Below are positions 1 through 64,000 of a DNA stretch of 64,000 nucleotides, one piece after another (positions within the stretch are counted from its first letter, which is position 1; every line of letters starts with the position of its first letter). Source of the stretch: Leucoraja ocellata (lineage: Eukaryota); NCBI GenBank assembly GCA_036785375.1, contig JAWMAR010000424.1, positions 558,001-622,000 on the forward strand, written 5' to 3'. The notes below the pieces were generated by a model that worked only from the letters and a program-made list of their open reading frames with translations, was not told the DNA's origin and made no database searches. The translations under genes and the position numbers were made by a program.

Positions 1-964
1 CTCTCCTTTCCAATATGCAGCAGCAGGATTTACTTTATTGCCTGTTCAGATCTGCTCTGATCAGCGACAACCTCTTCCCCCCCCCACCGCACTATCCTAC
101 ACATTACGGACAATTTACAATCTTACCAAAGCCAATTAACTTTCAAACCTGCACGTCTTGGATTGTGGGATGAAACCGGAGCACCGAGAGAAACCAACAC
201 AGGTCACAGGGAGAAAGTACAAACTCTGTATATACAGCACTTGTATACACAGCACGATTGATCCCAGGCTTTTGGCGCTGTAAGGCTGCAACTCTACTGC
301 TGTGCCACTATGCTGCATCTAAAACTAACTATCACACACCACTCTTCTGTATGTGTGGGTGAGTCGAGTCAGAAATTGAGGTGTGAATAGTCCTGTAAAC
401 CCTTGAGTTATTTCTGATTGCAGCAGGTCATGGAATCACTAATTGGAATTCCTATGCCTTTAATTAAAGGGGATATAAATTGCACAATTATGGTTTCAAT
501 GTATTTAATAACTGTCCCCCCCCCGCCCCTTCCACCAAAATTCCTCCCTCCATGTTACATTTCACTCCTCCCCTTCTCTCCTTATCTGACATATTTTGTC
601 TCCTTATCACCTCTAGCCTTTTGTCCACCCATCCTCAAATCAGTAAAAATCCCTCCTCACCTACCACTTTGTCCAACCCCCATTTTCTTATCATCTTTCC
701 CCCACTACAATCAGACTGAATGAAGGTCCAGACCCGAAACGTCACCTATCCATGTTCTCCAGAGAAGCTGCTGAGTTACTCCAGCACTTTGTGTTCTACA
801 CAACATTTTGGCATCTGCAGTTCCTCGTGTCGCCTCTTTAAAATCCTGTCCACGTCTATTGTTATTTACTATTGGCAAAAATGAAGGAGTCTGCAAATAA
901 AGAAGGTTATTTCACGTGGCATGGTGTTTGTGGATATGCTGATTCTTAGTGTTTTACATTCCAG

Positions 965-1078
965 AACCTGTGGAATATTCGTCAACAGGGGCTATTCTTG
1001 GAGTTTTATTTGCTGGAATTATTCTATGCGCACTAATTGCCTTTGGACTCTATGTTTACTTCGTGAAATACAAACCAG
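965..1078 (+). CDS. Gene A: transmembrane exon (EPVEYSSTGAILGVLFAGIILCALIAFGLYVYFVKYKP)
   Basis: Read by hand; too short for the ORF track. Boundaries ccag|AACCTG ... AAACCAG|gtaatt, 114 nt, phase 1-1. Encodes a ~25-residue hydrophobic helix with acidic residues before it and KYK after it. Confidence 0.88.
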
Positions 1079-1106
1079 GTAATTTGACAAATGGAGAATG
1101 TTCCTC

Positions 1107-1336
1107 AATGCGTTCAGAGTAAAGGGGGCTGAATACTTTTGCACGCCACACTTTTCAGTTTTTTATTTGTAAAAAAATTTGAAAACCATGTATCATTTTC
1201 CTTCCACTTCCCAATTATGCGCCACTTTGTGTTGGTCTATCACATAAAATCCCAATAAAATACATTTACGTTTGTGGTTTTAACATGACAAAATGTGGAA
1301 AAGGTCAAGGGGTATGAATACTTTTGCAAGCCACTG
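1107..1336. mobile_element. Tc1/mariner terminal fragment (IR/DR end)
   Basis: Direct repeats GAATACTTTTGCA(C/A)GCCAC at about 1131 and 1316; ends CACTG followed by TA. Confidence 0.6.
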
Positions 1337-3119
1337 TATGTGAAGTGAAAAGGATTAGTTAAAACAAATGTAGGTCCCCTTGCAGTCAGAAACAGGTGAA
1401 TTGATCATGGGGAACAAGGACATGGCAGACCAATTGAATAACTACTTTGGTTCTGTCTTCATTAAGGAAGACATAAATAATCAGCCGGAAATAGCAGGGG
1501 ACCGGGGGTCAAATGAGATGGAGGAACTGTGAAATCTAGGTTAGCTGGGAAGTGGTGTTAGGTAAATTGAATGGATTAAAGGCCGATAAATCCCCATGGC
1601 CAGATAGGCTGCATCCCATAGTACTTAAGGAAGTAGCCCCAGAAATAGTGGATGCATTAGTGATAATTTTTCAAAACTCTTTAGATTCTGGAGTAGTTCC
1701 TGAGGATTGGAGGCTAATGTAACCCCCCCTTTTTAAAAAGGGAGGGAGAGAGAAAACGGGGAATTACAGACCAGTTAGTCTAACATCGGTAGTGGGGAAA
1801 CTGCTAGTCGGTTATTAAAGATGGGATAGCAGCACATTTGGAAAGTGGTGAAATCATTGGACAAAGTCAGCATGGATTTATGAAAGATAAATCATGTCTG
1901 ACGAATCTTATTGAATGGATAAGGGAGAATCAGTGGATGTGTTATATCTGGACTTTCAGAAGGCTTTCGACAAGGTCCCACATAAGAGATTAGTATACAA
2001 ACTTAAAGCACACGGAATTGATGTGGATAGAGAACTGGCTGGCAGACAGGAAGCAGAGTAGGAGTAAACGGGTCCTTTTCAGAATGGCAGGTAGTGACTA
2101 GTGGGGTACTGCAAGGCTCAGTGCTGGGACCCCAGCTATTTACAATATATATTAATGATTTGGATGAAGGAATTGAATGCAACATCTCCATGTTTGCGGA
2201 TGACACAAAGCTGGGGGGCAGTGTTAGGTGTGAGGAGGATGCTAGGAGGCTGCAAGTTGACTTGGATAGGCTGGGTGTGTGGGCAAATGCATGGCAGATG
2301 CAGTATAATGTGGATAAATGTGAGCTTATCCACTTTGCCGGCAAGAACAGGAAAGTACACTATTATCTGAATGGTGGCTGATTTGGAAAAGGGGAGATGC
2401 AACGAGACCTGGGTGTCATGGTACACCAGTCATTGAAGTAGGCATGCAGGTGCAGCAGCAGTGAAGAAAGCGAATCATATGTTAACATTCATAGCAAAAT
2501 GATTTGAGTATAGGAGCAGGGAGGTTCTACTGCAGTTGGACAGGGCCTTGGTGAGACCACACCTGGAGTATTGCGTACAGTTTTGGTCTCCTAATCTGAG
2601 CGAAGACATTCTTGCCATAGAGGGTGTACAGAGAAGGTTCACCAGACTGATTCCTGGGATGTCAGGACTTTCATATGAAGAAAGACTGGATGGACCCGGC
2701 TTGTACTCGCTAGAATTTAGAAGATTGAGGGGGATCTTATAGAAACTTACAAAATTCTTAAGGGGTTGGACAGGCAAGATGCAGGAAGATTGTTCCCGAT
2801 GTTGGGGAAGTCTAGAACAAGGGGTCACAGTTTAAGGATAAGGGGGAAATCTTTTAAGACCGAGAAGAGAAAAAACATTTTGCACACTGAGATTGGTGAA
2901 TCTCTGGAATTCTCTGCCACAGAAGGAAGTTGAGGCCAGTTCATTGGCTATATTTAAGAGGGAGTTAGATGTGGCCCTTGTGGCTATAGGTATCAGGGGG
3001 TATGGAGAGAAGGCAGGTACAGGATACCGAGTTGGATGATCAGTCATGATCATATTGAATGGCGGTGGAGGCTCGAAGGGCCGAATGGCCTACTCCTGCA
3101 CCTATTTTCCATGTTTCTA
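1337..3119 (+). mobile_element. CR1 LINE, 5'-truncated and degenerate
   Basis: RT motifs [35 protein letters not shown]; frameshifted. Confidence 0.9.
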
Positions 3120-3169
3120 CGTCAGGATTGAACTCGGGTGTCTGGTGGTGTGAAGTAGCAGTTTTGGCG

Positions 3170-5680
3170 CCAACTCTCAGACACCTCCTCCTACTTATCC
3201 CTGGACCATGAACCCACCTACAAGCACTAGGCCACTATCTCTAGCACCATCACTGACTTCATAACTCCCTGTCCCTGCCACCCCCACGAGCCTCTAACCT
3301 CATTCTTCCCCGGCTCGGCACGGCCCGATTTTACCTTCTCCCCAAAATCCACAAGCCTGACTGTCCTGGTAGACCCATTGTCTCTGCCAGTTGGTGCCCT
3401 ACCAAACTTATTTCCACATACCTCGACTCCATCCTATCCCTCCCCCCCCCCCGGTTAATTCCCTCCCTACCTATGTTCAAGACAGCTCAGGCACTCTCCG
3501 TCGTCTCCACGCATTCCTTTCTCTAGGCCCTCACCCCCTCATCTTCACCATGGACGTCCAGTCACTCTACACCTCCATCCCCCACCAGGATGGTCTCAAA
3601 GCCGTTTCTTCCTCGACCGGAGAACCAACCAATCCCCGTCCACTGATACTCTCCTCCGCCTAGCGGAGCTGGTCCTTACCCTTAATAACTTTTCGTTTGA
3701 CACCTCTAATTTACTCCAAATACAAGGCGTAGCTATGGGCACGCGCATGGGCCCAGCTATGCCTGCCTCTTTGTAGGGTACGTCGAACAATCCTTGTCGA
3801 GACGTATCATGGCCCCATCTCCGACCTCTACCTCCGCTACATCGACGATTGCGTTGGTACTACCTCCTGCACCCACATGTAACTTCATCAACTTTGCCAC
3901 TAACTTCCATCCGGCACTTATGTACACCTGGACATTTACCGACACTCCCTACCATTTCTTGACCTCGTTTTCTCCGTCGCAGGTGATAGACTTTTGACTT
4001 ACATGCATTATAAACCCACTGACTCCCATGGCTATCTAGACTACACTTCTTCCCACCCAGCGTCCTGTAAGGACTCCAGCCCCCCAACTCCCACAATTCC
4101 TCCGTCTACACCGCATCTGCTCCCAGGATGAGGTGTTCCACACCAGGGCATCGGAAATTCTTCAGGGAACGGGGATTCCCCTTTTCTACTATAGTTGAGG
4201 CTCTCACGAGGGTCCTCTCCAATACCCCGCAACACTGCTCTCACTCCCCATCCCCCCCACTCGTAACAAGGCAGAGTGCCCCTAGTCCTCACCTTTCACC
4301 CCACCAGCCGTCACATACAACAAATAGTCCTCCGTCAGTTTTGCCACCTCCAACGTGACCCCACCACTCACCACATCTTCCCATCTTCCCACTCGTCTGC
4401 TTTCATAGAAATTAGGTGCAGGAGTAGGCCATTCGGCCCTTCGAGCCTGCACCGCCATTCAATATGATCATGGCTGATCATCCAACTCAGTATCCCATAC
4501 CTGCCTTCTCTCCATACCCTCTGATCCCCTTAGCCACAAGGGCCACATCTAACTCCCCTCTTAAATATAGCCAATTAACTGGCCTCGACTACCCTCTGTG
4601 GCAGAGAGTTCCAGAGATTCACCACTCTCTGTGTGAAAAAAGCTCTTCTCATCTCGGTTTTAAAGGATTTACCCCGTATCCTTAAGCTGTGACCCCTTGT
4701 CCTGGACTTCCCAACATCAGGAGCAATCTTCCTGCATCTAGCCTGTCCAACCCCTTAAGAATTTTGTTCGTTTCTATAAGATCCCCTCTCAATCTCCTAA
4801 ATTCTAGAGAGTATAAACCAAGTCTATCCAGTCTTTGTTCATAAGACAGTCCTGACATACCAGGAATCAGTCTGGTGAACCTTCTCTGTACTCCCTCTAT
4901 GGCAATAATGTCCTTCCTCAGATTTGGAGACCAAAACTGTACGCAATACTCCAGATGTGGTCTCACCAAGACCCTGTACAACTGCAAAGACCACTCCCTC
5001 CGTAACTTACTGGTCAATTCTTCCCTTCCCTCCCGTACCACCCCCTCCCCGGGCACTTTCCCTTGCAACCGCAGGAAATGTTACACGTGTCGCGTCACCT
5101 CCCCCCTCGACTCCAATCAAGGACCCAAGCAGTCTTTCCAGGTGCGACAGAGGTTTACCTGCATCTCCTCCAACCTCATCTATTGCATCCGCTGCTCTAG
5201 ATGTCAGCTGATCTACGTCGGTGAGACCAAGCGTAGGCTTGGTGATCGTTTCGCCGAACCCTCCGCTCGGTTCGCATCAACCAACCTGATCTCGCGGTGG
5301 CTCAGCACTTCAACTCCCCCTCCCATTCCAAATCTGACCTTTCTGTCCTGGGCCTCCTCCATGGCCAGAGGGTGCACCACTGGAAATTGGAGGAGCAGCA
5401 CCTCATATTCCGCTTGGGCAGTCTGCATCCTAATGGCATGAACATTGAATTCTCCAATTTCCGGGAGCCCTTGCTTTCTTCTTCCCTTCTCAGCTCTCCC
5501 TCAGCCCTCGGGCTCCTCCTCTTCCTTTCTTCTTCCCGCCCCCCCCCCCCCCCCCCCCATCCTGCATCAATCTGAAGAAGGGTTTCGGCCCAAAACCTTT
5601 CCTTTTTCCTTTGCTCCACAAATGCTGCCTCACCCGCTGAGTTCCTCCAGCACTTTTGTCTACCAAGGAACTGCAGATGC
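3170..5680 (+). mobile_element. Penelope-like element (RT plus GIY-YIG endonuclease), degenerate, with a CR1 3' fragment inserted at about 4404-4988 (-)
   Basis: TMDVQSLYTSIP, GVAMGTRMGP, YIDD and FTCISSNLIYCIRCSRCQLIYVGETKRRLGDRF (GIY-YIG) motifs. Confidence 0.85.
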
Positions 5681-5854
5681 TGGTTTACACTGAAGATAGA
5701 CACAAAATGCTTGAGCTACTTAGGGGGTCAGGCAGCATCTCTGGAGAAAAGGAATAGGCGACGTTTTAGGTCAGAGACCCTTCTTCAGACCTTTGTATCT
5801 TCAGAAAGTACATTTAGATTGCCAAGTTCTAATTACCTGCTTTGTTTTGACTAG

Positions 5855-6298
5855 TTCCTCCAAAGATCACTGGATCCAATGGACATCAAACCATGCAACA
5901 TCTTGAAAAAGAAATGGCCACTTGGTGGGTTTGTCCATTCCGACCTCGTGAAAATATAATTCGCTTATACCTAAGGAGGAAGGGGGAAATATATGACATG
6001 AGAAATACTATTTTAGATTGGGACAGCAGAAAATCTACTGAAAACAGAAATGGAAAGATCAACGGAGAGGGTCACAATGAAGCGAGCATTCTTATGAATT
6101 CAAATTATGTCAATGCATCTTTTACACCATTGGAACCCAAATATGACACTGATGCAGATGGGTTTTCCAGTGTGATGATCAATGTGGAAATATATCCAGA
6201 TGTTAACCAGGATGCAGGGGCTGAATTAACCATTGAAGTTCAACATAAATCACTGAAACAGCCGATATCAAACACTTTGATACTGGATGTTAAAGGAG
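5855..6298 (+). CDS. Gene A: post-TM Ig C1-like domain 1 (both canonical Cys lost; long internal insertion)
   Basis: ctag|TTCCTCCAAAG ... GGAG|gtaaag, 444 nt, phase 1-1, in frame with ORF 5893-6309. Motifs VPPKI, TWWVCPFRP (vs CxVxGFxP), DGFSSV, LTIEVQHKSLKQPI (vs YxCxVxHxSLxxP). Confidence 0.85.
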
Positions 6299-7601
6299 GT
6301 AAAGTATAAATGTTTTCTTTAATCATTAATGTCTATATATTGTGATTTCATTCTGAATGTCTTCAGAGTCATAGAGTGTACAGCGTAGGAACAGGCCCTT
6401 CAGCCCAACTTGCCCAAGCCGACCAACTTTGTCCCATCTGCCTGCGTTGGGTCCATATCCCTCTAAACCTGTTCTATCCATGTACCTGCCTAAATATGTC
6501 TTAAAAATTGTGATAGTACCTACCTCAACTATCTCGTCTGGCAGCTTGTTCCATACACTCACCATCTTTGTATGAAAAGGTTACCCCTCAGATTCCGATA
6601 AAATCTTTCCACCCTCCTCATCTTAAATCTATGTCCTCTGGTCCTCGATTCACCTACTCTGGGCAAAAGACTGTGCATCTACCCGATCTATTCCTCTGAT
6701 GATCTTCTACACCTCTATTTGATCACTCTCATCGTCCTGCGCTCCAAGGAATAGAGTCCTAGCCTGCTCAACCTCTCCCTATAGCTCAGGCCCTCGGGTC
6801 CTGGCAACATCCTCGTAAATCTTCTCTGCACCCTTTCCAGCTTGACAACATCTTTCTTGTAACAAGTTGTCCAAAACTGAACACAATACTCAGTATTTCA
6901 ATCAATACTCATTGAAATAAATGCGTGATTATGCGTTCATATTAACATCTATAATTTGTAACATTGATGTGTTTTATGAAATGAGAGCGTGGAACAGCAC
7001 AACACAGGAACGGCCCCTTTGGCCGACAATGTCCATGTTGAACATGATGCCAAGATAAACTAATCTCTGCTGCTTGCACGCAATCCATGTCCCTCCATTC
7101 CCTGCATATTCATGTGCCTATCTATAACCATATAACAATTACAGCACGGAAACAGGCCATCTCGGCCCTACAAGTCCATGCCGAACAATTTTTTTTTCCC
7201 CTTAGTCCCACCTGCCTGCACTTATACCATAACCCTCCATTCCCTTCTCATCCATATGCCTATCCAATTTATTTTTAAATGATACCATCTAATAGCTTCT
7301 TAAACACCACCATTGTATCTACCTCCACCACCATCCCTGGCAACGTGTTCCACGCTGTGTTTAACAATGAACTTTGCCCCTCACCTCTCCTTTAAACTTT
7401 GCCACTGTAATCTTAAAGCTATGCCCTCCAGTCTTTGACATTTCTACCTTGGGAAAAATATTCTGACTGCCTACCTTTTATCATGTATGCCTCGATGGGC
7501 CGAAGGGCCTGTTTCCACGTTGTACCTCTAAACTTAACTAAATTATATCAGGACCATTCTCTGGTTGGTAATAGGATGTTCAATTGTCTGATGACAACTA
7601 A

Positions 7602-9563
7602 TACATAGACAATAGGTGCAGGAGTAGGCCATTCGGCCCTTCGAGCCTGCAACGCCATTCAATATAATCATGGCTGATCATCCAACTCAGTATCCTGTAC
7701 CTGCCTTCTCTCCATACCCCCTGATCCCTTTAGCCACAAGGGTCACATCTAACACCCTCTTAAATATAGCCAATGAACTGGCCTCAACTACCTTCTGTGG
7801 CAGAGATTCACTACTCTGTGAAAAATATTTTTCTCATCTCAGTCCTAAAAGACTTCCCCTTTATCCTTAAACTGTGACACCTTGTTCTGGACTTCCCCAA
7901 CATCGGGAACAATCTTCCTGCATCTAGCCTGTCCAACCCCTTAAGAATTTTGTACGTTTCTATAAGATCCCCCCTCAATCTTTTAAATTATAGCGAGTAC
8001 AAGCCGAGTCTATCCAGTCTTTCTTCATATGAAAGTCCTGACATCCCAGGAATCAGTCTGGTGAATCTTCTCTGCACTCCCTCTATGACAAGAATGTCAT
8101 TCCTCAGATTAGGAGACCAAAACTGTACCCAATACTCCAAGTGTGGTCTCACCAAAAACCTGTACAACTGCAGTAGAACCTCCCTGCTCTTATACTCAAA
8201 GCCTGTTGCTATGAATGCTAACATACCATTCGCTTTCTTCACTGCCTGCTGCACCTGCATGCCTACTTTCAATGACTGGTGTACCATGACACCCAGGTCT
8301 CGTTGCATCTCCCCTTTTCCTAATCGGCCACCATTCAGATAATAGCCTACTTTCTTGCTTTTGCCACCAAAGTGGATAACCTCACATTTATCCACATTAT
8401 ACTGCATCTGCCATCCATTTGCCCACTCACCCAACCAATCCAAGTCACCTTGCAGCCTCCTAGCATCCTCCTCACAGCTAACACTGCCCCCCAGCTTCAT
8501 CCGCAAACATGGAGATGTTGCATTCAATTCCCTCGTCCAAATCATTAATATATATTGTAAATAGCTGGGGTCCCAGCACCGAGCCTTGCGCTACCCCACT
8601 AGTCACTGCCTGCCATTCTGAAAAGGAACCGTTTACTCCTACTCTTTGCTTCCTGTCTGCCAGCCAGTTCTCTATCCACATCAATACTGAACCCCCAATA
8701 CCGTGTGCTTTAAATTTGCATACTAATCTCTTATGTGAGACCTTGCCGAAAGCCTTCTGAAAGTCCAGATATAACACATCCACTGGTTCTCCCTTATCCA
8801 CTCTACTAGTTACATCCTCGAAAAATTATATAAGATTCGTCAGACATGATTTACCTTTCGTTAATCCATGCTGACTTTGTCCAATGATTTCACCACTTTC
8901 CAAATGTGCTGCTATTCCATCTTTAATAACTGACTCTAGCATTTTCCCCACTACCGATGTAAGACTAACTGGTCTGTAATTCCCCGTTTTCTCTCTCCCT
9001 CCCTTTTTAAAAAGTGGGGTTAAATTAGCTACCCCCCAATCCTCAGGAACCACTTCAGAATCTACAGAGTTTTGAAAAATTATCACTAATGCATCCACTA
9101 TTTCTGGGGGTACTTCCTTAAGTACTCTGGGATGCAGCCTATCTGGCCCTGGGGATTTATCGGCCTTTAATCCATTCAATTTACCTAACACCACTTCCCA
9201 GCTAACCTGGATTTCACTCAATTCCTCCATCTCATTTGACCCCCGGTCCCCTGCTATTTCCGGAAGATTATTTATGTCTTCCTTAGTGAAGACAGAACCA
9301 ATGTAGTTATTCAATTGGTCTGCCATGTCCTTGTTCCCCATGATCTGTGCATCTGTTTCTGACTGCAAGGGACCTACATTTGTTTTAACTAATCTTTTTC
9401 TCTTCACATATCTATAAAAACTTTTGCAGTCAGTTTTAATGTTCCCTGCCAGTTTTCTTTCATAATCTATTTTCCCTTTCCTAATTAAGCCCTTTGTCCT
9501 CGTATGCTGGACTTTGGATTTTTACCAGTCCTCTGGTAGGCTGCTTTTTCTAGCTAATTTGGA
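7602..9563 (-). mobile_element. CR1 LINE, degenerate
   Basis: ORFs 8826-9407, 8478-8801 and 7988-8545 carry CR1 RT motifs ([30 protein letters not shown]). Confidence 0.92.
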
Positions 9564-9776
9564 TGCTAATACATTTGCAATGGGGCGACTAGAACTGCAC
9601 GCATTACTCCAACTGTTGCCTAACCAAAGTCTGCAGACATGCAACATGACCGTAACTCTTTTAGGAGATTCTCTCATCAGTCGACTCAAAGTCACGGAAA
9701 ATTCACACAGTAATGTAATATATTCTTGCTTTTGTGAATTCCAACTAGTTGATTTGTTTGTTTTCTTTTCTCAAAG

Positions 9777-10154
9777 TGCCACCCAAGGTTTCAAACATCT
9801 TCAAACCCTCCTGCATCATTCACAATGAATCTACATCTTTGATCTGTTCAATCACTGGGTTTAAACCGAGACCTTTACGTATCACGTGGCAACGAAAGAG
9901 AAAGAACATGGAGGCAGAAGAAATAGTTCGAATGGAGGAGGACAACAGGACAACTATTCACGGTGGTGACGGGGAGATGTCCACATATAAACATTACATC
10001 AGTGAGATGAAGCATGATGATGAATCCTACAGCATCACTAGTGTACTAGAGATAGTGCCTGATATACAGCAAGATCAACACTCGCTTTACACCTGTAAAG
10101 TACATCACAGCGGCACCAGTGACCAGGAGAGAGAAATCAAGTTAATGATTGCAG
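9777..10154 (+). CDS. Gene A: Ig C1-set domain 2 (both Cys present)
   Basis: tcaaag|TGCCACCC ... GCAG|gtatat, 378 nt, phase 1-1. Motifs LICSITGFKP, ITW, YSITSVL, YTCKVHH. Confidence 0.9.
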
Positions 10155-11069
10155 GTATATAATACTTCCATCTAAGCCTTGTATTGACAGAGGGTGCAGA
10201 GTGCTTACTTATTTGGAATGGTGTCTTAAATATCATACCACGACCATTAATGTACGCAGAGCTAATGTGAGAGTCCAGGACCAGACTCGGAGTAAAAGGA
10301 TATACCTTTAGAATGGAGATGAGGAGGAATTTCTTTAGTCAGAGGTTGGTGACTCGGTGGAGTTCATTGCTACAGACAGCTGTGGAAGACAAGTCATTGG
10401 GTTTTTCAAAGCGGACATTCATAGGTTCTTGATTAGTAAGAGTGTCAAAGGTTATGGGGAGAAGGCAGGAGAATGGGGTTAAGAAGGAAAAATAGATCTA
10501 CCATGATTGAATGGCGCAGTTGAGACGATGGGCTGAATGGCCTAATACTGACTTCTACACTGCCTTTTACAAGGGGAATGATTTTGAATGGTTTTGGGGG
10601 AAAAAAAACAATAATGGGATACAATTGTATTGGGGTTAATGAAGTCATTCATTTTACAAAAATTATATGTGTCTTTTTCATAGTTTTCAAAAACAAGGCC
10701 AAACGTCTAATCCTTAGTTTTGCGAATCTGCTTCTGTTTGAATATAGAAACAAGGAACTGTAGATGCTGGCGAAAGATAGACACAATGTGATGGAGTAAC
10801 TCAGCGGGTCATAGAAACTAGGTGCAGGAGGAGGCCATTCGGCCCTTCGAGCCAGCACCGCCATTCATTGTGATCATGGCTAATCGTCCCCTATCAATAA
10901 CCCGTGCCTGCCTTCTCCCCGTATCCCTGACTCCACTAGCCCGTAGAGCTCTATCTAACTCTCTCTTAAATAGGGTCAGGCAGCATCTCTGGAGAAAAGG
11001 ATGGGTGACATTTTGGGTCGGGGCCCTGCTATCTTGGCTTGTGTTTGACGTCTTGTTTTTTTATTTCAG

Positions 11070-11378
11070 TCATTCCAAAAGTGGAATTAAAGTGCCACAC
11101 AGACAAGATACTTGATGGTGTACCCATGACGATAAGCTGTCAAATAAATGCGTTTTACCCCAAAGACATCACAGTGAAATGGCTGAAAAACGATGAAGAG
11201 ATGTTGCAGAATTTCAAAGTTGCTGAGCCAGTAATTGGTCAGGACGGTCTCTATCATGTGGCAAGTGATGTGGAGATAGTCCCCACCAGGGCTGAGTCAA
11301 CAGCCAAATATACATGCCGAGTGTCCCATTCGAGCCTCACTGAGCCATTACACATTGAATGGGTTGCAGGTGAAATAG
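11070..11378 (+). CDS. Gene A: Ig C1-set domain 3 (both Cys present)
   Basis: tttcag|TCATTCCA ... ATAG|gtaggt, 309 nt, phase 1-1; an alternative in-phase donor lies at 11369. Motifs ISCQINAFYPKDITVKW, DGLYHVAS, YTCRVSHSSL. Confidence 0.92.
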
Positions 11379-12339
11379 GTAGGTATCAAAGTTTAAGCCA
11401 AGACTGCTTTCATCTGAACTTCTTAAACAGTCTTCAGTTGGTAATTCATTATGGATAGAGTGTAAGTGGAGAGGATGTTGCCGCTAGTGGGAAAGTCGAG
11501 GACCAGTGGCCACAGCCTCAGAATAAAACCACATACCTTTAAGAAGGAGACGAGGAGGAATTTCTTTAGTCAGAGGGTGGTGAATCTGTGGAATTCATTG
11601 CTGCCGATGGTGGTGAAGGTCAAATCAATGGATATTTTTAAATATTTCTTCATTAGTACGGGTGGTGGATTAGTACGGGTGTCGGGGGTTATGGGGAGAA
11701 GACAGCAGAATTGGGTTGAGAGGGAAAGATAGATCAACTATGATTGAATGGCAAATTAGACTAGATGGGCCGAATGGCCTAATTGTGCTCCTATAACTTA
11801 TGAGCGTATGAATTATCTAATGATATAGAACGTAGAACAGTACGGCACAACCGCTCGACCCACAATGTCTGACCAACACACATCTGCCTGCACATAATCC
11901 ATATCCATGTGCCTATCCAAAAATCTATTAAATGCCACTATCCTTTCTGCCTCAACCACCATCCCCGGGTAACGCGTTCCAGACACTCACCCTCTTCTAT
12001 ATTAATAAATGTGACTCACACATCTTCTTTAAAATTTGCCCCTCACATCTTAAAACTATGGCCTCTAATATTTGATTTTTCTATCCTTTTTTTTTCCAGA
12101 CAGAGGCTCTGACTGTCTACCCTATCTATGCCTCTCCCGATTTTATGTACCTCTATCAGGTCTCCCCACAATCACTGCCGTTCCAGAGAAAACCACTACA
12201 TTTATCTACTGTATTATTTTTATCCACAGTCTTTGAAAAGTGAAACACAGAGTGCTTGAGTAACCCAATTGGTCACACAGCATCTGTGGAGGGAATGGAC
12301 AGGGACTTTGTGGGTCAGAAGCCTTCTTCAGACAGATTA

Positions 12340-12932
12340 ATCTGTATGTGTGCGTGTGGCTGTTTGTGGCTNNNNNNNNNNNNNNNNNNNNNNNNNNNNN
12401 NNNNNNNNNNNNNNNNNNNNNNNNNNNNNNNNNNNNNNNNNNNNNNNNNNNNNNNNNNNNNNNNNNNNNNNNNNNNNNNNNNNNNNNNNNNNNNNNNNNN
12501 NNNNNNNNNNNNNNNNNNNNNNNNNNNNNNNNNNNNNNNNNNNNNNNNNNNNNNNNNNNNNNNNNNNNNNNNNNNTGTATGTATAGCTGTGTGTATGTGT
12601 GGCTGTGTANNNNNNNNNNNNNNNNNNNNNNNNNNNNNNNNNNNNNNNNNNNNNNNNNNNNNNNNNNNNNNNNNNNNNNNNNNNNNNNNNNNNNNNNNNN
12701 NNNNNNNNNNNNNNNNNNNNNNNNNNNNNNNNNNNNNNNNNNNNNNNNNNNNNNNNNNNNNNNNNNNNNNNNNNNNNNNNNNNNNNNNNNNNNNNNNNNN
12801 NNNNNNNNNNNTGTGTGTGTGGGTGTGTGGGGGTGTGGGGCTGTGTGTGTGTGTGGGGCTGTGTGTGTGGGTGTGTGGGGGTGTGGGGCTGTGTGTGTGG
12901 GGGTGTGGGGCTGTGTGTGTGTGTGTGGGGGG

Positions 12933-12989
<57 letters not shown>

Positions 12990-12990
12990 C
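12340..12990. repeat. (GT)n-rich microsatellite with assembly gaps
   Basis: GT/GTGGGG runs flanking N stretches. Confidence 0.9.
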
Positions 12991-13106
12991 ACCCCTGGTA
13001 TTCAGAGTGAAATCTCAAATATTATGAATATTGATGTTTGTTGTTTTGTTTATTATGTTACTTATTGAGAACTGGGTTTACGGACCTGTTATGCTGCTTC
13101 AAGTAA

Positions 13107-13758
13107 AGGGGCCGTCCCACTGCGGCAACCTAATCCGTGAGTTAAGAATAGTGCCTTCGACCTTCAAGCTCAAGGGCACTCGCCTGGAAAACTTCTAGCT
13201 TGATCGACCGCACACGCATGCGCACACACACGCACACACACACATCGCAAAGGCGGGGGCCAGGGAAAGCGGGGGAGCGCTGTCTGAAATTCACACCCGC
13301 GATGAAGTGGAAGGTAAAAGACAGTGTACGGTAAGTCCTTTAGAGAGCACGGAGGGGGAGAGAAGGAGGAGACACTTTTAAGAATTATAATAAAGTTTTG
13401 CGGGTATTAAACCTACCGGTCGGTTTTCCCTAGTCCTGAAAACTCCAATGAGTCAATCAAAATGCCCGGTCAGCGAAGGGCTGCCCTCAACTGCCTGTAA
13501 CTAAATAGCGACCCCACTCCACTGCACTACGAGTTAAAAAGATCCATGCCGACCAAATTTTACTCGCAGAACATTTTTCAACATACTGAAAAAAATTCCG
13601 CGACCTATCTGAGGCCGCGAGTATTCGGGAACTTCCCTCGAGCATGAAGGAGAGTTCCAGTGACCTCCTAGGACCACGTGCCGACCATGCTGCGTATTTG
13701 AGTTGAGGGCAAACTTGTCTAAAGTTGCAGATTAGATCGCCACAGTGGGACTGCCCCT
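13107..13758. mobile_element. PIF/Harbinger-type non-autonomous element (MITE)
   Basis: TIRs AGGGGCCGTCCCACTG ... CAGTGGGACTGCCCCT with a 3-bp TAA target duplication on both sides. Confidence 0.8.
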
Positions 13759-13829
13759 TAAGTCTTTCATTGTTCCATTTTGGTACATATGACAATTAAT
13801 CACTCTCTTAACTCTTGAAAAGCCATTCC

Positions 13830-15085
13830 AAGAGATAGAGTGATACAGCGTGGAAACAGGCTCTTTGGCCCAACTTGCCCACACCGACCAACATGTCCCA
13901 GCTACACTGGTCCCACCAGTCTGCGTATGGTCCATATCCCTCCAAACCTGTCCCATCCATGTACCTGTACAATTGTTTCTTAAACGTTGCATTAGTACCT
14001 GCCACAAACTACCTCCTCTGGCAGCTTGTGCCACATACCCACCACCCTTTGTGTGAAAAAGTTACTCCTCAGATTCCTATTAAATCGTTTCCCCTTCATC
14101 TTAAACCTATGTCCTCTGGTCCTCGATTCCCCCACTCTGGGCAAGAGACTCTGTGCATCTACCCGATCTATTCCTCTCATGATTTTATACATTTGATAAG
14201 ATCACCCCTCATCCTCCTGCACTCCAAGGAATAAAGTCCCAGCCTACTCAATATCTCCCTATAGCTCAGACCCTCTAGTTGTGGCAACATCCTCGTAAAT
14301 CTTCTCTGTACCCTTTCCAACTTGCCAACATTTTTCCTGTAACATGGTACCCAGAACAGAACACAATACTCTAAATGCGGCCTCACCAACTTGTATACAA
14401 CTGCAACATGACCTCCCAACTTCTATATTCAATACTCTGACTAATGAAGGCCAATGTGTCAAAAGCCTTTTTGACCACACAATCTACCTGCGACTCCACC
14501 TTCAAGTAACCAAGCACCTGAACTCCTAGATACCTCTGCTCTACAACACTCCCCAGAGCCCAACCATCCACTGTGTTGGCCCATGTTATATTTCCCAAAA
14601 TGCAACAACTCGCATTTCTCCGTATTAAATTCCATCAACCATTCCTCAGCCCACCTGGCCAATCGATCATGAACCTGCTACAATTTTTCACAACCATCTT
14701 CAGTATCTGCAAAACCACCCACTTTTGTATCATCTGCAAACTTGCTAATCTTGCTATGTGTTCTCCTCTAAATCATTGACATAGATGACAAACAGCAACA
14801 GGCCCAGCATCTGCACTCCAAGGAATAGAGTCCCAGCCTAATCAACCTCTCCCTATAGCTCAGACACTCTAGTCCTGGCAACATCCTCAGAAATCTTCTC
14901 TGTACCCTTTCAAGCTTGACAACATCTTTCCTATAACATGGTGCCCACAACAGAACACTATACTCTAAATGCGGCCGCAACAACTTGTACACAACTGCAA
15001 CATGACCTCCCAACTTCTATACTCAATACTCTGACTGATGAAGGCCAATGGGCCAAAAGCCTTTTTGACCACCTTATCTACCTGC
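13830..15085 (-). mobile_element. CR1 LINE 3' fragments (partly duplicated)
   Basis: [18 protein letters not shown] and FFTQRVV motifs in minus-strand ORFs. Confidence 0.85.
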
Positions 15086-15244
15086 GTTTTGTAGAACAAA
15101 ACAGATAGAAAAAGACCCAGATGGTTCCTCAGAACTTTCGATGTTTCATCCCTTGTTTTCTCAATTTTTTGTTAATTTTTCTCTGAATTCTAGTTTTCTT
15201 TAAATTACACGTTCAGATTAACCTTTTTTTCCCCATTTCTCCAG

Positions 15245-15577
15245 TTTCATTGCCAGAGCTTACAGCAATTGAGGTCGATCCACTTTGCCCCGAAATGGGA
15301 AAGGAAGTAACACTCTCCTGCAAAGCTTACGGATTCTATCCTGAAGCAAATGAGATATTCTGGTTCAAAGACTTTGAGAAAGTGAAAGATCCATTCAAAG
15401 TAGGAATTACTCTGGGACCAAATGAACTGGACACAGAGAATGGTTGCTATTCACGTTTATCCAAGTGGAAATTCACACCAGCTGCTGTTGACCATGGAAA
15501 AGAATTTAAGATGAAAGTCCTTCATTCTACAACTTCAGGCAACCCCAACGCTTCCAGTTACACTTTAAAATTAAAAG
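15245..15577 (+). CDS. Gene A: Ig C1-like domain 4 (F-strand Cys replaced by Met)
   Basis: ctccag|TTTCATTG ... AAAAG|gtgaat, 333 nt, phase 1-1. Motifs VTLSCKAYGFYP, IFW, ENGCYSRLS, FKMKVLH. Confidence 0.9.
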
Positions 15578-16504
15578 GTGAATATTGTAGCAGTAAAATC
15601 TGCAGCCACATCGTACCATAAGAAGTATGTGCAAAAGGCGCAGACGAGTTTTATCAAAATACTTCGGAAGGAAATGCAGATGCTGGTTTAAACCGAAGAT
15701 AGACACAAAATACTGGAGTAACTCAGTGGGACAGGCAGCATCTCTGGAGAGAATGAATGGGTGACATTTTGGATCGAGACCCTTCTTCAGTCGTTCTCTC
15801 CAGAGATGCTGCCTGTCCCACTGAGTTACTCCAGCATTTTGTGTCTAATCTTTCTCAAATGTTGCTTGGTTTAGAGGGTTTTTGCTTCAGGGAGAGGCTG
15901 GACAAACTTGAATTATTTTCTCTGGAACGCCAGAGACTGAAGGGAGACCTGATAGAAGCATATAAAATAATAATGGGGTAGACAGTCAGCCTTTTTCCCA
16001 GGGTGGAAATGTCAAAGACTCGAGGGTATAGCTTTAAAAGTGAGGGGGACTAAGTTTAATGGTGATGTGCAGGGCAAGTTTTCTACATGGAGGGTGGTGG
16101 GTACCTGGAACGTGCTGCCGATGGTGGTGGGGGTACAATAGTGGCGGTCAGCACAGACATTGTGGGCCGAAGGGACAGCCCCTGTAGTCTACTGTTCTTT
16201 GTACAGGAAATAGGGCCGTCGGGTCACCGAGTCTGCGCTGACCAGCAATCACCCCGTGTACCTTAGCGCTATCCTACACTGGGGACTATTTACAATTTTA
16301 CTGCAGCCAATTAACCGACTAACCTGTACGTCTTTGGAGCGTGGGAAGAAACCGGAGCACCCGGAAAAAAAACCTACGCAGTCAGGGGGAAAACGTACAA
16401 AGCCCGTACAGACAGCACCTGTAAGGCAGCAGCTCTATCGCTGCACCACCATGCACGATGTTATTCACTCTTGTAAATGACTCTTCTTTCATGAATTTCA
16501 ACAG

Positions 16505-16816
16505 GGATTCCAATCGTCGACGACATTAAGTATGAGCCACTAGTGGCTGCGTCTGGTTCGCAACATCGTCTCGTCTGCAAAGTTGATAACTTTTATCCAA
16601 AACAAATCAGAACAAGCTGGCTACGTAAAGGGAAACCAATATCCCATGGAGTCGAAGATGCAGTTATGAATGAGGATGAGAATGGATGTTTTCAGATGTG
16701 GTCCTCTTTGCGTATTAATCCAACTGATCTACAATTTGATGAAAAGATTTCCTTTCAAGTGAAGCATTCAAGGTTAAATACTCCAATAACAAAACAACTG
16801 TCTTTAAAACTTCCAG
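16505..16816 (+). CDS. Gene A: Ig C1-like domain 5 (F-strand Cys replaced by Phe)
   Basis: caacag|GGATTCCA ... TTCCAG|gtatgt, 312 nt, phase 1-1. Motifs LVCKVDNFYPKQIRTSW, ENGCFQMWSSL, ISFQVKHSRL. Confidence 0.9.
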
Positions 16817-17625
16817 GTATGTTTCACATAGTCTCCCTTAGGGTCCTCTGTCTCCCCTCGGTTTGCGAGTTTCCATTTTATATTTATATGTTGCACTACA
16901 TTTCTACATTGGTTGATACAGCATTGAAATCAGCCCTTCGGGCCCACGGGCCCACGCCGGCCATCGATCTCCCGTTCACACTAGTACTATGTTACCCCAC
17001 TTTCTCATCCACTCCCGACACACTAGGGGCAATTTACAGAGGGCCAATTACCCTACAAACCTGCACATCTTTATGATGTGGGAGGAAACAGGGAGAACGT
17101 GCAAACTCCACACAGACCGCACCCGAGGTCAGGATCGAACCCGGAATGTGGCGCTGTGAGGCAGCAGCTCTACCCGCTGCGGCACTGTGCTGACTTCATG
17201 ATTGATAAAAGAAGAATATTTTCAAAATGGCTGGATTCCGTACAGCACCAACAGAGATGCTGCATGATATTCCACTTTTATTGTCAGCTGTACTGAGGCA
17301 TAGTGAAATTCTTTTTTTGCTAAAAACTTCCGGGTGGGGGGGACCGCCACAGTGGTGCAGCGGTAGAGCAGCTGCTTTACGGCACCAGAATCCTGGCTTT
17401 GATCCTGACTACGGGTGCTTTCTGTACAGAGTTAGTACATTCTACTTGTGATCGAGTGGGTTTTCCCCAGGGTGCTCCAGTTTTCTCCCTCAATCTAAAG
17501 ATGTGCAGGTTTGAAGATTAATTGGCATCAATAAAAATTGTAAATTGTCACTAGTGTGCAGGATAGTGTCAGTGTACAGGGATTGCTGGTCGGCTTGGAC
17601 ACAATGGGCCAAAGGGTCTGTTTCC

Positions 17626-19708
17626 GTCCTTGTAATAACAGTGGCCTGACACCAACATAAGGGTATATAGACTTTATTGGCTACAAAGCAATACAACTTA
17701 TCTCTTAAGAGTTCCACTTAAAACTAAAGGATAAGCCAGTGGGCGTAACTACAAATGCATGACTCATAACATGAGTCATCTACACCCCCCCCCCCCCCCC
17801 CCCCTCTTAAAGAATCAATAACAATACAGACCCTTAAACTAAGCAAAGCAAGTATCACAACCAATGACAGACCGGTGGAAAGTCAAACATAGTCCAGATA
17901 CTTCACGACTGGTCTGCAAACACGACGGCACGTGTACGATAGAGGCCATCTCTCCATTTTTGTTCTCGTGGGAAAGAGCTGGTGACTTCACTGCCGAGGG
18001 GGAGTGGACCAACGCCTCTGGAGTTGAAGAAGGAGACTGGCGCAGGCGAAGATGGAACAGACAGAGGAAATGTCGCAGGCATGGAATGTTGTGCTGGCAA
18101 GAGCATGCAAGGGTCACTAGACGCAGATTGAAATGAACTTGTACGATCCAGATAATATGGAGGAGGGACTGGCTCTTTCACAGGCAGAACGAAGATGTTG
18201 CCTGTTGCGTCTGTAGGTGCCGCCATCGGCTCTAACGATGTACGAGCGTGGCTCCGAAGCAAGGCCAGAAACTACCCCAATACGGTCGTGGCCTTTGTCA
18301 GTATGTAAGCGGACCACCTGTCCCTTGGTCAGCGGTGGCAGTGGCCTACTTGACTTGTCGAACCATTTCTTTTGTATTTCACGCTTCTGTTGCAACCTGG
18401 TTTGAACCTGTTCAGGCAGAAAGACATGTGGGATTAATGCTTGATCTGCTACGGGCAGCGGGGCATGGGTCTGCCTTGACAATAAGCATTGAGCAGGTGA
18501 ACCCAAGATGGGGTCACGGGAAATGTTGCGTAAATTGAGCAGATCCAGGAATATGTCAGATTTAGCCCTGTGAGAGTGTTCCTTGAGCTGTTTTGCACTT
18601 CTGACAGTCCACTCAGCCAGCCCGTTAGACTGTGGATATTCAGGGCTGCTGGTGATGTGGTGAAAATTCCAGCGTCTAGCAAACTCTTTGAATTGTTGGC
18701 TGGTAAACTGATTGCCATTTTCAGTCAGCAGCTTGCCTGGAGATCCGTGGATGGAAAAGTGACGAGATAATTTCGAAATAGGGCTGCTGAGAACATCAAT
18801 GTTGAACCATCTTGAATAAAGGGCCTGCCCCACTTGCATGGGATTGCGTGCGTTTGGCCCGAAGTTCGCGCGTGACGTCATTTGCGTCGTGCTTACTAAT
18901 TAGCTGGGTAGAAGGCGGACCGGCTGAATTTGGGCGTCACACGGCGTCAGGCGGTGATGTCATCACGCAACGCCACGCCGGGCGGTGACTTTATCTCGCA
19001 ACGCCATGCGCTAGGCGTACGTCGTCAAGACGCTGTGTACAACCGCAATACGCCTGCGTGCCGACAGGCCGTTGGCGCGTGAAGATTTCGGCCACTGCAA
19101 GAATTTCGGAGCACCTCGTGAGGTCGGGACCAGCCCCGCACAACTCCGTGCTTCTAAGTGGGACCGGCCCCGTGCGGACATAGGGTGCCCGTACGCCTCA
19201 AGCGACCACGAGGTCGCGTAATTTGCGAGCCTAGGTCGCATTAGTGGGACAGGCCCTTAAGAATCCACGAGCACCAGGTACTGCTTGCCGTGCCAGTAAA
19301 ATGTCAGCTGCCACCGTAGACCACGGGAGCGCAGGTACAGGATGTGGCAGAAGTGGTTGCTTTTGTTGATGAGGCACCAGACTATTGCACGCAGCACAAG
19401 CTGCCACATTTTCATTCATGTATTCGGCCATACCAGGTCAGTAAACATGTTTTTTGCCCGTGAAACTGGTTCTGGCCTCCAACTGGAGGCGTGGATTCGG
19501 ATTCCACTTCTGATACCATGTCGATTGTAGTCCTTATAATAACAGTGGCCTTACACCAACATAAGGGTATATAGACTTCATTGTCTACTAAGCAATACAA
19601 CTTCTCTCTGAGTTCCACTTAAAACTAAAGGAATGCAGCAGTCGAATGCTGACAACTAATGGGCGTAACTACAAATGCATGACTCATAACATGAGTCACT
19701 AATCTACA
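17626..19708 (-). mobile_element. Internally deleted Gypsy-type LTR retrotransposon (two LTRs, PBS, PPT, integrase remnant)
   Basis: LTRs at about 17626-17784 and 19519-19708. PBS TGGTATCAGAAG on the minus strand next to the 5' LTR; G-rich PPT at about 17785-17803. Integrase motifs PWSTVAAD, YLVLVDSYSRW, HITSSPEYPQSNGLAE. Confidence 0.88.
18820..19257. mobile_element. PIF/Harbinger-type MITE nested in the Gypsy integrase
   Basis: TIRs AGGGCCTG(C/T)CCCACT and TSD TAA. Removing it restores integrase YLVLVDSYSRW. Confidence 0.85.
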
Positions 19709-19712
19709 TCAA

Positions 19713-20030
19713 CTTTGCCTCCTACCTTATCTCCTATCACAAATGACCCGGCTCCAGGGCTACTGAAAGTGAAGCAAGCTGTTAATCTCGGAGTCTCCTT
19801 GACATCCTATGTTCCTGCTCAAATCCAAGACAAGTGGCTTCTAGATGGGGAGCTTTGCCAAGGAAGGTGTGAATGCTCTCCTGAGATCACAGATGATGGT
19901 TTGTTTTAATCTAATTTGAGCATAATGTTGGAGGCAGGAATAAGTGATCACAGAAGGTTGCATCAAATGTCAGGTGCTTCATGTGAGGGCAGAAACATTC
20001 AGGAGAAGGAATTCCAATTACTCTCTGAAG
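19713..20030 (+). pseudogene. Gene A: disabled Ig C1-like exon (pseudo-exon)
   Basis: Reads (A)LPPTLSPI...SLTSYVPAQIQDKW...TDDGLF* with an in-frame TAA at 19907-19909. The F-strand motif IKCQVLH lies in a shifted frame. The donor GAAG|gtgaat is intact, but the acceptor reads tcaa instead of tcag and abuts an LTR ending at 19708. Confidence 0.75.
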
Positions 20031-21948
20031 GTGAATCTTACTCATATTATGTTCAGCATGACATTTCATTAAAGTTAGAACTGCAATGTTGATGTTAGTG
20101 TAGAGATACAACGTGGAAACAAGCCCTTCGGTCCACCGTGTCCACGCTGACAATTCATCATCCGTTCACACTAGTTCTATGTTATCCCACTTTCTCATCC
20201 ACCCGACACACTAGGGGGCAATTTACAGAGGGCCAATTAACTAACAAACCCACATGTGTACAAGATTCGGACACATATGATTCATTTATTTATAAATATT
20301 TACACTTTATAAATATTCTTGTTTTGTTGTTTTTGTTTTTTGTATGTAGTATTTTTTTTAAATCTGTTCGAAATGAATAATAATAATAAATAATTAATAA
20401 ATAAATCTTAAGAGGAATAGATCGGGTGGACGCATTGCGTCTCTTGCCCAGAGTTGGGGGAATCGAGGACCAGAGGCCAAACGTTTAAGGTGAGGGGGGT
20501 TTAATAGGAACTGAGAGGGGTAACTTTCTAACACAAACATTGCAATCAGAGGTAGTTGAGGCAGGGACTATTGCAATGTTTAAGAAACATTTAAACAGGT
20601 ATTTGGATAGGATAGGTTTAGAGGGCTAAATGCAGGCAGGTGGGTCTAGTGTAGATACGGCATGCTGGTCGGAGTGGACAAGTTGGGACAAAGGGCCTGT
20701 TTAAACAATGTATGACTATGACTCTTTGTCTTTGGGATGTAGGAAGAAACCCGCACGTTCACAGGGGGGAATGTGCAAACGCCACACAGACAGCACCGGT
20801 GGTCAGGATCGAACCCGGGTCTCTGGCGCTGCGCCACTGTGCCGTCCCTTCTCACTTCAAACTTTACACTAGATTTATTTGATTGTCTCTTTCACAACAA
20901 AGTTTCACGCTGAATAAATTAGCTTTATTTTTTACTGATGTTGAAAATAGATGCAGTTGTTTAAAATCAGCTTGGGTGAGACACTTAGTCAAAGATCACT
21001 GAAACAGGCCCTTCGGCCCAACTTGCCATTGTCAACCAAGGTGCCCCATCTAAACTAGTCCCACCTGCCCGCGATTGGCCATCTTCTATCCATCTATACT
21101 ATTGACCACTTACGGTCTGCGTTGTAACTACATTTGCGCAAAAATGATCCCCCATAGCGCTACGATTGTTCGCCACCTTACTCACCATTCTCCTCAGCTG
21201 CAAGTCAAATAGGTTTTGTCCCGAACGGTGAAATATTCTGTGAGCAGGGATCCACACCACCCCTTCCCACATGCACACCCTCCCCTACCCCAACAGCCCC
21301 CCACACCCTCCCTCCCCTACACCCCCCACATACACGCCCCTCCCCAACACCTCACCTCCCCTTCAACCCCACCTTTCCCACACCCACCCCATCCCCCACA
21401 CTCCCCCTTACCACACATGCCCCTCCCCCCACTGCACACACCCCCCCTCTACTCCCACCATCCCCCGTACCCCCACCATCCCCCCCCCCCCTACCCCCAC
21501 CATCCCTACCCCCACCCCCATGAGGTTGGAGGAGGTGCTGGTGAACCTCTGCCTCAGCTGGAATGACTGCTTGGGTCCTTGGATGGAGTCGAGGGGGGAG
21601 GTAAAGCGACATGTGTAGCGTTTCCTGCGGTTGCAAGGGAAAGTACCAGAGGAAGGGGTGATTTGGGTAGGGAGGGACAAATTGACCAGGGAGTTGGTTC
21701 AGGTAATCCTTGCTTTCACCCTCCTTCCCCTTCCCTTCACTGCTCTCCCACAGCCTACTCTCTCCACATCTTCCTCCCTTTTTCCCGCCCCAACCCCCCC
21801 ACATCAGTGTGAAGAAGGGTCTCGATCCAAAACGTTTCCTATTCCTTCGCTCCATAGATGCTGCCTCACCCGCTGAGTTTAGATTTTTCCAGCATCTGCA
21901 GTTCCTTCTTAAACATCAGGTTTAATTAAGCTCTTTTTTATTCTGCAG

Positions 21949-21993
21949 ATTATGACAAAAACGAAAATGATGTCAATGAAAAAGTCGATGAAG
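21949..21993 (+). CDS. Gene A: 45-nt micro-exon copy 1 (DYDKNENDVNEKVDE)
   Basis: ttttttattctgcag|ATTATG...GATGAAG|gtaaaa; 45 nt, phase 1-1, no stop. Confidence 0.75.
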
Positions 21994-22986
21994 GTAAAAT
22001 TCTTCATTTCCAATAGTTACTGTATTTTGAATGTTTGCTTCAAGTAGAAATTTAGATCATTACGCATGATCCAAATGTTTTCAAAATGGGTGGGGCAGCA
22101 CCTATGGAACAAAGGAATAGGCGACGTTTCGGGTCGAGACCCTTCTTTAGACTGATGTGGGCGGGGCGGTGTGGCGGGGAAAAAAGGAAGATGTGGAGAC
22201 AGTAGGCAGTGGAAGAGCTGGAAGGGGAGGGGAAGGAGGGTGAAAGCAGGGACTACCTGAAATTGCAGCAGTCAATGTTCAGACCGCTGGGGTGTAAACT
22301 ACCCAAGTAAAATATGAGGTGCTGTTCCTCCAATTCGCTCTGGACATGGAGGAGGCCCAGGACAGAAAAGTTGGATTTGGAATGGGAGGGGGAGTTGATG
22401 TGCTGAGCCACCGGGAGATCAGGTTGGTTATTGCGAACTGTGTGGAGGTGTTGGGCGAAGCGATCGGCAAGCCTGCGCTTGGTCTCACCGATATAGAGTA
22501 GTTGACACCTGGAACAGCGGATGCAATAGATGAGGTTGGAGGAGGTGCAGTTGAACCTCTGCCTCAGCTGGAATGACTGCTTGGGTCCTTGGATGGAGTT
22601 GAGCGGGGAGGTAAAGCGAAATGTGTTGCGTTTCCTGCGGTTGCATGGGAAAGTACCAGAGGAAGGGGGCGATTTGGGTAGGGAGGGACAAATTGACCAG
22701 GGAATTGGTTCAGACAGTCCTTGCTTTCACCCTCCTTCCCCTCCTCTTCACAGCTGTCCCACAGCCTACTCTCTCCGCCTCTTCCTTCCTTTTTCCCGCC
22801 CCCCCCCCCCCCCCCCCCATCAATGTGAAGAAGGGTCTCGACCCAAAACGTTCTCTATTCCTTCGCTCCATAGATGCTGCCTCACCCGCTGAGTTTCTCC
22901 ATCATTTTTATCTACCTTTGTTTTGTCCAACATCTGCAGTTCCTTCTTAAACATCAGGTTTAATTAAGCTCTTTTTTATTCTGCAG

Positions 22987-23031
22987 ATTATGGCAAAAAC
23001 GAAACTGATGTCAATGAAAAAGTCGATGAAG
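22987..23031 (+). CDS. Gene A: micro-exon copy 2 (DYGKNETDVNEKVDE)
   Basis: ctgcag|...|gtaaaa; 45 nt, phase 1-1. Confidence 0.72.
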
Positions 23032-23526
23032 GTAAAAGTCTTCATTTCCAATAGTTACTGTATTTTGAATGTTTGCTTCAAGTAGAAATTTAGATCATTA
23101 CACATGATCCAAATGTTTTCAAAACACAAAGTGCTGGAGGAACTCGGTGGCTCAGGCAGAATCTGGAAGGAATGTTTAGTTTAGAGATAGAGCTCATAAA
23201 CAGGCCCGTCGGTCAACCGAGTCCGCACCGACCAACGATCACCACACACTAACAATATCCAATACTCTAGGGACAATTTATAATATTTACCGATTCCTCC
23301 AAATCTGCACGTGTTTAGAGTGGGGGAGGTATCCGGAGAAACCCCTCGTGGTCATGGGGAATGTCCAAACTCCACACAGACAGCACCTGTGGTCAGGATG
23401 GAGCCCGGGTCTCTGGTGCTGTGAGGCAGCAACTCTACCGCTGCGCCACTGTGCCGCCCGTTATCTCTTCAAACTTTACACTAGATTTATTTGATTGTTT
23501 CTTTCACAACAAAGTTTCATGTTGAA

Positions 23527-25570
23527 AGGAAATCGTAAAAATTGTAAAGAGCCATGGTTTTCAAGGGAAATTGGACACTTGGTTCGGAAAAAGAGGGAGA
23601 TCTACAATAATTATAGGCAGCATGGAGTAAATGAGGTGCTTGAGGAGTATAAAGAATGTAAAAAGAATCTTAAGAAAGAAATTATAAAAGCTAAAAGAAG
23701 ATATGAGGTTGCTTTGGCAAGTAAGGTAAAAGTAAATCCGAAGGGTTTCTACCGCTATATTAATAGCAAAAGGATAACGAGGGATAAAATTGGTCCATTA
23801 GAGAGTCAGAGTGGACAACTATCTGCAGAGCCAAAAGAGATGGGGGAGATATTGAACAGTTTCTTTTCTTCGGTATTCACCAAGGAGAAGGATATTGAAT
23901 TATGTGAGGTAAGGGAAACAAGTAGAGTAGCTATGGAAACTATGAGGATCAAAGAAGAGGAAGTACTGACACTTTTGAGAAATATAAAAGTGGATAAGTC
24001 TCCAGGTCCGGACAGGATATTCCCTAGGACATTGAGGGAAGTTAGTGTAGAAATAGCAGGGGCTATGGCAGAAATATTTCAAATGTCATTAGAAACGGGA
24101 ATAGTGCCGGAGGATTGGCGTACTGCGCATGTTGTTCCATTGTTTAAAAAGGGGTCTAAGAGTAAACCTAGCAATTATAGACCTGTTAGTTTGACGTCAG
24201 TGGTGGGCAAATTAATGGAAAGAATACTTAGAGATAATATATATAAGCATCTGGATAAACAGGGTCTGATTAGGAACAGTCAACATGGATTTGTGCCTGG
24301 AAGGTCTTGTTTAACTAATCTTCTTGAATTTTTTGAAGATGTTACACGGGAAATTGATGAGGGTAACGCAGTGGATGTTGTGTATATGGACTTCAGTAAG
24401 GCCTTTGACAAGGTTCCTCATGGAAGGTTGGTTAAGAAGGTTCAATGGTTGGGTATTAATGGTGGAGTAGCAAGATGGATTCAACAGTGGCTGAATGGGA
24501 GATGCCAGAGAGTAATGGTGGATGGTTGTTTGTCAGGTTGGAGGCCAGTGACGAGTGGAGTGCCACAGGGATCTGTGTTGGGTCCACTGTTGTTTGTCAT
24601 GTACATCAATGATCTGGATGATGGTGTGGTAAATTGGATTAGTAAGTATGCAGATGATACTAAGATAGGTGGGGTTGCGGGTAATGAAGTAGAGTTTCAA
24701 AGTCTACAGAGAGATTTATGCCAGTTGGAAGAGTGGGCTGAAAGGTGGCAGATGGAGTTTAATGCTGATAAGTGTGAGGTGCTACATCTTGGCAGGACAA
24801 ATCAAAATAGGACGTACATGGTAAATGGTAGGGAATTGAAGAATGTAGGTGAACAGAGGGATCTGGGAATAACTGTGCACAGTTCCCTGAAAGTGGAATC
24901 TCATGTAGATAGGGTGGTAAAGAAAGCTTTTGGTGTGCTAGCCTTTATAAATCAGAGCATTGAGTATAGAAGTTGGGATGTAATGTTAAAATTGTACAAG
25001 GCATTGGTGAGGTCAATTCTGGAGTATGGTGTACAATTTTGGTCGCCTAATTATAGGAAGGATGTCAACAAAATAGAGAGAGTACAGAGGAGATTTACTA
25101 GAATGTTGCCTGGGTTTCAACAACTAAGTTACAGAGAAAGGTTGAACAAGTTAGGGCTTTATTCTTTGGAGCGCAGAAGGTTAAGGGGGGACTTGATAGA
25201 GGTTTTTAAAATGATGAGATGGATAGACAGAGTTGACGTGGAAAAGCTTTTCCCACCGAGAGTAGGGAAGATTCAAACAAGGGGACATGACATGAGAATT
25301 AAGGGACTGAAGTTTAGGGGTAACATGAGGGGGAACTTCTTTACTCAGAGAGTGGTAGCTGTGTGGAATGAGCTTCCAGTGAAGGTGGTGGAGGCAGGTT
25401 CGTTTTTATCATTTAAAAATAAATTGGATAGTTATATGGATGGGAAGGGAATGGAGGGTTATGGTCTGAGCGCAGGTACATGGGACTAGGGGAGATTATG
25501 TGTTCAGCACGGACTAGAAGGGTCGAGATGGCCCGTTTCCGTGCTGTAATTGTTATATGGTTATATGGTT
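23527..25570 (+). mobile_element. Young 5'-truncated CR1 LINE with an uninterrupted RT ORF
   Basis: 664-aa ORF 23495-25489 with [27 protein letters not shown]; (GTTATATG)n tail. Absent from the sister repeat units, which read ...gttgaataaagtagttatat. Confidence 0.95.
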
Positions 25571-26242
25571 AAAGGAGTTATATTTGTTACTGATGTTGTC
25601 AATAGATGATTTTGGATGTTCAGTTGTTTCAAATCTGCTTGGGTGTCATAGATCACGGGAAAAGGCCCTTCGGCCCAACTTGCCCTTGTCAACCAAGGTG
25701 CCCCATCTAAACTAGTCCCACCTGCCCGATTGGCCCATATCCCTCTGAACCTATCCTATCCATGTTCCTGCCCAAGTGTTTAATACTCTGACTTTGTAAG
25801 TGCCAATTTGATTTGACTAATGTCAGGTTTAATAGTAAGATTAAACGAGAACTTACCAGTTTGAAGTTTGATCTTGATTTTATGAGGAGTTACGATGAGC
25901 GATTACGTGAAGAAGGGCCGTCCGTCTGCGTGCGCGTCAATCTTCAAAGCAGCGGTGTTAAATCACAGATAAAAAGAAGACCTGAGAATAGTAAGATTGA
26001 AGAAACTAGAACTTCCATGTGACCTTGATAGTATGAAGGTGGGAGCGGTGGGCACGTAATCACTCATCGTAACTCCTCATAAAATCAAGGTCAAACTTCA
26101 AACTGGTAAGTTCTCGTTTAATCTTACTATTTTACTTTGGAGTCACGTGAGTGACTACGTGAAGATTTCAAAGCTCTGTGATTTTACGCCGGTTACGAAT
26201 CCAGGCATCACACACTGAATGGATTGACCATGGATGCGTGTA

Positions 26243-26885
26243 ATCAAGTCAAGTTTATTTGTCACATACACATACGAGATGTGCAGTGAAATGAAAGTGG
26301 CAATGCTCGCGGACTTTTGTGCAAAAGACAAACAACCAAACAAATTATAAACACAATCATAACACACATATTCTTTTACATAATAAATAATGGAAGGAAA
26401 AACGTTCAATAGAGTTAGTCCCTGGTGAGATAGGCGTTTACAGTCCGAATGGCCTCTGGGAAGAAACTCCTTCTCAACCTCTCCGTTCTCACCGCATTGC
26501 AACGGAGGCGTTTGCCTGTCCATAGCAGCTGGAACAGCCCGTTGCAGGGGTGGAAGGGGTCTCCCATGATTTTATTTGCTCTGGAGTTGCACCTCCTGTT
26601 GTATAGATCCTGCAGGGGGGCGAATGAAGTTCCCATAGTGCGTTCGGCCACTACTCTCTGCAGAGCCTTCTTGTCCTTGGCAGAGTAATTCCCAAACCAG
26701 TTGGTAATATTTCCGGACAAGATGCTTTCCACCGCCGCTGCGTAGAAGCACTGGAGGATCCTCGGAGACACTCTGAATTTCCTCAATTGCCTGAGGTGGT
26801 AAAGGCGCTGCCTTGCCTTACTCACGAGTGCTGATGCGTGTGATGCCCACGTCATATCCTCGGAGATGTGGACTCCCAGATCATT
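26243..26885 (-). mobile_element. Rex1/Babar- or L2-type LINE 3' fragment nested in DIRS
   Basis: KARQRLYHLRQLRKF, VESILSGNITNWFG, RLRRSFFPEAIR; (TTGAC)n tail. Confidence 0.75.
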
Positions 26886-27629
26886 AAAGCATTCAGACAT
26901 TACGTAGTTAAGTAAAGAAACTGATGCTTTAAATGAAAGAAAAGTTTTTTAAAAAGTTACCCCTCCCAACCTTGGGGGGGAAACTAAGGGACAGAACTTA
27001 AAATGGTACGTGCAAACACCCCCAGTCCGGTTATGGGTTTGTTATAAAACCGGTGGACCGTTATTTCATTCGTCCATCCTGCAGCCACTAGGATGTCGTC
27101 AAGGGGCACGTCCATAGATCTTGCTGCTGACGTAGATGCAGCCCTGGTGGAGTGAGATTTAACCATATAAATGTTTACTCCTGCTACCGCCATTACCTCT
27201 TTTGACCATCTGGAGATGGTTTGAGTTAACACCTTTTGGTGTGGTTTTTTTATGGCTGATGAGGACCGATTGTTCTGAGCCTCCGTAACTCTCAGATAGC
27301 GGTGTTAGTATGTTACCACCCACACAACCGTTGGTCCTCTGGATATGCCAAGAACTGGATCTCCATCCCTGGCATTCCTGGCCTGCTCTGTTTATCAGGT
27401 TCCTGATTAGGAATGTTATGTTGTTCATATTGGTGGTCATGTAGTCCAACCGTAGCTTTTGCAATGTCTGGACTCTGTCAGCATACCACCTTCAGGGTTA
27501 GTTATAGGCGCTCCCCACTGTCAAAGTAGGATTTGTACCATGCTCACATCCCATGTGTCAGTGTACCTTGGCCTTGGAGGTCTTAAATTGTAAATTCCCT
27601 TCATGAATTTTGTTGTAAAGGGGTGCGTT

Positions 27630-28097
27630 CCATATAACAATTACAGCACGGAAACAGGCCATCTCGACCCTTCTAGTCCGTGCCGAACACATAATCTCCC
27701 CTAGTCCCATATACCTGCGCTCAGACCATAACCCTCCATTCCCTTCCCATCCATATAACTATCCAATTTATTTTTAAATGATAAAAACGAACCTGCCTCC
27801 ACCACCTTCACTGGAAGCTCATTCCACACAGCTACCACTCTGAGTAAAGAAGTTCCCCCTCATGTTACCCCTAAACTTCAGTCCCTTAATTCTCAAGTCA
27901 TGTCCCCTTGTTTGAATCTTCCCTACTCTCAGTGGGAAAAGCTTTTCCACGTCAACTCTGTCTATCCCTCTCATCATTTTAAAAACCTCTATCAAGTCCC
28001 CCCTTAACCTTCTGCGCTCCAAAGAATAAAGCCCTAACTTGTTCAACCTTTCTCTGTAACTTAGTTGCTGAAACCCAGGCAACATTCTAGTAAATCT
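27630..28097 (-). mobile_element. CR1 3' fragment nested in DIRS (same subfamily as 23527-25570)
   Basis: Near-identical to the 3' end of the 664-aa ORF (PGFQQLSYRERLNKLGLYSLERRRLRGD). Confidence 0.9.
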
Positions 28098-31000
28098 ATC
28101 GAACTGTGCCCTGCTTCCGGCATCAGATAGGAGGAGAGTGCGCCTCTGGCACAATAGATGCACTATAACTTAGTTTATAGTTATAGTACAGTTAATAGGA
28201 ACTGCAAGACATCCGTTATCCGAACTGTGTTGTATTTGTTCGGACAGTCCTATGCCTTGAAATGGCCTCTTCAGAATCTGCAGACTAACAAGTTATACGT
28301 TCATGTAGTGGATGATTGCTCCCTGTAACTGGGTTCACTAGGAGGTCCCTGCTCTTGGGTACAGCCATTACTGGCTGGACTATAATTCCCAACATTTTTG
28401 GGGACCAGGCTTGAGTAGGCCAATCTGGCACTACCAATATGCCTGTGGCTTAGTCTTGCTTGATTTTTGTCAAGCATCGGTTTGTGAGACAAATTGGCGG
28501 AAAGTATACATAAACATTCCTCCCCAATTGAGGGAGAAAGCATCCACTGCCTTGCTCCTGGATCCAGCTCGCAGGACACATATCTGGGTAACTAATGGGT
28601 AGTCTAGAAGCAAATGGATCAACATCTGGTATGCCAAATCGTGTATTTATTTTGTTAAATACTGCCTGATTCAACATCCATTCTGTGTTGTTATTAAACA
28701 TTCGGGATCCAGCATCTGTCACCGTGTTATATCTACCTCGTAGATTTCCCAAATATTCCTCTCGATACACCAGTGCCAAATGAGGTTCGACAATCTGTCA
28801 TAAGATACAGATTTTACACCACCCTTGTTAATGGATATATGCCACCGCAGTGGTGTTATCAATCTGAATTTGAACAAGCACCGGTTGTATATTGCTACAG
28901 AAACCCTTGAGTCCATATTGTGCCCCCAACAATTCTGGGTAATTGATTCCATATGTTGGGGAATTACAGACTCCTGCTCATTCCATCTGCCCCCACAGCT
29001 CTAGACTGTGTTGGTGGCTCCCCTTAGCCGCTGGCATAGGTCTGAAGAACCCTCAATGGCTTTCAAGCAAAATTTCCCTGAGCTGTCTCCCATTCGTTAT
29101 CCACCATAGTTATCCAACAATGGCCTCTGCTGACAATCCAGTTTTGCCAATTCAGCCTGCATGTAATCTGAGTGTTCGTTCCTTTGCTTGCTGTAAGTTC
29201 TGGTAATGCAAAGGCCCGTACTGCTGGGAATGCAGCTACTATTTCCCAATTACACTCGCTGTTTGCCTGATAGATGGCTAGTATTTGACTATCAGGTCAT
29301 TGCAGGCTGAATTAATATTGTTGTTTGCCCCTAGGCAAAGTCACCAACATATTTACTGTTTTTGATAGTAAATTCTAGGTAATCAATTACCCTTGTAGGT
29401 GTCAATTTTGATTTAACTGGATGAATGAGGTAACCAATTCTTTCAAACAGGGTTTTGGTTTGCTTGACTGATGCTTCTGCCAATTCTTGGTGACTCCAAA
29501 ATGGAAATGTCCTCCAAATATGCCATTACCATGTGGTTTTGAGACCTTTGTAGTCCCAGAATTGGTTTCCGTAGTTTAGTCAATAGTCTAGGAGCTGATG
29601 AAAACCCATTTGGCAGAGCCATGCCATCCAGTTAAACTTCAAATATCTCCTGTTCTTAATGAATAGACACCGAATAGTATGCATCTTTGAGGTCGATGCA
29701 TGCCATGTGACCATTTTATAGGAAGCTCCTATAAAACAGTAGTTAGACCGTAACAAAAAATTGCTGTTTCTAAAAGTCTGTACTGCACAAATGAGTTAAA
29801 CCTGGATGAAATGACATCCTCCATCTGTCACCTGTCCTGGAAGGCAATCCTGCCCAAAATACTGGGCCTGCCTTGAAGACAATTCCAGTCCGAGTTCTAA
29901 GCCTGCTTGGAACCTATGTATGTTGTGCAGTAAAAAATAATCACATGTTGTTATCTGTTTTTTAAAACCAGATCTGAAATTCATGTTATTATCATTTTGA
30001 ACAAAAACACAAGAGTAAATTACCAACATGTAACTGGTCCATAATCCCTTGTTTCGGTAAACCCAGATCCACCTACCTCCATGGCTACCGGTGGTCTTGT
30101 GGTAAGCCCAAAGGCCCCTGATGCGGGTTCCTTTTCTCTCCTTGATTGGGAGTAGGTCTGGTAGGGAGTGTGGATTCCATGTTTCTCCTGACCTCTGCTT
30201 GGGTCTTGGTCTGAAAACCTTATCATACTGAGCCTGCCTTGTCGGACAATTCTGGCCATAATTCTGAGTCTGCCTTGAAAGACGACTGATCATATTTCCG
30301 TGCCCAGCTTTCAAGCTACCACCGGCTTCAGTGAACTGCTTACCCCCTATGGAGGTGTGGGGTGTGTTGTCGCCTACTGACGAAGTTTTGCTTGTCGTTG
30401 GTACCTTGATTGGTCCGACAGCTTTTGCTTCCTTCTTCTGGTCTTACCTGAAGATAGGATTCGACGGCTGGTTTCTCCAAAGTCACCCTGATAGCGCTGT
30501 TCCCTTGCCGGCATTTGTGCGGATATTCTGCCAACTGCTGTCTCTTGAGGCCATATGCATGTGCTTCAGTATGTTCATACTTTAATTCGAGATCAGTTAC
30601 CTACTGATCTCGAAGCCAAATTTCGTTTGAACGTTATGTGAGGTTCAAATGACAAATGAATGGTATTGTATAGTATTGTAATTCAAGATCAGTTACCTAC
30701 TGATCACTCACACTCCTCTCCATTGAGAGTGAGATTTGTAGGTAGCCCTGAAAACAGGGGCTGCCGCAGGCCCCTGAGGATACCTGCGCTGACATGGCCC
30801 CTCCAGCGGGCCTAAATGAGATTCTTGCTTTGGGTCAGACTGAAACTGACAGTGAATGCTCCTCTCCTCAGAGCAGGAGACATTTTCTAGATCTCTATCC
30901 AGGGAAGCACCCAGTGGAACCTGGGTGATTGCAGAAGTATTTCTTTTCTTTTGTGCTTATTATTTATTTTATGTAAAGCTTTTTGGTGCAAGTTAACTTA

Positions 31001-32712
31001 AACAGTGCTATATAAGTAAAAGTTACTTCCTTTCTTCTGCTTGTCCCTGGGAAGGTCCCCCCCCCTGCTTTTGTACTCTGCTTCAGAGTGGTTTCTTCCA
31101 TATGTACTTCCCCCTCCAATGGGGAAGACATTGGGTTGCCCCATTATGCGAGGCTCCCGGTACTGCCTGCTGCTGTAGGCCCCGGGCTGACACCGCTCTC
31201 TCCTTAGAGCAGATCATTGTTGGAGCAACTTCTCCAAAAGTTGCTCCTATGTGGGAGAGTCGTCCTCAGACACTCTCCGTTGAGGGAGGGTATCCCTTTC
31301 CATCCCCGGACTCTTCTGAGTCAACGGGTTGTTTGACTTGCGGGTGGATTTTCCCATACTGCAGGACCCCCAACGGAGCTCTCCTCCTGCAACAAGTCTC
31401 CTGCCGGCTCAGCTGCCGGCGCTGTGTCGGGAAACAGTTATGGTCTGAACGCAGGTGTATGGGACTAGGGGAGAATACGTGTTCTGCACGGACTGGAGGT
31501 GTCGAGATGGCCTGTTTCCGTGCTGTAGTTGTTATATGGTTATATGGTTAAACACCGTCGCCCGCTACTGGGAAATGCTGCGGTCTTCGGCAGCCGACTT
31601 CCCCGCGGACCGTATCCTCGACATCTGGGCCCTGAAACTACAAAAAGTTTCAAGCCCGAAAGAACGAGGTAAGTGTTTCAACTTTCCTTACCTGCCCATC
31701 CTAACGGCCTGGGAGAATGCAGTGCTTCTCCAGTCCATCGCACGTTGCGTTCAGACGTAATGACGCGCACGCAGACGGACGGCCCTTGTTCACGTATTCA
31801 CGTAAAATTAAAGGTAGACAAAAATGCTGGAGAAACTCAGTGGGTGGGGCAGCATCTATGGAGCAAAGGAATAGGCGACGTTTCGGGTCGAGACCCTTCT
31901 TTAGACTGATGTGGGCGGGGCGGTGTGGCGTGGAAAAAAAGGAAGATGTGGAGACAGTAGGCAGTGGAAGAGCTGGAAGGGGAGGGGAAGGAGGGTGAAT
32001 TCAAGGACTACCTGAACTTGGAGAAGTCAATGTTCATACCGCTGGGGTGTAAACTACCCAAGTAAAATATGAGGTGCTGTTCCTCCAATTTGCTCTGGAC
32101 ATGGAGGTGGCCCAGGACTGAAAAGTCGGATTCGGAATGGGAGGGGGAGTTGATGTGCTGAGCCACCGGGAGATCAGGTTGGTTATTGCGAACTGTGTGG
32201 AGGTGTTGGTGAAGCGATCGACAAGCCTGCGTTTGGTCTCACCGATATAGAGTAGTTGACACCTGGAAAAGCGGATGCAATAGATGAGGTTGGAGGAGGT
32301 GCAGGTGAACCTCTGCCTCAGCTGGAAAAACTGCTTGGGTCCTTGGATGGAGTCGAGGGGGGAGGTAAAGCGACAAGGGAAAGTACCAGAGGAAGGGGGC
32401 GATTTGGGTAGGAAGGGACGAATTGACCAGGGAATTGGTTCAGACAGTCCTTGCTTTCGCCCTCCTTCCGCTCCCCTTCATAGCTGTCCCACAGCCTACT
32501 CTCACTGCCTCTTCCTTTCTTTTTCCCGCCCCAGCCCCCCACATCAATGTGAAGAAGGGTCTCGACACAAAACGTTCCCTATTTCCTTCGCTCCATAGAT
32601 GCTGCCTCACCCGCTGAGTTACTCCAGCATTTTTGTCTACCTTCGTTTTTTCCAGCATCTGCAGTTCCTTCTTAAACATCAGGTTTAATTAAGCTCTTTT
32701 TTTATTCTGCAG

Positions 32713-32757
32713 ATTATGGCAAAAAAGAAAATGATGTCAATGAAAAAGTCGATGAAG
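32713..32757 (+). CDS. Gene A: micro-exon copy 3 (DYGKKENDVNEKVDE)
   Basis: ctgcag|...|gtaaaa; 45 nt, phase 1-1. Confidence 0.72.
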
Positions 32758-34402
32758 GTAAAAGTCTTGATTTCCAATAGTTACTGTATTTTGAATGTTT
32801 GCTTCAAATAGAAATTTAGATCATTACACATGATCCAAATGTTTTCAAAACACAAAGTGCTGGAGGAACTCGGTGGCTCAGGCTGAATCTGGAAGGAATG
32901 TTTAGTTTAGAGATAGAGCTCATAAACAGACCCGTCGGCCAACCGAGTCCGCACCGACCAACGATCACCACACACTAACAATATCCAATACTCGAGGGAC
33001 AATTTATAACTTTTACCGATGCCAGTTAACCTCCAAATCTGCACGTGTTTAGAGTGGGGGAGGTATCCGGAGAAACCCCACGTGGTCATGGGGAATGTCC
33101 AAACTCCACACAGACAGCACCTGTGGTCAGGATGGAGCCCGGGTCTCTGGTGCTGTGAGGCAGCAACTCTACCGCTGCGCCGCCCGTTATCTCTTCAAAC
33201 TTTACACCAGATTTATTTAATTATTTCTTTCACAACAACTTTTCATGTTGAATATTTGTTACTGATGTTGACAATAGATGATTTTGGATGTTCAGTTGTT
33301 TCAAATCTGTTTGGGTGTCATAGATCACGGGAAAAGGCCCATCGGCCCAACTTGCCCTTGTCAACCAAGGTGCCCCATCTAAACTAGTCCCACCTGCCCA
33401 CTATTGGCCCATATCCCTCTGAACCTATCCTATCCATGTTCCTGCCCAAGTGTTTAATACTCTGACTTTGTAAGTGGCAATTTGATTTGACTAATGTCAG
33501 GTATAATTAAAGGGAGACAAAATTGCTGGAGAAACTCAGTGGGTGAGGCAGGATCTATGGAGCAAAGGAATAGGCGACGTTTCGGGTCGAGACCCTTCTA
33601 TAGACTGATGTGGGCGGGGCGGTGTGGCGGGGAAAAAAAGGAAGATGTGGAGACAGTAGGCAGTGGAAGAGCTGGAAGGGGAGGGGAAGGAGGGTGAAAG
33701 CAAGGACTACCTGAAATTGGAGAAGTCAATGTTCATACCGCTGGGGTGTAAACTACCCAAGTAAAATATGAGGTGCTGTTCCTATAATTTGCTCTGGACA
33801 TGGAGGAGGCCCATGACAGAAAAGTCGGATTCGGAATGGGAGGGGGAGTTCAAGTGCTGAGCCACCGGGAGATCAGGTTGGTTATTGCGAACTGTGTGGA
33901 GGTGTTGGGCGAAGCGATCGACAAGCCTGCGCTTGGTCTCACCGATATAGAGTAGTTGACACCTGGAACAGCGGATGCAATAGATGAGGTTGGAGGAGGT
34001 GCAGGTGAACCTCTGCCTCAGCTGGAAAGATGCTTGGGTCCTTGGATGGAGTCGAGGGGGGAGGTAAAGTGACAAGGAAAAGTACCAGAGGAAGGGGGCG
34101 ATTTGGGTAGGAAGGGACGAATTGAACAGGGAATTGGTTCAGACAGTGCTTGCTTTCGCCCTCCTTCCCCTCCCATTCATTGCTGTCCCACAGCCTACTC
34201 TCACTGCCTCTTCCTTTCTTTTTCCCGCCCCACATCAATGTGAAGAAGGGTCTCGACCCAAAACGTTCCCTATTTCCTTCGCTCCATAGATGCTGCCTCA
34301 CCCGCTGAGTTTCTCCATCATTTTTATCAACCTTTAATTTTTCCAGCATCTGCAGTTCCTTCTTAAACATCAGGTTTAATTAAGCTCTTTTTTATTCTGC
34401 AG

Positions 34403-34447
34403 ATTATGGCAAAAAAGAAATTGATGTCAATGAAAAAGTCGATGAAG
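34403..34447 (+). CDS. Gene A: micro-exon copy 4 (DYGKKEIDVNEKVDE)
   Basis: ctgcag|...|gtaaaa; 45 nt, phase 1-1. Confidence 0.72.
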
Positions 34448-35739
34448 GTAAAAGTCTTCATTTCCAATAGTTACTGTATTTTGAATGTTTGCTTCAAGTA
34501 GAAATTTAGATCATTACACATGATCCAAATGTTTTCAAAACACAAAGTGCTGGAGGAACTCGGTGGCTCAGGATGAATCTGGAAGGAATGTTTAGTTTAG
34601 AGATAGAGCTCATAAACAGGCCCGTCGGCAAACCGAGTCCGCACCGACCAACGATCACCACACACTAACAATATCCAATACTCTAGGGACAATTTATAAT
34701 TTTTACCGGTGCCAATTAACCTCCAAATCTGCACGTGTTTAGAGTGGGGGAAGTATCCGGAGAAACCCCACGTGGTCATGGGGAATGTCCAAACTCCACA
34801 CAGACAGCACTAATTAAAGGGAGACAAAAATGCTGGAGAAACTTAGGGGGTGAGGCAGCATCTATGGAGCAAAGGAATAGGCGACGTTTCGGGTCGAGAC
34901 CCTTCTTTAGACTGATGTGGGCGGGAGGTGTGGCGGGGAAAAAAGGAAGATGTGGAGACAGTAGGCAGTGGAAGAGCTGGAAGGGGAGGGGAAGGAGGGT
35001 GAAAGCAAGGATTACCTGAAATTGGAGAAGTCAATGTTCATACCGCTGGGGTGTAAACTACCCAAGTAAAATATGAGGTGCTGTTCCTATAATTTGCTCT
35101 GGACATGGAGGAGGCCCAGGACAGAAAAGTCGGATTCGGAATGGGAGGGGGAGTTGATGTGCTGAGCCACCGGGAGATCAGGTTGGTTATTGCGAACTGT
35201 GTGGAGGTGTTGGGCGAAGCGATCGACAAGCCTGCGCTTGGTCTCACCGATATAGAGTAGTTGACACCTGGAACAGCGGATGCAATAGATGAGGTTGGAG
35301 GAGGTGTAGGTGAACCTCTGCCTCAGCTGGAATCACTGCTTGGGTCCTTGGATGGAGTTGAGGGGGGAGGTAAAGCGACATGTGTAGCGTTTCCTGCGGT
35401 TGCAAGGGAAAGTACCAGAGGAAGGGGGTGATTTGGGTAGGGAGGGACAAATTGAACAGGGAATGGATCCAGGTAGTCCTTGCTTTCACCCTCCTTCCGC
35501 TCCTCTTCACAGCTGCCCCACAGCCTACTCTCTCCGCCTCTTCCTTCCTTTTTCCCGCCCCAACCCCCCACATCAATGTGAAGAAGGGTCTCGACCCAAA
35601 ACGTTCCCTATTCCTTCGTTCCATAGATGCTGCCTCACCCGCTGAGTTTCTCCATCATTTTTATCTACCTTTGTTTCGTCCAGCATCTGCAGTTCCTTCT
35701 TGAACATCAAGTTTAATTAAGCTCTTTTTTATTGTGCAG

Positions 35740-35784
35740 ATTATGGCAAAAAAAGAAATGATGTCAATGAAGACGCCGATGAAG
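35740..35784 (+). CDS. Gene A: micro-exon copy 5 (DYGKKRNDVNEDADE)
   Basis: gtgcag|...|gtaaaa; 45 nt, phase 1-1. Confidence 0.72.
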
Positions 35785-37447
35785 GTAAAAGTCTTGATTT
35801 CCAATAGTTACTGTATTTTGAATGTTTGCTTCAAGTAGAAATTTAGATCATTACACATGATCCAAATGTTTTCAAAACACAAAGTGCTGGAGGAACTCGG
35901 TGGCTCAGGCTGAATCTGGAAGGAATGTTTAGTTTAGAGACAGAGCTCATAAACAGGCCCGTCGGCCAACCGAGTCCGCACCGACCAACGATCACCACAC
36001 ACTAACAATATCCAATACTCTAGGGACAATTTATAACTTTTACCGATGCCAGTTAACCTCCAAATCTGCACGTGTTTAGAGTGGGGGAGGTATCCGGAGA
36101 AACCCCACGTGGGCATGGGGAATGTCCAAACTCCACACAGACAGCACCTGTGGTCAGGATGGAGCCCGGGTCTCTGGTGCTGTGAGGCAGCAACTCTACC
36201 GCTGCGCCACTGTGCCGCCCGTGATCTCTTCAAACTTTACACTAGATTTATTTGATTATTTCTTTCACAACAAAGTTTCATGTTGAATAAAGTAGTTATA
36301 TTTGTTACTGATGTTGACAATAGATGATTTTGGATGTTCAGTTGTTTCAAATCTGCTTGGGTGTCATAGATCACGAGAAAAGGCCCTTCGGCCCAACTTG
36401 CCCTTGTCAACCAAGGTGCCCCATCTAAACTAGTCCCACCTGCCCACGATTGGCCCATATCCCTCTGAACCTATCCTATCCATGTTCCTGCCCAAGTGTT
36501 TAATACTCTGACTTTGTAAGTGGCAATTTGATTTGACTAATGTCAGGTATAATTAAAGGGAGACAAAAATGCTGGAGAAACTCAGTGGGTGAGGCAGCAA
36601 CTATGGAGCAAAGGAATAGGCGACGTTTCGGGTTGAGACCCTTCTTTAGACTGATGTGGGCGGGAGGTGTGGCGGGAAAAAAAGGAAGATGTGGGGACAG
36701 TAGGCAGTGGAAGAGCTGAAAGGGGAGGGGAAGGAGGGTTAAAGCAGGGACTACCTGAAATTGGAGAAGTCAATGTTCATACCGCTGGGGTGTAAACTAC
36801 CCAAGTAAAATATGAGGTGCTGTTCCTCCAATTCGCTCTGGACATGGAGGTGGCCCAGGACAGAAAGGTCGGATTCGGAATGGGAGGGGGAGTTCAAGTG
36901 CTGAGCCACCGGGAGATCAGGTTGGTTATTGCGAACTGTGTGGAGGTGTTGGGCGAAGCGATCGACAAGCCTGCGCTTGGTCTCACCGATATAGAGCAGT
37001 TGACACCTGGAACAGCGGATGCAATAGATGAGGTTGGAGGAGGTGCAGGTGAACCTCTGCCTCAGCTGGAATGACTGCTTGGGTCCTTGGATGGAGTTGA
37101 GCGGGGAGGTAAAGCGACAAGGGAAAGTACCAGAGGAAGGGGGCGATTTGGGTAGGAAGGGACGAATTGAACAGGGAATTGGTTCAGACAGTCCTTGCTT
37201 TCGCCCTCCTTCCCCTCCCCTTCACTGCTGTCCCACAGCCTACTCTCACTGCCTCTTCCTTTCTTTTTCCCGCCCCACATCAATGTGAAGAAGGGTCTCG
37301 ACCCAAAACGTTCCCTATTTCCTTCGCTCCATAGATGCTGCCTCACCCGCTGAGTTTCTCCATCATTTTTATCTACCTTTGTTTTGTCCAGCATCTGCAG
37401 TTCCTTCTTAAACATCAGGTTTAATTAAGCTCTTTTTTATTCTGCAG

Positions 37448-37492
37448 ATTATGGCAAAAAAGAAAATGATGTCAATGAAAAAGTCGACGAAG
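37448..37492 (+). CDS. Gene A: micro-exon copy 6 (DYGKKENDVNEKVDE)
   Basis: ctgcag|...|gtaaaa; 45 nt, phase 1-1. Confidence 0.72.
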
Positions 37493-38297
37493 GTAAAAAT
37501 CTTCATTTCCAATAGTTACTGTATTTTGAATGTTTGCTTCAAATAGAAATTTAGATCATTACACATGATCCAAATGTTTTCAAAACACAAAGTGCTGGAG
37601 GAACTCGGTGGCTCAGGATGAATCTGGAAGGAATGTTTAGTTTAGAGACAGAGCTCATGAACAGGCCCGTCGGCCAACCGAGTCCGCACCGACCAACGAT
37701 CACCACACACTAACAATATCCAATACTCTAGGGACAATTTATAACTTTTACCGATGCCAATTAACCTCCAAATCTGCACGTGTTTAGAGTGGGGGAGGTA
37801 TCCGGAGAAACCCCACGTGCTCATGGGGAATGTCCAAACTCCACACAGACAGCACCTGTGGTCAGGATGGAGCCCGGGTCTCTGGTGCTGTGAGGCAGCA
37901 ACTCTACCGCTGCGCCACTGTGCCGCCCGTGATCTCATCAAACTTTACACTAGATTTATTTGATTATTTCTTTCACAACAAAGTTTCATGTTGAATAATG
38001 TAGTTATATTTGTTACTGATGTTGACAATAGATGAGTTTGGATGTTCAGTTGTTTCAAATCTGCTTGGGTGAGACACTTAGTCATAGAGTCATAGTTCAC
38101 GGGAAAAGGCCCTTTGGCGCAACTTGCCCTTGTCAACCAAGGTGCCCCATCTAAACTAGTCCCACCTGCCCGATTGGCCCATATCCCCCTAAATCTATCC
38201 TATCCATGTTCCTGCCCAAGTGTTTAATACTCTGACTTTGTAAGTGCCAATTTGATTTGACTAATGTCAGGTTTAATTAAACTCTTTTATTCTTCAG

Positions 38298-38342
38298 ATA
38301 ATGGCAAAGCAAAAAATGATGTCAGTGAAGAAGTCAATAAAG
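38298..38342 (+). CDS. Gene A: micro-exon copy 7, most divergent (DNGKAKNDVSEEVNK)
   Basis: ttcttcag|ATAATGG...AATAAAG|gtaaaa; 45 nt, phase 1-1. Confidence 0.75.
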
Positions 38343-39521
38343 GTAAAAATCTACATTTCCAATAGTTACTGTATTTTGAATGTTTGCTTCAAATAGAAAT
38401 TTAGATCATTACACATGACCCAAATGTTTCCAAAACACAAAGTGCTGGAGGAACTCGGTGGGTCTGGCTGCATCTGGAGGTAATGTTTAGTTTAAAGATA
38501 GTGCTCAGAAACAGGCACTGTAGCCCACTGAGTCCGCACCGACCAACGATCACACATACTAACACTATCCAATACTCCAGGGACAAATTATAATTTTTAC
38601 CAATGCCAATTAACCTCCAAACCTGCACGTCTTTGGAGTGTCGGAGGAAACTGGAGAAACCCCACGCAGTCACAGGGAGAACGTACAAACTCCGTACAGA
38701 CAACACTCATAGTTAGGATCCAACTCTGTGACTGTACAGCAGCACCTCTACCGCTGCATCACGGTGCCGCCCGAATAGATAGACGCGCTTTGGGTTGGGA
38801 ACCTTCTTCAACCTCAGAGTCTAACGAAGGTCAGACGGATTGTAGGGAGGAGGAAAATGCTGTAAAAGAGGAGGGGCAGGAGAAAGCCTGGCAGGTAATA
38901 GGTTGTCACAGGTGAGGGTGCTTTTTGATAAGCAGGTGGAGATAAAAACAATCCTTTTGTGTTACACCTTCTGTATCAGCCCATTACCTGCTAGGCTTTG
39001 AACTGCCCCTCCTCTCTTCCAGCATTCCTCTCCCCCTACAATCAGTGAAGAAGGGTCCCGTACCAAAACATCACCTATCCATAATCCCCTCGATGCTGTC
39101 AGACCCGCTGACATACTCCTGCACTCTGTGTCTTTTTTTTGGTATGCGAGTGTGTGATTCACCATGTTCATAAGTATCTAGAAAGGGGGAAGTTAGTCCA
39201 GGGGAGTGTCTTTGTAGTGGATATGATATTTTTATGCATTTTCATTAGTGAAGCTTGAAGGTTTGAAGCTAACTTAGTTATTTTAGAAATACAGTGTGGA
39301 AACAGACCTTTCAGCACATTAAGTCATCCATACACTAGTTCTATCCGTTACTCGAGGGACAATTTACATGAAAGCAATTAACCTACAAACGTGCACATCT
39401 TTGGAGTGCAGGAGGAAACCGGAGCACCCGGATAAAATCCACATGGTCACAGGGAGAATCCATGAACTCCATCCAGACAGCACCCATAGTCCGGATCGAA
39501 CCCGGGTCTCTGGCGCTGTAG

Positions 39522-41942
39522 CAGGGCTCTCGCTTAACTTTTTTTCCCTGTTGCCAGCCGGGCAACCTTGACAGCTTTTTAGGTTGCCAAATGACAGTTT
39601 AGGTGGTCATTTAAGACGGTTTGCATGACGCGTGCGATAATGTGCTCGGACGAAGTGCGTAGTTAACAGTCAGAATTATGCTCAATGAAGCATTCACATA
39701 TTATGTTCAAGAAGGAACTGCAGATGCTGGAAAATGGAAGGTAGACAAAAGTGCTGGAGAAACTGAGCATCTATGGAGCGAAGGAAATAGGCAACGTTTC
39801 AGGGTTTCAACGTTGCCCATTTCCTTCGCTCCATAGATGCTGCTGCATCCGCTGAGTTTCTCCAGCACTTTTGTCTACATTCACATATTATTTCTGCTTT
39901 AAATAACTCACAAACTAAACATATTCACCAATCAAGACATGATAATCCCACAATGACATACAGCAAAATTATAATACAATACCTCAACTCTTTTTACACA
40001 TTGCAATTAATGCAATTTCTATTAGTTCTTTCCACTTCCAAACAAAAATGTGGTCGGATTATTCAGCATATGATCAACCTGTGTCAATAAAACCTGGACC
40101 ATGGTAACATATATGCTTAACCATGCACACTACAGGTTGATGCAAGCATGTTTTCTGTGAAGGACCGAAAATGACCATAACATGGCCATAGCATGGGTCG
40201 TTATTGCTATTGGTACAGAAACACTCTCGCTTCCCACATAATTTATCCACACCAAAATATACAGGTTGCAAGGAAATTTATAAAGACATTTTATGATAAT
40301 AGCTGTTAAAACCGACTATACCCATCTGACAGGTTAAACATTACACTAACTTACAAGAGATGGCCAAAGGACATAACTGCAGCTAATGGCGGGCGGGGGG
40401 TGGTTGAGAAGGCAATCGATGTGGAATGGATGGATTGAGGCAGGTAAATTAGTATGTGTTGGTTGGAGTAGGTAAAATTGTGGGGGGAGATGTCAGTGGT
40501 GTTGAATGGGGGGTTCAGTACAGGATGAATGGGATATCAGTACAGGATGAATGGGAGGATCAGTACAGGATGAATGGGGGGATCAGTACAGGATGAATGG
40601 GGGGATCAGTACAGGATGAATGGGGGGATCAGTACAGGATGAATGGTGGATCAGTACAGGATGAATGGGGGGATCAGTATGGGATGAATGGGGGGCTCAG
40701 TACAGGATGAATGGGTGATCAGTACAGGATGAATGGGGGATCAGTACAGGATGAATGGGGGGCTCAGTACAGGATGAATGGGTGGCTCAGTACAGGATGA
40801 ATGGGTGATCAATAAAAGATGGATGGGGAGATCACTACAGGATGGAGGGGGGGGGGATTGGTGCAGGGTAAATGGGTGAGTCAGTACGGGATGAATGGGC
40901 GGATCAGTGCAGTATGAATGGGGGGAGAAGTGCAGGTTGGATGGGAAGGGGGGGTCAGTACAGGATGAATTGGGGGACCAGTGTAGGATGGATGGGGGGG
41001 GGGGGGTGCCAGGAGAATCAATGTGAGGTGGGTAGGGTGATGAATAGATTGGGGGGGTGGGGTAGATGGGGAGGGGAGGACATAGGATGTCAGTGAGGAC
41101 TGAATAGAGGAGGGAATGGGGATCAGTGCGGGATGGAGAGGAGGGGTCCCAGGATAAGAGGGCGGAGGGGGTCGTACAAGAGAGAGAGAGAGAGGGGGGA
41201 GGGGGCAGAGGAGGTGGGGAGGAAGGAAGATCAGCGTTCCTCGGACAACATCGCCCCGCTGCCTTGGCCGTCCCTGTCCATCGCCAATGTGCCGCTGATC
41301 CCCTCCTCCGCCAGCCGACTGGAAGGTGCGGGGCTGAGTGGTGCAGCTCAAAGATCCTATAGCTATAGGATTTTTGGTGCAGTTGCTTCAGACGGCGGAA
41401 GGAGGCCTCCGCCTCCGCCTCCCCCTCCCTCCCTCCCTCCTCCCGGCCTTGGCGTGAGAGAGGGGTTGTTTTGGCGGATTTGCAGGCAGCCATCGTTATC
41501 AGGGCGATAGCGGCTGGCTGCTTACAAATCCACCAACGGCCCTTTACAAAACAACCCCTCTCTCACGCCGAGGCCGGGAGGAGGGAGGGAGGAGGGAGGT
41601 CTCCTTCCGCTGGGCGGAGTGCGGGAGGATGAGGTGATGGAGCCGCTATCGCCGCTGTTCGGGGCCCGTCATTCACTTCGACTCTTCGCCACCACGCACC
41701 CAGTATCTTTGCCCCACAATCAAAGATACTAGACGAATACAGCCGCCGCTGCTGACACAAAACGTCACGTTTCTATTCTCCAGAGATGCTGCCTGACCTG
41801 CGGAGTTACTCCAGTTTTTTGCGTCTATCGGTATAAACCAGTATTTGGGTGCCAAGCCGGGCAAAATGAGTCGGCATTTAGGTTGTCCGGCGGCACTTTC
41901 TGTGGTCAATGGCACCCGGGCAACCGCTAATTTCGAGCCCTG
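39522..41942. mobile_element. Non-autonomous DNA transposon (hAT-like) inserted in a SINE, carrying a minisatellite
   Basis: Termini CAGGGCTC...GAGCCCTG interrupt the SINE sequence tggcgctgta|aggcagcaactc. The TSD is not clean. Confidence 0.6.
40515..40990. repeat. About 20-22-bp minisatellite (GATCAGTACAGGATGAATGGGG)n
   Basis: Directly visible; about 15 good copies followed by decayed copies. Confidence 0.9.
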
Positions 41943-42089
41943 TGTAAGGTAGCAACTCTACCGCTGTGCCAGTGTTGTCCTGAAACTGCTATTTGAAGGA
42001 TTTTGATGAATCTTTTGAAGATTATATGTTATTCTATGTGCATGATTTTCCATATCCACCCAAATGCAACTATTTAGATGGTAAAAATC

Positions 42090-42750
42090 GGTTTAGGTTT
42101 ATTGTTGTCATGTGTACCAAGGTATAGTATTAAGCTTTATTTTGCCTGCTATCCAAACAGATAAAAAAAAACATACATATATACAATCAGTTGAAACAGA
42201 AATAAAACAGATAGAGTAAAGGGGAAGATACAGAGTGCAGGATATAGTTCTCAGCATTGTGGCGCATCAGTTACAGAGACAAAGTCCAATGTCCATGATA
42301 GGGTAGAGGTGAATCCTAGCTTATGGAAGGACTGTTCAGAAACCTGATAACAGAGGGGAAGAAGCTGCTCCCGAGTCTGGTGGTGTGTCCTTTCAAGCTT
42401 CTGTACCTTCTCCATGACAGAAGCAGGGAGAGAAAGGAATTACCGGGGCGGGGCATGTCTTTGCTTATGTTGGCTTCTTTCCCGAGACAGTGTGAAGTGT
42501 GGATGGAGTTGATAGTCTGTGTGATGGACTGGGCCACATTTCCATCTCTCTGCAATATTGTGCGGTCTTGAGCAGAGCAGTTCCCAAAACAAGCTGTGAT
42601 GTAAACGATGAGTATGTTTTCTACAGTGCATCTGCAGAAGTCTGCAAGGTGACATACCGAATTTCCTCAGTCTCCTCAGGAAGTCGAGGTGTTGCTGTGC
42701 CTGCTAGACTGTAGCATCAATGTGGTTGGTCCACGACAGGTCATTGGTTA
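42090..42750 (-). mobile_element. Rex1/L2-type LINE 3' fragment
   Basis: RRYRSLKGHTTRLGSSFFPSVIRFLN C-terminal motif. Confidence 0.7.
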
Positions 42751-43084
42751 TATTAGCGACAATAGTCATTTACTTTAAACATTGGAATTGGTGAATCTTT
42801 GGAATTTATTGCCACAGACGGCTGTGGAGGCCGTCATTGGGTATTTTTAAAGCTTTGTAAGGGTATCAACAGGTTACGGGGAGAAGGCAGGAGAATGGGA
42901 TTGAGAGAGAAAAATAGATCAGCCATGATTGGATCTTGGAGTAGACTCAATGGGCTGAATGGCCTAATTCTGCTCCTGTGTGTTATGGTCTTATGTTTGG
43001 ATTAAAATAAGTTGATTATGTCTCAATAACCAATGACTGTCATTATGGGTTTCACATTATTTATTATAAATGATATTCCAACAG

Positions 43085-43386
43085 AAAAGTTGAAGGTGGT
43101 TTCAAAGATAACATGCCGTCCAGAGAAACCTAAGGCTGGGCACCCTGTAATGCTGTCCAGTGAAGTTCGAGACGCAAGTGCAGATCAAGCCCATATCATC
43201 TGGTACAAAGATACTTACCCTTTTGATGAACATCGGTATGTTACAAACACGCCATTTGAAAATGAATATGGTTTCACTACGACTTTAACTTACACACCAA
43301 AGGAAGCAGATGGCAATCATATCCAAGTTTTCATTGATGTTAACATGGAAGAACATGTGAGAGATTTCGCCTTGATATTAAGTTGA
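43085..43386 (+). CDS. Gene A: terminal exon, Ig-like domain lacking both canonical Cys, ends at TGA
   Basis: ccaacag|AAAAGTTG, phase 1, frame of ORF 43033-43386. Motifs PKAGHPVMLSSEV, HIIWYKD, FTTTLTYTP resemble domain 4 (PEMGKEVTLSC, IFWFKD, WKFTP). Confidence 0.82.
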
Positions 43387-43473
43387 ATAAGCGAGTTCGG
43401 TATTCCAAAAAAACGCAAGGAATCATGGGATTTGTCATTTGCCATAAAGAAAAAGCGAACAAAGCGCCAGCTG

Positions 43474-43525
43474 AATAAACAGTATAAATTCTTATCTTTA
43501 TTCATGATTTATGTGTAAAAATAAA
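43474..43525 (+). terminator. Candidate polyadenylation signals of gene A (AATAAA at 43474 and 43520)
   Basis: Two AATAAA hexamers about 90 and 135 nt after the stop codon. Confidence 0.5.
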
Positions 43526-46500
43526 TTGAATCTGAGGAACGGGGGTGCCGTGTGGTCACCTTATAGGAACGCAATGATGATAGTTTCTAAGTCGAATTTC
43601 ACTATCCTACTAATTTCATAGCAGTGGAATTCTTCAGCCTCATCTATGAGAGACTCCCATAAATGGTCAATTCCTCATCCCCTCCAAAGGAACAGGTAGT
43701 GTGAGAGCGGGATGTAACAGCGAGAGAGAGGGGGCAGATGCGAGTGAGAGACGGGAGAGCGCAGACACAGACCCGCCTCATCCGCAACCAGGATTGAACC
43801 CGAATCCCCAGCGCCGCAAGCGCTGCCTAACCACCACAGGACCCTGTCCTGTCCCCGTTCCGTTCCCCCCCCCCCCCCTCCACCGAGTGTCCCATCCCCG
43901 CCCAGCGACCCCGGACCGACGACACCAGTGGCCCCACGCCCATAGCCAGCGCGGAGAAGAAGCGGCAACCCCAGCTCAGCTCCGCCTGTCTCGTCAGGCC
44001 AACCAACAGCCTCCGACCGACGGGACACCAGGCCCACAGCCAGCGCGGAGAAGAAGTGCCAACTCCAGCCCAACCACGCTCCAACTCCCGAGGAACCCAC
44101 TCCCCGATGGGCCGGGGAGCCGCCAGCAGCCGCCGGCCAAGCCCCCTGGTGCCGGCGAAAGCCGAGCACCAGCCATCAATGGGGACACACATAAAGCGCA
44201 GCAGCAACTTAGCTGGGACAGGCAGCATCCCCAGAGAAAAGGAATGGGTGACGTTTCAGGTCGAGACATCTCCAAAGATGTTGCCTGAGCCGCCGAGCCA
44301 CCGCAGCACCCAGTGTGCATCTCCGCCGATGACCGGCACTCGGCCCCTGCCAACCGACAGCCACTGGACAAGGAGAGAGGCGCAGCCGACAGTCCCCGGC
44401 CCCCACCGGGAGCCGGAGCAGAACCGAAGCTAGCGCCTTTTCCCCGCGCAGTCTGCAAGCCCGGCCCGACACCTCCGGCTGCCCCCGGACATGGACGGGA
44501 CACCTGGGAGGGGACGGGGACGGCTCAGCAACAACTCAACAGTGCCCACAGCGCCGGAGACACGGGTCCATGAAGCAGCACGAACTCGCTCACTCACCAA
44601 AGCATAAAGCAATAAAAACAACAAAATAGTCTTAGCTTTTAACAAAGAAGAATCAAAGCTGGAAAAAACGGATGAAATGAAGATCTGTTTGTGCACAGCT
44701 CCACTGCTTCCAGCAATGTTTATGCAGTGACCTTTGACCTGGGCATGCGCAGTTGGAATACTGAACTCGCTTATTGATACAGCATTTTTTGGAAGAATTT
44801 CAAACTGCAAGAATTTTGTTGTTCTTTTCTGATGCTTATGCAAATGAACACGCCTGACCCATAATGTATAATTGAAGGCATTTCTTCAGTTTAGTTTATT
44901 GTCACATGTACCGAGGCACAGTGAAAAGCTTCGGTACATGCAACTGTTTGCATGCTGACCGGTCATTGGAAACACCATACATGATTACAATTGAGCCATC
45001 CACAAGATAAGATAAGGGAATAACGTGAATGATCAGTAAGGGTGTCAAGAGTTACAGGGAGAATGGGGTTGAGGGAATATTAGGCCTATCCCAGTGGCCT
45101 AATTCTGCATTGTCAACTTCATGTTTACTATTGTATTTATATCTGTTTTTAACCTTCTGATTGATAAATTAATCCAATTTATATATTTTTTATCTAAGTC
45201 ATATAAAATTGATCTAAAGAGTTAGTCGAGATTGTGAAGGGAAGTGGGGGCAAAGTGCGATTTGTTTTTAGAGTTACAGTGTGGGAACAGACCTTCAGTA
45301 TCTGTCCACATTAGTTTAGTTTAGTGATACATCATGAAAAAGGCCCTTCAGCCAACTGAGTCCACGCCGACCATCAATCACACTCGTTCCATCTTGTCCC
45401 AATTTCACACCCACTCCCTACTCACTAGGACCAATGTACAGAGGTTAATTAACCTACAAATCCACAAATCTTTGAGATGTGAGAGGAAACCAGGCCACCC
45501 AGAAGAAACCCACACAGTCATAGGGAGAACATGCAAACTCCACACAGACAGCACCTTAGGTCAGGATCGAACCTGGGTCTTTGGCGTTGAGAGGCAGCAG
45601 CTCTACCAGCTGCGCCTCTGTGTTGCCCTCAGTTATGTTAACACTAGGTGATTAATTAAACACCAGTGGCTGCTTAGACAAGGCACTTTGTACCATGACC
45701 CGGAAACTGTGGTACAAAGTGAGTTATCTGAACAGACACTGGGATTTAGTTAATAATTTCCCTGAATTACCCAACCCAGTATTTTTCCACGTTTGGAATA
45801 TTTTAGGAATAGCATCGGGGCTGATGGAATTAAATGTTAATGCTGCAGAGTTTGCAGTTACAGCCAGTTAGTAACAGAAGTTTAGAGTTTAGAAGGGGGA
45901 CCTCATTGAAACTTACAGAATAGTGAAAGATATAGATAGTGGATGTGGAGAGGATGTTTCCACTGGTGGGAGTTTTTAGGACCAGAGGTTAGTGCCCTCA
46001 GAATTAAAGGGCACTCTTTTAGAAACGAGGTGAGGAGAAACTTCGTTAGTCATTGTCACAGAGGGCTGTGGAGGCCAAATCAGTGGATATTTTTAAGGCA
46101 TAGATAGACACATTCTTGATTAGAACAGGTGTCAAGGGTTATGGGGAGAAGGCAGGAAAATGGGAGAAAGCAGGAAAATGGGATTAGGAGGCAGAGATCG
46201 GCCATGATTGAATGGCAGAGTAGTCTCAATGGGCCGAATGGCCTAATTTTGCTCCTATATCTTGTGAACTTGTAACAGGCACCAAGGATATAGCCATATA
46301 TATATATACCATATATATCACCATTTGAAAGAACTGCAGATGCTAGTTTAAATCGAAACTTGAATTTCGATTCTAAAGAAGAGTATCGACCCGAAACGTC
46401 ACCCATTCCTTCTCACCAGAGTTACTCCAACATTTTGTGTCTACCCTGTGAATCATTACTTTAGTGACTTGGATCACCAGCTACCACTGCCTCAGGAGAT

Positions 46501-49126
46501 ATTTGTAATCAGTGTGGCTTCTGAAATCTCAATCACATCAGAGTTTTTTAATAGGTGGCCATACAGATTTTTATTCATTTCACACAGTAATTAAATATTG
46601 TATCATTTGCATTTGCATAAGATGGTATTTTGAAATAATTTGTAATACTGTATGCATGTTCTATTTTGTAAATTTCTTTAACTTTTGATGCATGTAAATA
46701 AATATTTTCTATCATAGAATGTGTGTGGATGTTTCATAAACCCCCAGAGATCTGAGTTGCTGTCATTGGTGGAGTCTGATATTGGCCCAGCTCTAAGCTG
46801 GCCACAGGTTTTGATTACCTGGTTTAATTTAGTTTAGAAATACAGTGTGGTAACAGGCCCTCCAGCCCACCGAGTCCGCACTAACCAGCGAACCCTGCAC
46901 ATTAACACGACCCTAAACACACTAGGGACAACATGTACATTTATTACGGCAATCAACCTACAAACCTGTATGTCTTTGAAAACCGGAGCACCAGGAGGAA
47001 ACCCACATGGTTACGGGGAAAACATACAAATTCCCTACAGGCAGCACCCGTCGTCAGGATCGAATCCGGGTTTCTGGCGCTGTAAGGCAGCAACTCTACC
47101 GCTACTGTGCTTAAAACATTGTGTTTTAAGACTAGCTGTATTTTAATAAAGTCATAAAATGGAAAAAAAAATCAGTAATTGCAGCCAGGGCTAGATTAAC
47201 ACAGAAAATAGGTGCAGAGGAGGCCATTTGGCCCTTCGAGTCAGCACCGTCATTCATTGTGATCATGGCTGATCATCCACAATCAGTAACCCGTGCCTGC
47301 CTTCTCCCCATAACTTCGGTGTCTATTAAGTCATTTACATCTGCTAAATGGCATAAGGGATGCAAGGAAAAAAGATGAGACTATGCAGAGAGTACAAGAG
47401 GTGATCAAACGAGGCTGGCCAGAGAACAAGGAGGATGTTGAAACATAGAAACATAGAAAATAGGTGCAGAGGAGGCCATTCGGCCCTTCGAGCCAGCACC
47501 GCCATTCATTGTGATCATGGCTGATCGTCCCCTATCAATATCCCGTGCCTGCCTTCTCCCCATATCCCTTGACTCCACTAGCCCCTAGAGCTCTAACTAA
47601 TGCCCCTGTCCCACTTAGGAAACCTCTAGAGACTTTGCGCCCCACCCAAGGTTTCCGTGCGGTTCCCGGAGGTTGCAAGTAGTGGAAGCAGGTACCGCAG
47701 TTTTAAATGACCCCTTTATTCTAAGACTCTGGACCCGCCCAACATTGGGAACATTTTTCCTGCATCTAGCTTGTCCAGTCTTTTTATAATTTTATATGTT
47801 TCTATAAGAACCCTCCTCATCCTTCTAAACTCCAGTGAATACAAGCCTAGTCTTTTCAATCTTTTCTCATATGACAATCCCGCCATCCCAGGGATCAATC
47901 TCGTGAACCTACACTGCACTGCCTCAATCACAAGGATGTCCTTCCTCAAATTAGGAGACCAAAACTGTACACAATACTCCAGATGTTTTCTCACCAGAGC
48001 CCTATACAACTGCAGAAGAACCTCTTTACTCCTGTGCTGAAATCCTCTTGTTAGGAAGGCCAACATTCCATTAGCTTTCTTCACTGCCGTGGTGAGTGGA
48101 GTGCTGCAAGGCTCGGTGTTGGGGCCGCAACTGTTTACCATATATATTAATGATTTGGCTGGGGTAGGGAGGGGGGTAGAGAGGGAGGTGGGGCAGAGAG
48201 GGAGGGAGGGGGTAGAGATGGAGGGGGTAGAAAGGGTGGAGGGGAAGGGGGTTAGAGTGGGAGGGGGTACAGGGTAGAGAGGGAGAGGAGTAGAGAGGGA
48301 GAGGGGCAGAGAAGGAGCGGGGTAGAGACCCCTCCCCCTCCCCAATTCCCTCATCCTCCCCCCACTCTCATTCCCTGTCCCAGCACCTACCCAGGTCGTA
48401 GAGCAGGGCCAGGGCCTGGATCTTGTACTCAGCACAGCCCTGGCTGTAGACTGCAGCCGTCAGCTCGGCCACGCATGGTCTCCAGTCCAGGCCCCGACTT
48501 CACCATCCCTGACCTCGGCTCGTCCTCTGTTCCACCAGCGGCATCTTTTTCGACGCCGGTCACAGCCCCGTCTCAAGCCCTGGCTCGGCTCGGCCCTCAC
48601 TCCAGCTCCAGGCCCAGTTGCCNNNNNNNNNNNNNNNNNNNNNNNNNNNNNNNNNNNNNNNNNNNNNNNNNNNNNNNNNNNNNNNNNNNNNNNNNNNNNN
48701 NNNNNNNNNNNNNNNNNNNNNNNNNNNNNNNNNNNNNNNNNNNNNNNNNNNNNNNNNNNNNNNNNNNNNNNNNNNNNNNNNNNNNNNNNNNNNNNNNNNN
48801 NNNNNNNNNNNNNNNNNNNNNNCCAACACAATNNNNNNNNNNNNNNNNNNNNNNNNNNNNNNNNNNNNNNNNNNNNNNNNNNNNNNNNNNNNNNNNNNNN
48901 NNNNNNNNNNNNNNNNNNNNNNNNNNNNNNNNNNNNNNNNNNNNNNNNNNNNNNNNNNNNTCTTGAATCTACTCACACGGCTGAGTGCGGCCACTCCACT
49001 GTGGGGCTTCCACAGTCAGCAGCACTTCCGCAATCAACGCGACCTCTGCACTCACCGGAAATTACGCAATCAGTGCGACGTGTCCACTAAGCGGAAGTCA
49101 CAAAAATGAGCAGGACTTGTGGATTG

Positions 49127-49295
49127 AACTCAGTCGGACCTAATAAAGCAGTTCTTCCTTCCAAACACAGTCAGACCTAATAAAGCATTTATTCCTTCCA
49201 AACACAGTTGGACCTAATAAAGTATTTATTCTTTCCAAACACAGTCGGACCTATTAAAGCATTCATTCCTTCCAAACACAGTCAGGCCTAATAAA
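49127..49295. repeat. About 37-bp tandem repeat (CAGTCGGACCTAATAAAGCATTTATTCCTTCCAAACA)
   Basis: 4-5 copies visible. Confidence 0.8.
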
Positions 49296-50194
49296 ACATT
49301 GCAGTTTCAAGCACAGGCAGGGCAGCAGGCCAAACAACTCATGGCATTGTCATTTCATTTCATTTCATTTCCAATTAAGCATCGCACTTCCAATCTTTCC
49401 TCATATGACAATCCCGCCATCCCGGGATTAACCTCGTGAACCTACGTTGCACTCCCTGAATAGCAAGGATGTCCTTCCTCGATTTCGGAGACCAAAACAG
49501 CACACAATACTCCAAATGTGGTCTCACCAGGGCCCTGTACAATAGTAGAAGGACCTCTTCACTCCTATACATCAGATTGTCTAATGTTTGCTAAAAAAAC
49601 TTTCATCTCGCCTGCCCTTCATTATCTCTCTACAGTAAAGTTTGAAATGTTGATCAGATCTTATCAGTAGAGGATTCAAAGTTCGACAACTTGAGCAGAG
49701 TTCTCTTTCCACTGCCCTGAACGCGAGGATGAAACACCACTTTCAGCATACACAGGCTCCATTTCACCTTCATTCTTTTCCAGCCGAGTCCCAGTTTATA
49801 TTCTCTCCCATGAAGAAATATATTTTCCACAATCATCCCATCAACTTCCCTCAAGATTTAATTTGTTTCAATCAGTCTGCTCTCATATAGTAAACAACAG
49901 CAGAAATAAGCTTATGCACCTTCCTTACCCCAACATCTTTTCCTGAAAATGTTCAGTATAAGTTACTCAAAATTCTAGCAGTTTCTTGCATCTTCTTAAC
50001 CAAATACCAATACTGTAAAGGTCTTCAGATATGGTCTCATTTAGCTACAATATAACTTCCATCAACAGTCATATAGTGTGGAAACAAGCCCATTGACTCA
50101 ACTTGTCCACATCCACACCAACCAATATACCCCATCGAAACTTGTACCATCTGCATGAATATGGCCCTTATTTCTCTAAACCTATCCTATCCTA

Positions 50195-50894
50195 GCAAAG
50201 AGTAGGAGTAAACGGGTCCTTTTCACAATGGCAGGCAGTGACTAGTGGGTACCCCAAGGCTCAGTACTGGGACCCCAGCTATTTACAATATATATTAATG
50301 ATCTGGATGAGGGAATTGAAGGCAATATCTCCAAGTTTGCGGATGACACTAAGCTGGGGGGCAGTGTTTAGCTGTGAGGAGGATGCTAGGAGACTGCAAG
50401 GTGACTTGGATAGGCTGGGTGAGTGGGCAAATGTTTGGCAGATGCAGTATAATGTGGATAAATGTGAGGTTATCCATTTTGGTGGCAAAAACGGGAAAGC
50501 AGACTATTATCTAAATGGTGGCTGATTGGGAAAGGGGGAGATGCAGGGAGACTTGGGTGTCATGGTACACCAGTGATTGAAGGTAGGCATGCAGGTGCAG
50601 CAGGCAGTAAAGAAAGTGAATGGTATGTTAGCTTTCATTGCAAAAGGATTTGAGTATATTTGAGTATTATTCTTCAAATCCAGTGTTAAAACGCATTTGT
50701 ACTCCCTGGCTTTTGACCATGCCTGAGGCTTTGCTTCTGTTTGTGGTGTTTTTGATGTTTCTTTATTTTACATGTCTTTCCTACTATTTCTTTTGATTGT
50801 TATTTTTGGTGTGTATTAACTTTTTTGTCAATGATTAGTGATGTACAGCACTTTGTTGCAGCTATGTTTGTTTTTAAAGTGCTCTATAAATAAA

Positions 50895-50927
<33 letters not shown>

Positions 50928-52415
50928 GAAGCAGGGAGGTTCTACTGCAGTTGTACAGGGTCTTGGTGAGACCACACCTGGAGTATTGCGTACAGTTTTG
51001 GTCTCCAAATCTGAGGAAGGACATTATTGCCATAGAGGGAGTGCAGAGACGGTTCACCAGACTGATTCCTGGGATGTATCAAGAGTATCAAGAGTATCAA
51101 GAGTATATTTAATTGTCATTTGGACCCCTGGAGGTCCAAATGAAATGCCGTTTCTGCAGCCATACATTACACACAAATAGACCCCAGACACAACATAATT
51201 ACATTTTACATAAACATCCATCACATAGCTGTGATGGAAGGCCAAATAAACTTATCTCTCCACTGCACTCTCTCCCCCCGATGTCAGAGTCAAAGTCAAA
51301 GCCCCCGGCTGGCGATGGCGATTGTCCCGCGGCCCATTAAAGCCACGCCGGGTGATGCGAGGTCGCACACCGGGTCTTGATGTTGGAGCCCCCGGCGTGC
51401 GCTCGCAAAGTCCCGCATTCCAAGCCGCGCGGGGCAGTGGTGTCAGGCCCCGCTCCAGGAGCTCTTCAACCCCGCAACTCGGGCGGGAGAAGTCGCCATT
51501 GCAGGAGCCCCGAAAAGCGGTCTCCCTCCAGGGATCCGCGGGCTCCGGTGCCGCCGTCCGCAGACCCGCAGCAGCAGCCTCCGTCTCAGCAGCAGCAGCG
51601 GCGGCAGCAGCACAGCAGCAGCGGCGGCAACGCTCCTCCACCGCTCCACCCGCTCCAGTCTCGGCCAGCTCCGCGACGGTGAGGTGAGTCGGCACCTGAG
51701 TCCCCGGCTTTCTTCCTGTTGGAGGCCGTCTCCTGTTTGCGGCCCCAACGACAGCTGAGACCCGACGAGAAAAGGTCGGGTCTCCAGTGCAGGGAGAGAT
51801 TTAAAAGTTTCCCCCTCCCTCCCCACCCCACCCCCACCCCCCCACACACACACCCCAACATAAAATAACAAAAACTACATAAAAACACAGACAAAAAATA
51901 ATAAAAACGCGGACAGGCTGCAGAGGCCGCTGCTGACCAGAGTCGCGCCGCCTACCGGATGTCAGGACTGTCTTATGAAGAAAGACTGGATAGACTTGGT
52001 TTATACTCTCTAGAATTTAGAAGATTGAGAGGGGATCTTATAGAAACTTACAAAATTCTTAAGGGGTTGGACAGGCTAGATGCAGGAAGATTGTTCCCGA
52101 TGTTGGGGAAGTCCAGGACAAGGGGTCACAGCTTAAGGATAAGGGGGAAATCCTTTAAAACCAAGATGAGAAGAACTTTTTTCACACAGAGAGTGGTGAA
52201 TCTCTGGAACTCTCTGCCACAGAGGGTAGTTGAGGCCAGTTCATTGGCTATATTTAAGAGGGAGTTAGATGTGGCCCTTGTGGCTAAGGGGATCAGGGGG
52301 TATGGAGAGAAGGCAGGTACGGGATACTGTTGGATGATCAGCCATGATCATATTGAATGGCGGTGCAGGCTCGAAGGGCCGAATGGCCTACTCCTGCACC
52401 TAATTTCTATGTTTC
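50195..52415 (+). mobile_element. CR1 LINE 3' half with nested insertions (about 50660-50925 with an ATT tail; about 51077-51957 with TSD GGATGT)
   Basis: CR1 RT motifs are continuous once the inserts are removed (ATTCCTGGGATGT|CAGGACTG). Confidence 0.85.
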
Positions 52416-54407
52416 TATCCATGTACCTGTCTAAATGTTTCTGAAACATTGTGATAGTAACTGCCTAAACTACCCCCACCAGCAGCTTACTCCTTACACC
52501 CACCACACTTTGAGTAAAAAAATTATCCCATAGAATCCTATTAAATCGTTCCCCTCTCACCTTAAACCTATGTGTAATATGAAAAAGTGACACAAAGTGC
52601 TGAAGTGACTCAACGGCTCAGGCAGCATCTCTGGAGAACATGGATAGGTGACAGTTTGGGTTAGGACCCTTCTTCAGACTAATTGTAGAATCTAACTGAT
52701 TCAGTCCTGATATCAGATGCTGTCTGTGTGGAGTTTTTAGACTGAAGAAGGGTCCTGACTGAAACCTCGGGGTGGAAACAAAGCCTGGTAAGGCCCAGAA
52801 CAGCATGGATATAGGAAGGGGAATTAATATGGTTAGCTTACTTAGCCCCAGTTCCCGCTCTGCAACCCTGAAACATCGCTTGCCCATTTCCCTCTACGCT
52901 GACCCGCTGAGTTCCTCCAGTAATTTGTGTTTTGCTCAAGATTCTGGCATCTGCATTTCCTGTCGTCCTTTAAATTTACCGTCCTCACTGAAATCGCCGC
53001 AGCATTACTGTGTGGCATCAAGGCATGCGGTGGGGAGGGGAGGGAGGTGCGAAGAGGTAAAGATGTGGGAGAGGGAGAGACAGGGAAGTGGAGGGGGAGA
53101 GAAAGACAGAGTGACTGAGAGCTGATAGGAAAGAGTATGGGAATGAGGGAGGGAGGTGGGAGAGTGCAGGACACATTGCAAGAAGGGAACTGAAGGGAAA
53201 TTGTTGTGATATTTACGATTTATACTTTTATGCATTGGAAGGGTTTAGGGAACCGTATAACCATTGACGTTAAGCATTGTTCTGAGCCAGTCTGTTAATG
53301 GTGCAGTCCCTCAGCTGTACACAAATCACCCCTAACCTCAGCTGTACACAAATCACCAGGGGTGCCGAAAGATTGGCAGCCCCGCCAACAGTCTGTCCAT
53401 TTTTTTGTCTTTTAAACATTTTTTAGTATGTGTTAAAAGTGTGTGTAAATGTTCTCCGGTTTGTTTTATGTGGGGGTTGGGGGAAACTTTTTTTTCAGTT
53501 TCTTACCTTGCCGGAGATGTAATTTTTTTCCGGGTTGCATCTCTGGTCACTCCGCGGCCGACCATCAATGGAGCTGGAGAACTCCTTGGATTGACTTTGA
53601 GCCCCACAGCGGGGCATGAACTTAACATCGGAGCCGATCTTTTGCCTGGGATCGCTCCAACCACGGGAGAGGCTAGTCGGGAGCTCCAACGACGCAGAGG
53701 CTCGACCATCCCCGACACGGTGTTCGGTCGCCCGGCGCGGGGGAGCTGACATCCCCCCGATGCAGGAGCTCATCGCCCCGTGCAGAGGGCCAAAATGCCA
53801 CCAGCTACGGGAGTCAAGATCATCCCGTCAACGGAGGGCTCAAGGACACTGACCACGGAGAGCAAAGAAGAGAGAGATTTGAACTTTTTAACATCTTCCA
53901 TCACAGTAAGGAAAGTAGAGGAGTCACCGTGGTGGATGTTTATGTTAAAATGTATTTTGTGTGTTCCGTTGCTTTGTATTTGTATGACTGACTTGGCAAA
54001 TGAAATTCCTCGTATGTTGCAAAACATACTTGGCTAATAAAGTATTATTGTGATTGTGACCTCAGCTGTACACCAATCACCCCCAAACCTCACCTTTACA
54101 CCAATCACCCCCTAACCTCACCTGCAAATGCCTATCATCACCTTCCTCACCTGTATCTACCTGTCACTTGCCAAATTCAGTCCTGTCCCTACCGCTATTT
54201 CCCACCCTTTTCTGCCCCACCCCCCGCCCCCCACACCATCTCCACTCAGTCCAAAGAAGGGTCACATTAGGTGCGGACACTGTGGGCCGAAGGGCCTGTT
54301 CCTCTATGGAGACACAAGGAACTGCAGATGCTGGAATCTTGAACAAAACACAAAGTGCTGGGGCCACTCAGCAGGTCAGTCAGCATCTGTGGAGGGAATG
54401 CACTGGT

Positions 54408-54840
54408 CTTCTTCTTCTTCTTCGAGTCCGTTGCAATCTCAGATGTCGTTGTGCCAGTTACTGGCGCAGGTCACAGCTGGTCGGGTCGGTTCAGCCAGGT
54501 CCTGGGGGCTGCACTGGGGGGCATCGTCACACTCCAGTAGGTGGGACATTGTCTGTACTGCTCCACAGCTGCATGTGTCTTCTGCCTGGTAGTTCCATGC
54601 TTTCATAAGTGCTTTGCACCTCCCCTGCTCCACTCGTAATCTGTTGAGGGTCTTCCAGGTTGGCCATGGGAGGTCGTGCCCGCTGGCGAGGCATTCAGTC
54701 GTAGTGATTCCTCTCTCCATCCAGTCGTGGGCTCGTGTGTTGAGCTGGTTCCATTCATCTTTCCAGATGTTGGTCCTTGCTGTTTCTTTGGTCGTCTGGA
54801 GAGGTGGGACTGTCTGCAAGAAACTGGCACTGGTGACATT
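54408..54840 (-). mobile_element. Non-LTR retrotransposon 3' fragment with a CCHC motif and (GAA)n tail
   Basis: WKTLNRLRVEQGRC...CSCGAVQTMSHLLEC; TTC repeats at 54408-54423 on the + strand. Confidence 0.7.
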
Positions 54841-55418
54841 TGATTAAAGTCTGAAGAAGGGTCCCAACTCAAAATGCTGAGTTTCTCCAGCTTTTTTGTG
54901 TACCTTCGATTTTCCAGCATCTGCAGTTCCTTCTTAAACTCCCAACTCAAAATGTTGTCTCTCCATTCCCTCAACAGATGCTGCATGACGCGTTGAGTTT
55001 CCCTTGCACTTTGTGTTCAGCAGTACTGTTCTCTATTAAGAATTATATGTATTATTATAAATAAAATGTATCTTTGAAATTAAAAATCCCCTCCATAGAT
55101 GATTCCTGATGCACTCCAGTACTTTGTGTTTTGCAGTACTGTTCAATTAAGAGTTTTATATACATATTTTATCATGACTAAAGTTTAATTTTGACATAAA
55201 ACACATTCCCACAACAGATGCTGCCTGACCCGTTACTGCAGCACCCTGTTTTTTGATAACGAGGATACTTTATTCACTTGTACCCAGCTAGGTACAGTGA
55301 AAATCTTTGTTTTTGCATAAAAAGTAAAGAAAAGAGTCACCACAAAGCCACCGACAATGTTACAAAAAGTACTTATCCCTTGGTATTTCGCTCCCTGGAG
55401 CGAGAAGTACTAGTCTCC

Positions 55419-55560
55419 CCTGGAGCTCCATCCACGGTCCAGACCTGGAGCTCCATCCACGGTCCAGACCTGGAGCTCCATCCACGGTCCAGACCTGGAG
55501 CTCCATCCACGGCCCGACCTGGAGCTCCATCCACGGCCCGGACCTGGAGCTCCATCCACA
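55419..55560. repeat. 25-bp tandem repeat (CCTGGAGCTCCATCCACGGTCCAGA)
   Basis: About 5.5 copies visible. Confidence 0.85.
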
Positions 55561-56042
55561 GCCAGGTTGTGCGAGGCTCCGACCTCGTCCTCGACGTTCC
55601 GATTCAACACTGAAGACTCCGACCCGGCACCGCGCCGGCATCTCCCTACAGGGCCGGCGACGCCCAGCTCGAGTCTGTACTCTATGTATTTATTTTATAT
55701 ATTTATTTATTATAGATACAGTTTGTTTTCACAATAAAACCAATCCCCTCCACAGTTGTTGCCTGACCCACCTCGTTACTCCAGCACGTTTCCCATTGCT
55801 GGACTGGCCTATGTGCTATTAAGCATCTTCATTTGCGGATGACACAAAGCTGGGAGGCAGAGTGTGCACCAGTGTGTGTGTCTCTGCCCGGGACAGCTGT
55901 GTGTGTGTGTGTGTGCGCCACTCTGTGTCGGACAGAACAGTGTATGTGTGAACGCGGTTGCCCATCGCCTGTGGAGCCGGTGCGGACACAGACGAGCTCT
56001 CCCCGCCCGCCTGCCACGCCAGCGCAGAGTCAATGTACGGAC

Positions 56043-56060
56043 GAAAGTGAAAGTGAAAGT
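56043..56060 (+). promoter_or_regulatory. Tandem IRF-binding element / ISRE (GAAAGTGAAAGTGAAAGT)
   Basis: Three perfect GAAAGT hexamers about 165 nt upstream of the gene B ATG, inside a CpG-rich region. Matches the IRF-E consensus GAAANNGAAA. Confidence 0.7.
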
Positions 56061-56103
56061 AAAGAGCGCGGAGGTTTGGGCGGTGCTCAGGGTGCTGGGG
56101 CAC

Positions 56104-56208
56104 CAGGGCCGCGGGTGTCGGGGCTCAGGGCCGCGGGTGTCGGGGCTCAGGGCCGCGGGTGTCGGGGCTCAGGGCGGCGGGTGTCGGGGCACCAGAGCGG
56201 TGTCGGGG
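56104..56208. repeat. 22-bp GC-rich tandem repeat between the ISRE and the gene B ATG (CAGGGCCGCGGGTGTCGGGGCT)
   Basis: About 4 copies visible. Confidence 0.85.
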
Positions 56209-56223
56209 TGAAGCTAGGCGGCC

Positions 56224-56299
56224 ATGCCGTGCAGTGGCGACTTGCGGCCGGCCCTGTTCCCGGGACTCATCGCTATGCTCGCCCTGCTCGGGGCCGCAG
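56224..56299 (+). CDS. NCR3LG1: Gene B exon 1: signal peptide (MPCSGDLRPALFPGLIAMLALLGAA)
   Basis: Kozak-like context gccATG, hydrophobic core, phase-1 donor GCAG|gtaagg, CpG-rich context. Splices in frame to 58437. Confidence 0.8.
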
Positions 56300-56387
56300 G
56301 TAAGGCGGAGCTGGGACGCTACCTCTCTCACACCCAGAGGCAAGGGCGACACTGCCGCCGCATCCCGACTCCCCCTCACCAAGGAAT

Positions 56388-57430
56388 GCACACTCACACC
56401 AGTGTACACTCACTCCAGTGTACACTCACACTCACTCCAGTGTACACTCACTTCCACACCAGTGTACACTCACACTCACTCCAGTGTACACTCACACTCA
56501 CTCCAGTGTACACTCACTTCCACACCAGTGTACACTCACACTCACTCCAGTGTACACTCACACCAGTGTACACTCACTTCCACACCAGTGTACACTCACT
56601 TCCACACCAGTGTACACTCACACTCACTCCAGTGTACACTCACTTCCACACCAGTGTACACTCACACTCACTCCAGTGTACACTCACTTCCACACCAGTG
56701 TACACTCACTTCCACACCAGTGTACACTCACACTCACTCCAGTGTACACTCACACTCACTCCAGTGTACACTCACACTCACTCCAGTGTACACTCCCTTC
56801 CACACCAGTGTACACTCACACTCACACCAGTGTACACTCACACTCACTCCAGTGTACACTCACACTCACTCCAGTGTACACTCACTTCCACAACAGTGTA
56901 CACTCACACTCACTCCAGCGTACACTCACACTCACTCCAGTGTACACTCACTTCCACAACAGTGTACACTCACATTCATTCCAGTGTACACTCACACTCC
57001 AGTGTACACTCACTTCCACAACAGTGTACACTCACACTCACACCAGTATACACTCACACTCACTCCAGTGTACACTCACTCCAGTGCACACTCACACTCA
57101 CTCCAATGTACACTCACACTCACTCCAGTGTACACTCACTCCAGTGTACACACACTCACTCCAATGTACACTCACACTCACTCCAGTGTACACTCACTTC
57201 CACACCAGTGTACGCTCACACTCACTCCAGTGTACACCCACACCAGTGTACGCTCACTCTCACACTTATGTACACTCAATCTCACACCAACATACACGCT
57301 TTCACCAATGCCCATTTACTCTCACCGATGTACACACACTCACACATATGTACACACAATCAAACACCAATGCACACTCAATCTCACACCACTACACAGT
57401 TTCCCACCAATGTACACTCAATCTCACACC
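56388..57430. repeat. Intron-1 minisatellite (CACTCCAGTGTACACTCA)n
   Basis: About 1 kb array containing the palindrome AGTGTACACT in most units. Confidence 0.92.
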
Positions 57431-58436
57431 TACCAGTGACAAGTTGCATTGATACTAAATGTTCTCTGCACTCTTTACAGTTTATTGCCATAAATCTGAA
57501 AAAGGTGCAGAGAGGATTCAGCAGGATTTTGGCAGGGCCTGAGCTCTGGGGAGAGGTTGGGCAGGCTGGGACTATTCCTTGGAGGGCAGGAGGCTGAGGG
57601 GTGATCTTATAGAGGTGTATACTATCACGAGGGGAATAGATAAATATACACTCTTGCTCAGGGTAGGGGAATCAAGAACCACATAGGTTTAAGGTGAGGG
57701 GAGAAAGATTTAATAGGAACCTGAAGGACAATGTTTATCAACAAATGAATTAAAAATCTGGGGTAGATAAGAATGCTGGAGAAACTCAGCATCTATGGAG
57801 CGAAGGAATAGGTGACATTTTAGGTCGAGACCCTTCTTCAGATTATTGGGATTATTTTGCTAAAGTGAATACGAATTCATGATACATTTTCAAGTGGTGT
57901 GTACGTAGTTTGCAAGTTTTACCTGTAACTGCGTGGGTTTTCCCCGGTTTCCTTCCACACTCCAAAGACGTGCAGTTTCTTAGGTTAATTGGTTTATGTA
58001 AACTTATAAATTCTCCCTAGTGTGTAGGGTCATAAGAACATAAGTGATGGGAGTAGAATTAGGCCATTTGGCCCATCTAGTCTACTCCACCATTCAGTCA
58101 TGGCTGATCTATCTCCCTCCTAACCCGATTCTCCTGCCTTCTCCCCATAACCTCTGACACCCGTCCTAATCAAAAATCTATCTATCTCAGCCTTAACTAT
58201 ATCCACTGACTGCCTCCACAGCCTTCTGTGGCAAAGAATCCCACAGATTCACCAGGATAGTGCTCGTGTATCGCTGGTTGGCATGGACTCGATGGGCCAA
58301 AGGGGCTGTTCCCACTCTATCTCTAAACTAAATTTTCACACTGCACCACCGTGGCAAAATTCTCTAAACATTTGTTTCCTACTTTTTGTTTGGCGATTTG
58401 TTTGTAGACTGGCAACTTGTTTCTCTATGATTGCAG

Positions 58437-58793
58437 AAGGAGGAGATCTGGTTGTGTCAATGAATTCAAAAACGGTGGAAGTCTTTGTGAATAAAGATGC
58501 CCTTCTTGAATGCCGAGTGTCTGGTTACAAAACCAGTGAGATCGACCTTCAAAATGTGGGTGTCATCTGGTACCTTAAAAGGTTGGGGGCCCCCAAGGAG
58601 GAAGTGTATAAATTCAGCGCAGGAACGCATACACCTTACAGAAAAGATGCTGCGATTTTTGATGATGAGTTAAAGAAGGGAATTGCCTCTCTCTTCCTGC
58701 CACTTGTTCAATTTGATGAAGAAGGAGATTATACCTGCGTAGTCTTCATCAGCCCGGACCAGGGAAGCGGCAAATCTACAATGATTGTTTCAG
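58437..58793 (+). CDS. NCR3LG1: Gene B exon 2: Ig V-set domain, B7-H6 (NCR3LG1)-like
   Basis: ttgcag|AAGGAGG ... TCAG|gtaaaa, 357 nt, phase 1-1. Motifs DLVVSM, LECRV, VGVIWY, EVYKF, YRKDAAIFDDELKKGIASLFLPLVQFDEEGDYTCVVFISP parallel the human B7-H6 V domain as I recall it ([56 protein letters not shown]). Confidence 0.8.
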
Positions 58794-59819
58794 GTAAAAA
58801 CAATGAATAAATATTTCAGGCATGCACAGTGGCGCAGCGGGTAGATCTGCTATCTCACATTCCAGAGACACCGGTTCGATTCTGACCTCGTCAGTGTGGA
58901 GTTCGTACGTTTTCCCTGTAATTGGTTTGCTCCGGGTTCATCCCACCCTCTAAACATGTGCAGGTTTGTAGGTTAATTGGCTTTGGTAAAATTATTAAAT
59001 TGTCCCTACTGTGTAGGATAGTGCTAGTGTACGGGGTGATTGCTGGTCGGCATGGACTCGGTGGTGTAAAGGGCCTGTTTCCACTCCGTATCTCTAAAGC
59101 CTGAAGTCTAATGAATTTGTCCTCTGTTTATATGTCTTTGACATTTTCACCCAGGGATTAACCATTCTGACAATCTACTCTTTGAAACGGATCACAAAAA
59201 ATTATTCACTCAATCGTTATATATATGTAATTGCAAGCTGTGTAGCTATACACCTGTAAACTAAAAATAAAAATACCCAACACATCTCCACCATGTGTCT
59301 ACGCAACCTCCAACATTCCAGAGAAAACAATGCAAGTCTGTCCAACTTCTCCTTGTAGCTAATACCACCTAATACATCAACTTTCTACCCGGAAAAGGAC
59401 ATAAAATGCTGGAGTAACCCATGTGTTCCGACTCGAAACATCACCTGGGTTTGTTCTCCAGGGATGCTGCCTGACCCACTGTTACTCCAACAATTGGTGT
59501 CTTTTTGTAAACCAGCCCACCTACAGTTCTTTACATCGGCATTCTAGTTGATTGTGGGGAAAGGCTGTGGGTGGCACAGTGATAAATTTGCTGCCTTCCA
59601 GTGCCAGTGACTCAAGTTCCATCCTGACTACGGGTGCTATCTGTATGGAGTCTGTACATTTTCCCTGTCACCGTGTGGACTTCTGTAAATTGTCGCTAGT
59701 GTGTAAGATAGAATTAATGTACGGGGTGATTGATGGTCAACGCAGACTCGATGAGCCGAAGGTGCATCTCGAACCTAAACTAAACGTTTCAATTTGTGCA
59801 CTCATTACTTGTTTCGGAT

Positions 59820-62800
59820 TAGAAACATAGAAAATAGGTGCAAGAGGAGGCCATTCGGCCCTTCGAGCTTGCAATTCATTGTGATCATGGTCATGGTCAT
59901 GGTGATCATGGTCATCTCCTATCAATAACCCGTGCCTGCCTTCTCCCCATATCCCTTGACTCCACTAGCCCCTAGAGCTCTAGCTCTCTCTTAAATCCAT
60001 CCAGTGACTTGGCCTCCACTGTGGCAGGGAATTCCATAAATTCACAACTCTCTGGGTGAAAACATTTTTTCTCACCTCGGTCTTAAATGACCTCCCCTTT
60101 ATTCCACGACTGTGGCCCCTGCTTCTGGACTCGCCCAACAGTGGGAACATTTTTCCTGCATCTAGCTTGTCCAGTCCTTTTATAATTTTATATGTTTCTA
60201 TAAGAACACCCCTCATCCTTCTAAACTCCATGTGAATACAAGCCTAGTCTTTTCAATCTTTCCTCATATGACAGTCCCGCCATCCCAGGGATCAATCTCA
60301 TGAACCTACGCTGCACTGCTTCAATCACAAGGATGTCCTTCCTCAAATTAGGAGACCAAAACCGTACACAATACTCCAGATGTGGTCTCACCAGAGCCCT
60401 ATACAACTGCAGAATAACCTCTTTACTCCTATACTGAAATCCTCTTGTTATGAAGGCCAACATTCCATTAGCTTTCTTCACCTCCTGCTGTACCTGTAAG
60501 CCAACTTTCAGTGACCGGTGTACAAGGACACCCAGGTCTAGCTGTACCTCCCCCTTACCTAACCTAACCCTATTGAGATAATGAGGTACTTTTCCTTATT
60601 GAGATAATGCCTAACCCTATTGAGATAATGAGTACTTTTCCTTCGCTCCATAGATGCTGCTGCACCCGCTGAGTTTCTCCAGCTTTTCTGTGTAACCTAT
60701 TGAGATAATAATCTGCCCCCTTGTTTTTGCCGCCAAAGTGGATAACCTCACATTTATCTATATTATACTGCATCTGCCCACTCACTCAACCTGCCCAGGT
60801 CACCCTGCAACCTCCTAACATCCTCTTGACAGTTCACACTGCCACCCAGCTTTGTGTCATCTGCAAACTTGCTAGTGTTGCTCCAAATTCCCTCTTCCAA
60901 ATCATTAATATATATGGTAAATAGTTGCGGCCCCAACACCGAGCCATGCGGCACTCCACTCGCCACTGCCTGCTTTTCTGAAAAGGACCCGTTCACTCCT
61001 ACTTTGCTTCCGGTCTGCCAACCAATTTTCTATCCATGTCAACACCCTACCCCCAATACCATGTGCTCTAATTTTAGTCACCAGTCTCCCGTGCGGGACC
61101 TTATCAAAGGCTATCTGAAAGTCTAGATACACTACATCCACTGGCACCCCTTCATCCATTTACTCAGAGAGTGGTAGCTGTGTGGAATGAGCTTCCAGTG
61201 AAGGTGGTGGAGGCAGGTTCGTTTTTATCATTTAAAAATAAATTGGATAGTTATATGGACGGGAAGGGAATGGAAGGTTATGGTCTGAGGGCAGGTATAT
61301 GGGACTAGGGGAGAATATGTGTTCGGCACGGACTAGAAGGGTCGAGATGGCCTGTTTCCATGCTGTAATTGTTATATGGTTATATTATATGATTATATTT
61401 TACTTGTCACAACCTCAGAAAATTCCAGAAGATTAGTCAAGCATGATTTCCCTTTTATAAATCCATGTTGACTTGGACTAATCCTTTTACTGCAATCCAA
61501 ATGCCCCATTATTACCTCTTTAATAATTGACTCCAGCATCTTTCCCACCATCGAAGTCAGGCTAACTGGTCTGTAATTCCCCATTTTCTCTCTCGCTCCT
61601 TTCTTGACAAATAACATTAGCTATCCTCCAATCCACAGGAACTGATCCTGAATCTATTGAACATTGGAAAATGATCACCAATGCGTCCACTATTTCTAGT
61701 CACCTCCCTGAGGAACCTGGGATGCAGACCATCAGGTCCAGGGGATCAATCATCATTCAGTCCCATTCGCCTATCAAATACTATTTCTCGCCTAATGAAC
61801 ATTTCTTTCAGTTCCTCTACCCTCTTAGATCCTCCGTCCTCCAGTACATATAACCATATAACAATTACAGCACGGAAACAGGCCATCTCGGCCCTACAAG
61901 TCCGTGCCGAACAACTTTTTTTCCCTTAGTCCCACCTGCCTGCACTCGTACCATAACCCTCCATTCCCTTCTCATCCATATGCCTATCCAATTTATTTTT
62001 AAATGATACCAACCAACCTGCCGCCACCACTTCCACTGGAAGCTCATTCCACACCGCTACCACTCTCTGAGTAAAGAAGTTCCCCCTCATGTTACCTGTA
62101 AACATCTGTCCCTTAATACACCTGGGAGATTGTTTGCGTCTTCCTTAGTGAAGACAGATCCGAAGTACCTATTCAACTCTTCTGCCATTTCCTTGTTGCC
62201 CATAATAATTTCACCCGTGTCTGCCTTCAAGGGACCCACATTTGACTTTGCTACTCTTTTTCCCTTAACATATCTAAAGAAGCTTTTACTGTCCTTCTTT
62301 ACCTTAACATATCTAAAGAAGCTTTTACTGTCCTTTATATTCCTGGCCAGCTTCCCTTCATACTTCATCTTTTCAGCCCGTTTTGTTTCCTTCTGTTGTC
62401 CTATGAAAGTTTCCCAATCCTCTGGCTTCCGGCTACTCTTTGCTGTGTTATACATATTTTATTTTAGTTTTATTCTATCCCTAACGTCTCTTGTCAGCCA
62501 TTCCCTTAGAATCCCTAACGTCTCTTGTCCTACTGCCCTTAGAGTCTTTCTTCGTTTTTGGAATGAAATGATCCTGCGTCTTCCGGATTATGCCCAGAAA
62601 TTCCTGCCATTGCTGTTCCACCGTCATTCCTGCTAGGATCCCTTTCCAGTCTACCTTGGCTAGCTCCTCCCTCATGCCTTCATAGTCCCCTTTGTTCACC
62701 TGCATCACTGACATTTCCAATTTAACCTTCTCCTTCTCAAATTGCAGATTAAAACTAATCATGTTATGATCACTACCTCCGAGCGGTTCCTTTACCTCGA

Positions 62801-64000
62801 GTTCTCTTATCATATCTGGTTCATTGGACAACACTAAATCTGGTTGGCTCGATTACAAGCTGCTCTAAGAATCCATCTCGGAGGCATTCTACAAACTCTC
62901 TTTCTTGGGGTCCTGAACCAACCTGATTTTCCCAGTCTACTTGCATGTTGAAATCCCCCATCACCACAGTGGCATTACCTTTGTTACATGCCAGTTTTAA
63001 CTCCTGCTGTAACTTACACCCTACATCCGGGCTACTATTTGGGAGTCTGTAGATAACACCAATTAGTGTCTTCTTGCCTTTACAATTCCTCAACCCAATC
63101 CGCAGTGACTCTACCTCGTCAGTCCCTATGTCTTCCCTCACAAGGGACTGAATTCCATCCCTCACCAGCAGAGCTACCCCCCCTCCTCTGTCCACCTGTC
63201 TGTCCTTTCTATACGATGTATAACCCTGAATATTAAGTTCCCAGTCCCGATCACCCTGTAGCCACATCTCAGTAATCCCCACAATGTCATATCTACCAAC
63301 CTCTAACTGAGCCTCAAGCTCATCTACTTTACTTCTTATACTTCGCACATTCATATACAATACTTTTAATTCCTTACGCATCTCACCTTTCACATCGATC
63401 CCTATTACACTTGGCCATACTCTCCTATCTCTTTTTGAGCTTCCTTTCCCGTTAATTCTGGGGTCATTAACCATCCCGTTGCTCCCTTTCCCTTTAACTC
63501 CATCCTCGACTATCCCATTTGACACCCCACCCCCCTTATTCAGTTTAAAACCACCCGTGTAGCAGTGGCAAACCTGCCTGCCAGAATGCTGGTCCCCCAC
63601 CTGTTAAGATGCAATCCGTCCCTTTTGTACAGTTCCCCCTTACTCCAAAACAGATCTCAGTGATCTAAGAATCTAAATCCCTGCCCCGTGGACCAGTTCC
63701 TCAGCCACACATTCAGGTCCCGTATCTCCCTGTTCCTGCTCTCGCCAGCACGAGGAACTGGAAGCAAACTGGAGATAACAACCCTGGAGGTCCTGCTTTT
63801 TAGCATTTTTCCGAGCTCTCTAAAGTCACGCTGCAGAATATTCATCCCCTTCTTTCCGACATCGTTTGTGCCGACATGCACTACCACTTCCGGATGTTCA
63901 CCTTCGCCCTTGAGGATTTTCTGCACTCTGTCCGTGACATCCTGGATCCTGGCACCAGGAAGGCAGCACACCATCCTCGAATCCCGTCTGTTGCCGCAGA
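59820..64000 (-). mobile_element. Near full-length degenerate CR1 LINE (ORF1 SGNH esterase, AP endonuclease, RT) with nested CR1 3' fragments at about 61160-61390 and 61850-62095
   Basis: VVVHVGTND and CLPGARI (esterase, 63657-63974); YMNVRSI, GITEMWL, GGGVALLV, MGDFN (APE); RT motifs downstream. Confidence 0.92.

Follow-up and report, generated by a model that had tools for sequence, protein, structure and literature searches.

In a window of 64,000 nucleotides of the Leucoraja ocellata genome (assembly GCA_036785375.1, contig JAWMAR010000424.1; the window is the whole stretch analysed, and all coordinates are positions within it) there is a gene, here gene A, whose mRNA splices a transmembrane (TM) exon directly onto a run of immunoglobulin (Ig) exons. 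Gene A probably encodes a type I B7-H6-like protein in which the TM segment is followed by an Ig chain lying in the cytoplasm, the location of the chain being a topology prediction.

Organisation of gene A

A sequence-only reading of the window had proposed fourteen phase-1 exons joined by GT-AG introns, with the TM exon ahead of the Ig exons. Using a script we reproduced the AG acceptors and GT donors, the lengths and the open phase-1 frames, and all 14 exons, checked one by one, lie at the positions below, each open and bounded by phase 1. The features of gene A, together with the V exon of the next gene in tandem, are as follows.

965..1078, + strand: connecting-peptide/TM exon, 114 nt, phase 1-1; hydrophobic core of 23 residues between ..PVEYSSTG and KYKP
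1079..5854, + strand: GT-AG intron between the TM exon and Ig1; retroelement fragments throughout, RT-like ORFs; absent from X2 record 9 and X6 record 24
5855..6298, + strand: Ig1 (post-TM domain 1), 444 nt; Ig-like sandwich, interrupted by a long insertion modelled at low confidence
9777..10154, + strand: Ig2 (post-TM domain 2), 378 nt; C1-set, carries the canonical Cys-Trp-Cys and an insertion of acidic character
11070..11378, + strand: Ig3 (post-TM domain 3), 309 nt; canonical C1-set
12372-12575 and 12610-12811, no strand: two assembly gaps (N runs) within the Ig3/Ig4 intron, unfilled
15245..15577, + strand: Ig4 (post-TM domain 4), 333 nt; C1-set, Met replaces the F-strand Cys
16505..16816, + strand: Ig5 (post-TM domain 5), 312 nt; C1-set, Phe replaces the F-strand Cys
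19715..20032, + strand: decayed Ig exon; homology to domain 6 of relatives in sharks and rays; one in-frame stop
21949..38342, + strand: seven 45-nt acidic micro-exons; polypyrimidine tract plus AG, and a GTAAAA donor, in 7/7
43085..43386, + strand: terminal exon, 302 nt, stop at its end; Ig-like domain
58430..58807, + strand: V-set exon of gene B; Pfam V-set E 1.3e-9

Since every exon of gene A is open with phase 1 at both ends, the frame remains open for any combination of exons, and the length of the TM exon, a multiple of three, makes its skipping frame-neutral. Frame continuity is also independent of the N gaps. Ig3 and Ig4 correspond to adjacent residues in the closest gene model, P0152 (q790-903 and q898-1008), and this contiguity means that no exon of P0152 is hidden in the gaps. 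Ig1 is 88% identical to P0152 residues 522-667, and the per-exon identity of gene A to the Amblyraja model is 80-94%.

The micro-exons begin at 21949, 22987, 32713, 34403, 35740, 37448 and 38298, with retroelement-rich spacers between them; none was found on the minus strand. There are seven of these units in the window, compared with three or four in the Amblyraja isoforms. The decayed exon at 19715-20032 matches residues 891-992 of P0159 by tblastn (41% identity over 104 aa, E 7.5e-17), and neither an open AG..GT phase-1 exon at this position nor a counterpart in the Amblyraja models was found, the stop being visible in the translation.

Splicing of the TM exon to Ig1

The junction data are contigs, not reads, of public runs whose RNA status is a guess; the RNA-like runs contain 0.19-0.34 of the words sampled from 9700-11400, a region with an exon share of 0.40. 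In run X2, a 993-nt contig (record 9) aligns with letters 28-141 on 963-1076 and 142-587 on 5853-6298, and in run X6 a 1720-nt contig (record 24) aligns with letters 754-863 on 963-1072 and 864-1307 on 5849-6298. The TM exon is thus joined directly to Ig1, from 1078 to 5855, in contigs of two runs from two studies, and the 4.8-kb GT-AG intron has been removed. Splicing of the TM exon to some other terminal exon, which the sequence-only reading had considered, is contradicted by these joins, and it follows from them that the Ig exons do not form a separate gene.

The TM exon occurs in spliced contigs of X2, X3 and X6. In X6 record 24 it is preceded by 753 letters, which is room for a leader, V and C1; this contig differs from the window on Ig1 by 27 letters and 6 gaps, and because of these mismatches it may derive from a paralogue. 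Record 8 of run X1 has, from Ig1 onward, exactly 378 letters more, which is the length of Ig2. Retention of the intron past 1078 would, on reading the sequence, yield a short tail with a stop after 15 codons; no contig piece crossing 1078 into the intron is among the pieces listed, with 17,634 further pieces unlisted.

Domains encoded after the TM exon

A chain of about six C1-type domains had been proposed from the sequence, and for four domains the assignment holds. Against a Pfam C1-set (PF07654) gathering cut-off of 21 bits, the scores are 49.8 bits for Ig2 (E 4.5e-13), 65.5 for Ig3 (E 5.8e-18), 33.7 for Ig4 (E 4.8e-8) and 51.7 for Ig5 (E 1.2e-13). Neither Ig1 nor the terminal exon has a Pfam match, so C1-set membership is limited to four of the six domains, and the other two are Ig-like on the basis of AlphaFold and Foldseek. 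Ig1 is predicted with a mean pLDDT of 84.7 (residues 69-83 fall below 50) and its top Foldseek matches are exclusively Ig folds. For the terminal exon the pLDDT is 94.4 and the top matches are titin M4, CH1/C-lambda, HLA-DM and beta-2-microglobulin, with telokin also among the matches. As modelled, both are Ig-like sandwiches.

The best PDB sequence matches of Ig3 are Ig constant domains, the MHC class I alpha-3 domain and UrIg2 (9dmx, E 9.3e-21). Pfam searches of the window exons and of four full-length homologues return Ig-superfamily families only, with no SPRY/PRY. The Ig1 exon alone as a query found no homologue among proteins of 81-257 aa, a search that is uninformative because the relatives, at 650-1270 aa, are far longer than the proteins covered.

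Homologues and conservation of the layout

The layout of signal peptide, V, C1, TM, collinear Ig chain, acidic linker and terminal Ig domain is found in 26 representative models from 22 species, spanning Callorhinchus, sharks, rays, Latimeria, Protopterus, Polypterus/Erpetoichthys, a caecilian, newts, frogs and Alligator. The order C1, TM, domains 1 to 5 and so on to the last is collinear in all 26. More broadly, 61 of the 68 family proteins (among 200 fetched) have a TM between C1 and domain 1. The V and C1 exons of gene A itself lie upstream of the window, and its ectodomain type is taken from the full-length homologues (P0152 and 25 others), which have an N-terminal signal peptide, then V and C1, and then the TM. 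P0152 carries a duplicated V-C1.

The guess from the sequence that gene A is B7-H6-like is borne out by the names of homologues with the same layout: NCBI calls the Alligator, Bombina and Rhinophrynus models 'natural cytotoxicity triggering receptor 3 ligand 1' (NCR3LG1), most relatives being "uncharacterized". NCBI also predicts isoforms that skip the TM exon in Hemitrygon (P0155), Bombina (P0019) and Microcaecilia (P0161), the TM exon being the sole difference from the sister isoforms (38 residues in the ray, 34 in the frog and 37 in the caecilian). A partial Scyliorhinus model, P0031, is likewise without a TM.

Membrane topology

The TM exon has a best 19-residue Kyte-Doolittle mean of 2.82 and no other exon of gene A exceeds 0.76, which confirms the earlier statement that there is no second hydrophobic segment. 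None of the 26 models has a second hydrophobic segment or a C-terminal TM between C1 and the C-terminus; the post-TM maximum is at most 1.74, and both values of 1.74 fall inside domain 2 of two polypterid models. The flanks are EPVE and KYK as reported from the sequence, and the charge asymmetry extends to the 26 models, with K+R of 69 against D+E of 19 on the C side of the TM and 41 against 57 on the N side. All 26 representative genes have retained both the TM exon and the positive flank, and gene A and its homologues share a single TM helix with a predicted type I orientation. A type II anchor, also considered in the sequence-only reading, is unlikely, since the homologues have a signal peptide, V and C1 before the TM and a positive flank after it.

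N-glycosylation sequons are enriched before the TM in the 26 models (65 observed, 49.2 expected). After it they occur as expected by chance (110 observed, 114.3 expected), at half the density. Across the ~260 columns before the TM, one sequon column is common to at least 50% of the sequences, and across the ~815 columns after it no sequon column is common to even 30%. Isoelectric point does not separate the two sides (medians of 5.7 and 6.3).

Loss of canonical cysteines

In the window, the canonical cysteine pair is intact only in Ig2 and Ig3. The F-strand Cys is missing from Ig1, Ig4, Ig5 and the terminal exon, and the B-strand Cys is also missing from Ig1 and the terminal exon; the core Trp is retained in Ig2-Ig5 and in the terminal exon. 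Among the homologues, domain 1 has an F-strand Cys in at most 3 of 26, and the Cys, Trp and Cys of domain 2 are present in 26, 26 and 25 of 26, as are those of domain 3. Domain 4 retains the B-strand Cys in 24/26 and the Trp in 26/26, and has no column at the F-strand position with Cys in at least 15% of sequences. Domain 5 has the B-strand Cys in 20/23, the Trp in 23/23 and the F-strand Cys in 9/23, and the terminal domain has the Trp in 17/17 and both Cys in 8/17. The canonical disulfide is therefore gone from four of the six post-TM positions, and the cysteines of the V and ectodomain C1 domains are at least 90% conserved.

Two other cysteine measures were tried and rejected. Cysteine parity, as a signal of free thiols, gives 68 even and 76 odd counts among 144 post-TM domain copies, and the ectodomain control is also mostly odd (16/26). 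Covariation of extra cysteines tracks the frog clade and is inseparable from shared ancestry.

From the single TM with its positive C-side flank, the lack of conserved sequons after the TM and the disulfide loss at four of six positions, we infer that the post-TM Ig chain is cytoplasmic, in line with topology rules and with the homologues. The type I protein with an intracellular Ig scaffold that had been proposed earlier is thus supported as a prediction of topology.

Alternative explanations

An alternative that we consider unlikely, while giving it real weight, is that the relevant product is a TM-skipped, secreted protein in which V, C1 and six to nine further Ig domains are all extracellular, the TM-containing mRNA being minor or regulatory and its tail functionless. 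The predicted skipped isoforms of ray, frog and caecilian and the frame-neutral 114 nt of the TM exon would suit such a product, as would domains 2 and 3, whose canonical pairs are kept in 25-26 of 26 models as expected of disulfide-bonded extracellular domains. The lone B-strand Cys of domain 4 is, however, equally conserved without a partner, so that conservation alone does not prove a disulfide. The TM is present in 61 of 68 family models and isoforms and its exon in both spliced contigs spanning the junction, and its conservation with a positive flank in 26/26 genes, the contrast of no conserved sequon in ~815 columns with one in ~260, and the four lost disulfides all speak against this reading. 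Given the skipped isoforms, the Ig chain may also, or mainly, be active outside the cell.

It is improbable that this copy of gene A is a decaying member of an expanded cluster, transcribed but non-functional. One ancestral Ig exon is indeed dead (19715-20032, with its in-frame stop), the introns are swollen by retroelements, and the number of micro-exons is unstable (seven, against 3-4 in the Amblyraja isoforms), but in 14 of 14 exons the frame is open and the splice sites are intact, each exon is 80-94% identical to the Amblyraja model, and the junction is present in transcript-like contigs.

We give very little credence to an artefact of gene modelling, in which the TM exon would end an upstream V-C1-TM gene and the Ig exons would belong to a separate one. 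Any set of phase-1 exons reads open, so the open frame proves nothing in this respect, and tandem B7-H6-like genes do exist, gene B being one; but the TM-to-Ig1 junction occurs in contigs of two runs from two studies, no post-TM exon has a signal-peptide-like hydrophobic stretch, and models from 22 species have the identical order. A topology like that of IGSF1, with precedent in its Ig loops flanking a hydrophobic linker, is highly improbable. In it an internal signal would return the chain to the lumen, whether or not cleavage followed, and the Ig domains before and after the hydrophobic segment would all be luminal or extracellular; but 26/26 models have one hydrophobic segment and no C-terminal TM, and post-TM values in the window are at most 0.76.

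Comparison with other Ig-superfamily proteins

In butyrophilin genes a run of very short cytoplasmic exons precedes a folded beta-sandwich domain. Like gene A, the butyrophilins (BTN/BTNL) combine a B7-related V-C ectodomain, one TM, short cytoplasmic exons and a folded beta-sandwich, which by analogy suggests a common design in which a B7-type ectodomain is backed by a folded module inside the cell. Gene A differs in having no B30.2/PRY-SPRY domain and in placing its 45-nt micro-exons after, not before, most of the folded domains.

IGSF1 resembles gene A in that an internal hydrophobic segment is flanked by encoded Ig domains. In IGSF1, every Ig loop ends up luminal or extracellular because a second hydrophobic stretch acts as an internal signal and a TM lies at the C-terminus, whereas gene A has one hydrophobic segment and no C-terminal TM. 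Mature IGSF1 is described as a single-TM protein with a short tail and seven Ig loops outside the cell (PMC6552037).

UrIg2 of sharks has a VJ domain, nine C1 domains and a TM, with the TM and cytoplasmic part after the extracellular chain (PMC12227049). It shares with gene A a long C1-type chain and some acidic stretches, and is a shark gene that does not rearrange (PMC12227049). In gene A, by contrast, the TM is ahead of the chain and the family has a B7-like V; the UrIg/UrIg2 arrangement of a VJ-type V, a C1 chain and a C-terminal TM was not found in gene A.

The Ig domains of titin, telokin and myosin light-chain kinase are of the I-set, in soluble muscle proteins, and are disulfide-free in the reducing cytosol; gene A differs from these in having four C1-set domains and a chain tethered to a membrane receptor. 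C1-set domains are counted among the defining extracellular elements of adaptive immunity (Ig, TCR, MHC, B7), and to our knowledge C1-type domains are otherwise known only as disulfide-bonded domains in the lumen or outside the cell. The literature covered, including parts of PMC12227049, PMC10751288, PMC6514059 and PMC6552037, yielded no account of B7-H6-like proteins with Ig domains following the TM, a coverage that does not establish absence from print.

A model for gene A

In the type I reading that we favour, the main product would have a signal peptide, V and C1 outside the cell (encoded upstream of the window) and one stop-transfer helix. Some 800 residues would then be cytoplasmic: first the five Ig-like domains, of which four are C1-set, then a flexible acidic linker encoded by as many as seven of the 45-nt micro-exons, and last the terminal Ig-like domain. 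By analogy with mammalian B7-H6, the ectodomain might be read by NKp30-type receptors, and the cytoplasmic Ig rod could be a rigid docking or sensing scaffold at the position taken in butyrophilins by B30.2. If the frame-neutral TM exon were skipped, as in the isoforms predicted for three other species, the product would be a secreted, all-Ig protein.

A wider reading, which we find possible but somewhat short of probable, is that C1-set domains have also been in use inside the cell for more than 400 million years. As a tethered multi-domain rod they would have followed the ectodomain of the ancestral B7-H6, persisting from chimaeras to crocodilians but being replaced in mammals, and would allow a stress or 'induced-self' ligand to sense or signal cytosolic events (inside-out, in parallel to the butyrophilin B30.2), with an exon-skipping switch that releases a secreted chain.

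If the chain is cytosolic, it contradicts the textbook view of C1-set domains as disulfide-bonded and confined to the lumen or the cell exterior, and the ancestral B7-H6 would have had an intracellular business end that was lost in mammals, which would reframe the origin and original sensing role of this NK-cell ligand. These would also be natural antibody-type constant domains that fold without disulfides, of relevance to intrabody design. Even if the secreted protein is the relevant product, a conserved switch by exon skipping would yield either a membrane-bound B7-H6 or a secreted protein of about nine Ig domains, a feature undescribed in a clinically studied ligand family.

Gene B and the relationship to B7-H6

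Mammalian B7-H6, like the homologues described here, is of type I, has a single TM and carries V and C1-type domains in its ectodomain. Its cytoplasmic tail is ~190 residues long, non-Ig, and carries signalling motifs, whereas the tail of gene A consists of six Ig-like domains and an acidic linker. Gene A is best placed, as a putative long form, in the NCR3LG1/B7-H6 branch of the B7 family, within a tandem cluster. The best PDB sequence matches of the gene B V exon are CD276 (B7-H3; 6e-14 over two stretches) and NCR3LG1 (B7-H6; 5.6e-10), B7-H3 slightly outscoring B7-H6. The gene B V exon is 43-45% identical to the V domains of P0152 and, judged by these matches, shows the type of ectodomain predicted for the family.

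Exon structure of gene A

The window is vertebrate DNA with many retroelement fragments. All of the exons previously listed for gene A, a B7-H6-like gene, were reproduced by script as open exons with AG acceptor, GT donor and phase 1 at both ends.

Exons of gene A and runs of N in the window.
965–1078, + strand: TM exon, 114 nt (AG/GT, phase 1-1, open)
5855–6298, + strand: Ig1 exon (AG/GT, phase 1-1, open)
9777–10154, + strand: Ig2 exon, 378 letters (AG/GT, phase 1-1, open)
11070–11378, + strand: Ig3 exon (AG/GT, phase 1-1, open)
15245–15577, + strand: Ig4 exon (AG/GT, phase 1-1, open)
16505–16816, + strand: Ig5 exon (AG/GT, phase 1-1, open)
Starts at 21949, 22987, 32713, 34403, 35740, 37448 and 38298, + strand: seven 45-nt micro-exons (polypyrimidine tract with AG; GTAAAA donor)
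43085–43386, + strand: terminal exon (open, stop at its end)
12372–12575 and 12610–12811: N runs within the Ig3/Ig4 intron
48623–48822 and 48833–48960: N runs between gene A and gene B, a second B7-H6-like gene in tandem with it

Because every exon is open and in phase 1-1, any subset of them keeps an open frame, and the open frame of gene A alone is therefore no proof that the exons are joined; they were searched and folded singly rather than concatenated. The closest gene model spans Ig3 (q790–903) and Ig4 (q898–1008) with adjacent residues, so the gaps between these exons hide no exon of that model, and the reading frame of gene A is independent of them.

The micro-exon array (21949–38342, +) consists of seven near-identical acidic units, but only three or four are used in the isoforms of Amblyraja; this suggests recent duplication of the unit with variable exon use. 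No micro-exon copies are present on the opposite strand of the window. The spacers are laden with retroelements and include a reverse-transcriptase-like ORF of 664 aa (23495–25489). A 254-aa ORF, integrase-like by eye and presumably of a retroelement, lies in the intron after Ig5 (18117–18881, −), adjacent to a dead Ig exon described below. In the last intron, 40503–40999 is a tandem repeat with a 23-nt unit in 21.5 copies, for which a 68-nt period also scored.

Splicing of the TM exon to Ig1

The sequence-only reading had joined the TM exon to Ig1 rather than to a different terminal exon, and this join is present directly in contigs from two runs belonging to two studies. The public runs X1–X9 are small sets of contigs, not reads, and their 'RNA?' label is a guess; they contain 0.19–0.34 of the sampled words of 9700–11400, a stretch with an exon share of 0.40. 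Four of the runs were aligned on 900–6400, and a small part of the pieces is listed. In record 9 of X2 (993 nt), letters 28–141 correspond to 963–1076 with 0 differences and letters 142–587 to 5853–6298 with three. In record 24 of X6 (1720 nt), letters 754–863 correspond to 963–1072 and 864–1307 to 5849–6298, with 27 differences and 6 gaps, given which it is possibly a paralogue; the 753 letters upstream of its TM exon leave room for a leader, V and C1. The two-letter offset relative to 1078 and 5855 arises because AG closes both the exon and the intron. These joins show that a 4.8-kb GT-AG intron is removed and the TM exon fused directly to Ig1. The stretch by which record 8 of X1 extends beyond Ig1 is 378 letters, exactly as long as Ig2. 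The TM–Ig1 junction is not among the 15 joints listed in the joint table, beside which 60 further joints exist.

Some contigs end precisely at exon borders: 1078 is the last position of X3 record 16, and two others, X1 record 7 and X2 record 9, begin at 5853. Because graph assemblers break contigs in this way where the graph branches, these junctions may be alternatively spliced or vary between paralogues. Read-through of the TM exon donor (1079–1126, +) adds 15 codons and then a stop. Were the intron left unspliced, or the transcript alternatively polyadenylated, the product would be a membrane form with a conventional short tail; this read-through is in none of the contigs listed.

Immunoglobulin domains after the TM segment

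About six C1-type domains had been proposed after the TM segment; the number holds for Ig-like domains, only four of which are C1-set by Pfam. Ig2, Ig3, Ig4 and Ig5 match this family with E-values of 4.5e-13, 5.8e-18, 4.8e-8 and 1.2e-13, all over the 21-bit cut-off, and among PDB sequences Ig3 matches Ig constant domains, the MHC class I alpha-3 domain and shark UrIg2. The TM exon, Ig1 and the terminal exon gave no Pfam match. Ig1 and the terminal exon were aligned with full-length homologues (alignments A1, 21 rows, and A2, 18 rows) and then folded. The Ig1 model has a mean pLDDT of 84.7, residues 69–83 forming an insertion of low confidence, and Foldseek places only domains of the Ig superfamily among its best matches; the terminal exon model (pLDDT 94.4) matches titin M4, CH1/C-lambda, HLA-DM and beta-2-microglobulin. 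The Pfam matches and the two folds together give the six.

A seventh Ig exon is dead (19715–20032, +). Its homologue in shark and ray relatives is domain 6 (41% identity over 104 aa, E 7.5e-17), but one in-frame stop interrupts it, and no open exon that could be used was found. Its counterpart is missing from the Amblyraja models too, and this domain of the ancestral chain seems to have been dropped in the skate lineage.

Relatives and conserved layout

A HMMER scan with Ig3 returned 1751 proteins at E ≤0.001, 69 of them at E ≤1e-30. The best match, P0001, is Amblyraja radiata LOC116984368, labelled 'uncharacterized', to which the window exons are 80–94% identical per exon. It has a signal peptide, a V-C1 pair twice, the same TM segment and Ig1–Ig5, and it ends with three of the micro-exon units and the terminal domain seen in the window. 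The same order is found in cartilaginous fishes (Hemitrygon, Narcine, Cetorhinus, Heterodontus, Pristiophorus, Scyliorhinus, Callorhinchus), lobe-finned and basal ray-finned fishes (Latimeria, Protopterus, Polypterus, Erpetoichthys), amphibians (Microcaecilia, Lissotriton, Pleurodeles, Bombina, Pseudophryne, Leptodactylus, Rhinophrynus, Leptobrachium, and Xenopus tropicalis with models P0069/P0190) and, among reptiles, Alligator. The Callorhinchus set contains UniProt V9K7L7, an entry derived from the cDNA project on the elephant shark. The post-TM domains of 26 representative models line up one by one in the same order, and in the four of these proteins searched Pfam reports Ig-superfamily families only. 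The layout is conserved across jawed vertebrates, within the lineages sampled.

The proteins of this family are already public, but are unnamed or named from the ectodomain only; the name 'natural cytotoxicity triggering receptor 3 ligand 1' is carried by the models from Alligator, Bombina and Rhinophrynus. In the part of the full-text literature covered, no account was found of Ig domains following the TM segment of B7-H6-like proteins. The V-set exon of gene B (58430–58807, +) matches solved B7-H3 and B7-H6 ectodomains. Long ORFs just upstream of it (56159–57597) are a Thr/His/Ser-rich simple repeat and were rejected as a gene.

Membrane side of the Ig chain

With the exon structure, the TM-to-Ig1 splice and the Ig nature of the domains established, we infer from the sequences that the product of gene A would be a type I protein with a cytoplasmic tail of Ig domains about 800 residues long. 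The homologues begin with signal peptides. As first read from the sequence, no second hydrophobic segment follows the TM segment: each of the 26 models has one strong segment, and the highest KD19 (Kyte-Doolittle mean over 19 residues) after it is 1.74, within domain 2 of two polypterid models, and at most 0.76 in the window's own post-TM exons. The positive flank likewise recurs on the C-terminal side, the 15 residues after the TM segment totalling 69 K+R and 19 D+E versus 41 and 57 in those before it (26 models).

N-glycosylation sequons in the same models number 65 in the ectodomains, versus 49.2 expected from shuffling (1.05 per 100 aa), and 110 after the TM segment, versus 114.3 expected (0.56 per 100 aa). 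In the window itself, sequons are present in Ig1, Ig2, Ig4 and one of the micro-exons. In the full-length alignments one pre-TM sequon column is common to at least half of the sequences, and no post-TM column, among ∼815 occupied, is common to even 30%. V and the ecto-C1 domain conserve the canonical cysteine pair at 90% or more, and four post-TM positions have lost it.

Canonical cysteines at the four post-TM positions (models with Cys/models).
Domain 1: B-strand 18/26; F-strand at most 3/26
Domain 4: B-strand 24/26; no F-strand column reaching 15%
Domain 5: B-strand 20/23; F-strand 9/23
Terminal domain: both in 8/17

Domains 2 and 3 retain Cys-Trp-Cys in 26/26/25 of 26, which counts against a cytosolic chain; the Cys of domain 4, which has no partner, is equally conserved, so conservation of cysteine alone is no proof of a disulfide. 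By analogy with the butyrophilins, in which a B30.2 domain stands behind a related ectodomain in the place that the Ig tail has in gene A, the tail might speculatively act as a docking or sensing rod.

Predicted TM-skipped isoforms

The main rival to a cytosolic chain is that its real workplace is the extracellular space, reached via an isoform that skips the TM exon. The TM segment is present in 61 of the 68 family members among 200 fetched proteins. Of the seven that lack it, P0064 and P0191 are N-terminal truncations and P0097 is unclear, and in four (Hemitrygon isoform X6, Bombina X2, Microcaecilia X3 and a partial Scyliorhinus model) C1 is joined directly to domain 1; in the first three, the TM exon is the sole difference from their sister isoforms. 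Skipping the window's 114-nt TM exon keeps the frame, and together with these isoforms this makes a secreted all-Ig form plausible at the level of predicted transcripts; such a form may be conserved.

Two predicted Alligator isoform X2 models (P0182/P0183) start without the signal-peptide exon, in contrast to P0184/P0181; if real, these would leave the whole protein in the cytosol or change its insertion.

Follow-up and report, generated by a model that had tools for sequence, protein, structure and literature searches.

The window, a stretch of 64,000 nucleotides from the skate Leucoraja ocellata, holds the 3' half of a gene of the B7-H6/NCR3LG1 family, in which a single transmembrane (TM) exon is spliced in frame to the exons of six immunoglobulin (Ig) domains. 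These domains are likely to be cytosolic and are predicted to fold without the disulfide between strands B and F, and it appears probable that they form a docking scaffold below the ligand of an NK-cell receptor. The part encoded in the window is 94.7% identical to Leucoraja erinacea LOC129705966. The ectodomain exons lie upstream, beyond the window, and family membership was judged on the L. erinacea orthologue (P0008), whose closest three PDB matches are all human B7-H6 (E 1e-36) and whose fourth, at 8.5e-19, is UrIg2. According to the available part of one study (PMC3135353), the residues of B7-H6 that contact NKp30 include Thr127, Pro128 and Lys130 of the FG loop. All three are found in the skate V domain, and they are kept in 30/34, 33/34 and 25/34 proteins, respectively, of our homologue set. 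In sequence, the gene is related to B7-H6, a ligand of NK cells in humans. A Gag-like tail with ITIM, SH2 and SH3 motifs was not found, the Pfam matches in P0008 and P0036 being confined to Ig families; lacking this tail, the skate gene is not classed as human-type B7-H6, and the nurse shark and amphibian members are likewise without it.

Fourteen exons could be joined in frame, in the order TM, D1 to D5, seven acidic microexons and D7 (Table 1), with AG acceptors at 14/14 and GT donors at 13/13 internal exons, yielding 834 amino acids with no internal stop. The D6 exon is dead, and the F-strand cysteine of its remnant can be read only past a +1 frameshift; this domain is intact in Rhinoraja and sharks and missing from the Leucoraja and Amblyraja models. 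The microexons are carried by intron duplications of 1.3–3 kb with 92–96% identity, and encode a linker that is predicted to be disordered (pLDDT < 50). The window contains only this gene and a single exon of a paralogue; the Pristis protein with which that exon is compared in Table 1 has the architecture V-C1-TM-C1x6.

Table 1. Features of the window, with residues at the B- and F-strand cysteine positions given as B/F
Feature	Position	Strand	Remarks
Transmembrane exon	965..1078	+	114 nt, phase 1-1, skippable in frame; basic residues after helix; single TM helix in model
D1	5855..6298	+	Degenerate Ig domain directly below membrane; B/F W/I; C-strand Trp replaced by Leu; long disordered insertion
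D2	9777..10154	+	C1-set; B/F C/C; Pfam C1-set 49.4 bits
D3	11070..11378	+	C1-set; B/F C/C; Pfam C1-set 64.1 bits
D4	15245..15577	+	C1-set; B/F C/M; Pfam C1-set 32.7 bits
D5	16505..16816	+	C1-set; B/F C/F; Pfam C1-set 50.7 bits
D6 pseudo-exon	~19716..20030	+	B/F V/C; no AG at expected acceptor, in-frame stop, +1 frameshift
Seven 45-nt acidic microexons	21949..38342 (21949, 22987, 32713, 34403, 35740, 37448, 38298)	+	
D7, terminal Ig-like domain with stop codon	43085..43386	+	B/F S/V; no Pfam Ig match
V-set exon of next, tandem B7-H6-family paralogue	58437..58793	+	Pfam V-set; 75% identical to Pristis LOC127577746

Four sequencing runs, taken as RNA by guess, were mapped against positions 850-11500. 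The D1–D2 splice joint was recovered in contigs of three of the four, and D1, D2 and D3 occur together in joined contigs. The TM–D1 joint is not among the joints listed in this mapping, where repeats dominated the table, which shows neither its presence nor its absence, and is predicted from splice signals and database models. Given this, and given that most of the supporting records are genome predictions, it might be supposed that annotation has fused a B7-H6 gene with a short tail to a neighbouring gene for a secreted protein of several C1 domains. We regard such a fusion as highly improbable: the TM exon holds no stop codon, at least one C1 domain follows the TM in 87 of the 118 single-TM relatives of our comparison set, the spacing from TM to D1 is about 6 residues in 34/34 homologues, and the nurse shark record QTT61906.1 has all the parts under one name.

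The architecture of signal peptide, V, C1, TM and six to eight further C1 domains was observed in homologues from a chimaera, sharks, rays, bichirs, coelacanth, lungfish and amphibians. All parts lie in one chain in L. erinacea, Amblyraja, Rhinoraja, many sharks and rays, Callorhinchus, Latimeria, Protopterus and axolotl, and further full-length homologues come from bichirs, newt, caecilian and frogs; the records of nurse shark, axolotl and Rhinophrynus already bear the B7H6/NCR3LG1 name. In sequence trees of individual domains (11–13 sequences), D1 to D7 each form one supported group, showing that each position is a single clade across jawed vertebrates and that the order of the seven domains is conserved. 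Mean pairwise identity is 33–43% for the tail domains and 43% for V and C1. A tyrosine motif, YxN[IL], is seen in the D6–D7 linker of 5/34 homologues, all of them sharks; it is missing from the skate and was dropped as support for the skate tail. A cytosolic tail is also in keeping with paralogues from sharks, in which D1-like repeats precede a PH-like domain; domains of this type are found in the cytosol.

Comparison with Pfam profiles placed D2 to D5 above the curated PF07654 (C1-set) cut-off of 21 bits, with C1-set scores far exceeding those for the I-set; D2 is the most conserved domain of the tail. D1 and D7 gave no match to Pfam Ig families. D1 is nevertheless a β-sandwich in the AlphaFold model (pLDDT 83), which aligns with Rst D2 (VIA; Z 12.3, rmsd 2.0, 102 aligned) and with the C domain of B7-H6 (VIA; Z 10.8, rmsd 2.2, 97 aligned), and its top structural matches in Foldseek mix C, I and V types. 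Among the hhalign comparisons listed, D1 was related to D2 (99.6%), and D7 to D2 (93%) and to the C1 of the ectodomain (85%); in the L. erinacea model D7 is a β-sandwich with a pLDDT of about 90. The tail domains mostly have a pLDDT of 80–94 in AlphaFold, and the ESM Atlas returned generic C1-set clusters only. A complex prediction with two copies of D1–D3 was uninformative (score 0.00, mark 0.32). On the AlphaFold models the tail is predicted to fold. The cysteine pair typical of the C1-set is found at the B/F positions of D2 and D3 only, and we term D1, D4, D5, D6 and D7 disulfide-less C1-derived domains because they have no such pair.

All seven residue pairs that had been called at these positions are borne out by the sequence, six of the seven replacements being hydrophobic; likewise, the FxP and VxH motifs are present in D1 to D5, and the C-strand tryptophan is present in all domains but D1. 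Across the 34 homologues the D2 pair is intact in 34/34 and the D4 pair is missing in 34/34. For other positions, 29 proteins were compared, leaving out five in which domains are duplicated or stand in another order (Hypanus, Mobula, Hemitrygon, one Protopterus and Microcaecilia) that were misregistered by whole-protein alignment and are still counted among the 34. In these, the D3 pair is intact in 29/29, as are D2 and D3 together, and the F-strand cysteine of D5 is present in 6/29. For the F strand of D1, D4 and D5 and the B strand of D6, loss is specific to the position and occurs in bony vertebrates too, so that these losses are mostly ancient and fixed, while those of the batoid or skate lineages are the change of the B-strand cysteine to tryptophan in D1 (batoids) and to serine in D7. 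Moreover, lone cysteines are retained at 27/29, 29/29 and 26/26 despite having no partner, which, with the invariant D2 and D3 pairs, indicates that the cysteines at these sites are constrained and not drifting. Retention of all cysteines in orthologues, which the preliminary description had named as counting against it, is not seen; the orthologues have the loss pattern in common with the skate. The earlier interpretation of repeated loss under relaxed selection finds no support, in this form, for the present lineage. The non-canonical cysteine said to be common to D4 and D5, in an ENGC(Y/F) motif, does occur in both; however, that of D4 is seen in only 2/29 orthologues (Leucoraja and Amblyraja) and that of D5 in 15/29, so that the match is recent and not ancestral, and the motif was ruled out as a shared conserved feature.

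The maintenance of the fold, also claimed earlier, is upheld by the Pfam C1-set matches of D2 to D5, the β-sandwiches of AlphaFold and a tail conservation close to that of the ectodomain. It is extremely unlikely that the exons behind the TM are decaying in the skate lineage, as remnants under relaxed selection or on the way to pseudogenes: the D6 pseudo-exon and the batoid and skate losses in D1 and D7 could be read in this manner, but six domains have open reading frames that splice in frame, D1–D2–D3 are joined in contigs, and both the cysteine pattern in orthologues and the level of tail conservation speak against it.

Several features argue for the cytosolic location that the preliminary description had put forward. 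A type I topology is predicted from one internal TM segment by hydropathy, one helix in the model, a signal peptide in full-length orthologues and a net charge that is higher after the TM than before it in 34/34 homologues, as per the positive-inside rule. In the 118 single-TM relatives, sequons per 100 residues drop threefold, from 1.52 before the TM to 0.53 after it; this contrast is mild in the 34-protein set (observed/expected 1.34 before and 0.88 after, in 23/34 proteins), and one D2 sequon is common to 12/34. Pair loss is likewise concentrated after the TM, with both cysteines kept in 143/150 C1 domains before it versus 210/352 after; 180/189 of the replacement residues are hydrophobic, and the C-strand tryptophan is kept in 351/352. 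Set against the pre-TM loss rate of 7/150, the absence of the pair from five of the seven tail domains gives p = 4e-6, a value that is indicative only, as the domains are non-independent and the relatedness of the sequences compared makes p-values overstate. Taken together, the six post-TM Ig domains likely face the cytosol.

A different topology could be envisaged, in which skipping of the TM exon produces a secreted V-C1-D1...D7 form that needs the D2 and D3 disulfides, the membrane form having the same domains in the cytosol. The length and phase of the exon, the invariant D2/D3 pairs and three predicted relatives (P0045, P0085 and P0121) that run from C1 to D1 without a TM would suit such a dual arrangement. 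We consider it improbable, since the TM is present in 22/22 full-length isoform models listed for three skates (P0001–P0023, not counting P0011, a fragment of 270 aa), P0045 is an incomplete prediction from the genome of a species whose RefSeq model has a TM, and the five other tail domains have no pair, with lone cysteines just as conserved.

It should be noted that the retention of both pairs in 29/29 orthologues, and of pairs in 60% of post-TM domains, is not predicted by a plain model in which the disulfide is simply not needed. Strict retention in D2 and D3 only, along with extra cysteines in D1 (16/29), D5 (15/29) and D7 (21), could instead point to redox regulation, the pairs forming reversibly in oxidative stress and the tail sensing such stress and thereby controlling how the ligand is displayed. 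The available parts of the respective sources offer a precedent in titin (PMC13031707) and record the induction of human B7-H6 by transformation and inflammation (PMC6514059). Nonetheless, the unpaired core cysteines are equally conserved, so that packing alone explains the retention, and we think a redox role unlikely.

The cytosolic scaffold could have arisen as follows. Before the cartilaginous and bony lineages split, duplication would have placed C1 exons behind the TM exon. In D1 and D4–D7, one cysteine or both would then have given way, under the reducing conditions of the cytosol, to hydrophobic residues that fill the core, and these replacements would have become fixed. The remaining cysteines, paired in D2 and D3 and single elsewhere, would be kept mainly as buried packing residues. 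The skate lineages would then have added the cysteine changes in D1 and D7, the death of the D6 exon and the expansion of the microexons. The tail may be a beads-on-a-string series of protein-binding modules, by which, when NKp30 binds outside, the ligand would be connected with adaptors, with trafficking machinery or with the cortex, a scaffold role that would parallel the one proposed for the human Gag-like tail with its signalling motifs.

Another role that might be entertained is that of a cytosolic decoy or oligomerisation platform, whose C1 domains pair, or mimic the constant domains of MHC and Ig, and so bring ligand molecules together or lure the viral proteins by which the ligand is removed. 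C1 domains often pair in Ig and MHC, and tail-domain copy number differs widely between relatives. Furthermore, cytomegalovirus US18 and US20 remove human B7-H6, according to the available part of PMC6514059. Yet the order and identity of the domains are stable from chimaera to frog, unlike in a fast arms race, and the C1 domains of MHC and Ig are lumenal, leaving no obvious target for a cytosolic mimic; we hold this role, too, to be improbable. On a more ambitious reading, which we hold to be less likely than not, the ancestral jawed-vertebrate NKp30 ligand would have had in the cytosol a machine, so far undescribed, built from seven different C1-set domains. It would signal back into the target cell, with D2/D3 as a core that redox conditions can switch, would have been replaced by a retroviral Gag-like tail en route to humans, and would be a natural source of C1 scaffolds free of disulfides.

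Domains of the C1-set typify the extracellular or lumenal parts of adaptive immune molecules such as Ig, TCR and MHC. A fixed-order array of them inside B7-H6, from chimaeras to frogs, would imply a large selected intracellular function, for which the human protein uses a different tail, and would offer a way into the question of the part played by B7-H6 within the cell presenting it. In D4 and D5, nature provides C1 folds that apparently manage without a disulfide and could be useful for folding studies and the design of intracellular antibodies. The weight of these points is limited, since the family is a known one, databases already contain the complete shark sequence under the name B7H6, and the function proposed here is putative. 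Our literature search yielded no account of C1 domains in the cytoplasmic part of B7-H6, the key shark and Xenopus B7H6 papers lying outside its reach, and the elephant shark genome supplement gave no match for the terms searched.

Among known systems, nurse shark B7H6 (QTT61906.1, 1092 aa) and the axolotl and Rhinophrynus NCR3LG1 models have the same V-C1-TM-D1...D7 order as the skate and the same B/F pattern except in D1 (Y/L) and D7 (C/V), share 31–56% identity with it per domain and fall in the same branches of the domain trees. Unlike nurse shark B7H6, the skate has lost D6, has expanded its acidic microexons and has no YxN[IL] in the linker; in L. erinacea, moreover, the V-C1 pair occurs twice. 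Human B7-H6 (NCR3LG1), the NKp30 ligand, is like the predicted skate protein in its type I form with a V and C ectodomain and in its FG-loop contact residues; for this protein of 454 aa, the available part of PMC2715080 describes a Gag-like tail bearing ITIM, SH2 and SH3 motifs. The skate tail, in contrast, has about 800 residues of Ig domains and no Gag match. Intracellular Ig arrays such as titin resemble the predicted skate tail in being cytosolic strings of β-sandwiches, filamin and palladin being further examples, and arrays of the titin and filamin type consist of I-set or filamin-type domains in soluble proteins. The skate tail differs in having C1-set domains on a TM-anchored immune ligand, and hence may work alike without being a member of that group; in titin, the Ig domains have buried cysteines that need not be bonded within cells, as stated in the accessible part of PMC13031707. 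Finally, UrIg2 and other multi-C1 elasmobranch proteins also have a V domain followed by many C1 domains. In UrIg2, as far as the available part of PMC12227049 describes it, the C1 domains precede the TM and each of those in the solved V-C1-C2-C3 part has the canonical disulfide, whereas in the skate the C1 array follows the TM and the pair is mostly missing.

The window covers the 3' portion of a gene on the plus strand of this repeat-rich animal genome, beginning with a hydrophobic exon for a transmembrane segment (TM) and followed by exons for Ig-type domains, D1 to D7. All 14 exons, which we joined by coordinates, possess AG acceptors, and the 13 internal exons also have GT donors and lengths that are multiples of three. 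The product of 834 residues has zero internal stops and shows 94.7% identity with Leucoraja erinacea LOC129705966 and 85.6% with Amblyraja radiata LOC116984368; no exon is missing from the D3-D4 intron relative to L. erinacea. A rival explanation of such an array is a fusion of gene models. Among the contigs of four putative-RNA runs, D1 and D2 were adjacent in three, and D1, D2 and D3 were contiguous in one; the joints listed did not include TM-D1.

Features of the window, in order of position
Feature	Position	Strand	Remarks
Hydrophobic (TM) exon	965-1078	+	first of 14 joined exons
D1 Ig-like exon	5855-6298	+	AG acceptor, GT donor
D2 Ig-like exon	9777-10154	+	AG acceptor, GT donor
D3 Ig-like exon	11070-11378	+	AG acceptor, GT donor
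D4 Ig-like exon	15245-15577	+	AG acceptor, GT donor
D5 Ig-like exon	16505-16816	+	AG acceptor, GT donor
Open frame, weak integrase core match	18117-18899	-	rve, E 1.5e-4, below cut-off
Dead D6 exon	~19716-20030	+	63% match to Rhinoraja D6
Seven 45-nt acidic microexons (15 codons each)	21949-38342	+	AG/GT, in frame
664-codon open frame, reverse transcriptase	23495-25489	+	RVT_1, E 5e-34
D7, last exon	43085-43386	+	AG acceptor
V exon, second B7-H6-family gene (tandem paralogue)	58437-58793	+	75% identity to Pristis LOC127577746

The microexons were multiplied via intron duplications of 1.3-3 kb (92-96% identical), and the L. erinacea RefSeq isoforms vary in the number included. The reverse transcriptase frame is a LINE-like intron insertion, of which the rest of the window has numerous broken copies; two of the retroelement-like frames at 26984-30600 were searched and gave no Pfam match. 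N-run assembly gaps in introns (12372-12811 and 48623-48960) may hide an exon.

Homologue searches yielded 3, 8 and 52 named proteins and 150 cluster representatives, the full-length members sharing the order signal peptide, V, C1, TM and then C1-type domains. Three homologues, from nurse shark (QTT61906.1), axolotl and Rhinophrynus, are named B7H6 or NCR3LG1 at source, and a PDB search with P0008, the L. erinacea orthologue isoform, placed human B7-H6 in the top three positions (E ~1e-36; next 8.5e-19). Three residues that contact NKp30, Thr127, Pro128 and Lys130 (available text of PMC3135353), are present in skate and in 30/34, 33/34 and 25/34 family members, respectively. The locus is a tandem cluster. 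P0011, a transcript-derived skate fragment in which D2 precedes a different 45-residue tail without a match in the window, is possibly a short isoform or paralogue.

For topology we hand-picked 34 proteins, all of them named and nearly complete, with each gene represented once; duplicate isoforms, incomplete records and paralogues with D1 repeats were set aside. Net charge over the ten residues following the TM exceeded that over the residues preceding it in 34/34, and sequons stood at 1.34x the shuffled expectation pre-TM versus 0.88x post-TM, a mild contrast seen in 23/34. In the wider set, a hydropathy rule found exactly one TM in 118/150 representatives, 87 of these 118 having a post-TM C1 domain, with 1.52 sequons per 100 residues pre-TM versus 0.53 post-TM. 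Both cysteines of the canonical disulfide occurred in 143/150 pre-TM versus 210/352 post-TM domains (Fisher p 2e-18, the rows being related); replacements were hydrophobic in 180/189, and the core Trp was retained in 351/352. Long C1 arrays ahead of the TM (homologues P0120, P0159, P0209 and P0187) kept the pair in 31/31 aligned domains, indicating that array length alone is not the cause of loss. Given the signal peptide and one TM, standard topology would place the tail in the cytosol. A less probable rival reading, in which the TM exon is skipped to give a secreted form, would draw on the symmetry of this exon and on the lack of a TM in three predicted relatives.

The residues that the preliminary description assigned to the B- and F-strand cysteine sites, from D1 through the dead D6 exon to D7, were confirmed (W/I, C/C, C/C, C/M, C/F, V/C and S/V), as were the FxP and VxH motifs of D1-D5 and the C-strand Trp of all domains but D1. 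D2-D5 scored above the Pfam C1-set cut-off, and D1 and D7 had no Pfam Ig match. D1 is a predicted beta-sandwich with one disordered stretch (mean pLDDT 83, 34 aligned sequences), its model resembling known Ig domains (best Z 12.3, rmsd 2.0, 102 aligned), the C domain of B7-H6 among them (Z 10.8, rmsd 2.2, 97 aligned). The P0008 model comprises a signal helix, V, C1 and a single TM helix, and continues with five sandwiches that a disordered acidic linker joins to a last one.

Across the 34 proteins both cysteines were found in V and the ectodomain C1 (34/34 each), D1 (0/34), D2 (34/34), D3 (33/34), D4 (0/34), D5 (7/33), D6 (1/29) and D7 (3/24), with five proteins misregistering. The 29 cleanly aligned proteins retained the pair in D2 and D3 (29/29 each), and lone cysteines persisted at D4 B (27/29), D5 B (29/29), D6 F (26/26) and D7 B (17/21); the ENGC cysteine occurred in D4 of 2/29 and D5 of 15/29. 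A redox switch in D2/D3 is a rival account, and the conserved lone cysteines leave a weaker, but still standing, case for bonded D2/D3. Titin is a precedent for cytosolic Ig domains with buried, sometimes oxidised cysteines (available text of PMC13031707).

A domain phylogeny (13 proteins, 101 domains, 109 columns; midpoint-rooted only for drawing) united the ectodomain C1 and every one of D1-D7 as one group each (support 98-100/92-99), the groups spanning chimaera, sharks, rays, bichir, coelacanth, lungfish, axolotl and frog. One group per position across jawed vertebrates indicates that the seven-domain tail and most of the losses are older than the cartilaginous/bony split. The C/C pair of D5 in some amphibians points to regain or separate losses there. 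Lineage decay of the tail would be a rival; mean pairwise identity is 33-43% for tail domains versus 43% for the ectodomain, about equal conservation. The ongoing relaxation of selection earlier proposed is not borne out, the loss pattern being old and fixed. The D6 exon of the window lacks an acceptor AG and carries one stop and one frameshift; it is intact in Rhinoraja and missing from the Leucoraja and Amblyraja models, a datable loss usable as a neutral dN/dS control.

The anatomy and the conservation are observed in sequence; the folds and the topology are predictions. That the tail is cytosolic, folded and ancient is, on sequence and models, very probable. It may constitute a disulfide-independent string of binding modules which, upon NKp30 binding to the V domain, would anchor, traffic or signal for the ligand; such a scaffold role has an even chance, and the explanation as a whole is fairly likely. 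An acidic YxN[IL] tyrosine motif, akin to an SH2-binding site, lies in the D6-D7 linker of 5/34 proteins (sharks P0027, P0028, P0031, P0034 and P0036) and is absent from the skate linker. This motif and the D1-like repeats that precede a PH-like domain in shark paralogues are indirect hints of such a scaffold role; a tail serving as a clustering or decoy platform is a rival. The shark paralogues P0060 and P0067 have V-C1-TM and 7-8 D1-like repeats and end in the PH-like domain (PF25404; E 5e-19 for P0060). In P0143, an unnamed relative, a tachylectin domain (E 6e-30) follows V-C1-TM-D1, pointing to a family tail that accommodates diverse modules. In a further unnamed and more distant group (P0107, P0117, P0135, P0140, P0173 and similar), V-C1(-C1)-TM is followed by 6-13 C1 domains, and L/V occupies both cysteine sites in many of them; the group may represent a second expansion of C1 arrays in the cytosol.

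The deposition of a complete shark chain (1092 aa) as B7H6 makes it probable that the tail has already drawn comment, though perhaps not the cysteine pattern by position or its age. Shark NCR3 work is the probable source of QTT61906.1, and an account of the tail would most likely stand there, in Flajnik 2012 or in Ohta and Flajnik 2015. Our full-text search, whose reach excluded these papers, found no description of cytoplasmic C1 domains in B7-H6, and they are unmentioned in the available portions of PMC12227049, PMC10751288, PMC13262535, PMC6514059, PMC2715080, PMC3135353, PMC13031707, PMC4536121, PMC12619710 and PMC11599192. In human B7-H6, a type I protein of 454 aa, the tail is Gag-like and contains ITIM, SH2 and SH3 motifs (available text of PMC2715080). 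The skate tail, whose role we infer, is a real feature of this known family, and an unusual and ancient variant of it.

Follow-up and report, generated by a model that had tools for sequence, protein, structure and literature searches.

The window, i.e. the whole 64,000-nt stretch of Leucoraja ocellata DNA analysed here, contains an array of seven 45-nt linker exons in a gene for what is, judged by its sequence, a B7-H6 (NCR3LG1)-like type I membrane protein. We consider it probable that an old linker exon, belonging to this protein's cytosolic tail, expanded into the array in a lineage-specific manner, and that the linker matters by its presence and flexibility, while its exact sequence and the number of copies are for the most part tolerated and not tuned.

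The linker exons and their host gene

The seven-copy array is confirmed (Table 1). Each copy is preceded by a pyrimidine tract with CAG and followed by GTAAAA. All copies are stop-free in phase 1 and, owing to the length of 45 nt and the exon phase of 1-1, any copy number keeps the reading frame. Every exon with its AG/GT pair listed in the initial annotation is present, including copy 5 with its altered A-run (KKRN) at full length, and the flanking exon ends at 16816 and 43085 were correct as well. The first residues are DY in copies 1-6 and DN in copy 7, and none of the seven contains Pro or Cys. The copy-7 type forms the last unit in 11 of 11 rajid entries.

Start-to-start distances between consecutive copies are 1038, 9726, 1690, 1337, 1708 and 850 bp. 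These values correct the units of about 1-1.7 kb proposed before. The 9.7-kb spacing of copies 2 and 3 comprises one unit and two insertions, a LINE of 2 kb and a DIRS-like one of 6 kb. An eighth copy was not found by BLASTN, which returned seven, nor by an ungapped scan of both strands, which returned seven and one 38/70 chance match. With a period above 500, the array is not listed by Tandem Repeats Finder, and Rfam indicates no structured RNA in 16800-47000. An assembly artefact was rejected: there is no N gap within 12811-48623, the units of copies 1-6 differ by 3-8% with deletions and insertions of their own, and the array is found in three other skate assemblies.

Table 1. Gene parts, linker exons and transposable elements in the window (TM, transmembrane).
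Feature	Position	Strand	Remarks
TM exon, phase 1-1	965..1078	+	tblastn to L. erinacea X1 residues 478-522, E 2e-17; 37/38 aa identical
Post-TM Ig-like domain 1	5855..6298	+	without canonical cysteines; 144/147 aa identical to L. erinacea
Post-TM C1-set domain 2	9777..10154	+	both Cys; PF07654 E 5.8e-13
Post-TM C1-set domain 3	11070..11378	+	both Cys; PF07654 E 1.5e-17
Post-TM C1-set domain 4	15245..15577	+	F-strand Cys lost; PF07654 E 9.7e-8
Post-TM C1-set domain 5	16505..16816	+	F-strand Cys lost; PF07654 E 1.3e-13
Dead exon, post-TM Ig domain 6	19713..20030	+	62% identical to Rhinoraja residues 897-1002
Upstream SINE A and following unique sequence	20700..21080	.	crossover near 20755-20757
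Linker exon copy 1	21949..21993	+	DYDKNENDVNEKVDE
Linker exon copy 2	22987..23031	+	DYGKNETDVNEKVDE
Non-LTR retroelement, 5'-truncated, in unit 2	23527..25569	+	RVT_1 E 4.7e-34
DIRS-like element (presumed) with nested insertions	25831..31799	-	within left target-site copy of unit 3
Linker exon copy 3	32713..32757	+	DYGKKENDVNEKVDE
Linker exon copy 4	34403..34447	+	DYGKKEIDVNEKVDE
Linker exon copy 5	35740..35784	+	DYGKKRNDVNEDADE; EDADE variant found in Amblyraja too
Penelope fragment, unit 6	36555..37415	-	GIY-YIG end, E 1.4e-4; inverted repeats of ~200 nt
Linker exon copy 6	37448..37492	+	DYGKKENDVNEKVDE, same peptide as copy 3
Chimeric junction SINE, unit 6	37586..37929	-	tRNA-type A and B boxes; switch 37817-37819
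Linker exon copy 7	38298..38342	+	DNGKAKNDVSEEVNK; earliest split; without Penelope upstream
Downstream SINE B	38485..38773	-	crossover near 38666-38668
Terminal coding exon with stop codon	43085..43386	+	100% to L. erinacea; Ig C1-like fold, no canonical cysteines

The host gene is a rajid skate gene, with 97-100% identity to Leucoraja erinacea LOC129705966 in six of seven exons. The window carries this gene from the TM exon onward, the exons for the ectodomain being located before the window start. Post-TM Ig-like domain 1 has no Pfam match by itself and aligns as an Ig domain. The exon of domain 3 has an alternative in-frame donor 9 nt upstream. The donor of the domain 5 exon (16816) splices to the array, past the dead exon of domain 6, in which the AG acceptor is missing and an in-frame stop is present. 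The 5' end of this dead exon is abutted by an element bounded by direct repeats (17626-17778 / 19530-19698, 82%), which we take as such from its repeat anatomy; two fragments of it gave no Pfam match. The terminal exon is a confident beta-sandwich in the orthologue model; its single-sequence fold was poor (pLDDT 49.7) and was left out of interpretation. Poly(A) signals (AATAAA) follow at 43474 and 43520, and a B7-like paralogue lies downstream in the window. A syntenic marker gene was not found within the window, nor was a match to the alternative C-terminus of one 270-aa fragment. The initial annotation recognised an Ig gene but overlooked the TM exon, the B7-H6-type ectodomain, the dead sixth Ig exon, the placement of the Ig domains on the cytosolic side and how old the linker is.

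Origin of the array

A full unit measures 1,724 bp, of which about half is Penelope (861 bp) and ~500 bp is SINE-type sequence, the rest being unique intron. The SINEs flanking the linker exon are ~73% identical to each other. Every junction SINE is a chimera of the two, with SINE B as donor of the left half and SINE A as donor of the right half. On the left side it is B-like at 84-91 sites vs A-like at 7-8, on the right side A-like at 46-72 sites vs B-like at 6-11, and the switch point is identical in all four units tested (2, 3, 5 and 6). The Penelope fragment is likewise located upstream of copies 1-5 with a 14-nt target-site-like duplication on both sides, which is absent at copy 7.

This arrangement shows the order of events. 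An unequal crossover between the two SINEs flanking the exon generated two copies, and a Penelope fragment then inserted just upstream of the branch point of the left copy. The resulting 1.7-kb unit of Penelope and exon amplified to six, whereby the Penelope-free copy stayed last, and deletions and two further insertions followed. Penelope was a passenger, inserted after the founding duplication and carried along. The proposed transposon-driven duplication is hence retained in part, with a SINE-SINE crossover as founder and Penelope as passenger. Similarly, the Penelope and SINE debris said to fill the units is present, but copy 7 is devoid of Penelope and the remainder of the unit is unique intron.

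The homology of unit 2 ends at 23526 and restarts at 25570, bracketing a non-LTR retroelement with a 664-codon open frame, which we assume to be of CR1 type. The element next to it, which we label DIRS-like from its anatomy, exhibits inverted repeats at 25831-25909/26053-26131 (97%) and 25901-25939/31761-31799 (95%). Its Phage_integrase match (E 0.007) is under the curated cut-off, and three further frames of the region have no match in Pfam.

Topology, structure and age of the linker

Among solved structures, the closest relative of the Rhinoraja orthologue is human B7-H6 (E 4e-32 vs 1e-17 for CD276), as it is for alligator NCR3LG1 (3e-47 vs 5e-19). The skate protein is colinear with the latter over 884 columns (E 5e-86). 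It resembles B7-H6/NCR3LG1 in its V plus C ectodomain and single TM, and that name is borne by the alligator and lizard relatives and by a Hypanus paralogue. Unlike in B7-H6, the V-C1 ectodomain is doubled in rajid proteins.

The V and C1 domains precede the single TM in the orthologues, corresponding to a type I membrane protein, and a single TM following a signal peptide is present in 22 of 23 proteins, the remaining one being partial. Since every Ig domain around the array comes after the TM exon, the spacer would be cytosolic, and we infer the same for these Ig domains. Both canonical cysteines are found in 47/47 pre-TM vs 55/148 post-TM Ig domains. Counter to this topology, post-TM N-glycosylation sequons occur at 0.2-1.0 per 100 aa and domains 2-3 retain both Cys. 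Five to ten C1-set Ig domains follow the anchor in chimaera, sharks, rays, coelacanth, lungfish, frogs, lizard and alligator. This apparently cytosolic chain of Ig C1-type domains, conserved from chimaera to alligator, is a feature stranger than the array. The sawfish post-TM region matches generic C1-set clusters alone in the ESM Atlas (0.88-0.90).

The product is predicted to be a disordered acidic spacer of up to 105 aa, tethering the last Ig-like domain to the cytosolic Ig chain. AlphaFold gives the orthologue a pLDDT < 50 at residues 106-162, between two Ig folds at about 90, and the FoldIndex of the linker is -0.62, both in accordance with the charged, disordered linker that had been expected between domain 5 and the terminal domain. 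Taken together, a conserved, ordered chain of post-TM Ig C1-type domains, most without canonical disulfide, with the terminal domain on an extendable tether is well supported.

In three skates, 22 of 22 named RefSeq entries include 3-8 linker copies, which bears out that the Ig gene uses them as exons; these isoforms are predictions, and apparent skipping among near-identical exons may reflect ambiguous read mapping. A mutually exclusive cassette with one copy per transcript is not seen, as each of the 22 predicted entries has at least three, and by annotation of the orthologues several copies are predicted to be spliced in series. Compared across related species, the linker has 1 to 8 units: seven here, maxima of 6, 4 and 8 in the gene models from three skates, one each in Pristis (sawfish), Narcine (torpedo ray) and Callorhinchus (chimaera), two in the shark Heptranchias, 3-5 with sequences unlike the skate's in Hemitrygon, Hypanus and Mobula, and six, basic-leaning, in a Hypanus paralogue. 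Annotated isoforms differ by whole units in skates, myliobatiform rays and Heptranchias, so the length variation supposed at the outset is found among both isoforms and species. Frogs, alligator and lizard have linkers of 19-31 aa at the corresponding place. The coelacanth and lungfish proteins have none there, and the linker is thus dispensable in some lineages. In a short Hypanus paralogue named NCR3LG1-like, the TM is directly followed by a linker unit, and the cytosolic Ig chain is missing. A short linker at this place is old, and multiplication with differing sequences took place in skates, in stingrays and in one shark.

Selection, analogies and significance

The repetition of the array greatly exceeds chance (E 1e-58 to 1e-98); the intactness of its seven copies does so only weakly, if at all. 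The neutral probability that all stay intact is 0.07-0.55, varying with the assumed rate, and these values are somewhat high because 0-0.005 indels per site were simulated while the unit alignment has 17 gap intervals in 1,779 columns. Purifying selection on the linker peptide was considered and showed no sign: the peptide drifts as if neutral, with 14 of 15 distinct codon changes among copies altering the amino acid (38/45 sites are nonsynonymous). Alternatively, how far the terminal Ig-like domain reaches might depend on copy number and skipping, and expansions might have been selected, e.g. through pathogens that antagonise an NK-cell ligand. Skates, myliobatiform rays and Heptranchias each expanded the linker separately and with different sequences, which points in this direction, as do isoforms differing by whole units, seven copies intact while the neighbouring Ig exon decayed, and the linker unit kept in the short Hypanus paralogue though it has no cytosolic Ig chain. 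Moreover, the exon copies vary at 15/45 sites vs 7/87 in the adjacent intron (p 4e-4), which suggests positive selection relative to the 87-nt flank, but not relative to the Penelope part: divergence among copies 1-6 is 0.077 in the exon (0.052 without CpG) and close to it, 0.051 (0.042), in Penelope. As intactness is compatible with neutrality and whole Ig exons of the host gene multiplied erratically too, suggesting general instability, we regard selected length as doubtful and favour tolerated expansion.

Other readings fare worse. The suggested phosphorylation array, with DY motifs as Src- or Syk-family sites forming a multivalent SH2 platform, could draw on Tyr in six copies, retained in Leucoraja and Amblyraja, on acidic residues placed directly before Tyr by the copy junctions, and on a disordered, presumably cytosolic region. 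Tyr is not conserved, however: Rhinoraja has Cys in 8/8 copies, copy 7 has Asn, and the linkers of Pristis, Narcine, Callorhinchus, Hemitrygon and Mobula are free of Tyr. No post-TM ITIM, ITSM or ITAM pattern was found in the Leucoraja, Rhinoraja, Pristis and Callorhinchus proteins (4/4), and to our knowledge Y-G-K-K/N matches no common SH2 consensus, which leaves this reading very improbable. Likewise, it is quite improbable that normal splicing uses no more than one or two copies, copy 7 for instance, and that the others are recent pseudo-exons that have not yet decayed. Copies 1-6 are young, their intactness requires no selection, and array-spanning transcript-derived fragments were sought among 7,760 short protein candidates, of which none passed, but the splice signals of copies 1-6 are intact and essentially identical and no named skate entry falls below three copies. 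An Asp-rich linker might also be a caspase- or granzyme-type site freeing the terminal Ig-like domain, more copies offering more sites, given the Asp-type cleavage preferences of these proteases. Copy junctions form V-D-E-D and similar Asp motifs, and the Callorhinchus and lizard linkers contain D-E-V-D and D-Y-C-D-S, respectively; yet one Hypanus paralogue linker is basic with few Asp and frog linkers are not acidic, and we give cleavage hardly any credence.

Known systems offer partial parallels. The repeated hinge exon of IgG3 likewise has 15 codons, and this hinge is extracellular, Pro/Cys-rich and disulfide-linked. According to PMC11844466, human IGHG3 carries a variable number (2-4) of tandem short hinge exons between Ig C1 domains. 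In both systems, symmetric exons of short length are repeated in tandem between Ig domains of constant type and used in series (in the skate by prediction), whereas the skate array is post-TM, acidic and without Pro/Cys, with a unit of 0.85-1.7 kb vs 188 bp. By analogy, the array may work like the IgG3 hinge. UrIg2 is described in PMC12227049 as an elasmobranch multi-C1 Ig protein whose exons were duplicated in tandem and whose repeats were homogenised, with short hinge exons that are specific to batoids. It is alike in its multi-C1 build, tandem exon duplication and short hinge exons in sharks and rays, but its C domains and proline-rich hinges are pre-TM, its first domain is VJ-type, and it is a separate gene (weak match to the skate protein, E 3e-17).

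The human B7-H6 tail is Gag-derived. It contains SH2/SH3-binding motifs and an ITIM, as described in PMC8509619, whereas the skate tail consists of 6-7 Ig-type domains and the array, and ITIM, ITSM and ITAM patterns were not found in it. Butyrophilins, an analogy only, combine a B7-type ectodomain with a folded cytosolic module as well, a single B30.2 domain where the skate carries an Ig C1-type chain. Alu-type SINE-SINE non-allelic homologous recombination is a precedent for the founding duplication, with a tandem junction likewise chimeric for two flanking SINEs; the skate event differs by having copied a symmetric coding exon harmlessly and seeded more amplification.

In the literature searched we found no description of the array or of cytosolic B7-H6 Ig domains; Flajnik et al. 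2012 and Ohta and Flajnik 2015 lie beyond that search and may describe the tail. The one file searched of the elephant shark supplement has no B7H6 term. We tentatively propose, as an unlikely but consequential idea, that the ancestral jawed-vertebrate B7-H6 had an undescribed cytosolic Ig chain acting as sensor, scaffold or decoy that coupled cell state to NKp30 ligand display and was replaced in mammals.

The array represents a clear, datable case of the birth of a hinge-like exon array by SINE-SINE crossover, an order-marking passenger insertion and then amplification, a process seemingly repeated separately in other sharks and rays. Its natural length variants, from one to eight units, suit testing of spacer-length effects. 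C1-set Ig domains typically occur in extracellular proteins of adaptive immunity. If the cytosolic Ig tail is functional, the picture of the ancestral NKp30 ligand's role would change.

The linker exon array and its host gene

The array is a real feature of the window. Seven copies of a 45-nt segment were found, each with a pyrimidine tract and CAG on its 5' side, GTAAAA on its 3' side and no stop in phase 1, as the initial annotation had claimed for seven intact exons with AG/GT signals. Neither BLASTN nor an ungapped search on both strands of the window yielded an eighth copy. The start-to-start spacings are 1038, 9726, 1690, 1337, 1708 and 850 bp, whereby the 9726-bp interval comprises one unit, a 2-kb retroelement and a further element of 6 kb whose inverted repeats are DIRS-like.

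Features of the window
Feature	Position	Strand	Remarks
Transmembrane exon of host gene	965-1078		
Longer Penelope remnant	3200-5660		reverse-transcriptase-like and GIY-YIG frames; interrupted by LINE piece; ~78% identical to Penelope fragments of array units
In-frame donors, end of post-TM domain 3	11369/11378		9 nt apart; later one used in orthologue models
LTR-like element	17626-19708		direct repeats 82% identical; ends at acceptor of dead exon; two internal frames without Pfam match
Dead exon, sixth post-TM Ig domain	19713-20030		
Linker copies 1-7 (starts)	21949, 22987, 32713, 34403, 35740, 37448, 38298		45 nt each
RVT_1 frame of young truncated LINE in unit 2	23495-25486	+	664 codons uninterrupted
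DIRS-like element	25831-31799		terminal and internal inverted repeats, nested insertions, weak tyrosine-recombinase match; in target-site copy left of unit 3's Penelope
Inverted 470-bp piece	27630-28097		98% identical to 3' end of unit-2 LINE
Minisatellite, last intron of host gene	40503-40999		period 23 bp
Minisatellite	49127-49300		period 37 bp
Minisatellite	55419-55559		period 25 bp
Leader exon, downstream paralogue	56224-56299	+	
Minisatellite	56406-57278		period 22/66 bp
V-set exon, downstream paralogue	58437-58793	+	E 1e-9; best solved matches CD276 and B7-H6

Of 18 candidate proteins, three matched the terminal exon, with identities of 100% (Leucoraja erinacea LOC129705966), 98% (Amblyraja radiata LOC116984368) and 80% (Rhinoraja longicauda LOC144602191). 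Seven compared exons share 37/38, 144/147, 122/125, 102/102, 108/110, 97/103 and 99/99 residues with L. erinacea, always above the Amblyraja match. Thus the window is from a rajid skate close to, but not identical with, the L. erinacea reference model. The skate proteins begin with a signal peptide and one or two V-C1 pairs; a single transmembrane segment (TM) is followed by five or six Ig-type domains, then by the repeats and a last Ig-type domain. In rajids the V-C1 ectodomain is doubled.

Among solved structures the ectodomain is nearest to human B7-H6 (E 4e-32), followed by CD276 (1e-17). Relatives retrieved with the terminal exon include coelacanth, lungfish and frog proteins as well as alligator and lizard proteins named NCR3LG1; of ten proteins looked up, one was a nematode I-set protein that is unrelated, and it was set aside. 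The alignment of alligator NCR3LG1 with the skate protein spans 884 columns and runs through ectodomain, TM and tail. By sequence similarity the host gene is B7-H6-like and probably orthologous to NCR3LG1. The B7-family paralogue downstream suggests a tandem cluster. An unnamed 270-aa fragment (P0011) diverges from the gene after post-TM domain 2, and its 45-aa C-terminus has no match in the window.

That the segments are exons of the Ig gene is borne out by annotation, as all 22 named skate RefSeq entries (predictions) include the repeats. Copy number, proposed earlier for comparison across related species, ranges from 3-4 to 7-8 among the models of three skates: 4, 5 or 6 in L. erinacea (3, 1 and 4 entries), 3 or 4 in A. 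radiata (2 and 1) and 7 or 8 in R. longicauda (2 and 9). In 11/11 rajid entries the array ends with the copy-7 type. No transcript-derived fragment across the array was found, and skipping among near-identical exons may partly be read-mapping ambiguity in the predictions.

Origin and recurrence of the array

We take CR1, DIRS, Penelope and SINE as family labels from the elements' anatomies; a GIY-YIG match underlies the Penelope label, and for the SINE label three internal copies show A and B boxes of tRNA type. Copies 2, 3, 5 and 6 are each followed by a chimeric SINE, which on its left corresponds to the SINE that follows copy 7 and on its right, together with the unique sequence beyond, to the SINE region ahead of copy 1. 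All four chimeras share one best switch point (20755-57 in the upstream, 38666-68 in the downstream element), units 1 and 4 being left out of this count since their junction is deleted. The parent SINEs share 73% identity across 124 core columns. Such a pattern is the mark of a single unequal crossover, and this event between the two SINEs made the first exon duplication.

Upstream of copies 1-6 a Penelope fragment stops ~33 nt short of the acceptor; a target-site-like duplication of 14 nt flanks it, whereas copy 7 has an empty site. Hence the Penelope insertion into the left copy postdates the first duplication, and the element was carried along from then on. The initial annotation had described transposon-laden tandem duplication with Penelope and SINE in every unit; this holds for the SINE crossover and for Penelope at copies 1-6, but not for copy 7, and Penelope is only a passenger. 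Copy 5 shares its EDADE variant with Amblyraja, while the L. erinacea models lack it, indicating that copies were lost as well as gained.

Pristis, Narcine and Callorhinchus have a single 15-21 aa linker unit between the last two domains, Heptranchias one or two 16-aa units, and Hemitrygon, Hypanus and Mobula three to five, with six basic rather than acidic units in one Hypanus paralogue; exon boundaries in these species are deduced from isoform differences and a periodicity of 15-16 aa rather than from their genomes. Frog, alligator and lizard linkers measure 19-31 aa, and none is present between the last two domains in the coelacanth, lungfish and Xenopus proteins. Units resemble each other more within than between lineages. 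Judging from these comparisons, the linker is old and was multiplied several times.

The Ig chain behind the transmembrane segment

The Ig domains around the array had been read without a TM. The transmembrane exon was missed, and every Ig exon counted (window 965-43386) comes after it. A single strong hydrophobic segment follows the signal peptide in 22/23 proteins, usually with basic residues next to it (a partial catshark protein was excluded from the topology totals). Before the TM 47/47 Ig domains have both canonical cysteines, after it only 55/148 do, a loss expected of a reducing, cytosolic location and largely kept domain by domain from chimaera to alligator. Against this, sequons are still found after the TM, where their density is lower or similar, and two domains have retained both cysteines. 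We infer from sequence that the post-TM Ig chain lies in the cytosol.

The putatively cytosolic chain comprises 5-10 Ig-type domains from chimaera to alligator. In stingray paralogues whole exons of it are tandemly multiplied, giving 10 post-TM domains in Hypanus (P0024) and 8 in Mobula (P0025). A short Hypanus NCR3LG1-like paralogue (P0047, P0111-P0114) has a linker unit directly after the TM and no such chain. The sixth post-TM Ig exon, dead in the window, is intact and optionally skipped in Rhinoraja models and absent from Leucoraja and Amblyraja models.

Linker product and known hinges

The seven-copy product of 105 aa is 39% acidic and 18% basic (net -22, FoldIndex -0.62). An AlphaFold model that spans domain 5, four of the repeats and the terminal domain of the L. 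erinacea protein, built on a 17-sequence alignment, shows two confident beta-sandwiches and pLDDT <50 over residues 106-162, and the suggested disordered, charged linker of up to 105 aa is supported by both analyses. Foldseek returned antibody Fc C1 pairs for this model.

The linker peptide is not conserved among copies: 14/15 distinct codon changes are nonsynonymous, as are 38/45 sites. The data fit a tolerated spacer, with adaptive tuning as a less probable alternative. The exon has a higher density of variable sites than the 87 nt of intron that follow it (15/45 vs 7/87, p 4e-4; copies 1-6 alone 9/45 vs 4/87, p 0.01), although pairwise exon divergence is not far from that of the Penelope part (0.077 vs 0.051; without CpG sites 0.052 vs 0.042) and a simple simulation gave a probability of 0.07-0.55 that all copies stay intact by chance. 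The shifted A-run of copy 5 may represent two substitutions or a compensated indel pair. The proposed phosphorylation array, based on the Tyr of copies 1-6 that also occurs in Leucoraja and Amblyraja, is highly improbable, as Cys takes its place in all eight Rhinoraja copies and most other linkers are devoid of Tyr. Scanning four chondrichthyan proteins revealed no ITIM, ITSM or ITAM pattern after the TM; the alligator protein gave two loose matches.

The human B7-H6 tail is presumably of Gag origin. Human B7-H6 has a V/C ectodomain and a tail with SH2/SH3 motifs and an ITIM (PMC8509619, in part). In the portions covered of PMC6514059, PMC11599192, PMC10751288 and the PMC3964593 supplement the tail is not described. 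Our literature search, incomplete at its most relevant point, returned no description of either the array or a cytosolic Ig chain of B7-H6; the tail is thus only possibly new. IGHG3 hinge exons occur in 2 to 4 copies (PMC11844466, in part), and the linker array works like this hinge. It also resembles the hinge exons that UrIg2 has in batoids (PMC12227049, in part). In contrast to both, the skate array is post-TM and lacks Pro and Cys, and therefore belongs to neither. What makes it notable is that its origin is clear and that it recurs, and most of all the putatively cytosolic Ig chain around it.
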